Source: Octopus bimaculoides (Eukaryota). Taken from it: DNA of 64,000 nt. Positions 1-64,000 of the stretch are shown here, piece after piece. The position numbers and the translations under genes are program-made. Numbering within the stretch: position 1 is the first letter of the stretch; every line of letters begins with the position of its first letter. Under the pieces are notes generated by a model, which ran no database searches, was not told where the DNA came from, and saw nothing but the letters and a program-made list of their open reading frames with translations. The stretch lies in the NCBI RefSeq assembly GCF_001194135.2, contig NC_068983.1:136674939-136738938 (forward strand), given 5' to 3'.

Positions 1-1356
1 AACATTAACTAAGTCACAGGCCACTGGAACCTCTGTATTTGTCTGAGCTCCTAGATTAGCTGCAAAATCTCTCTTGGATCAAAACTTTATTGTGTTAAGA
101 AAAAAGAACAAAACAAATGGATACACTGAATAAAGTAGTCCTAAACACATTGAATAAAAAACAGTTTAGTCATAACTCAAATGCCTTTGATCATAAGAAA
201 GACTCTATCAGTGTTAACTCAAGGGTTAAGTAATAACAACTAGATCACTGACTCAATTTTTGCCCTAAGTTTCTCTTCTATGATTTTGCCAGTAAGTGGC
301 CAACCTATACTTTCACAAGTGTATGTACTAAAACACATGTGCATTAGACATATGTGCAATGAACTGGTTAGTGTTTCAAAAGCTAAATTTATTTCACTCT
401 GACTCAAACAGATCTTCATTCTGACTGCAAATGTCCAACTATTATTTTAATAGGTTATCATTTTTTGTTGGTCTGTTTTTCATTTTATTTGAGATCCTGG
501 TAGAATTGTGCATGATAACTTGTTTACCTTACCCATATATGTAATGTCACTTTTAAATGATGTTGTGAACTGCATGGAGTTTGCTGCCACTGTTTTTAAG
601 TATCTATTTTTTCTTTTACATGTCAATCTGCCTCTATTGCATATCTCTCTTTCTGTCTTTCTCGTTCTCTCTCTCTCTCTCTTTTCTTTCTTTCTCTCTC
701 TCTTATTGTTAGACATCTTATTTAGTAAAGTGTAAATATTTTATAGGGAGTTAGTGATTATATCCTTTGGGGTATAATTAATTTAACTCCTTCCTACAAC
801 ATGTAGGGTTATGTATACCAGCTGTCCATTATCAAACATGAATAATTACTTCAATTTGAGAAAACTAATAGGGTGTCAGTGACATCAGCATGAATTATTT
901 TCCCATTACACCAGCATTCTACATGCACATACACATACATGTTTGTATTTGTAATCTCATATTTATTTATCATAAAATCTAATAGTAAAGTATTTTGAGA
1001 GAGTTGCTTTCATTATTTTGTTTTGATTTTTTTTCCTGTTTAGTTTAGTAATATTTGTGCATACAGCATGTTCTGAGTTGTAGTTAGCTACTGTATGAAT
1101 GTTAATGAAAAATGTACCATTTTGTTTTAGCAGTTCTCAGAATTCTGATATAAATGTATAATTTAGTAACCTCTACAGAGAAGTTTTCTCCCCTATAAAT
1201 ATACCTAAAGAAACTTGATGTTGTATAGTAGTTTAAATAATGTTCTTACTAACTGAAACTGTTTTATATCTTTAAGGCAAAGTAATATATTTTGGAGAAA
1301 TATTAAAATTTCTCTTCCCAAAATCAATTGTTTCTCTCTCCCTCCCACTCTCTCTT

Positions 1357-1419
<63 letters not shown>

Positions 1420-2189
1420 CTCTCTATCTATCTCTTGCCTTTAATTTATTAATATCTAGATATATTTTGTCATATTTCTGAATTAGATTTTGTCTACTGT
1501 GTCTTAATTGATGACATGGTTACTGTTATTTCCATGTGGCCTCTCATATATTAAGTAATAAATTCTATATTATTATGATTGAATCCAATATCAAGGGTTT
1601 TCTTTCATGTTCCAATAAGTATTTTTGAGATAACTGTTCCCAGTGTTGACCCCAGATAATGTGTATTTATTTTTATGTGTCAGCATAGGTGACTATATAA
1701 TGTTTCTATATGTGATGGGGAGAGAGTGAGTGTGTGTGGTACATACAAATACACACACACACATATACATTATGTATGTATATATATATATATATATATA
1801 TATAAGCATTGGTGCTAGTGTACCACATAAACAGCACCCACCACACTGTAATGCGGTTATCGTTAGGAAGGCCATACTGCCATAGAAACCATGCCAGAAC
1901 TGACAATGGAGCCTGATGCCACTCCCGGCCTTACCAGCTCCTATCAAACCATCCAACCCATGCCAGCATGAAAAGTTACCATTGGTTTTTCACATCCACT
2001 ATTGCACCTGACAACGTAGACAATTAATCAAACCTGCTGGCAGGAAGCACATAGCTTTTTTATTAATGGAAGTAAAAAATACTATGTTGATCAGTTTGTA
2101 GGGAATAAACCCTAGAATGTAAAAAAAAAACATTCTGAGAGGGACAGATTTATCTTCACTTGAATGATATCAGTTGTGTCTGAAATGGG

Positions 2190-2715
2190 TCAGTTTGTTT
2201 CTATCTTTTCAATCACTAGGCTCTAAACAGGGAAAACCATGATTTTTTGTCATGAGAAATTTCACTTTTTGAATTCAAGAAGGCACCCAGATTGTGCAAA
2301 TTTTTGAGAATAATTGTCCTCTTCACAAAGCAAAGTTTGCACTATCTACTTCCATTGAGCATCCTGCCTTTGTGCAGGGCTCTGGCACATTCACTAATAT
2401 CTTTTTTACAGTAGGCACACAGCTGAACTAAACTCTTAAGTTATGTCCATTGAATAATCTTTTATACCTATGGATCTGTGTGAAATATTTATCTACTAAA
2501 CTAAGGAAAGTACTTCCCACACAGGTTTTGACATTGAGTGAGAAAAATGGACCAGCCAAAGGAGTCTATGGTGGTACTTTAGTTTTGTGGGTCTTAGGTC
2601 AGAGCATATAGGTGATATTGTCTTTAAACCTGCCAGCTACTGAAGCGTCATTGTAATAGCAGGCTGTTATGTCAAGAAAGTTTTATTTGAGAAGAGATTC
2701 GAATTTTTGACACAG
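2190..2715 (-). mobile_element. Degenerate Penelope-like element fragment (RT thumb to GIY-YIG region)
   Basis: Minus strand reads NVKTCVGSTFLSLVDKYFTQIHRYKRLFNGHNLRV*FSCVPTVKKI, then GSR*CKLC and LNSKSEI; these resemble PLE motifs. Boundaries approximate. Confidence 0.65.
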
Positions 2716-2967
2716 CCATCCCCTATGTATGTACACACATACATATATATGTTTAAAAATATACAATATATATACTCTCTCTCTCATGCACACACACACA
2801 CACACACAAACAAACAATATACACATTGTTGAATGGTCGTTTACTACTCATGAGTTCCTCCACCCTTTGATGGGTCTTATTTTTCATCCCACAGGTGTCC
2901 AACAATCACACTCCTTACCAAGCAAATTCAGTGAGGTAGCCAGTTTAGTTGCTGATGATGTGACCAT

Positions 2968-3710
2968 ATGACATGTTGTACTGGGTTACCAGTAGTGTTC
3001 AAGAAAATTCTTGGGATAAACTGGACAATGGCGATCAGTGATGTAGAGGTACTTGAGAGTTGTAGTAGTAGTGTAAAATCAATCATTCTGCAAAGTCGTT
3101 TGAGATGGGGTGGACACCTGGTGGTGAGAATGAATGATAAAAGACTACCTAAGCAACGTTTGTATGGTGAACTGAAATATTGTAAAAGGCCAGCACATAA
3201 ACCCAAAATGAGGTTTAAAGACTGCCTTAAAACTGCTTTGACAGAAACAGGAATTTCAGATGTTGATTGGGAGAGAGAAGCACAAGTCCAGAATAGATGG
3301 AGGGAAAGAGTGCACAGTGGTTGCTCAAAGTTTGAAAGATCAGGAGAGAGCTTAGAAAGAATGAACCAGTAGAAAATGAAGGAGTTTTAATTTTCACGTG
3401 TGTGATTTGTAGGAGGCAATGCTTAAGTCGTGCATGTCTGGTCAGCCATCATTGAAGCCACAGGAATTGATCCCTTGCAAATTATGATACAGCTATTGTT
3501 GACAACAGAGCATATGCAACTTGTGGAAAGGTGTGCTGTTTGGTTGGAGAATTAAAAATACATGTCAAAAGATTTCATACTGTGGAACTGGGTTTTTTTC
3601 TGCCAGCCAACACAACCGTGCATTATGCAATAAAATGTGCAAATCTTTGGCAGGGTTCACGAGTCATATAAGGGCCTCACATTCCAATATCAATTACTCA
3701 TTTCAATGAT
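2968..3710 (+). mobile_element. RTE-clade LINE 3' fragment(s)
   Basis: KKILGINW...EVLE...LQSRLRWGGHLVVRMNDKRLPKQRLYGEL...KRPAHKPKMRFKDCLK is typical of the RTE C-terminus; it is followed by C2H2-like remnants (CNKMCKSLAGFTSH). Confidence 0.85.
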
Positions 3711-5087
3711 TCTTTCTAGCAATGGCTTTGCTCATATACAAGAGAGCAACCAGTATATGTGTATGTGTGTGTGTGTGTGTGTGTAATTATGTATGTATGC
3801 ATGCATAAAATGAAGAGAGAGAGAGAGAGGCTTTCACACAGTTTCTGTCTATCAAATTATGTGTATATGTGTGTGAGAGTATAAATATGTGAATGTGTAT
3901 ATATGTTTATATATATGCATATATATATATGTGTGTATATATATATCATGATGATGATATATATATATTCACATATGGATGTATATGTATGTGTGTAAGT
4001 ATATGTGTGTGTTTATTGAAGGAGAAGTTGGACATAAGAGGAATTGTATGCAGTATAGAGGAGGCTGTGCTGGTTTGGTCATGTGATGTGGATGGATGAG
4101 TGCAGTTGCATAAAGAAGTGCCTATCAGAGATGACAGAGGACCAAGATATGTGGTGCATTGCTGTACTTGAGAAGACCCACCTATCACAACATAATTGAG
4201 ATCCTACAATCAAAGTTCCACATAAAAAGCACTGGTGCTGGTGCCACTTAAAAAGCACCTGTGATGGAGCTACATAAAAAGCACCCAAAACACTGTGTAG
4301 AGTGGTTGGCATTAGGAAGGGCATCCAGTTATAAAAACCAAGCCAAAACAGACTATGGAACCTGGTGCAGCTCCTTACCAGTCCCTGTCAAGCCACTCAA
4401 CCCATGCAAATATGGAAAACAGACATTAAATGACAATGATGATGATATTGAGATAGATGTATATTTGTTTAATTCTTTTCCTAAGCATATTTTTATTTCT
4501 CTATAAGTTGCTAATTAAAATTAATCTATACATCACAAGTGGAATCCATTTTATTTTTTTCTTTATAGTTAGTTAACCACTGGGTTTATCACATCTGATG
4601 ATCATTTATTTATATATAAATCAAAATACCTTCAAGTTATAATAATAATAGAAACACAGTTCTATGTTAGAATATCTGTCTGTAGTGCTATTTAAAGAAT
4701 TACATTTCATGCTTGGAAGAAAGCAACACAAAGTTGTTTTCTTATGACAACTAGTTTTTTTCTATTTTCACCTAATGATTAAATATCAGTTATTTATCTA
4801 TCTCATTTTAATATGGTTGAATGACTAATTTATTCTCTTTCCTTCTTTTACCAATATCATATCACTTTAATATGTATTTCTGTATGTTATGTACATTCTG
4901 TAAAATAGTTGGTTTTAGTAAGGGCACCCAGCCACAGAGACCATTTCCAGAAATGGAGCTTATATGTGAAACCCATTTAGGATGGCAGTAACTCTGAAAC
5001 TGATTCAAACCAAGACGATCTGTCCAATACATTCCAACATGTAAAAATGATGTAAATGATGATGAGTGTATTTGTATAATCATATAT

Positions 5088-5388
5088 GTGGCACATAAAA
5101 AACACCATTCAAGCGTGGCCAATGCCAGTGCTGCCTGAATGGCATGCGTGCCAGTGACACGTAAAAAGCACCATTTGAGCATGGCCGATGCCAGTGTCGC
5201 CTGATTGGCTCCCATGCCAGTGGCACATAAAAAACACCCACTACACTCTCAAAGTGTTTGGTGTTAGGAAGGGCATCCAGATGTAGAAACCTTGCCAAAT
5301 CAGATTGGAACCTGGTGCAGCCTCCCAGCTTGCCAGTTTTCAGTCAAACCATTAAAGTGAACATTAAATGACAATGATGATGATGATA
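5088..5388 (+). mobile_element. SINE/LINE-tail family with internal tandem repeats and (ATG)n tail; other copies near 1805-1975, 4200-4445, 11950-12080, 15575-15650, 47990-48120 (+) and 8460-8520, 39232-39293, 59482-59520 (-)
   Basis: Recurrent gccagtggcacrtaaaaagcacc units followed by gttaggaagggcatccagctgtagaaac...ccaacccatgctagcatggaaagcggacgttaaatgatgatg. Confidence 0.8.
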
Positions 5389-6399
5389 CAAGACCTATCT
5401 CACTTGATATATGTATGTCTTTACCAGTCAAATAGCAAGTTGGACTATTTTTAACAATTTATTGGTTGTGATGTGCCGAACACAGCCTTCAACCCTTTCA
5501 TTGATAACATAAGTGCTAGATAGTGAAATAATAGATTCAAAATTTGGTTTTCTTCCAGAACAGTAAAGAATATGAATGTGTATGTGTTTGTATAAAAGCA
5601 AGGCATCAAATATTAATCTGTTTTTGCTTGTCCTAAAATATATCAGAATGGTGAATTGGTAGTCTATTAATCTATATTAATAATAACTATTAATTCTCTG
5701 TCATTCAATTCAATTAGTCACTGGAGAGAGATAACAAAGAAACCAAGAAATATTGGCAGACCAGTGAATTGTAATTAAAAAATATAATTGTCTCATGTGT
5801 GTGTTACATCTGAAAACTTGACAACTTTATCAAGTACATGTTGTTTCTTACTGACTTAACTTTATATTATCTTTCCTTTTACTTGTTTAGTCTCATTATA
5901 TTGAGGCTATGAAGGGACACCACCTTGAAGGCTTTAGTTGAACAAATTGACCCCTGCCCTTTTTTTTAAAGCCTGGTACTTATTCTATCAGTCTCTTTTT
6001 GCTAAACTCCTTCCTGTGACATAAACAAACCAGCACCAGTTGTCAAGTGGTGGTGGGGGCGTAAAACACACACATGGGTATATGTATATATATGGCACTT
6101 CATTGGCGACTGTGTATATAGTCACTCAAACATCTGCAAATGTTCCCTTGTTATTCTTCTACCCACTTTATCCAAGTAATATACTAATGGGGAATTTAAC
6201 TCAATGTTTTAAGCTAATGAGATCCTTGTCAATTTTATATTGCTCTAATTTCCTATAATTGTGAGGTCTGATATACTGGTATCTTTTATGGCTAGAAGCT
6301 AGGCCTCTGAGGGTTTAAACCAAGTAAGATTTGAATGATACTCAAGCATACTGTTGGCTCAGCTAAATGCAACTTGTAGTAATTTAATGTGTGTGTGTG

Positions 6400-7560
6400 T
6401 ATGTTGAAATCAGTTTACATCCATTTTTCCACATTTGTATGGGTTGGCTGGGTCTTCTCCAACATAGTGTTTCATCATTTGCTGCTATCCTTTGTCTTCT
6501 CCTTCAGGAAGTTCAGTCTCCTGAAATCTGTTTTCACTACTTCCCATACCTTGTTTGGTTTTCCTTTTCTATTGTTCCTTCCACTTGGATTGTTTAGGCC
6601 TTCTTTACCAATATGCCATCCCCGTTCCAGCTCAATCTTTTGCCTTGCATATTACATCTGATTGCAGTTATACCTAATTTTTCCCACAGCTCATTTGTGC
6701 TTTGTTTTTCTTAAACACTAACATTACACATCAAGTTAAGCATGCTAATTTTATTTCTTTCCTACCTTCATATGTCCTCTGCATTGAATACTCAATTTTA
6801 CTATCAGGCAGCATTACATTTCTTACATATACATCAGTCCATCTGCCCTTAACTTGGAAAAATAATCCTTTTCAGCTCCTTAAACTTTTTTCAACTCATT
6901 CTTGCTCTAGTTACTATATTTTCAGAATGCCTTCTCCATTGTTAAATAGTTCACTTAGGTAATGAAGACTATCAACTACTTCAGGGAATCCCTCTGAGTG
7001 TTTATATCATGGATACTCTTACTGCTGAGTATTCCACTTTTGTTTATCTGCTGCTTACATATTCCTGTATTCTCGTTGTGCTTCTTGCTCACCTCTAATT
7101 TACTTTGGATTAACAATATAGAATTCATACCTATACCTTTTCTTCATATCAAGCATGCACACTTCCTAGATGTTTGTAGAGACTTGAGTTTCTTGCTAAA
7201 TCAAAATGTTTGTCTTTTTTCAGTTTACTTTAAAACCTCTCATTTGGAATTTTTTGTCAAATTCTTCAACAGATTCAGCTATAAGATTTGGGTCATTGGT
7301 TTACAAAAATTCCCAAGGACAGCCAGTCCTAAACTTCTCTACCATATCATGGAAAAACTATATTGAAGCAGTGGAAGATCAGAACTGAGTCTGATGGACA
7401 CCAACCTGCTTTCCAAATCTCTTGTCAACTCTCACTTTGCTGTACAGCTTTCACAACCTGTTCGTCTATGCTTAATTTTCTTAGCAGCCCTCAGGCTACA
7501 GAACATTATACTTTGTTAAAAGGTTTCTCCAGCTCAGTTACTGCTAGAGGCTTGCCCTTT
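6400..7560 (-). mobile_element. Degenerate RTE-clade LINE reverse-transcriptase fragment
   Basis: Minus-strand remnants of the EEFRTGCPWELL and LRWYGH/VEG/GRPKKTW motifs; similar to the element at 48122-49650; many stops. Confidence 0.65.
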
Positions 7561-8837
7561 GCTGAGAACTTCTTTAATTATCTCACTAGGAAGAAGCATC
7601 ATTTGTACCCCCATCCTAATATAAATCCAGACTTCATCTCATCTAACTTAATTCCTTTCTAGATTAGCTGCATTATAACTCAGTCTGTTACTTAACATTG
7701 TCAGTCAGTTTGAGACCTCTGTAGTTACTTCTCTTTTGTCCTTTGAAGAATTGATGATGATGATGATGATACTGCAATATCAGTCACTGGAATGTCTCCT
7801 CCCTTGTTCAACTGAGTAATGCATGTCCTAAAACATCTCAGTCATTATCTGTGATGATGTAGTTATTGCTTTCACACCCTTAATGGCCTTTTCAGTTATA
7901 CAGTAATCTTTTATGCTAGCATTTCTATGCCTTCTTCTCAGCACCAGTGAAGATGAGTGAGCCACTTTCAATGCATATATATATTTCCCCAATAGAATCC
8001 AAATTCATACTGTGATTAATAGATCTGATAAACTGTTTAACATTGAGAAATTTATAATTACATTGATAGTAAATTCAGTTTATATTTACCTTGAACAGAC
8101 AGTCACAAAAGCACTATTCAAGTATTAGTTCAATATCTCCAATCGGAATTTACTTCAATACCTTGTTGTGTGTTGAATTTATGCCTAAATAATGGCTTAA
8201 TACAATGTACTTGAAGGAAAATAGAGCTCATCTTTAGCAGTTATTCATTTTTCCCATCTTTTACATTATTATATTGCATTTGTTTTAAGATATGGTGAAG
8301 AAACTATTCCATCTTGATTATATACCTAAACTTTTGAAATTGTGGCTCTATCACATCAGAAATCATCATTAGGCATCTTTAACTTGCCAGTGTTCTAGGG
8401 CTTTAATTCATACAGGAGACTTATTAAACAAAGTGACTTTAGAAGCTTTTTAAAAAAGAATATCATATTCATCATTTAATTTCCATGTTCTATGGTGGCA
8501 TGGGTTGGATGGATTGACAAGGATCTGATGAGTCCAAAGACTACCTCATNNNNNNNNNNCCCTGAAACTAGTCTAGTCTGCAGATGCCAAACCAGCAGGG
8601 GGACACTGCTGACCTCCCCTGTTCGAAGGTTATAAAGGACACAGGTTCGTGTGTCACATAGCTAGCTAGAGGCGATGGCTTCTTGGAGCTAATTCACGGC
8701 AGCTTTCGTCCTAATTTTGGGACTGCCATGTTGGCTTGGCGATAACTATTAATATATATATATATATATATATATATGGCTGATTGGTGTTAAGAAGGGT
8801 ATCAAGCTGTAGAAATATATATATATATATACACACA

Positions 8838-10017
8838 CAGGTTGTTCAGGTTAAATTTGACTGTTTGCACAAAAGTGAAAACAAAACACAATATCCCATC
8901 AAAAAATAAAAGTATTTTAGAAAAATTTTAAATATCAACTAGTTTATGGATGGGAAATAACAGTTTACTTAAAGTAGCCACCTACAGCTTCCACCATGGC
9001 CTCGAGATGGTTCAGGAACTTGGCACATGTGTTTCTCATTGTGTCCCTGAGAATGTCTTTGAACACCTTGTTCTTGACCACCAGCTTGACTTTGATGTTG
9101 CAGGCAGTGTGGTTGGTATCTTTCTCAGCCTTGTCCCACACATAGTAATCCAATTGTAGAAGCAGGTTACAATCGTAGAAAGCAGAAGGCCAGAAATTGA
9201 GCTGGTGATGTTGTGGAAATTCTCCAACAGCTACATCTGGCTCTTTGTGGATTCACATAGCTATCTGAATTGAGCCTAAAGCCTTGTTCAAGGATGTGGG
9301 GCAGCATGATGCCACCCTCAATGGAGAAACATCCCAAAACCATCACAGTTTGAGGGAACTTGGTTTTCATGATATGTGGGATATCACATGGATTATAGGC
9401 AATCCACTTGTTTTGGGTGTTGTGCAACTGGTCCTGGCAGAAGTTCTTTTCATTTCAGAACTAGATTATCCCCAGCTCAACAGGATGCCTCAGCTTGTTT
9501 AAGAGCTCCTTTGTCGTCATCAAACAATTCTGCTTGGTCTTGGCTGTCAGAATTTGTCTTTTGGGCCTCTTGTATGAGTGGTAGCAAAGATCCTCATTCA
9601 AGCCCACCTTCATGGTGGCAACTCCAACATCCATCTCTCTTTTACCAATGCCCAGATTCCCTTGCTCAGATCTTCCATCACTTTGTCCTGCAGTTGTTGG
9701 ATGAATCCTGGCATGTAGATGCAGTCAGAATGTCTGCTGTGTCCCTCTCATCCTGCTGGGCACAGCTTCATAGTTTCCATTACAGTTATCGATGTCATGT
9801 CTTACAACCTTTACTTTGTTCACAGACATTGAGCATTAGATATGACGTTGGCATTTTGATACCCAGCGTGAATCATGATACAGGTAACTCTTTTCCAATA
9901 TTTAGATGGATTCCAGTCCTCCATGTCATCTAACTTTTTCTCAACTATAACTTTAATCTCTATGTTCTCCATCGCCGTTGACATAAAACAATCATCGAAT
10001 TTAGCCCAAACACCTTG
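8838..10017 (-). mobile_element. Near full-length degenerate Tc1/mariner (IS630-Tc1-mariner, probably DD37D/maT-like) transposon
   Basis: Imperfect TIRs (CAGGTTGTTCAGGTTAAATTTGA left; reverse complement of the right end CAAGGTGTTTGGGCTAAATTCGA) with TA on the right. Minus-strand transposase remnants: IPHIMKTKFPQTVMVLGCFS and MDYYVWDKAEKDTN...LEAMVEAVGGYFK. Confidence 0.85.
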
Positions 10018-11828
10018 TATATACGTATGCACACACGCATGCGCGCGGATAAACTGCATGTGACAACAGAAGAATTAGACCTCGATATCATTAGAAATTG
10101 AGGACTAAATTTATTAAATGACTCTAGTAGGAAACATTTACATTCAGGATTCAGAGTTTCCGTGTCAACAATTCAATGAAATTTGCACTTCATCAGCTTA
10201 TGTAAGTTTAATGCATACTTGCAGTATGTTTTATACGGGAGCGAACACCGCGAGTAAAAGCTGTCATCGGTGCAAAAGAAATTTTGCCATTAAATTTTTA
10301 TTGTTCAGGGGGAACAACTCTTCCAGACTTGTTTGTAAGAACTTTGCCAAAAACTACCGTTTTATTTTTAATTTTAACATTTAAATTCTTACTTTTATTT
10401 TTATTCATAATTTTAAAATGTTGCAGTCTATTTATTTATCTATCTACTTATTTACTATTTTTTCTTTAATCATATAATCCATTATTTCTTATTTTAATAC
10501 TAATGCTAGGATCTTACATTCAAGTCTCAACTGTGTTAACTTCTTAGTTCCATTTGAGAATCTGATACTTCAGCTCTCTATAATACTCTACTTTTAACTT
10601 TTTCTTGATTCTGGTATCAAAAATTTTGTCTGTTACAAGACACACTGTCTTATTATCAGTGGCTACCATATCTAGCTTCTGCTCTATTCTTTCAGTTTGT
10701 AAAATCAAGTCCCATAGCTACTTCACTTTATTGTTTTCAAAGACTTCTGTTCCTGCCCAACAACCATAAATCTTTCATGTGCAAGCAAAGCTGAACCTCT
10801 TACAAAAATTCTGTCGAATTACTATTACAAAACTTCCAGTGAATTACTGTGTCTATACTTTTTGTTTTCCTTCTGCACTTATTGCAGGCATTCGAGTACA
10901 ATTTTTGCTACATTCTGACTTGTATAACTTCACATATTACATATAGGTGAACAGTTGTGCTTATCTTTTTTTTCTCTTGATTCTGTTCCTACAGCCTGTT
11001 CCTATACTACTAAAACCATTCCCTTAGTGTCTTTCTTCAATACCCCTTTCTTCAACTAACATGTGAATATCAGACAAGTTATTCCTTTTGTAAACCACAA
11101 TGGCAGACCACTCTCTGACATGCACTCCTTTAGATTTATCACTGTGATTTCATGGAGACTTGTAAAAATCTTTCAGCTAATAACTAGAAAAAGATCTGGG
11201 TAAATATAATTTCCTCTTTCCATTTTGAAATATAAGGCTTATATGCCTCATTAAGAAGAAAATAATGTCAGCATACAGTTTGTTTTAATATTCATAGTTC
11301 AAGTTTTTTATTTTATTTTAAATTTTCTTTTCATTTTGTTAAAAATGGAAATAACTCACTGTGTATGTGTGAATATGGTTACATTACATGTGTAAATGTT
11401 TAAGATAAGTTGTTTTTTATACAAATAAAATACTTCAACTATCAACATAGAAGTGCTGTTATATTTATTATATTTACATCTACACTACATTTTGATCAGT
11501 TGGATCTCCAATCTTTATTCAGTATCTTTTTCCTTGATGTTTACATTTTACCAAACTGGATATCTTCTAGAAATCATTATTTCTGAATTAAGGTTAATAA
11601 TGTTCTTGTCTACTCAGTCTTTGACACATTCCAAAGTTGAGAATAATTATCTAAAATTATATAATCATATATATTGTTTACCCATGCAAATATACTAAAG
11701 TATTCAATATTCAATATGCACTTTTAGGGAAGCTTGTAGAGCCTAGCTTACATATATTTATGCTTTAGTCTCTAGATCATTACATCATTTCCCTATTTTC
11801 TACAAATGTGTATAAAACATAAAAATAT

Positions 11829-11948
11829 GGTTCTGGCTTCAGTCCCACCGCGTGACAGCTTGGGCAAGTGTCTTCTACTATAGCCTTGGGCCGACCAAAG
11901 CCCTGTGAGTGGATTTGGTAGATGAAAACTGAAAGAAGCCCATTGTAT
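11829..11948 (+). mobile_element. tRNA-type SINE (other copies about 15218-15340 +, 46540-46660 -, 50450-50600 +)
   Basis: ggttcagtcccac B-box-like segment, then ttgggcaagtgtcttctactatagcc...gtgagtggatttggtaga..aaactgaaagaagccc, recurring in the window. Confidence 0.7.
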
Positions 11949-12079
11949 GGAAGGGCATCCAGCTGTAGAAACTCTGCCAGATCAGATTGGAGCCCAGTGC
12001 AGCCTTCTGGCTTGCCAGTCCTCAGTCAAACCGTCCAACCCATGCTAGCATGGAAAGCAGACGTTAAATGATGATGATG

Positions 12080-12133
<54 letters not shown>

Positions 12134-13502
12134 ATTTGTGTGTCTGTGTTTGTCCCCCCACCATCGCTTTCACAACAGATGCTGGTGTGTTTATGTTCCT
12201 GTAACTTAGTGGTTTGGCAAAGGTTTCCTTTGACCATTATATTCATGTTAAATTGCCATCCACTGCTCTTTCCTTCTCTTTGTAACACTCACATTTATCA
12301 GTCACCCCTATCCTATCTATGTGCCTCCCAATTATAATTTCATCCTTATCCCATCACACCACCTGTGGAATGAGGAATGATGTTACATTAGGTCTCTCCA
12401 ATTCAATCCCTCCCTTACCATCATCCCTTCTGTTTTGCTGGCCATTACTCTCTCTCTCTCACCCCATTAGTCCCTTCCCTTTTATTTGTTATTCTTGTCC
12501 ATCACTACCATTCTTTTACCATCATTGATCTCCATTGCTGTGCATCACTTTCTCTCATATTACTCCCTACTTTATCACTCATTGTTGACATCCATTTCTC
12601 TTCCTCTCTCATTTTCAGTGCTCCCTCTTTTGTCACTCTGGCTCACATATCACCCTCTCTTCCACCACCATTCCACTTGTGCTAGTTCTATCCAATCTCA
12701 TATCAAAAATTATTGTGTTGCTGGGTATCACAGAATTGATACATTCTGTAATGACCTATCCAACCCATTCCAGCTTGGAAAAACATGATGATAAAATAAA
12801 TTCTTCTTTATTTCAGTCATGTATTGGTGCTGAGTAGTATTTATTTAATCTTGTCTCATGCTTTAGCTTTACTTATCCACCTGGTATCAGTTGATGACAT
12901 ATATTCATGATATGCTACTTATACATTTCGACTATATTTCTGTTTTTCTTCATTTTTTTGTAAATTCATTGATGTAGTATATTGAAATATAAACATATAT
13001 TATGTATTTTTTAAACTAATGTTTCAGTACATCTTGTTTCAATATTCATAGTATGTTACCACAATAAATGAAAGTTCACCAATGACTTTCTATCCTACTC
13101 TATTTTCCTTAGGTTTCAGGCTACTCAGCTCATGAAGATTTATTTTAAACTATCAAAGCATCATTTAATACTTGTTTTGTTAATAGAAGTGAAGAAGCAG
13201 GTAAAAAAACAATCAAGCCACTTAAGCACTGTTAGTTGGTCGCAAATGATAGAAAATTCAAATATAGCTACTTGCTTCAGTAGTATCCATATACTTTATC
13301 TAATTATCACAAATATATTAGTTATTGAACTCAAAGAAAGTATCTTAAATGTTATGCAGTGGATTGTAGACTTGGTTTTACTGAAAACATTTTACAACTC
13401 ATTCTTATGCCAAAGCAGTGTCACAATAGTCTTGATACTATCAAAATCAAGAAAGCCTTACATGACTTGCAATCTCTTTTGCCATCTAATATATTTTGCT
13501 TG

Positions 13503-13558
<56 letters not shown>

Positions 13559-16500
13559 ATAGGTAATATAAAGAATGAATTAATAACACAGTTCATGTTG
13601 ATGGCAACTTGTGCTCACAACATGCCAAAGTTATAAAGATAAATAAGGAGTAGGATCTCTTTTCACTAGACTATTATTAAACTCTAGAATTCAAAAAGTA
13701 TGGCAAATGAAAGAAGTGAAATATAATCATCTCTATAATGGAATTCAAATCAAAATGAAAATTTCATTTGACGGTGTCTGAGGGATGACTAAAATAGGTA
13801 CAGCTATAAAATCCAATGTCATGTAGTAGATACTAAATCAGAGAGTTATAGATTATATATTAACAACTCATTACTTTTCACAAAGCACAAATGTTTTGGA
13901 GAAGGTGTATTATTAATTTTTATCAACTATAATACTAGACTGGTACTTATTTTATCAACTCTAGAGAAATGAACAATGAAGTTAGTCTCAGCAGAAACTG
14001 AACATATTATGTAAAAGAATGTAACTAAATATCACTAGGCATTTGTTTAGTTCTCTAATAATTTTTCCATTCACATCCCTGCTGGATTTAAATGATGGAA
14101 AAGTTGAGTAGAAAATGTTGAAGTAAGTAGTCCTTGAAAAGATTTAATCTTGACAAAAGATAATTAGAATAAAATAACAACACATTAGATTACTGGGGAA
14201 CACACAGTAATCAAAAACTATATATTTTATTAAGTTTTATATTGGATAAGTTTAAAGTTAATCATGGTATATCAGTATAGTCTTTTAAAATAATAAAAAG
14301 GAGATATGCAATAGCATATCTTGTATTTTTAAACTGATTTTATGGTAGTACTAAGAGCATTGGAAGACCAACATCATTGAGCTACGGTGCAATTAGCTAA
14401 GAGGAATGATGATTTTATATATTCAGCAGTGTACTTTACATGTACAAAGAGCATAAGTAAATTATAAAATGACTGAGAAAAAAATTTTGAATAATTTCTG
14501 TCTAGGATCCTTTTTGCTTTTTTATGTAGAGATTATTTGTAAGAGGAAGTAACTCTTGCTTAGCTGTCTCAGTCTTGGATTTTGATGAATCTTCAATAAC
14601 TCTTCATACATATTACAACTTAACAGTTGCATAATGACATGTATTGAAGAGTCATTAAATTGTATAAAACTAAGTTTTGCTATCAAAATTTTGCTGTGGA
14701 AATAATTTTATAAACAATGTATAAAGACTGCAGGTTGGGAGACTATGGAGAAATGAGAAATTATAGTTCAGCTTGCATCAAAGAATATTTATGTGTAATT
14801 GATTTTTGATGCTGTGTATAAGAAGTTACCTAATACTTTCAGATATGAGAGAGAATGTGTGTTTGTGTGTGTGGATGGGGGCAGAGATTATAATATTTAT
14901 AGCTTTTAACAGCTGCTTAGATTTAGATATTGGAAAGCTAGATGATAGAAATATGATAAAACAGTAACTTGTAGTTCAGTACTGATTGAAGTGATTGATT
15001 CTAAATACCAAAGAAGAAGAATGAATTGAGTAGAAATATTTGGCAAGGCATTTGAAATGCATCAGCTGAGGTAGAGATTTGGAGAGAAAATGAATACAAA
15101 CTGCAAGTTATACAAACAGTTAAAACATTTTTATTATTAAATACTGTTGCTACATTATCTTTTAAAATCATCCTGAAAGACAAGTGAGAAATGCAGTTTA
15201 TTAAACACTCACATATGGCAGGGTGGTAAGAAGTTTACTTCACAGATATGAGGTCTGGGTTCAGTCCCATTGCAATGCATCTTGAGATGTCTTTCCCTTA
15301 GCTTCATGTTGAGCCAAGCCCTGTGAGTGAAGCTGGGTAGAAAGAAATTATTGGATACATTATACCTGTAATTAAAATGCCCAGCCTTATCACACCAATT
15401 CCATCAGAGAATAACATTAAACGACAAGTGTTTGTGGAATGCTCAGCTTACTTTGCAAAATACTTTACACTAATGAGTAAGTCTTTCTATGGATTGAACA
15501 ACTAGATACTCATAAGTCAAAACTGCCAGGAGTGCCCTTCATATTTCAGAGTGTGTGTGTGTGTGAGTTTGGCAGAGTACTGTAGCTTGCCAAATCCTGT
15601 CAAACAATCCAGTCCATAATAGCATGGAAAATGGGTGTTAAATGATAACGGTGATTATATAAATATACATATTTATTACATAAATATTAATTGGCTAACT
15701 GTGAATTTGATGACATTAAGTTCAGTTGCAAAAAGTATTAGTGCCATAACCCCTATTTACTATTCCACTTTATATTTTCCTTTTATTTGTGTCTCTTGCA
15801 GTTTTCAAGAAATAACAGTACTTGTTAGAATTTTGTTTCAGAAATGTTAGGAGTATTTTGAAAATAATTTCTATATTACATTCTAAGAATTATAATAGAT
15901 TTAATCTTCCTCACAAAGATTTTGTGATAAGAAAAATTCATTGTTAGAATTTTCTCAGATCTTCACATTAATTTATATAACCATGCACTTATCATCCATT
16001 GTTATGTTAACTACGATGTCATTTTGTATATATGTAAATACCAAGACATGTTTAGTGAATTCTCTTTGAATTAAAGAAAAGTTTATTAGAACTATGCATG
16101 GTTTCTAAATGTTAAATAAACCACAATTATATATATTTATATGCACTATATCCACAGAGTTTGAATGTATGCATGTAAAGTAAATACCACAGTAGCATAA
16201 GGATAAGATACTGTTATTGTTTTTTTTTTATTCATCTTTTTATTCTTTTTTTTTCTCTTTTTTTTTTAAACCACTTTACTCTGAAACAGCACTTTAAAAC
16301 AACACAATTTTTTCCAACCCCTCCTTTTTTTTATTCTATGATAATATTATTTGAGCTAATTTTAGAAAACTTCTTGAATGCAATATATGAAATATTTATA
16401 AAATTCAACTCATCTGTAAATGTATATTATGTAAATCTAGATATATTTTCTAAAATATTTTCCCCTAAATATCCTTAATATTTTCCCATACTTGTTTGAA

Positions 16501-17659
16501 TGTGCTTTGCTTTCAAATGTATTTTTAATTACACAAATAAAGTAATAATGACTATATCACTTTATCACAGTATTTATTTTAAGTAAAAGATATTTTATAA
16601 CTTAAAGAAAATGTTTTCTATATTAAAAATATACTAATAAACTGTTATTTTGTATGTAATGATTTTTTAAATATTAAAAGAAAATGATTGAAGACTTCAC
16701 TTTTATTAGATAATAAAGATATATATAAGTGACAGATATAACTTTCAAAATACAGTATGTTTCAACAGTCAGTAACAAAATGCAAATTCATTGCCAAGTG
16801 TATGTAAAATGATATACAAGAATTATTGAAATTAATCAAAGTTGTATTGAATTATCTTTATACAGAACAGTATTTCTTAATCTTTTCTGTATTTCCCTGC
16901 TTTACCAGTTCACCATTTGTCTGATTTCACTCCCTTTGATAATTACATTTTCTTGCATAATATTAAGAGCTTTATATTAATTTAATATTAACATTCTTAA
17001 AATCAATATTAAAGAAAATAAATCTAGCCATAGCAGTGTGGATAATCATAAAGAATTTTTAAACCTAAAAACAATTTTTCCACTAGAAACTCCAATTTAC
17101 ATCTAGAGTGCTGTAAATTATTTCCCCAGATTATGAATAGCTGATACAGAGTGATCTAGTTCCTTTCAAGTAATTACTATTTTTTTAATGTTCATGAAAA
17201 AACAATATGATGGAACAGACATTTTGGTGCAAATAATTTTCTATGATATATGATTATACATGAAACAAATAGATATTTTCTACTATTTCATTTTTTAAAT
17301 TTTTATTCCACTTTTCCAAATATAAAGTAGTTTAAATGCTACAGGCTTTTACACTCTCCTTCTGTTTTTTCTATTTACATTCATTAAGAGTGTCCTGTTT
17401 CACACATATATATACATACATATATACATACATATANNNNNNNNNNNNNNNNNNNNNNNNNNTGTATGTATGTATGTTTGTATGTATGTATATGTGTGTA
17501 TGTGTATGTGTGTGTGTGTGTGTGTCTATATACAATCCTTAAACTTGGTTAGATTTGAAGAAAAATATGTTTAATGTTTTCTTGAACTTTGTACAGAAGA
17601 AAACCCTCCAAGCTCAAATCACACAAAAGTATACGTACATATTTGTGTGTGTGTGTGTG

Positions 17660-18055
17660 TGTACATTATATAGTTGAAATTTATAGAAAAACAAAAGATG
17701 AAGACAGGTGTATGAGCAGCAAGCAAGTGTATTAGTTTGATGTATGGGTAAAATGAAAAAGTCTTTTACATTTTGAACCTATGCTCTTCAGTAGCGAATG
17801 ACAGGTAGAAATGGTGTGAGACTGGGGTGTCATTGCCTAGTCTGATGTCTCAGAGGTGCTCTGCGAACCAGTCAGCCAAGCGGCATCCCATTTGACTGAT
17901 GTACAGAGAAGGACAGAGAGAGCAGGAGATGCAGTAAATGACATTGCTAAAAGTGCAGGTAAAGGAGTCGGTGATGTGATAGGGACAATGATGGGTGCCT
18001 GTGAGGATGGTGGTGTTGGAGAGGTAGGGCAGGTGCGACAGCATGGGTGGGAACA
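17660..18055 (-). mobile_element. Penelope-like element GIY-YIG endonuclease fragment and 3' region
   Basis: Minus strand: CRTCP...HITDSFTCTFSNVIYCISCSLCPSLYISQMGCRLADWFAEHL (IY..YIG..L..RF.EH motif). Confidence 0.85.
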
Positions 18056-19641
18056 GGTGTATGTGTATGTATTTATGTATGTGTATATATATATGTTTGT
18101 ATATAGGTATATGTAGGCATGTGTGTATATGTGTGTGTATAAGTATGTATGTATCATTTTTGTATTTGGTTTGCATTACAGATATACTTTCAATAGCATC
18201 CAGTCCATTTTACATGTAATTTAAGTCATCAGATATGGTTGATGAGAAGAGTATAGCCTGGACACTTTTGTACTGAAGGTCTGAAAATAGCACATCTGGT
18301 TTACAAGGTTCAGAAACATTGTGGAAAAAAGTAAAGAAATCTAGGAATGAAAGACAGCAAAAAGGAAAAAACATACACATAGACACATGGCTGGCTCTTA
18401 GTTCTATCAGTGTTATATCCCTTGGATTGGTCTTTTAAGTCATTGTCCTGCTTGTCAGCATTCAAGTGGCAACAGTCCTCCCCATTTTTTTGTATATGTA
18501 ATTGTAAGGGAGAGAGAGAAAGATGGGGAGAGAAGGAGGTTTTTTTTAAGAAAAATAGCATGGGTGTATGCAAGCACCGGATGTAGGAGAAAACAACTTT
18601 AAATGGTGGGGGTACTTCAAATGGGACAAAAGCCAGGCTTAGTGCTAGGATGGTACAGACCAGTTGGCCAAAATATATCTTCAATCATGAGGATAAGAGG
18701 TAAAAAAACCTCACTTTTAGAGTTCAGGACAGTAAATAGAGCATTTTGAATATTTTACAATGCTGCCATTTTTTACAATGTTGAGTAATCTGAACCTGGT
18801 ATGTTTTCACAGCTGATGTTGCTGGGGGTCTTTCTGATTTAACTATCAATGTTGTTACCTTAGTGATAATCATCTTCAAAATTTCGTTCATTTAATTCCA
18901 AACATAACAGTTTTATTCCTTATCTACAAGACTACTATATTCTAAATACACTACTATAGTGTATTTCAGATGGAATGTTTACCGACATATCTTAAATATG
19001 CAATTCATATTAAATTTTTCATATAACTCCCAATATATCATCAGCCACAGTTTCTAGAAAATACCAATTTTTATTGGATTCTTGTTTCTAAAATTTTTAG
19101 TTTTGCAATATTATTTCTACCATGTAATACACATAATAATACATCTATGCCTTAAAAATAAAGTTAAGTAAATTCGAAATATAATGTATATATGAAGAAA
19201 TAACTATATATGATTTCTTTAGAATGTCAAAATAATATCTTGTCTTAATATTTAAAATTTCGAATATGTATGTATTCAGAGTTAAATACGAATAAATCAA
19301 TATATTTTACTGCAAAAAGAAAACTAAAGTACAGCTTTTTAAGAAGTGCCACTTTTTATAAATTTTATGGATGTTAAAGAGAATATAAAGCTAAACTCAT
19401 GTGTATGGTGTGTGTATGTTGTGATGGGGGTATGTATACATGTGCATATTTATGCACACACACACACATGTGTATGTAGATGTTTATATAGGTGTATGTG
19501 TTTGCAGGTGTATGAGTGAATGTTTACTGACATATTTTTCATGATACATATTGAGCTTGACAGATGTATACAATGCAAGATGTTTCTTGGATTTCTTATT
19601 AAGTGAAGATGTTGAAAACTATGTTGTAAAATTACTCCTGA

Positions 19642-33052
<13,411 letters not shown>

Positions 33053-36000
33053 GTGAGTATCTGTTCTATCTTATCTATCACTCTATATCTATATATCTAT
33101 CTATTTGTCTGTCATATATATATAGTTGTCTTTCTATTTAGAGAACTAACAGTCACAAGTTTCATTTTTGTTAACAGAATCTGAAGCATATTCCTTTAGA
33201 ATTACAATCTACTTTAGAATACAAATATACAGTGATTTTTATATATCTTTCAATTCTAAGGCAATAGCATCATTGTTGCATGAAGTTTCTTTGTCAACTG
33301 TATTAAATTAATTTAATTTTATACTTAATTTGTTATTGTTGTTACTGCTTTTTTTTTTTTACATTTTAGTTTTAAATTTCTGGGGGTTTTTCTTTTGTTT
33401 ATTTTTAATCCCCAAATATTTCATAACAAGACTATTCCTGTACCTGATCTCAAATGAATGCTGCTCTACTTATGATCCAAGGATTGAATATATACAGTGT
33501 TTTTGAGAAAACTGAAATTAAATACAAAACAAAATGTTGTTGGTTCTGTTTAAATTTTGCTGAATCTGTTCTATCTTCTTCAAAGACTTACGGGAAAATT
33601 TTGCTTGCATTCTTAGCATGGCTGCTCTTCTCATTGATCTTAAGCATTAATATTTTGTGTTCTTCACTCAGTTTCAGCGACATTAATTAATGAGAAATTG
33701 TTCTGTATTTTATCTGCTCCTGCTGCAACATAGGAATTAAATATTGGATCAGCATTTAACTTATTTCAATATTACAAGGTTTTTTTTTGTTTTTCTCTCT
33801 CTTCTTTTGTTTAAAAATTGACACTTTCAGTTGTTCAAACAAACAAAAAAGGATAAAAATTATACAAAAGAAACCAACAGTATTTGATATTTTAAATCAT
33901 ATTTTCTGATTCACTGTTTGCAGCTGTAAAAGGAGATTTTTCACACAGTGATATTTTCTTCAACATCACTTTTTGTTTTATAGTGAAGGGGAATCTTTTT
34001 GTTATGTTGTTTGTTTACTGTTGTTACTTTGTGTTTTATATGTTGTTGGTATTTATATATTATCTTGTGAGTATTTTTATCAGTTTAGTTTGAATAAATC
34101 AGTTCAATTTAGTTCAGTTCATAACACACACATGCAGTATATATGTATACGCATGTATATTCACATATATGCATAGAGTTTTAGTTTTTTTTTTCAAATT
34201 GTACTTCTCATTGCTCTCCCTTTCCCTTCATAAATGCTGCTAACTGTTTCTTTTCTTTTTCTTCACATTTTTTTTATATATGCATAGCTTTTTTCTCCTT
34301 TTCTCATATATACATATATGGTGACTGTCCACCAATGTCCAAGGAAGATCATCACTGACAGACATAAGCTATTTATATATAAGTCAGTGACTGTGTGCTT
34401 CCAATTCATCATGTCTGCACACATGGTCATCTTCCCATTACCATAAGAAAATTAAAATAAAAACAGCCTTTTAAAAAAAGAGTACTGAAGTCAGCAATGC
34501 CCATGCAGAATTTTAATAAGGTTTGCACAACACCTCATAAAATTTTTTTACGCTATTGGTATGATCCAGAGACAAGCCTGAACAAGATATTTGGTAATAA
34601 TAACAGTCACAGATCAGGAATGTAAGAGTCATAATCTTTAGCTAATGCTGAAGACTCCCACCAACACTGCCAATGCAGTTTCCTGCATGAATTTTCTACT
34701 TGGAAATATGCTTCAACAGAAGCTAAGGAGTGCAATGAAAACCAATCCAGAATTTCTGAGTCCTTGTGCTCTTGCTAAATAGTTGTTGACTCTATGCTGG
34801 ATCTATCCGCTCTTTTGAAATGTATTGTTTCTATCTTACTAGGTTTCCAGTAATTCTCTTTACCATGATGAAGCCAGTTTAGCTGCCAGTGAACCAACCA
34901 GGCTATTGGTTGTACTGGATTACATGTTACTAATAACATTACTTGATTACATAAAGCACATGTATAAGATCATAATTAAGAAGAATAATATAATTTATAT
35001 ATACATATGATACATATATAATATTTATATGTATATAATACTTATATAATATATGTGTGTGTGTGTATTATTATATCACATACACCTACATGCACATACA
35101 TATATGATTTTATTTTTTATTTATTCATCTAATTATTTACCTACTTAGGTATTTATATATTAGTTATGTTCATTTTTTTTATTCTTTTTTAATTTTCAAT
35201 ATAAATTTGGAAAATAAGTGTTGACTTTGCTATTTTCCATGTGATTGTTTCTTTATATGACAATATGAACTATTTCTGCTATCCATTTATTTGCTATTGT
35301 TATTGTTGTTTTAGATTTTCAATTTTATTTCTGGAGAACTGAACTGTTGTCTTAGAGACTTGTGTATGCTGCCCTGGTGCCATATCATTTGCTATTGAGC
35401 TGTCTGAATTTTTTTATTATATTTTGTTTCGTCCAGCAGGTTTTAATATCAAGAGAATAACACTAAACCTCCCATTCTCTAAACAAAACATCACTTGTTA
35501 TTAGCTTATTTACTAAACTTTTTTTTATCACCCTGCTAAATTCAACATCATCCAGTTAATATAATGCATTTTCCAATTCTACATTATCTTGACAAAGTAA
35601 ATCTCACTTCATACTGTCTACTTTACAGTAACAAATGCAACATTACTTCCATTAGATTATGTTAAATAATATATTACCTTACTAATTATCACTTCAATAA
35701 AGTGAGTATTACCCTATAACTGGATTTATCAAATTAAGATGTATGGTGTATTTAATAATTATTATCAGTTGTTTATTGTTAGCTCCAAATTAAGCTGTCA
35801 GTACCTTGAACCACATATGGTAAACTCAGCTATCAGTACTGATAAAAATTCTAACAAATCATGTTTTTATTTTATATTATGCCACCTTTATCCATGTCAT
35901 ACTGTTAAAATAATATACAAGTTATTAAGCTGTGCCATTTTTATAAAATCTGTTTTCGTCCTAATAAGCAATGTGTCATGCTATGTTAGACCATTAAAAC

Positions 36001-36611
36001 AATACATATCTTGGTAAACACTATCAAAATCAAATAAAACAAAATCATTACTGTTCTAAACAATATGTTACTTTTGTTATAGCAATAACCAACATATAGT
36101 AATTTCTAAATAGTATGACAACTTTATGACCAATGTGTCACTGGTACATAGATATATGACATTGTTAAACAGCATCATGCAAACATCATTTAGCACTGTA
36201 ATATCGCAACAGATATCTTCTCAATCTCTTTTTGCTATCAGAAAAATGTGGATAGTTCCTATAGCCATAAGGTTCTCTCATGTCAGAGATCATTTGAATA
36301 ATGACTTTCTTTCAAAACTTTATACTTATAAAAAAGTTTTTATCAATCAGTAGGTTACTGCATGCTAGCGATTAAAACTTTACATACTTTTCGTGTATGT
36401 GTTCATGGATATGTTTATTTTCATGCCCCATTTGGGGTTTTTTTTTGGTTTTTTTATAAACTCATATGGATTGGTTGTTTGAGCAAATTCGAATATTTGC
36501 ATGATCTTTGCCTTCTTACAGTTCATAACAATGACCTTTCTCTGCAGTGCATCATGGAACCAGGTTATGCTTTGAATAACCTTATGAAGGAAAACTTTCT
36601 CTCTCTCTCTT

Positions 36612-36644
<33 letters not shown>

Positions 36645-38294
36645 TCCATACACACTCAGCAATTTCTTTAAATTAAAATTCTGTTAGAGAATGTAAATAA
36701 ATAATTGCAACTGAAGCATTTATTAAATATGCAGGGGCTACACTAGACAAACCATTACAATTAAAGTATGATAGGTGAGTAAACTGTTGGGTAGTAATGA
36801 TAATAATAATAATCATAATATTCCTTAGCAATTTTATAATACCTAATACCTAATTTTATAGACCTTGTGTAGTATAAAGGTAAAAATTAGACTACCTTTT
36901 TGGTTCTATGAAATAAGAGATATATCAACTATTTCATTCTCATGCCTCCAGGCACCCGTGTTTGTCTATTGGAGGAAAAGTAGCAAAACATTTGTGGAAA
37001 ATTTCCAGGTACTCTATTAGCTTTTTAGTTAGTGGAGTATTTCCCTCCTACCCTATTTATTTAAAGTTGCAATCTAAAATTAAGTACTTAAGTTTTGTAA
37101 CTTATGACATGATTATAGTTAATGCCAGTGCCATAAATTTTAAATTAATCTTCTATATCACTAAACTAAATTGTTGAAGCTGAATGTCAACAAGATATCT
37201 ATTAGCTGAAAGTTTTACAATTTTTAACTTTCACTGGCTCATTCTTCACTTTACTGAAAATAGGTTCCATGGTGAAAGTGCAGCTTACCGCTGTAATAGC
37301 TGCAAGGCAAATGCACAGTTGACTTGCAATATCAAGCTCAAAATCCTACCATAGGTACAGTATAGAGAAACACTCTTCTGATATCAACAGGAATAATCAC
37401 CCATTGAAAGATACATTTGGTTAGGAAAAAGAACTAATACTTTCTTGAGACTGATTCTTTTAACTGATTTCATTAACAGCAAGATTTCAGAATTCTGCAA
37501 CACCATCACTTTTTATTTACATAACTAATACTTTAAATGGAATATTGCTAACTAAATTATAGCCAGATTCCTTTCCTTGTGCTAGCAGTTGTTACAGTAG
37601 GCAAAAATATAAATTTTTCCACTGCTATTAGAAATGATACTTTCACAGGCTTTACACCTATATCTTACTTTGAGTAAAAGCAATTCTTCTTTATCCAAAC
37701 AAATTAGGCACTGATAATATAACTTAAAACATTTTAAGAGGTAATTAGATAAGTAGATTTTATCAAATTATGTAGAATGTAATTAAAAGCAAACAGAATC
37801 AATATTCAATTATTTTGACAATCAATTTGAACTTTAGCATTAAAGAAATAAATTTAGAAAATTGCACTCAGAGTATTCAGTGAAATTATAAACAGAGGAT
37901 ATCCTTAAAAATATCTATACTAAAGTCAGCTAAATAAGTAAACATATTAGTGCACGGTTTTTCTGTTTACTGCTACCATGACATGTTTAGTTTCTTAATA
38001 ACCTAAAACCAAACCAAACAACACAGTTCTTTATGAGATGAAACTCACCAGGATTATATTTTACACACTATATTTTATAAAAATACTATCACTGTATTTT
38101 ATGCTACCAAGTTAATCTTCTTTTTCTGCACAATTTTCTGTTAATTTTTGTGCCTTTCCTATTTACATTGCATGTTTTTTCTTTCTTTTTAATTTTTTCT
38201 TTTCTTTTTATTTTTTCTCAGTTTTTCTCTAACTGAAGTATGTAATATCTAATGAATTCTTTCTTGTTCATTTACTTATATTCTTTGCTCTCAG

Positions 38295-38306
38295 CGAAAC
38301 TCAGAG
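38295..38306 (+). CDS. Cav1: Candidate 12-nt Cav1 microexon in the IVS3-S4 linker (RNSE)
   Basis: Long pyrimidine tract, CTAAT branch-like motif, ttctTTGCtctcAG|CGA AAC TCA GAG|GTTTGT; phase 0, no stop, hydrophilic. No transcript evidence. Confidence 0.5.
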
Positions 38307-38410
38307 GTTTGTTTTCTGTTTCAAATAAATCCACTGGGTTATTGCTTCCATTGATTTAATGTGTATTTTACAATTTTGTTGTGCTTTTATATACATGCAT
38401 ATATACATAT

Positions 38411-38464
<54 letters not shown>

Positions 38465-40155
38465 TGCTAGGCATTATATGCTGAATTTACTGCTCTTGAT
38501 GTTGTTGCTGCTGCTGTTATCAATATTATTGCTTTTAGAAATAGTTATGGCTATGTCCACACGCCTCTGCTATTTGGCTGCTACTGTTGTGTTTTTGTTA
38601 GTGCTAATGATGCTGATAATGATAATACTGTTGCCTTCTCTGATAGCAAGATGTAAACAATGTAAAAAATGCCTAAAAGATAAGTTTAGTTTTAGTATGT
38701 CACTTGAATTTTTCAAAATTTGTAAAACTTACAGGGTGGTGTCAAAAGCTGTTGGTTTTTTTTTTAACTTGATAATTTAAAAATCAAACACATCAAGTTT
38801 TCAATCAAAAGTAAATATAACTTAACACATAATTTTGTTTCTTTTTCTTCTTTGCATATTCATTAAATCAAAAGAAATTGGCTTTTCGAATATGTTCAAC
38901 ACTTCATTTCTCCTAAGATCTTCAAATTAAATTTATTCATTAAAACAGCTTTCTATATTTTCAAAAAGGTATTTTTTTTCTCTTGAAATTATTTCAAAGA
39001 TGATCAAGTAGCATTTTGATCACATTTTCATGGTGGAAACTAATTGCCAAACTAAACTGCATAGTTTAATAATACTGGTTTGAAATGTGAGCTATTCAAG
39101 CAGCATTATCTAAAGAGTAGATACTGAAAAGGAAAAGCATGTACATTGAACAAAAGAAATAAGCTACTTTTCAAAAGAAGCATATCAATTCATTCATATT
39201 TGCACATTGCACAATTGCACATGTGTATCATCATCATCATCGTTTAACGTCCGCTTTCCATGCTAGCATGGGTTGGACGATTTGACTGAGGACNNNNNNN
39301 NNNACGCCAACCAGCTGTAGAAACTCTGCCAAATCAGACTGGAGCCTGGTGTTGCCATCCGGTTTCACCATGCATTTAGGAATATCAACAATAGCATTAG
39401 AAAAGCTTCTAACTTTGCATTTTGACATTGCAGTGATAAGTGCAAGGCCATATTTAATCAGTTTGACATCATGGACTTCATCCATCTATATTGTGATATT
39501 GCAGCCTGTTATCCATATATGTATGAAAACCAAACCCCATCCAATTATGATATGGTGGTAGGAACCATGCTTCCAGTAATTGTTTTAGGTACCTATGTAG
39601 TCATAAGCAAGTACAGACTCTCTCACAGCCCTTCCACCCACCTTAACATCCAAAATGTGACAGCTGAAAAGATAGAAAAGATTTTTAACTGCATGATAGT
39701 GCACTCAACTGAGAGCAATTTCAGCTGAGTAGATTAACAATAGCTTGAAATGAAGAATCTTCCACAAGAACATATCAAGCAATAACTGCTCAGCCACACA
39801 TGTGCATTCACATATATAAATGTTCAGATATGTATACACACGTATCTGTCATCATCATCATTTAATGTCCATTTTCCATGTTGTGTATGTGTATATATCA
39901 GGTCATCCCATATGTTCTGTCTGAATTTTGAATAAAGAAAACAAGTGATCAAATGTTATATTTAATTGAAATTTAATCATCAGTGTACTTTCCCTGATTA
40001 TCTATAACTTCCTTCCATCTATTTACAAGCTTTTTAATAATAAACTGTCATCTAAATTACGCAAAAATGAAAATAACACTGACATCTCATTTTAACAGAT
40101 ATATTTACCAAAATTCCGTAAATATATCTTGAAATACTAAAGAGTAAATTTATTC

Positions 40156-41096
40156 NNNNNNNNNNNNNNNNNNNNNNNNNNNNNNNNNNNNNNNNNNNNN
40201 NNNNNNNNNNNNNNNNNNNNNNNNNNNNNNNNNNNNNNNNNNNNNNNNNNNNNNNNNNNNNNNNNNNNNNNNNNNNNNNNNNNNNNNNNNNNNNNNNNNN
40301 NNNNNNNNNNNNNNNNNNNNNNNNNNNNNNNNNNNNNNNNNNNNNNNNNNNNNNNNNNNNNNNNNNNNNNNNNNNNNNNNNNNNNNNNNNNNNNNNNNNN
40401 NNNNNNNNNNNNNNNNNNNNNNNNNNNNNNNNNNNNNNNNNNNNNNNNNNNNNNNNNNNNNNNNNNNNNNNNNNNNNNNNNNNNNNNNNNNNNNNNNNNN
40501 NNNNNNNNNNNNNNNNNNNNNNNNNNNNNNNNNNNNNNNNNNNNNNNNNNNNNNNNNNNNNNNNNNNNNNNNNNNNNNNNNNNNNNNNNNNNNNNNNNNN
40601 NNNNNNNNNNNNNNNNNNNNNNNNNNNNNNNNNNNNNNNNNNNNNNNNNNNNNNNNNNNNNNNNNNNNNNNNNNNNNNNNNNNNNNNNNNNNNNNNNNNN
40701 NNNNNNNNNNNNNNNNNNNNNNNNNNNNNNNNNNNNNNNNNNNNNNNNNNNNNNNNNNNNNNNNNNNNNNNNNNNNNNNNNNNNNNNNNNNNNNNNNNNN
40801 NNNNNNNNNNNNNNNNNNNNNNNNNNNNNNNNNNNNNNNNNNNNNNNNNNNNNNNNNNNNNNNNNNNNNNNNNNNNNNNNNNNNNNNNNNNNNNNNNNNN
40901 NNNNNNNNNNNNNNNNNNNNNNNNNNNNNNNNNNNNNNNNNNNNNNNNNNNNNNNNNNNNNNNNNNNNNNNNNNNNNNNNNNNNNNNNNNNNNNNNNNNN
41001 NNNNNNNNNNNNNNNNNNNNNNNNNNNNNNNNNNNNNNNNNNNNNNNNNNNNNNNNNNNNNNNNNNNNNNNNNNNNNNNNNNNNNNNNNNNNNNNN
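40156..41096. other. Assembly gap (N run)
   Basis: Run of N; smaller gaps near 8550, 17438, 21659, 39294, 52326 and 59690. Confidence 1.
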
Positions 41097-41468
41097 CAGC
41101 TGTCTGGCTTCCGTGCCAGTGGCACGTAAATAGCACCATTTGAGCATCGCCTTACTGACACATGAAAAGACATTTGAGCGAGGTCGTTGCCAGTTCCACT
41201 GGACTGGCTCCTGTGCAGGTGGCACGTAAAATATACACCATTTTGAACATGGCCATTGCCAGTACCGCCTGATTGGCCTTCGTGCCAGTGGCATGTAAAA
41301 GCACCCACTACACTCTCGGAGTGGTTAGCGTTAGGAAGGCATCAAGCTGTAGAAACTCTGCCAAATCAGATTGGAGCTTGGTGTAGCCATCTGGTTCGCC
41401 AGTCCTCAGTCAAATCGTCCAACCCATGCTAGCATGGAAAGCGGACGTTAAATGATGATGATGATGAT
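41097..41468 (+). mobile_element. Well-preserved copy of the same SINE family, starting at a gap edge
   Basis: Several gccagtggcacgtaaa repeats plus an intact 3' tail ending in (ATG)n. Confidence 0.85.
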
Positions 41469-41500
41469 CACACACACACAAATATATATGCCTATATATA

Positions 41501-42650
41501 TGAGGATAAGTCAAAATTTATACACACTCTTGTTTCTGTAATTTGTTAAAACAAAAACAAGGGTTGAACAATTACATCATTTTTCAACATAGTCTCCTTG
41601 CTTTTTGATGCACTTCTTCCAGCAGTCTATAGGCTTGCTTATTCCATCAGAGAAGCTTTTTGGCTGGTCACACAGCCATTTATGCAGTGCTTCCTGTTCT
41701 TTTTTATCCATAGCAAATCAACAACCTCATAATGAATGTTTTGAGCAGTCTAAAGAAGTAATAGTCAGAATGGGCAAGATCTTGAGTGTATGCAGATGTT
41801 CCAGCAACTCAAAACACAATTTTTCAATGGTGTGGGTGGCCTTATGTGATTATGGCTTGTCGTGCAACAATAAAACTTGATTTGATAATAGATCTCAACA
41901 TTTGATGCAAATTGCTGGTCTCAGTTTGTTGGCCAGCATTTCACTGTAGCCTACATTGGTAATGTTCCAGTTTAAGTCCTTTTGCATCCCCAAAAATGGT
42001 TGCATCACTTTTTCTGTGACAAGTTGAGTCTTGAATTTCTTTTCCACTGATGATTTCTGGTGTGTCCACTCCATCCTCTGCCCTTTGGGTTCTGGCTCAA
42101 AGTGATGAACCCAGGTCTCATCTCGTGTGACTATTCTCTCCAAAAAAGCTTCACCTTCATCATTGTAGTGATTAAGTAAGCATTGACAGATCTTTACACA
42201 ATTGCACTTCTGAGCTTCAGTAAGCTCTTTGGCACCCATCTCACACTGACTTTTCAGAAGCAAAGCTTGTTGTTGATAATTTATGATGCAGAACCATTCT
42301 AATTTGCAAAGGACATGCTTTCTCATCGACTATCACTTGTTGGTTTGCCAGAACCATTTCTCAAGCTTGTTGAATCTTCACATCAGTAATGGAAGTTGAT
42401 GGGCATTTTGTTCTTTCATGCTTCATGCATGTCTGGCCACTTTTTAAACTTTTTGATCCACTTATACACACTTCTTCACAGTAGAGAACTCTCCTCATAT
42501 TGTAGTGAAAACCTGCAATGAATTTCAGCCCCTGACATACCTTCAGACCAGGAAAATCAGATCACTGGTGTATGTTCTTCCTTGGTGTACCCTGCCAGTG
42601 GAGTGGCCATGTTTACTTTGTAACACAAGAAAGAAAACTGGAGCAGTCAA
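41501..42650 (-). mobile_element. Degenerate mariner (DD34D-type) transposon, one end not identified
   Basis: Minus ORF ...FLERIVTRDETWVHHFEPEPKGQRMEW...KKFKTQ (mariner IVTGDETWVHHYEPE motif); TA|TGAGGATAAGTCAAAA TIR-like end at 41501. Confidence 0.85.
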
Positions 42651-42659
42651 AGTTAAACC

Positions 42660-42900
42660 TTGGTTATGTAATCTCAAGAGTACCACCTGGTATGGTCATG
42701 TGATGTGTATGGATGAAGACAGCTGCATAAAAAATTGCCAATTACTAAATATGAAGAAAACTTGTGGAAGATGGAGGCTCAGAAGGTGTAGTACAAAGTA
42801 CTGAAGACCAATCTCGAGTTGTTGAGCTTCATAGAGATGACAAAAAACCAAGATGAGTGGCATTCACCATGCTTGATAAGACCCATCCATCTCAGCCAAA
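42660..42900 (+). mobile_element. RTE LINE 3' fragment
   Basis: WYGHVMCMDEDSCIKNCQLLNMKKTCGRWRLRR resembles the LRWYGHV...GRGRPRKTW motif. Confidence 0.7.
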
Positions 42901-43954
42901 ATTATATTCTAAAAGAATATCATTAATATCTATGCATACTTCTCACACCCACTCTGTACCTGTCAAGCCCTCCTCATGACTCATTTTTGTAACACCCATC
43001 CCTCCTTCATCCTTCTAACTATGGCAGAGCAGAATTTCACATATTCCATTACCCCTTTTGTGCTACCAGTTTTCTCCTCTCCTTGAACCAATTCATGTGT
43101 GTGTGTGTGTTGTGTATGAGACTGAAGACAGGTCTAGACAGTTGGTAAAGGCATCCAGCGTGAAACAGTACATTTTAATAATGAAAGCTTTGTTCAAGAA
43201 ATATATGCACAATCACTACCTCAGTCAGGAACTATGAGAAATGGATTGTCACAACAGTAGCCAAGTGAGAAAACTGCAAATTACATTAGGAAATTATTAG
43301 AAAAATGCAAGTCCTATTGCAATGCAGCATAAGGTGAAGACTGTGTTGAATGGAAAAGAGACTAATTCCCAAGAATTCACTAACGCCTGAACTTTATATG
43401 AATGCTAAATCCGAAACTTTTATGTGTTGCTTGCACACAAGAAATACCATTTTCTAGTACTGGTCTAAACTCACTTGAGATGGTCACCATTAGAAATCTC
43501 TCTATTATCATCATTAACCTCTCTCTCTTTTCATTATCTTCCATTCCTTTATTTCCTCCTTTCTTTCTTTTCCTTCTTTCATTCAGCAATTTTTATAGTT
43601 TTCGTTTTACTTTCTTGTTTCCTTGTATTCTTTCTTCCCTTCTTTCTTTAATTACATAATTAGGCTATTTGATTAAATTTTATACCAGGAGGCATAACTC
43701 TTCGGTCTTAAATATTGAATTATTGCCCTTGCACTAGATTCTTTTTTTTTATAGTTTTATATGTACTTTATTGAAATGCATAAAGATAACAAAAAGTACA
43801 CCTCACTTCCTCAATTCATTTTGCAAGTGCCATTCTATATTCAAATTGGTACGTCCATTTGATATTGCTGAAAATCTATTAGTTATGCAATCTTCTTACA
43901 ATTGCTAAACATATACAACTATGTATTCATATATGTGCGTGTGTGTGTGTGTGT

Positions 43955-44620
43955 ATCGAAGGTGAGATTACTCACTGCATACACCTCCACCCAACAAAGA
44001 AGCTCATCGCCTTTGTCAAATTTGATGAGAAAGTGTTTGTTGCCATGTCTAGCACCTCAGGCCTACTTGCATTAGCAAACGTCTGGGAGCTAAAAGTGTA
44101 CATTGGGAAACTGCTGAAGTTGCCAGAAACCACTGCTTCAACATCACTAAAGTTGGATGTGATGTTGGTCTCTGAAGCATCCGAGCAGGTGGTTCTCTTG
44201 AAACTCTCCATTCCCTGAGGACCACATTGAAGAAGCTAACAAGTGCAAGAGGAGGAAATATACTGAGCTAGTGGAATTATGCCAGAGCAATGGCAGGTAA
44301 ATGTGTGATCCCATTGAAGTGGGATGCAAAAGTTTGTAGGCTAGTCCTTACAAAGATAGTTTGTAATGTTTGGCATTACAGAGACCAGAAGGCTATCAGG
44401 TTGTCTGTAGAGGCAGCAGAAGCTGCTTCAAGGTGGCTTTCGATTTGTTGTGAGCCCTGGAAGGGACAGTGTTAACTGGAGACAAGCTGGAACTTGATCA
44501 ACCTTGGCTGAGACATCTAGGTGAAGATGTCTCATGTTGAAAGACCCAAAACACCTAATGACCCCAGGAAACATTACTGATGATGTGTCCAGGTGTATCA
44601 CAGGATGATATATGGAAAGA
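43955..44620 (+). mobile_element. HERO-like (RLE-clade) non-LTR retrotransposon 3' end: restriction-like endonuclease and 3' UTR
   Basis: IAFVK...GLLALANVWELKVYIGKLLKLPE...LKLDVMLVSEASEQVVLLKLSIP*EDHIEEA...RKYTELVE...PIEVGC...EAAEAASRWL fits the PD..E(L)TVPW/EVGCRG RLE pattern; the 3' UTR resembles HERO as I recall it. Confidence 0.75.
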
Positions 44621-44783
44621 GTATATTTATATATATATGTGTGTGTGTGTGTGTTTGTGTTTATGTATTTATTTTGCAAGTGCAAGATTCTTGATGTGAA
44701 ATTGTGTATTGAAACAGATATTATATTTAGTGATGGTGATTTTGCAAATAAGCACATCACTATTTAGTTGATTTTTACTTTAG

Positions 44784-44815
<32 letters not shown>

Positions 44816-45244
44816 GTTTATTTGTCCAGAGTTCTTTTATCACTCATTTTGTAACAACTTCAATGACTATCTTTTTTTTGTTTCCTCTTCTCTCTGATCT
44901 TGTCCTATCTAATCTATCTTGTCTTTCTCCTGTTTATTCCATCTTGTATCTCTATCTGCTCATGTGTTTGCATCTATTATTTTGTAGGTGTAGGTTTATC
45001 TTGAGTGTATGTAAATGGATTTATATATTACACTGTTTGTATCCACATCTCTTTTTTCATTCCTGTTCTGTCTTCAGTTATGTGGAGTGGGTGAGTGTTA
45101 TCACTCCATTCACATCTACTGTTGAGGCTTGGACTATTTCCCATTATGTGTGTGGCCTCCATACTTTTTCTGAGTATTATGTTTGTTCCATGTCAAGATC
45201 TTAACATCTATGTTATCTATGGAGCCCCCATATTCTAGTTTAGC

Positions 45245-45467
45245 ATGTATTCATATATGTGTGTGTGTGTGTGTATCGAAGGTGAGATTACTCACTGCAT
45301 ACACCTCCACCCAACAAAGAAGCTCATCGCCTTTGTCAAATTTGATGAGAACGTGTTTGTTGCCATGTCTAGCACCTCAGGCCTACTTGCATTAGCAAAA
45401 GTCTGGGAGCTAAAAGTGTACATTGGGAAACTGCTGAAGTTGCCAGAAACCACTGCTTCAACATCAC
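45245..45467 (+). repeat. Direct duplicate of 43921-44147 (microsatellite flank plus part of the HERO-like fragment)
   Basis: About 225 bp, near identical; differs by a few substitutions and (TG)n length. Confidence 0.93.
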
Positions 45468-45849
45468 AGCACTGCCCCTCTGTATGCCTTGTACTATAGA
45501 CTGCATTCCTAGTTTTGCAGTTTGTTTGTGGGATTAACTCCACACACTACACAGTTCCTATCCATACAGGGGATTCTTTCAAATGGGTATGTTCTACAGA
45601 TCAGGGATTTTATGGGAGCTTCTAGCCCTTCAACTACTTTAATCTGTAGATTCAGTTTGCCTAGGGTTTTTTTTTTTTAAATGATACACTAGTTTGCCTC
45701 CAAGAGCAGCATCAACAAACATGATGCTTGGTATTTTTGGCTGTGATGCCATAAGTTGGCCTTACCTATCATCCTCTTAGTTCTTTCTATGATTTACTCC
45801 TGTATAGTGGGCAGATCCCCTTTGTGTCATTCTCTTTGATAGTCTTGAA

Positions 45850-46300
45850 CTTTGTTCCTTGTAGACCCTGATATTATTTTTTCTGTACCCAGAGAACTGC
45901 ATGAAGTGGATGAAGTGTTGTATGTGTCTCTCTAATTCCATTGGGTCACAACACCATGAAACTCCATGTCACTCTCACTGATCATTTCCATGCATTTCCC
46001 CACAGCAAAATTAACATCAATGAAATACTGCCTATTACGCAACATGTCAGGTCTCAGGAACATCTTGATTATGAGGTGTATGATCATAAAGAAGAAGTAG
46101 GAGATTCTGTAGTTGCTAGTAATGTTAGCTCTGCTGACTGGTCCGGTTGGGGGTCCTGCCACTGGATCAGTGGTTATTTTATGATCCTTACGGAGTCCAT
46201 ACAGCACTGGAATGTCATTATTCACAGCTTGGAAATTGTTAGCCATGCATTTCTTTTGGTCCTAGGATGTTTGACTATATCATCATGTGCTTGTTTCTTT
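45850..46300 (-). mobile_element. Penelope-like element RT fragment
   Basis: Minus ORF IPVLYGLRKDHK...GPPTGPVSRAN...YRISYF (PLE YGLPKIHK...P.RP motif). Confidence 0.7.
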
Positions 46301-47089
46301 TGTGTTAGTGATGTGGAGTAGAACAGACATGATACTCAGACTGATTACAGAGATCATACACGTAGTAAAATTTGACTGATTACAGAGGTCATTCGCATAA
46401 TAGAAAATAGACCGAGCCTCAACAGAAAACATGAATGGAATAATAACACCCACTTATAAGACACAGGTTCAAACAGTGTAATATATAAACCCACAAACAC
46501 ACACATATACAAACACATACACAGATATGATGGGTTTCTTTCTGTTTCCATCTACAAAATCCACACGCAAGGTTTTGTTCAGCTTAGGGCTATAGTAGAA
46601 AACACTTGTCCAAGGTGCCATACAATGGGAATAAACCTGAAACCACATGGTTGTAAAACAAATTTTTTGCCACAATATCCGACACCCACTCTTATATAGA
46701 TGACATAACCCTTCATTCTTCTCTAATCGTGCATCATCTACATGCAACAAGACACAACTTACTAAATCTACTTTGTCTCTCTGTCTATGTCTCTTTTCTG
46801 TCACTACAGTAATGGCCTTTACTCCTCAGAACTTGCTGGTCTTGTATTTCTACCACTCAGGCACACATTGTATGTCCACTTATCAGTACCTTTGGTGGGA
46901 CCAACCACTCTTTTCCTTGCTTCTTGTTGCATGAATCACTGTGCTTTCCTGCAACAGTTTAAATGAAATAATAATGGCATCAGTCTTGAAGGCCCTACAT
47001 GGTCAAAGGTTCTGTCCCTTCCTCCAGACTTTGCAAGGGGAAAGGTTAAAGTTTGTGAGATTGTATGCCTAATCCAGAGAGAGTGGTGT

Positions 47090-47560
47090 TCTCCAGTTTG
47101 ATAATAGAAATTTGTCAAGTTCTTTCATTTAGTGAAAATCTTGGATCTAGAATTCAGTATGTCAGTGGAATTCTTAGATTTATAAAGGATATAAATTCTT
47201 TCTACTCTACAAAGCCTGCACTTCCGTGACCCATTAACATTATGGTATGAATCACTCTAAGATTCACCATTGATGGCTTTTACAGGATGCTTGCTGAATT
47301 AGTTGTTTTCTTCTTGTTTATGTGCTGGTGGTTGGCATATCTTTTTATTTTTGTTTTGTTAAAGTTACTTTCACATATGCCAGTATGCTTTTCCTTTTGA
47401 GTTTTTATTATTTTGTAAAACTGAAGTGACCTCAGCTTCATATACCACTGAGCTAACCATGCATGCTTGGTTGAGTGGGCAAGTGTCTGGGTCTCTAAAG
47501 TTACATTTTGGAAAAAACACCTGGTGTGCCTTATGTATGATAATGTTTTTCATGCTTGAG
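47090..47560 (-). mobile_element. Penelope-like element GIY-YIG fragment
   Basis: CNFRDPDTCPLNQACMVSSVVYEAEVTS...KAY and GSRKCRLCRVERIYIL...LNSRSKI. Confidence 0.75.
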
Positions 47561-47786
47561 AAGACTTATCCATGTATCGAGAATTGAGGCTCTGTCAAGC
47601 CTTCCTCAACAACTCATCTTTTAACACCTACTCTTCCATCAGTCTTCTATATCCCTCACTTACCCCTCTGTGTCCAACTCCTTCCCTATCTCTAATCATC
47701 TGTCACACTTTTCACTCAGTGCACCTACACATCCATCTTTTCTGCTTTTTTATCTTGTCTCATATTCACCTTGTACATGGACCTCA

Positions 47787-47825
<39 letters not shown>

Positions 47826-48121
47826 GAGCAACTCATGTATTCACTTCAGCAACACATCTGTTCTCCTTGACCCTCTGTCATAATTTCTTATCCCTCCATT
47901 CAATAACCAACTCAGTTGAGGGGTCTAATCTTGCAGGTACTTGGCAACCTCACCAATGCTGATGCCACATAAAAGACACCCAATACACTCTTTTAAATAG
48001 TTGTCATTAAGAAGGGCATTCAGCTGTAGAAACCATGGCAAAGCAAACTTAGTAACTGATGCAACCCTTTGGTTTGTCTGTTCTTGTTGAACCATCCAAC
48101 TCATGCTACACGGGAAAAGGG

Positions 48122-49650
48122 TCAGCAAATGATGGCCCATGTTTCACTGCTGTGTAGCATGGCAGTTTGCACACATGCATCATACAGTCTACCTTTCATC
48201 CTGAGTGAGAGGCCCTTAGTTGCCAGCAGAGGTAGGAGCTCCCTGAACTTTGCCCAGGCTATTCTTATTCTGGCCACTATACTCTCAGAGCAACCACCCC
48301 TTCTACAGACTTGATCGCCTAAGTAGCAGAAGCTATCAACTACTTCTAGTTTTTCCCCCTGGCATGTGATGGAATCTATTTTCTGTACATCTTCAGTGTT
48401 TATCGCCCCTGTGCATCTGCCACATACAAAAACTATCTTCCTGGTTAACCTTCCTTTGATATTGCTGCACCTTTTGTGTCCATAGCTTACATCGGCTACA
48501 TCGTATGGAGCCATCTACCTGGAGGAGTTTGTGACTTGTTAGCCTTCGTACTTACTAAGACTTTGGTTTTTACTTGGTTGACCCTAAGGTCCTTCAATTC
48601 TAGACCTTGCTTCCACATCCTAAACTTCGTCTCTTGTTCTGGCAATGACTCAGCTATTAGAGCAAGGTCATCAACATGGAGGAGCTCCCAGGGGAAGCCT
48701 GTTTTGAATTCCTCTGTTATTGCCTGGAGGACTATGATGAATAAGAGGTGGCTGACGACTGATCCTTGGTGAAGCCCTACTTTTACCTGGAATTCTTCAC
48801 TATACTCATTGCCAACCCTCACCTTACTGACAGCATCCCTGTACAAGGCTTGTACAGCTCTTACCAACCACTCATCTGGGGACCCTGTCAAAGGCTTTCT
48901 CCAAGTCAACAAAAGCCAAGTACAGAGGCTTATCTTTGGCTAGATATTTCTCCTGCAGTTGCCTTATCAGAAATATAGCATCAGTGGTGCTTCTGCCTGG
49001 CACAAAACTAAACTGTGTCTCATCTAGACTAACTTTCACCATAATTAGTTGGGCTGTGGCCCTCTCTGTACCTTTCATCATCTGATCCAATAATTTGATA
49101 CCCCTGTAGTTATTTCTATCTAAAGCATCACCTTTACCTTTGTAGGAGTTGACTATGGTGCTGCTACACTAGTTATTGGGTATGACTCCTTCATGAACTA
49201 CCTGGTTTACAATACAGGTGACTAGACCATAACCCACACAACCCAATGTTTTAAACATCTCAGTGGTGATTCCTGATGGGCCAGGTGCTTTCCCTGTCTT
49301 CATATCCTTAATTGCTTTATCTGCCAGTGTACTGTTGATTCAAGTAACTGATCCCTCAATTGGATCAACCCTTGGCAGACTCTCCTCTTCCCATTCATTC
49401 TCCACATTCAGCAGTCTTTTATAATGGCATCTCCAAGCCACTTTCTTTGCAGAATCATTAAACGCAAGGGCACCATCATCCATGCAGACACATTTCTCTC
49501 CTATGACATCATGGTTTTCTACCTTATAATATTAAACATTAACAAATTATATCCATTACCTCAAGACTAATAACATTTCCTTCGAAATTACCTGGTTTGT
49601 TATTAGGACTGGAAGACCTTACCAAGGTAGCCACATTCATGCAATCTGTG
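48122..49650 (-). mobile_element. RTE-clade LINE reverse transcriptase, frameshifted
   Basis: QFSFVPGRSTTDAIFLIRQLQEKYLAKDKPLYLAFVDLEKAFDRVPR; GLHQGSVVSHLLF; WELLHVDDL; FCYLGD; GRLYDACVQTAMLHSSETW. Confidence 0.95.
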
Positions 49651-52192
49651 CAGTAGGGAATCTCTAGAAATATTACAGTAGAACCAAAAGTTTCTCCTAA
49701 ACAGACAGTGTGATGCAATTACATTCTGTAGACATTCTTTTTTTAAATGTTTATTTTTTACCATACATCAAAATTCTCCAATCCTCTTAGATAACTATTA
49801 CCTATATTTTAACTTTACAATCTCATCTTAGCTTATATATCTTTCTTCACCTGTTTTACTTATAAATTAGGCCTAATTAGAGTTATAACATACCTTTGTA
49901 CTTATGATACCTTAAATGTTTAAAATTGTCGTTAAATAACATTCATGTTTTTGCCTCTCCCTATACTTTTCCTATTATACCTTTTCTTTTTAGTTTTCAT
50001 CTTTTCTTTGTTCTTCCAATTCTTTTTTTTTCTCTTAATCTTCTTTGTTTAACTTTTCGCATACATTTGCCATGTATGGTCTACACATGTGGGTGCTTAT
50101 ACTATATTTAGGTGCCTAAGGGTCATCTACCCCTCACTTGAGAGGTAGAATGGGATGCCTAAATTGTCTCTTTTCTTTTAATAAACTTTGCAAAATATTT
50201 TGCCTTTAAGATACTTTCTTTAAGATACTTTATGTCATGTCTTGAATGGTCTGATACTTTCTAAATGATTATACTCCTTTCATCTTTTCTTTTCTTCCCC
50301 TTTTTTCTTAACCTTTCTACTCTCTCTCTCCTTTTCATGCATCTCAACCTTTTACTATCACCATTTTCACTTTATCATTGCTAACCACCTCCCCTTTCTT
50401 CTACTTTTGTTTATTGATGTTTCTATACAGACTTAATAATGGATGAAGTTATAGCTATGTGGTTAAGAAATTCACTTCACAACTACATGGTTCAATCCCA
50501 CTTTGCTACTCCTTGGGAAACTTCTACCATAATCTCAGGTTAATCAAGACCTTGTTAGTGAAATAGATGAAAATTGTTTGCCTGTCCAATGGACTATCCC
50601 TGTTCTTTAGTGATAGGTTTAGCCTTCCACCTTTTTTTACATTGCCACCTTTTTTTACATTGTATACATTCAGAACAGATCTCTGATCTGAGTACATTTT
50701 CTTCCCATCATTTACAGAAGCTTTGAAAATAGTTTGGGGCACTATCCTTCCTCCTCTGACTAAACCGTTAAAATAAAAAAGAAAAAAACTACAGTTAAAC
50801 ATTGGGAAGTACTTCTTTATTCTGCACTTGATAAGCTAGAGAACTAAGCATCTCTCTCTCTGTTTTCAATTAGCAACACTGAAATAAATATTGTCAATTA
50901 AGAGTGTTTCTTACAGCAATAGTATCATATTGACTAAAAGTACATTTTCACTACCAGCAGCAATAAAGCCAAGAGTACCAACAGTAATATCTCCAACTGC
51001 AAAAACCCATCAATGGCACTAATGATATGATTCTGAATGTTCATCTTTATGGATAAAAACATTAAAAAAATATTTATGTCTATATATATTAGATATTTTT
51101 CATTAATAAAGATGAAGCTAATAGTCCTAAAAATATTACAATCTTAGTAACAAATCATCTGAAATAATTTAGACATCTAAAAACTGATAATAAAAACATC
51201 ATCTCATAACAGTTGTACTGAAACAAAAATAGACAATAAGGTCATGTTGACTATCAGCAGTATCGTCACCTATAATCTCAACAATAATTCAATAATACAC
51301 TTTTACTTTTCCTGAGCAAATGACACTAGAATTTTGATTTTCCCCTTTTCAAGACATCTCTACTTAAGTCTATATATTGAGAGCAACCATCTTGAGTGCC
51401 AAGACCATAAGATCCACGGTTTAACAACGCTGAAAGCAAATGATTTCTAGAAATCAGAGGTCTAAGTGTTCCACTGAAACCAATATGTTTATGAAGACCA
51501 AAGTATGTTTACTTCTGAAGGTCTGCATACTTTCATTGGCAACTCTCAATCTATACCTCCTGGGGATATTACCACGTGAGTGTATTAACTACTTTCATTC
51601 TATCATTTAGTTAAACCTTCCTCTGTAATTTTATTGGTCATTCATCAATATCTTTTACATAATAATCCTTATTACCACCATCATCATCATCATCACTTTC
51701 ATTTCATCACTAATGTTAGCTTTAGGCAACTACTTCTCATAGAAAATTGAGAATAAAGCAAACAGTTATTTCAGTGATGTTCTTAGTAATCTGAAGACTT
51801 GCTCCCTACATTATATCACTTTAATGCCAATGGTTAAAATTTCATCAAGATGTTGCAGTGGTGAAATCATAGCAAAAATAAATGAGTAGATTTTTTTTTT
51901 TGCCTAGCAGTTGTTTCACCTAGATCTTTAAAATACACCATACATCATTCTGCAGAATTCACATCATTTTGCATCATGCTTAAACAGCAAAAACCTTTTT
52001 TGTTGTTTGCTGCATGTTATTTTTTTCTTTTGCTTTTTTTCTTTTCTTTTATCTTTTACTGTGTATATGTATATGTTTGTGGCTTTTCTTTTCTCTTTGT
52101 GTGTTTGTGTGCATATATTTCTACTAGTGGTAGAATAATTTGTGGTTTGTCTTGGCTACTTTAACCCTTCCTACTAATGTTGCTTCATTTAG

Positions 52193-52240
52193 AGAATTGA
52201 CAATGACGACCCGTCACAGCCAACGCTATCTTCGGGAGCT
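52193..52240 (+). CDS. Cav1: Candidate 48-nt Cav1 cassette exon in the IVS3-S4 linker (RIDNDDPSQPTLSSGA)
   Basis: cTACTAATgtTGCttcatttAG|AGA ATT GAC...GGA GCT|GTGAGT; phase 0, 16 codons, no stop, GC-rich relative to the flanks, polar loop-like peptide. Confidence 0.75.
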
Positions 52241-55200
52241 GTGAGTACAACAAACCTGTTACTATTAATCGTTTCACCGATTGACACAGCACTACATTAT
52301 TGTTATGCTCACACTTTTATTTCTTTACTTATATATATAATCACANNNNNNNNNNNNNNNNNNNNNNNNNNNNNNNNNNNNNNNNNNNNNNNNNNNNNTA
52401 TATATATATATATATTGTAGTTTCCTTAGTTTGAAAAATGTATGCATTTGTTTGTACAATTTGATAAAATTAGCTTGAATGGGAGGTGGGGTAGTGGTTT
52501 TTTTATGTTGTTGTTATTGTTATTGGTTCAGGAAGGCAGGAATATGAACATTGTGATTTCCCATCTCACAAACACATATAAATACCTGTACACAAAACAC
52601 CAATAATAACAATAACAACAATTTTGCAGCAGAGATAAAATGCAAAATCTTTTCACTTTCTTATCTTTTGCTTTGATTTCATTTAAAATCCTTAAATCCA
52701 TTCTGCTAAAAATCAGCATGAAATTTTTTTAATATATTTAAATAGTTTTTGATTATCTTCATTAAAATTAATGAGTTTTTCTTCAATAGTTTATCAGTAG
52801 CATTAGTTTACCTTTTAGATTATTTCTTCATTACTACTATTTTGAATAAAATTACTAAAAACACTTTTCTGCTCATTGTTTTGTCTCTGCTGTAGTTTTT
52901 TTTCAATTTCTCTTATACTTTATTATTTATTAGTTAAGCTCTCTTTTTTTGTAGAATTTTTTTGTATCAATTCTTAGTATTTGCCACAGTTTGTTTTAAA
53001 TTTTATCTTTGTTATGTTAGCAAAGAAAAACTTCAACCATCACCATTAAATAGATATATTTAGTCTGTTAGTATGTAGTTCACTTGCTATTCCTCATTGC
53101 TATGCTTTATGTATATATATTAATGCTAAACTCCCAAGTCATCTTCTTGGTGTTCAGCATTGCAAAAGCAGTTTTCACTTCTTGTATCTTCTTCTGCGGG
53201 TTCCTTCACACACACATATTTCTTTCTAATTTGTTCTCTATATATATATGTTTATACATGTGTATATATGTCTGTACATGTGTATGTATATATTTGTGTA
53301 CACACACATATGTTTGTGTATGCACTGTACTGTTTATATAATTATGTTTGTGTACATATTATGATTGCTGTTGCTGTGTATGTTAACATATGTGTGCGTG
53401 AATGTGATTATGTAAGAATATATACATGTACATATAAAGAGATTATGTATATGTGTTAGTGATGATGATGCAGATTATGATGATGATGGTGATAATGAAG
53501 AACCTATCACAAGCCTTACTGATTATTTGTAAACTGTAGATTTTATTTTTGAAAACCCTTTTCTTCTTGAATTTTCTTTGAAATGTTCTCATCACTGATT
53601 CCCTTTGATAGAGAGTACTCTGAAGGTAAACAATGAAACAAAAAAAAGAAAAGATTTTAGTTGTCCCTAAAATATCTTAAAACAAAAGATTTCAAGTTTT
53701 TTCAAGAATATTATTAGTACAGTTACTGATATACATATGTATGTGTCCTCCAATGCTTTGTGAAGATTTACTTCTTTCACTTAATTGTTTCCTGTAATTA
53801 TCAAACTGAACAGTTTTGACATCACCTTTTATGAATACAATATCTTGTTGTTAAGAGCCAACAAGGAAGCCTCTACATGGTCGATAGAGCTACTAGTAAC
53901 AGTAGCTAAATCTCCCATAAATCACACTCTACCATATTAGATAAGGACACACTAGATAATGTAATTCTATATTCCTCTAAAAATTGTCACAGCTGAAAGG
54001 CTTTTCATTATAGTTCTGTTCAATGTGTTGACATTAGTGCTAAACCACAATATCTGGCATGTAACTCAATTGTGTCCATTCCATTCTTTCTAAAATACAA
54101 TTTCATAAGTTATTTCTTTATATGATCAAAATGCACAGATGACTTTAAACATAAATATGAAGCCATAGATTGGATATATAACATGCAAGTTCCTCATTAG
54201 TTATACATAGATATTTTCTTTTTGATTTATTTCAGAAATCCAACTTCTGGAGAACTAACTTTTGCAGCAAGTCACTTGTTTCTCTATTTTGTTGTTCCTG
54301 ATAATTATGTCTGAACTACTTGTGTTTGTGTTTTGAAAATATTGTAATGAATGCATTCCCATGTTAGGGAGGAAGTAGTTAGATCAAGCTTTGTGGTGGG
54401 TTTTGAAATCATAACCAGGCAGGGAGTTCTAACTATATATACAGTTCTACAGAGCATTGATTACAAAATGTTTTTCTGCAGTTTTGCATGGATGTGTATT
54501 CTACATGACTGTAGCTTTTTATTATGAGATATATATACATATACACTTATATTTATATAGAAATTAACATATTACTTATAAATTCAATAAGATATTATCT
54601 CTTTGTCCAATAAAGATGTATTATAACAATTAATTTTTTGTAAGTATTTTATACTAAGTGACAAATGGCTCAGATAACTGTCTCGAAAATATAGTATACA
54701 TTTAGTATACCAGTAAATGCAAGTTAAAATTAAATAGGTAGTTCAATACTCCATGTACCATATTTCTTTGTTCACTACAAGAAATCATTGATCTTTTGTT
54801 TAATCTAAAGGAATAATCATTTTGTTAATAAAGGTGGCAAATTTACAGTCATTAGAGTTCTGACTCTCTTTACTGTGAGTTCAAATACCACGAATGTGAA
54901 CTTTGCCTTTTATTCTTTCAAAGTTGATAAAATAAAGTACCAGTCCAGTGCAGTGGATTGAGAGGATGTCATGTGATGCCTTGTGGTATTTGTTCTGGGC
55001 CTTTACATTCTGAGTTCTTGTGTGCCTTTAGCAGAGTCTACTCTGTTGCAAGCATTCAGGTCACCAGTTTCAAGATAACTTCTCCATACATCCCATCACT
55101 CTTAGAGGCCCTTTAAAATCAATTGATGATGGGTACTGTCCTTTCCTACTCAACTAAACGGTAAAAAAAAAAAGCAGTGGGCTATAAATCATGGGGCAGA

Positions 55201-55599
55201 GGCAAGTTTTTAATAAAATAAATTAATATAGCAACTTTGTTTCTCAGTAAACATTAATGTCATTAAAAAGGTATGAACATTATAACTTATTACATTGCTT
55301 CTGTAAAAAAAATCAATTGCATCTTTTTAAATATAATAGAATGACATAGATTGTTTCTGCTATCATTTTCACTGCTTTGAACACTCATATAAAAGCAGAG
55401 ACTGTTTGTGTATCTATTTTCTATATCAATATTTCTATCACAAAGTCTTTTACTTCCTTCATATTATTGACTGTTGGCCATGTTACATCAGTATAAGTGT
55501 ATTGGGAAAACCATATCAATAACTACATGAGACATAAATAGCCTGTCTATATAATCATGTCAAAGCAGTTCACTTTTATTTTATCTGTATGTATTTACA

Positions 55600-56890
55600 T
55601 ATCCTAGAGAATCTTACCTTTCTCTCTGGAACATGATTTTCACATTCTCTAGCTGTTGTGGGAAGAGGTATTCCTTTTCTCTTATTTTCTAGTGGAGTAA
55701 AGACAGTCACTCTGTCATGTCTCCCGGAGCAGTTTGCAGTGGTCAGTGTGAGGCATCTGGCCACATACTGACCTGCTGCAAACTGTGCTGATGGTTTCAC
55801 CAAACTGACCACAAATATTGCATCTGAGTTTGATATTTTACTGCTGTATATATTTTTGGTAGTATTCACTATGGAGATGATAAAATCGGTAGACTTAGAC
55901 AAAATTCTTTGTGGTATTTATTTACAATCCTTTACATTCTAAGTTCGGTTTCTGCTGGGTTCAGCTTAGCCTTTCATCATTCCAGGATCAATAAAATAAG
56001 TATCAATCACAGCTATACTCCTCCTCCAACATGTTTTAGATATGTGCCTGTATTAGAAATCATTATTATTATTAGCTTCTTCGACCAGGCAATGCGTTAT
56101 GTTCTTGAGCAATATTGGGTGCCTGGCATTTGCAATTACATCAGGCAATCACCAATGTCTGCCAGATTAGCAATGCACTCAATGGCAGTTCCACTTTAGC
56201 AATATGTAGAGGATTGATAGTAGGTGAGAGTGATGACATTCTCAAAGAAACTTTAGGCATCAACAAAGATGAATCTGCTAGTCTGTTTCAGAGACTTTCT
56301 AACCAGCAGTTCTCAATCTGAGAGTTCCAGAAAACTTTTGGGTTATGGACTACTATGGATTACTTCCTTGGCCCAGTTAGTGCTACTGTGATACTCTACC
56401 AGCTTCAGACAAACTCTACAAGTATAAGTACTACCAAGCAGGACTGCCTGAGATGCATGATGTAACAGTACTGTATGCAGTCATGTAGTGTTGAAGCTTT
56501 ACTAACTTGTAGAGTTATAATGAAGATTGTCTCACATTTATTTGTCATGTTCATTATGAGGATCAACCTACCACCCTTCTTTACTGAGGCTATGATAAAA
56601 GAGGTTGTGTGGTGGATGAGGCTGAACGGATTGAGGATAGAATCTTTCTCTTCAGTTAAGCCCTCATCAGCTTTTTAAAGTTTCACTTGGAAAGAGAAGC
56701 AGGCTTGTCAAACAGTGGGTAACTTTGGTAAAAATGGTTAGAGTGAAGAGAAGTACCCTAAGCATGCACTTGTGAATTGGAGAACAGTATTTTGGTGAGG
56801 GCTCATGCTCTTGGTAGTCAAGGTGATCTTGTATCTGTGGGATTTCTTGATTGACCCTAGCTAGAAGCCCCCCTTGTATCAGGAGAACTA
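55600..56890 (-). mobile_element. Highly degenerate R4/Dong-like RLE non-LTR retrotransposon fragment
   Basis: Minus strand has a KEGGR-L-like motif near 56570 and LRCNICGQFGETI...RHDRV zinc-knuckle region near 55700-55820; many frameshifts. Confidence 0.55.
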
Positions 56891-57259
56891 TATCAATCAT
56901 GTATTCATAAATTTTGTATACAATGTATATTTTTCTCATCAATTATCCCCACCCCTTTCCTTTTCCTTCTCACTGATTTTATGTAATCCTCCTACCATTG
57001 AATACCCCAGTGGCAAAGACAAGAAATTACTATTAGTAGTTGTATTAATAGTACTATTATTATTATTATTAACTGTAAATTAGCAGAATCATTAGAACAT
57101 TGAGGGAAGTGCATTTGTTTTGGCTCTTTACATTCTGAGTTAAAATCCTGCTGAGGTAAATTTTGCCTTTCATACTCCAGAGTCAATAAAATAATGTATC
57201 TGTCTAGTACTTAGGTCAATGGTATTCCTTCAAAATTGCTGGTTTTACACCTAAATCAA

Positions 57260-57298
<39 letters not shown>

Positions 57299-57311
57299 GC
57301 TATCATTATTA

Positions 57312-57662
57312 GTAATATTTTATAGGATTGAGGTAACTCCTCCAGTAGGTATACAGAAGCAAAAAAACAGAAGAGGGCCATTGTTATCAAGTGAATGATA
57401 TTTCGGCATCTGGTGTACCTTCCACAAGTTCAAAAAATAAACTTGTCAATCTACTTCATTTTTGATAATATTTTATAGGATTGAAGTAACAATAGCGCTC
57501 TTTCTTTCCTTTCTTTTTTTTTTTTTTCTTTTTTGCTTCTGTATACCTACTAGAAGAGTTATCTCAATCCTATAAAATATTACCAAAAATGAAGTAGCTT
57601 GACAAGTTTATTTTTTGAACCTGTGGAAATATCGTTCACTTGATAACAATGAAACTCTTCTT
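57312..57662. repeat. Foldback inverted repeat between two (ATT)n microsatellites
   Basis: The reverse complement of 57530-57662 matches blocks 57312-57367, 57368-57401 and 57420-57490 with few mismatches. Confidence 0.9.
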
Positions 57663-57676
57663 TTATTTGCTTATTA

Positions 57677-57725
<49 letters not shown>

Positions 57726-58529
57726 ACACAACTTATTTGATGAATGCTTCTCTGAAAGCCATAGCATTTTATCCCTGTATCCCTTAATACTACTTGCCTA
57801 AGTATTCACAAATAACAGCGATCAAAACAAACCCTCAAGCTGTAATAACTATTAATGACAGGAATAAAAATCTATGACCCCTGATAGAAATCTCAATTCC
57901 TTCTAATAAAAATGTTAAAGTGAAAAAATTTGAGGATCTACCAAGGGATCAAGATTTTAAAATGGAAATAAGAAAGTTGCAGGTTATAAATTTAAAAGCA
58001 TGATTAATAATAATTAAACATCAAGGTGATAAACAAGAACATGAATAAAAGCATAATGAGTATATCATATCTTATAAGTCTACATTAATCATCATTAACA
58101 TCATCATCATCTTCTATCATCATTATTATTATTATTCTGGATCACTCAATTCTGGCTATTCAACTTGAATAAGCCTTTTATTCTTAATTTTTCTTTTCCA
58201 ACTAAATTTGTTTCTTCTCTTTCTCCCCTTTTTTGTTTACCTTTCTTTGCCTTGTTTTCTCTTTGCACTCATTTGTAGACATGGAATTTAATTCTAAAGA
58301 TCATTTTATTATATAAGGCTTCTATATACAATAGCCTATACTCAATTATATCAGTCTCTAATCTGTTATTTCTCTGTACTGTCATATTCACTACATCTAA
58401 ATACATTCACTTCTCTTTCAGACTCTCTTTTCCTTCTCTTTTACTGTTTTCTTTATTTCTAATTTCTTTGCTTCAAATTTATAGATTCAGTTCCACCAAG
58501 AGTTGCTGCTACACATACAAATGTGTGCA

Positions 58530-58584
<55 letters not shown>

Positions 58585-58609
58585 GCATGCATACAAGCAT
58601 ACATACATT

Positions 58610-58660
<51 letters not shown>

Positions 58661-59254
58661 ACACACACACACACACACATATATGCTCAGTTGCAGTTCT
58701 TAATTAAGAACCAAATAATGCTCGACTATGAATATAGTGAAAGATATATAATGTAGTTTCATGATTATCATACTAACAATGATCATGACTCACAGTTTCA
58801 TATAAAAGTATCCATACATCACACTCATCAGATGGGCACATTTGAGATCCATTATGTGATACATTATTACTTTTACATGAAACCCAGAGTCATGGCCATC
58901 ATTTGTTAGTATTGCCATCATTAAATGATGTTATATATATATGTATAGTTACAATTTTTCATTCAGTGACTTTTATTGGATGAAATTTTATCAAAACAAC
59001 TTTTCGTAGAATAATTTTGTAAGTATATTATTTTGTAGATTTCTTTTCTTTTTGAGATGATCGTTTAGGGATACTAAAACTTCAGATCAACCAACCAGAC
59101 AACATAGTTCAAAATTCTCAACGTCTACTCATGGCTGCTCAGCACAGATTACTTCTCTTATAGCTGATATGAATTTCAAAACCAACTGACTGACTACAAC
59201 TTTAATCTTAACCTTAACTTTTTGATTTGGTAAAAAGCTGTTTCAGTTGTTTAA

Positions 59255-59462
59255 CCCTTTTGATACCAAACTGACGTGAAATTACCTCTGGTTCTGTAGT
59301 ACAACTGCCTTGTTTTCAAAAGTTCTGAATTAAAATCTTCCACCAAACCTTTGTCACAATTTATGTTCTAAAAACTAAGTTATTTTACTAAGTCCTCTGT
59401 TATACTTAAAATTAATTGAAAGAAACACAGAGCATCTCAACAGAAATATGGTAACAAAAGGG
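59255..59462. mobile_element. 208-bp piggyBac-type MITE
   Basis: TTAA on both sides (59251-59254, 59463-59466); TIRs CCCTTTTGATACCA / TGGTAACAAAAGGG match at 13 of 14 positions. Confidence 0.85.
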
Positions 59463-59597
59463 TTAATGGAAATCGTTGTCGTCGTTTAACGTCCGCTTTC
59501 CATGCTAGCATGGGTTGGATACATTTACAAAATTATGCTGTTAAAAGTTGTTTCAACAAAATGTCATCGGGTGAAAAGTCATGCTACAATTTATATA

Positions 59598-59629
<32 letters not shown>

Positions 59630-59631
59630 TT

Positions 59632-59689
<58 letters not shown>

Positions 59690-60090
59690 NNNNNNNNNNA
59701 CACACATACACACACACACATACATACACACACATACATACATACATACATACATACATACATGCGTATGTATGCATGTTTAAAAATTTGACTATGAGCG
59801 GTGTATTATTATAATTAATCCTTCCATGATCAATTTTACCTTTCATTTGGGTTGATGAAATAAGTACTAGTTTAGTACTGAGGCCAGTTTAATTGACTAA
59901 CCTTTTTCCTCAGACTTGTGGCCTTTTTGCTTTTGTTAGAAATCATTATTATTAACAGTAGTAGAGTTGCAGAATTGCTAGAATTCCAGAAATGTGCCTT
60001 GCAATGTTTGCATTCTGAGTTAAATTCATCCTTTTGAAGTCTATAAAATAGTTACCAGTCAAGTACTGCAATTGATTTAATCATCTTTTC

Positions 60091-61295
60091 CTTACTCCTG
60101 ATTTGTGATATTGTGTCGAATTAAAAAAGACAGTAAGGCCTGCAACAAAATACCTGACAATATTTAACTACATCACTGTATGTTCTGAGTTCATATCCTG
60201 CTCAACTTTACTCCTGATTTGTGATATTGTGTCGAATTAAAAAAGACAGTAAGGCCTGCAACAAAATACCTGACAATATTTAACTACATCACTGTATGTT
60301 CTGAGTTCATATCCNNNNNNNNNNNNNNNNNNNNNNNNNNNNNNNNNNNNNNNNNNNNNNNNNNNNNNNNNNNNNNNNNNNNNNNNNNNNNNNNNNNNNN
60401 NNNNNNNNNNNNNNNNNNNNNNNNNNNNNNNNNNNNNNNNNNNNNNNNNNNNNNNNNNNNNNNNNNNNNNNNNNNNNNNNNNNNNNNNNNNNNNNNNNNN
60501 NNNNNNNNNNNNNNNNNNNNNNNNNNNNNNNNNNNNNNNNNNNNNNNNNNNNNNNNNNNNNNNNNNNNNNNNNNNNNNNNNNNNNNNNNNNNNNNNNNNN
60601 NNNNNNNNNNNNNNNNNNNNNNNNNNNNNNNNNNNNNNNNNNNNNNNNNNNNNNNNNNNNNNNNNNNNNNNNNNNNNNNNNNNNNNNNNNNNNNNNNNNN
60701 NNNNNNNNNNNNNNNNNNNNNNNNNNNNNNNNNNNNNNNNNNNNNNNNNNNNNNNNNNNNNNNNNNNNNNNNNNNNNNNNNNNNNNNNNNNNNNNNNNNN
60801 NNNNNNNNNNNNNNNNNNNNNNNNNNNNNNNNNNNNNNNNNNNNNNNNNNNNNNNNNNNNNNNNNNNNNNNNNNNNNNNNNNNNNNNNNNNNNNNNNNNN
60901 NNNNNNNNNNNNNNNNNNNNNNNNNNNNNNNNNNNNNNNNNNNNNNNNNNNNNNNNNNNNNNNNNNNNNNNNNNNNNNNNNNNNNNNNNNNNNNNNNNNN
61001 NNNNNNNNNNNNNNNNNNNNNNNNNNNNNNNNNNNNNNNNNNNNNNNNNNNNNNNNNNNNNNNNNNNNNNNNNNNNNNNNNNNNNNNNNNNNNNNNNNNN
61101 NNNNNNNNNNNNNNNNNNNNNNNNNNNNNNNNNNNNNNNNNNNNNNNNNNNNNNNNNNNNNNNNNNNNNNNNNCTTACTCCTGATTTGTGATATTGTGTC
61201 GAATTAAAAAAGACAGTAAGGCCTGCAACAAAATACCTGACAATATTTAACTACATCACTGTATGTTCTGAGTTCATATCCTGCTCAACTTTACT
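60091..61295 (+). repeat. 116-bp tandem repeat spanning an assembly gap
   Basis: Unit ttactcctgatttgtgatattgtgtcgaatt...catatcctgctcaact occurs at 60092, 60208 and 61175; copies appear identical. Confidence 0.85.
60315..61173. other. Assembly gap (N run)
   Basis: Run of N. Confidence 1.
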
Positions 61296-61773
61296 TTTGA
61301 TTTTTCTGGAGATTAATAAAGTATCTGTTGAGTACAGTTGTCATAAAATTTGTTGCCTTAATGCCTTCATTGGGGGGTGGGGGGTCATCTGTTTACTCTC
61401 CATTTTGCCAAGAATAAGTAATTCAATACCTTGGTCATTCTTCTTATAATGCTCATCACTCATTTTGCCAAATATTAGCTCTCAGAATGTAAAGGAACAT
61501 AACTAAATATTGCAAGGTCTTTTGTCTGGTACTCTAACAGGTAATTTTTTATCAACCCTGGAGAAATGAAAGACAAAGACAGACTAGATGGGATTTGAAC
61601 TCAGAACATAAAGAACTGTAACTAAATACCACAAGGTATTACTGTCTGACATGTTACTGATTCTGCCATCCAATAACCTATGATGTTGATTTCTAACTTA
61701 TATTCAGTCATGCAAAACTAGTTATTAGTTTATGCCCTTTGATAACATTATTTAATTTATTATTATTAATACT

Positions 61774-61962
61774 AAGGCTGTGAGTTGGCAGAATTGTTAG
61801 CATACATTATCTTTACATTTTGAGTTCAAATGCCACGAAGGTCAACTTTGCCTTTCATCCTTTCAGGGTCAGTGAAATAAGTACCAGTCAATCACTGGGG
61901 TTGATGTAATCAACTAGACTCCTCCCCAAAAATTTTAGGCCGTGTGCCTATAATAGAAAGGA

Positions 61963-61965
<3 letters not shown>
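61774..61965 (+). mobile_element. Nin/Deu-core SINE copy ending in (ATT)n
   Basis: gagttcaaatgccacgaaggtcaactttgcctttcatcctttcagggtcagtgaaataagtaccagtc...gtgcctataatagaaaggatcattatt. Confidence 0.75.
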
Positions 61966-62006
<41 letters not shown>

Positions 62007-62810
62007 CTTGACTCGGGATTGGTCTTGTTCCTGTTAGAATTTATGTGGGTAACAGGTTACTACCAGTACCTTTAGATATCCACATAAATCATCATCATCA
62101 TCATCATCATCATTATTTTTCATGTTTTTTTTTTTTTTTCAAACTATCAAACATTCTTCAATAGTTGGATCTGTCTAAATTTGACCATTTCACCAACCTG
62201 CGCTCTTTATCTTTCCTGCTCTTTTTATTTCTTTTGTTGCTTTTATTTTCAGATATCTTCTGTTTATTTTAATTTTATTTGTTTATATTTTTAATTTCTA
62301 ATTTATACTATTACTCTTTCACTGGTTCCAGCCAGTGGCCTATGGGTCATAGTCACCAAATATCAAAGCTAACTTTTTCTTTTCTTTTTTTTCACTTTCT
62401 TTTGTATTTTTTATTTGTCTTTATTTTATTTATTTTTTGCTTCTTTGTCTTATTTACTATTCTGCTTTTACAAACTGCTTTTAAGATGCTGTACTCATAC
62501 ACACAGCTCACACACACAAACATACACATGCTGACGAATAAAAACATTATAATTAAATGCATGTGTGTGTGGATATGATAGGCATGCATATAGCATGCAG
62601 CACTTAAATATATATGTTTCTATATACATGTTTAAATAAATGCACACATATTTATACACATATGCATATATCAAAACACATATGCAACTATGCACATTTA
62701 TACACATACGCATGCAATCTCCCATACAGGCATATATACAAATAAACCAATGTAAGTACATCGATACAGAAATATAAATGCATTCAATGCATACAATACA
62801 CACACGTGCA

Positions 62811-62848
<38 letters not shown>

Positions 62849-63314
62849 TGTGTATGCAACATTAATAAACGAAAGAAAATAATTACTTTTCTCCTCTTTA
62901 CTTCTTTTTATGTTTTTTCTTCTATTATTTTGTTGAACTTGCCTATTTATTCTGCAGCTTTTCTCTTAAGACTTTATTTTTTTTACTGTTTCTTTTTATT
63001 TCAATTCTTCCTTTTCACTTGAATTCTTCTGCTTGGTAAAAAAAAAGTCTAAACTTCACTGGAATCAAGTTACAGCCTAACATGGAGAATTTCTCAAAAT
63101 ATGCAAAAGTATTCCTCAACAATGAATTTATTTGCTCTTTAATACTTCTTTCAATTTTCTTATTCTATTTTCTTTCATGAAAGATTTTTCATCTTTTTTT
63201 TCATGTCTTTAATTCTTTCTTGTACTTTTTTTCTTTCTTTTCCATCATTTTTACTAATATATCATTGCATTCTGAGCTAATGGTCACAATCCTCAATTTT
63301 CTCCAAAACATTAT

Positions 63315-63355
<41 letters not shown>

Positions 63356-63961
63356 CAAACACATGCATGCATACATGCATATATACACACATTACACACA
63401 GTAATATTGATATATGCATCTTATATCTATTTCGATTGTCACCTTCATCAATGTGACAGATGATATTTACATGAAGTCATTTTTCTATATTTTCTGTGGT
63501 AGCTCTCTCTGGATAATTCGGCAAGTACTCTCTTCCTGATCATTTCTTCCAAAATCACTTACCTGTAACTGACCCAAATCTCACTTGGTTCTCTAACTGT
63601 GTTAATAACTCTTATCCCAGTATATAACATCCTTCGAACGTGAGGTTTGCACTGTAGTTAGGATTTTTTCCTTCCATTAAAAGTTTTTTTTTTTAAATCA
63701 ATAATAATCATAATAATGAAAATAATAACAATAATAATCATAATAATTTTTTTTTCAATTCTGTTCTTTTCCAAAACCAAACCATAATTTTTCTTCCTAA
63801 CAATATATTTTGCTTTTCACATTGGTCTCTGATATAAAATTAACATTCTGTATCTAATAATGCAGAAATGAGTGGGGATGCTATATGTTTTTTTTTTTAA
63901 GGATGCCACTGTTTTTCCTTCTTGTGTTTTCCGAAGTTTCTTAGTGCCTTCTTTATATAAA

Positions 63962-64000
<39 letters not shown>

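Follow-up and report, generated by a model that had tools for sequence, protein, structure and literature searches.

The locus raises the question of what occupies the long interval that follows the IVS3 exon of a calcium channel gene in this 64,000-nt stretch of DNA (the window), and where the next coding exon, IVS4, is to be found. Judged from its sequence, the gene is a Cav1 (L-type) alpha-1 gene, of which eight exons, from IIIS4 to IVS3, are located in the window. Once joined, these exons give a clean 317-aa open reading frame that is identical to Octopus sinensis Cav1 at 313 of 317 positions, and the top named matches are L-type, "muscle calcium channel alpha-1" and CACNA1D proteins, which places the gene with Cav1 and not with Cav2, Cav3 or Nav. 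The IIIS4 voltage-sensor repeat and the domain III pore with its selectivity Glu are both present in the window. When the full O. sinensis protein is used in tblastn, only residues 992-1335 are covered by the window; this orthologue (P0498) contains four Ion_trans domains, GPHH and Ca_chan_IQ, of which the window itself spans IIIS4-IVS3 only. The exons are as follows, the first seven having been placed by tblastn with AG/GT boundaries:

19683-19770, + strand: Cav1 constitutive exon 1 of 7 (IIIS4-IVS2 series)
21053-21160, + strand: Cav1 constitutive exon 2 of 7 (IIIS4-IVS2 series)
22723-22775, + strand: Cav1 constitutive exon 3 of 7 (IIIS4-IVS2 series)
25415-25561, + strand: Cav1 constitutive exon 4 of 7 (IIIS4-IVS2 series)
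27458-27659, + strand: Cav1 constitutive exon 5 of 7 (IIIS4-IVS2 series)
29447-29605, + strand: Cav1 constitutive exon 6 of 7 (IIIS4-IVS2 series)
30492-30602, + strand: Cav1 constitutive exon 7 of 7 (IIIS4-IVS2 series)
32969-33052, + strand: Cav1 constitutive IVS3 exon, 84 nt, phase 0/0, 28 residues (cag/AAC...AAT/gtgagt)

The introns between these eight exons are 1282, 1562, 2639, 1896, 1787, 886 and 2366 nt in length, matching the range of 886-2639 bp given in an earlier note on this DNA. The IVS3 exon ends in TEVN, with the conserved outer countercharge Asp ("D4") located 8 residues before the exon end.

The interval from 33053 to 64000 is very probably the start of the IVS3-to-IVS4 region of an octopod Cav1 gene with three alternatively spliced phase-0 cassettes:

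38295-38306, + strand: cassette microexon 1, 12 nt (CGAAACTCAGAG, encoding RNSE), phase 0/0, the sole RNSE-coding site in the window
52193-52240, + strand: cassette exon 2, 48 nt, 16 residues, phase 0/0, a unique match (tblastn 16/16 against O. sinensis X1)
63503-63520, + strand: cassette microexon 3, 18 nt (CTCTCTCTGGATAATTCG, encoding LSLDNS), phase 0/0, a unique match

Across the 64 kb, the three + strand frames encode each cassette peptide a single time; the three sites follow the order of the mRNA and are bordered by AG and by GT or GC. They map between the IVS3 exon and the IVS4 exon, at the conserved intron after ...E-x-N. The acceptor of microexon 1 is ...ctttgctctcag (score 9.4) and its weak donor is gtttgt (score 5.1); the acceptor of cassette exon 2 is ...gttgcttcatttag and its donor gtgagt; and microexon 3 has the acceptor ...ttctgtggtag and the GC donor gcaagt. 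Taken together, the cassette donors score 5.1 and 6.9, in addition to the one GC donor, compared to 7.8-12.4 for the constitutive donors, as expected of optional exons. All three cassette lengths are divisible by 3, with phase 0/0 and no stop codon, so inclusion or skipping is neutral to the reading frame. In the proposed mechanism, the cassettes of 12, 48 and 18 nt, which stand 5-14 kb of repeat-rich intron apart, would be included or skipped by alternative splicing, and the extracellular IVS3-S4 linker would be extended from 6 residues (NPGSPI) to 22, 26 or 32, possibly with other combinations. By analogy with vertebrates, longer linkers may shift activation to more positive voltages, and one Cav1 gene (the only one known in octopods) could provide several gating set-points.

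This reading was compared with the isoforms X1-X5 of the O. sinensis "muscle calcium channel subunit alpha-1-like" protein (XP_036357314.1, XP_036357315.1, XP_036357316.1, XP_036357317.1 and XP_029634462.1), a comparison at the level of isoform models in O. sinensis, RefSeq XP isoforms being computed models. Such models are usually backed by RNA-seq. XP_036357314/15 (X1, X2) contain all three cassettes (12 + 48 + 18 nt), XP_036357316 (X3) contains the 12- and 48-nt exons, XP_036357317 (X4) contains the 48-nt exon only, and XP_029634462 (X5) has no cassette and reads NPGSPI; that is, RNSE is found in X1-X3 and is absent from X4 and X5, and LSLDNS is found in X1 and X2 only. The number of residues added between TEVN and the IVS4 exon is 0, 16, 20 or 26. 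The earlier note had predicted 0, 4, 16, 20 or more, and the annotated values bear this out, except that a form with the 4-residue addition only is unannotated. Its 12-nt (38295), 48-nt (52193) and 18-nt (63503) candidates are retained at their exact positions, their peptides being present in the O. sinensis RefSeq isoforms, and these cassette-bearing isoforms show that position 33052 is not joined directly to IVS4 in every annotated form. A further candidate of 14/12 nt at 53612-53625 (+ strand) was rejected: an exon of 14 nt would shift the frame, translation in phase 0 gives RVL-stop, a form of 12 nt has no GT or GC donor, and the peptide was found in no O. sinensis isoform. The O. sinensis gene is orthologous to the window gene, with 4 substitutions in 317 residues, and the cassette peptides and their order are identical; because the two species are very close, this identity is weak evidence of constraint.

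The cassettes can also be followed outside O. sinensis. The Argonauta hians gene model contains the 48-nt exon with one substitution, 15 of 16 residues being kept, and in the O. vulgaris model the 48-nt exon is absent. In decapodiforms (a cluster with Acanthosepion pharaonis CACNA1D), full-length transcripts assembled from separate runs within a single SRR series agree at 99.7% identity, and their sole indel is 18 nt at the IVS3-S4 junction, which supports an optional 18-nt QRLDAS exon directly before the IVS4 exon. QRLDAS and the octopod LSLDNS have the pattern xxLDxS in common and share 9 of 18 nucleotides, and the two exons are likely orthologous; no 12-nt or 48-nt cassette was found among the decapodiform sequences compared. 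Thus, the proposal that several optional short phase-0 exons lengthen the IVS3-S4 loop agrees with the O. sinensis isoforms, the Argonauta model and the decapodiform transcripts.

How freely the three cassettes are combined is a separate matter. It is possible, though rather unlikely, that the exons are real and non-combinatorial, with essentially a short and a long state or else a nested set of fixed forms, some annotated isoforms being low-abundance noise or model artefacts. Four of the eight combinations are annotated, and these are strictly nested (none; 48; 12+48; 12+48+18), no 12-nt-only or 18-nt-only form being present among the annotated O. sinensis isoforms; the exons may therefore be included in a hierarchy, not in free combination. 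Similarly, the Argonauta and O. vulgaris annotations hold a single form each. On the other hand, the decapodiform 18-nt exon is used without the 48-nt exon, so independence is possible for at least this cassette, and oysters have a choice of two inserts, REKGDLK or QDVELD.

A more speculative proposal, to which we would give somewhat less credence still, is that in octopods the three cassettes are independent and tissue-specific, giving up to 8 linker lengths of 6-32 residues and graded activation thresholds in muscle, heart, chromatophore and neuronal L-type currents, and that the conserved Srrm/eMIC neural microexon programme may control the two shortest exons. If this were true, splicing at one loop would accomplish part of what the four vertebrate Cav1 paralogues achieve. 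The 12- and 18-nt exons fall within the microexon length limit of approximately 27-30 nt, and the 48-nt exon is above the strict definition. A UGC motif placed shortly before the 3' splice site is a criterion for Srrm3/4 (eMIC) neural microexons. TGC is found at -9 to -7 of the 12-nt exon and at -12 to -10 of the 48-nt exon and is not found before the 18-nt exon, numbers that are too low for significance; near the constitutive acceptors it occurs in 1 of 8, within the tgcag splice site itself.

It is very improbable that the interval is no more than an intron swollen by transposons, in which chance AG...GT open frames were mistaken for exons, by the gene-prediction pipeline as well. Stop-free phase-0 mini-exons at comparable splice-score thresholds number 27 on the + strand and 16 on the - strand, which served as the control; splice-site scores alone would not single out the three cassettes, and their confirmation thus rests on outside evidence and not on sequence statistics. 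The reverse-transcriptase debris, dispersed repeats and satellites in the interval favour this chance reading, as does the GC content of the 48-nt exon, which at 52% exceeds the 29-42% of the constitutive exons here. However, the three peptides recur in the correct order in independent models, the 48-nt exon is conserved at 15/16 in Argonauta, an optional exon of 18 nt occurs at the same junction in assembled decapodiform transcripts, and exact single-copy matches of 16 and 6 residues with splice sites are far beyond chance.

The remaining part of the interval is intron, as shown by the following segments:

33053-38294, + strand: intron segment A, 5242 nt, from the IVS3 exon to the 12-nt microexon, with no coding match
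38307-52192, + strand: intron segment B, 13.9 kb as assembled, with transposon debris and gaps at 39294-39303 and 40156-41096
52241-63502, + strand: intron segment C, 11.3 kb as assembled, with gaps at 52346-52398, 59690-59699 and 60315-61173 and no coding match
63521-64000, + strand: intron segment D, start only, with the IVS4 exon placed past the window end

Segment B contains an RVT_1 reverse-transcriptase fragment (48496-48912, - strand) and repeated blocks, and its gap flanks are repeats; the gaps of segment C lie within (TA)n and (AC)n microsatellites and a 116-nt tandem repeat. In total, the five gaps are all intronic and break no exon, and they adjoin microsatellites, the 116-nt tandem repeat or dispersed repeats. 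The cassettes follow one another as in the mRNA, and this argues for a correct scaffold order across the gaps. The earlier description of the IVS3-S4 interval as giant overstated the contrast with introns of 0.9-2.6 kb: positions 1-19682 are likewise exon-free, so that the opening 19.6 kb of the window consists of intron as well, and the orthologous O. sinensis gene spans approximately 459 kb. In all likelihood, the length of the interval reflects a build-up of transposons, satellites and microsatellites that is typical of a gene of roughly 0.46 Mb, with no special property of an exon "bank".

No IVS4 or later exon was detected in 33053-64000 on either strand by an S4 regex or by tblastn, in which the queries were human Cav1.2 (an approximate sequence) and the full O. 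sinensis protein; the regex and both tblastn queries agree with the earlier observation that the IVS4 exon is missing from the 31 kb after the IVS3 exon. O. sinensis residues 1336 onward, including the IVS5, pore and IVS6 exons, have no tblastn match in the window, and no PGSP-coding site is present anywhere in its 64 kb. Because the 18-nt exon at 63503 is 3' of all gaps and 5' of IVS4 in the mRNA, the IVS4 exon must, on this arrangement, lie beyond 64000 and outside every N gap. In two more distant relatives, IVS4 is also absent within 4.3-7.5 kb after IVS3, despite short other introns. That an N gap conceals the IVS4 exon, or that a misjoined scaffold disguises a short intron, is scarcely credible: two N gaps are approximately 0.9 kb each and could accommodate this exon, which in vertebrates is only approximately 130 nt, but the position of the 63503 exon, the lack of any later exon in the window, the collinearity of the cassettes with the mRNA across the gaps, the approximately 459-kb orthologue and the two distant relatives all speak against it.

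Other protostome Cav1 genes, namely those of oysters, abalone, wasps, cockroach and mosquitoes, also have annotated optional inserts at the EVN/PG..I site. Besides the two oyster inserts named above, these include YQRECNVTGDVCRYV in Haliotis, ARLHVKAGVS(P)LPNVKT in braconid wasps and TPTRFK in cockroach. As in octopods, this junction is found both in short forms, whose linker has 6 residues, and in longer ones; the other protostomes have one insert (two alternative ones in oysters), whereas octopods have three that are stackable. No sequence relationship links the protostome inserts, suggesting that at this conserved intron inserts have been gained repeatedly or turn over rapidly.

In vertebrates, the optional exons 29 (Cav1.1), 33 (Cav1.2) and 32 (Cav1.3 and Cav1.4) have the same insertion point as the octopod cassettes, and the phase-0 cassette logic is common to both. 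The vertebrate IVS3 exon is 84 nt, as in the octopod, and vertebrate Cav1 genes also have mutually exclusive IVS3 exons. Vertebrate Cav1 has one cassette per gene, of 11-19 residues, whereas the octopod has three separate ones of 4, 16 and 6 residues, and no sequence similarity was seen between the two sets. The 6-nt IVS3-S4 microexon of Cav2.1 and Cav2.2 (inserts named NP and ET, respectively) is, like the octopod microexons, a very short optional exon in the domain IV loop, and in those channels it tunes gating; unlike the octopod cassettes, it belongs to a paralogous family and is a single 2-residue insert.

Functionally important alternative exons in the IVS3-S4 linker are found in all L-, PQ- and N-type channels (PMC6161609), and all four vertebrate Cav1 genes have an optional exon in this loop, where V1/2 shifts with how long and how flexible the linker is (PMC5279877). 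When the exon is included, activation is right-shifted (PMC5279877, PMC8980814, PMC6161609), and skipping of the loop exon left-shifts voltage sensitivity (PMC8980814); for exon 33, exclusion shifts V1/2 by approximately 6 mV, the splice effect in Cav1.2 being modest and context-dependent (PMC6161609). D4 is conserved throughout the CaV family (PMC6161609). The octopod TEVN end lies 7 residues past the D4 Asp, and the spacing in Cav1.2 is equal (D1327 ... N1334, followed by exon 33, residues 1335-1345; PMC6161609). The earlier claim that such a system had not been described for a cephalopod Cav1 holds in that no published description or functional study of the octopod cassettes was found in the literature searched, but the isoforms were already in RefSeq. 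The three-cassette octopod loop, implicit in those isoforms, is a variant of the known splicing switch of vertebrate Cav1.

A section of a Cav1 (L-type) alpha-1 gene, which encodes a calcium channel, lies on the plus strand of the window, and L-type channels are the named database matches of its protein. The eight exons listed below, the last of them the IVS3 exon, were placed by tblastn and have canonical AG/GT boundaries.

19683-19770, plus strand, exon 1 of the window
21053-21160, plus strand, exon 2
22723-22775, plus strand, exon 3
25415-25561, plus strand, exon 4
27458-27659, plus strand, exon 5
29447-29605, plus strand, exon 6
30492-30602, plus strand, exon 7 (IVS1-S2 loop)
32969-33052, plus strand, exon 8, the IVS3 exon (84 nt, phase 0 at both ends, donor gtgagt)

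By joining these eight exons, an open frame of 317 residues is obtained, which runs from IIIS4 to IVS3. The seven introns between them measure 1282, 1562, 2639, 1896, 1787, 886 and 2366 nt, in agreement with the range of 886-2639 nt that the earlier note had given for the introns between the constitutive exons. The window protein is identical to O. sinensis Cav1 at 313 of 317 positions; the source species is a close octopod relative and not O. sinensis itself. In exon 7, the window codons at 30507-30509 and 30519-30521 are AAA (K) and GAT (D), and the window sequence differs here from GENEGYSNVL, which is common to O. sinensis, O. vulgaris, Argonauta and the decapodiform sequence. On the compared sequences, the simplest account of the E and N of the other cephalopods would be an A/G difference in the first position of each codon. 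Coleoid A/G positions of this kind are candidate sites of A-to-I recoding or of its hard-wired equivalent.

The IVS3-S4 loop of this channel is variable among annotated octopod models. Once four copies of the window peptide were used as the query, full-length proteins were recovered, octopus isoforms included, and the best match was 'muscle calcium channel subunit alpha-1-like isoform X3 [Octopus sinensis]'. Five O. sinensis isoforms, all of them computed RefSeq models, fall in one cluster and differ in this loop.

Table. Composition of the IVS3-S4 loop in octopod Cav1 models
O. sinensis X1 and X2: all three cassette peptides, LSLDNS included
O. sinensis X3: as X1 and X2, without LSLDNS
O. sinensis X4: the 16-residue (48-nt) peptide only
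O. sinensis X5: no insert, TEVN-PGSPI
Argonauta hians model: the 16-residue peptide only
O. vulgaris model: no insert

The annotated O. sinensis mRNAs therefore carry 0, 16, 20 or 26 extra loop residues. Each of the three cassette peptides is encoded exactly once in the window, considering any plus-strand frame; the sites, each preceded by AG, have the following order.

38295-38306, plus strand, 12-nt cassette (RNSE), followed by GT
52193-52240, plus strand, 48-nt cassette (16 residues), followed by GT
63503-63520, plus strand, 18-nt cassette (LSLDNS), followed by GC

The 12-, 48- and 18-nt phase-0 candidates, first proposed from the sequence, are thus the single-copy sites of the O. sinensis isoform peptides. 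Three symmetric phase-0 cassettes occupy the conserved intron that follows the IVS3 exon; the finding is real, and the first reading of it is largely correct. The loop isoforms are already in public RefSeq records, and no paper on cephalopod Cav1 loop splicing was recognised in full-text literature searching.

Splice-site statistics were also obtained, with a generic position matrix and with thresholds at the level of the earlier candidates. In 33053-64000, 27 stop-free phase-0 mini-exons were found on the plus strand and 16 on the minus strand, which served as the control. The 12-nt exon ranks third and the 48-nt exon 18th among the 27, and the 18-nt exon, whose donor is GC, is undetected; as independent proof of the cassettes the scan was rejected, the real exons not being conspicuous in it. 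The cassette donors score 5.1 and 6.9, besides the one GC donor, and the constitutive donors score higher (7.8-12.4). With a GC content of 52%, the 48-nt exon belongs to the top 2% of 48-nt windows, but this is uninformative because the constitutive exons of the window are not GC-rich (29-42%). None of the candidate cassettes lies inside a within-window repeat in the self-similarity comparison. A further 14/12-nt candidate at 53612 had to be abandoned: the 14-nt form shifts the reading frame, in phase 0 the translation is RVL followed by a stop codon, and the 12-nt form lacks a donor. A TGC occurs 7-12 nt 5' of the acceptors of the 12-nt exon (38275-38294) and the 48-nt exon (52173-52192); upstream of the 18-nt exon it is missing, and of the eight constitutive exons just one is preceded by it. 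An upstream TGC fits the pattern of Srrm/eMIC-dependent microexons. The two motifs could reflect microexon control of this type or chance, the counts being too small to carry meaning.

The next constitutive exon is absent from the window. After 33052, neither IVS4 nor any later exon was found on either strand with an S4 regular expression or with tblastn, using O. sinensis and human Cav1.2 queries, which agrees with the failure of the earlier note to find IVS4 in the 31 kb after the IVS3 exon. The full O. sinensis orthologue matches the window over residues 992-1335 only (tblastn), and there is no PGSP-coding site within the 64 kb. The window contains eight N gaps, five of them in 33053-64000, and these five adjoin (TA)n/(AC)n microsatellites, a 116-nt tandem repeat or dispersed repeats. 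The 116-nt repeat (1.9 identical copies, 60092-60314) enters the gap at 60315-61173 and restarts from 61174; this gap of 859 N most likely represents unresolved copies of the 116-nt satellite. No coding segment of the window is in contact with a gap, and therefore frame continuity across the gaps is not in question. That IVS4 is hidden in a gap, which would make the intron short, is ruled out because the 18-nt exon at 63503, which precedes IVS4 in the mRNA, lies 3' of every gap. IVS4 must lie beyond 64000. Consequently, the distance from IVS3 to IVS4 exceeds 30.9 kb, and the cassettes cut it into stretches of 5.2, 13.9, 11.3 and more than 0.48 kb. An older model in the octopus cluster, MetaClust UPI00069519AF (P0501; 669 aa), starts exactly at PGSPI, the start of the IVS4 exon, and seems to be a gene model broken in two by this long interval. 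The arrangement described here accounts for its apparent break, and such microexons are easy to overlook when the gene is annotated.

The interval itself is less unusual than had been claimed. No Cav1 exon was found in 1-19682, where IIIS1-S3 are absent, and therefore the intron before IIIS4 also exceeds 19.6 kb; the O. sinensis gene, with 2200 encoded residues, extends over about 459 kb, and a partial Argonauta model over 195 kb. The compact 13-kb cluster of eight exons, flanked by two long introns, is the exception, rather than the long interval. The size of the interval is best explained by repeat accumulation, and transposon debris helps to explain its length.

48496-48912, minus strand, reverse-transcriptase (RVT_1) fragment
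41895-42326, minus strand, open frame without Pfam match, which we take to resemble a mariner-type transposase
43921-44147 and 45245-45467, duplicated block of about 225 nt

The interval is also rich in simple repeats, with repeated blocks. In Rfam and tRNA scans, no Rfam family, tRNA or other sign of an intron-hosted RNA gene was found in the window. Four long eukaryotic contigs (L001-L004) from ENA metagenome assemblies ERZ25073280, ERZ26859067, ERZ21930224 and ERZ21930236 represent more distant relatives; they match the window in exons only, their Cav1 cluster introns are much shorter, and they stop 4.3-7.5 kb past IVS3 without IVS4. In three of them (L002-L004), IVS3 ends in IIYAEVN, as in Lymnaea. 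Since two more distant relatives among these contigs have no IVS4 within 4.3-7.5 kb, their other introns being 0.3-2.4 kb, an intron of comparatively large size may be an old feature of this position.

Similar optional exons are present outside octopods. In a second cluster, which groups with Acanthosepion (Sepia) pharaonis CACNA1D, full-length transcripts were assembled from public RNA runs. The transcripts of SRR23936173 and SRR23936177 are 99.7% identical across 6.2 kb, and their sole indel is 18 nt, CAAAGACTTGATGCCTCG, encoding QRLDAS. This insert lies exactly between ...GAAGTCAAT and CCCGGGTCT..., the same junction as that of the octopod cassettes. Because QRLDAS and LSLDNS agree in size, slot and the pattern xxLDxS, the decapodiform 18-nt exon is probably, from sequence comparison, the counterpart of the octopod LSLDNS exon.

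The matches of short protein queries were limited to proteins of at most 1.75 times the query length, and no full-length cephalopod protein was included; the representative-library search returned no full-length mollusc protein. Among these matches, invertebrate Cav1 linkers, taken between ...EVN and ISINFFRL, vary in length between 6 and about 50 residues (some 90 arthropod and nematode linkers).

Table. Annotated optional inserts at the EVN/PG..I junction in other protostomes
Oysters (P0382, P0515, P0396): REKGDLK or QDVELD, or no insert
Haliotis (P0450, P0520): 15-residue Cys-containing insert, or none
Braconid wasps (P0477, P0479): 16-17 residues, or none
Cockroach and mosquitoes: 6 residues

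The optional inserts of bivalves, gastropods and insects are unrelated in sequence, and this junction appears to be a hot spot of splicing in general. Since octopod, decapodiform, bivalve, gastropod and insect inserts all occur at this same junction, the evidence points to a splicing hot spot of ancient origin within the domain IV voltage sensor, re-used repeatedly. Among the annotated inserts examined, no arrangement is richer than the three stackable octopod cassettes.

Among the mechanisms by which vertebrate calcium channels set the voltage of their activation, alternative splicing of the IVS3-S4 loop is one of the most thoroughly studied. The octopod cassettes enter the loop at the very point used by Cav1.2 exon 33: in both channels, the conserved D4 aspartate (D1327 in Cav1.2) lies 8 residues from the end of the preceding exon. 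An optional exon occurs at this loop in all four vertebrate Cav1 genes (PMC5279877), its omission shifts voltage sensitivity to the left (PMC8980814), and omission of Cav1.2 exon 33 gives a shift of about 6 mV (PMC6161609). Together, the octopod cassettes contribute four Asp and one Glu but only two Arg, and hence a net negative charge. By analogy with the vertebrate channels, we infer that the cassettes would change gating, the most likely effect being a rightward shift of activation that grows with the length of the loop. The loop lengths of 6, 22, 26 and 32 residues form a natural series in which the influence of linker length and charge on a voltage sensor could be examined. Octopod and vertebrate Cav1 genes use the same intron position, but the octopod gene has three stackable cassettes where the vertebrate genes have one.
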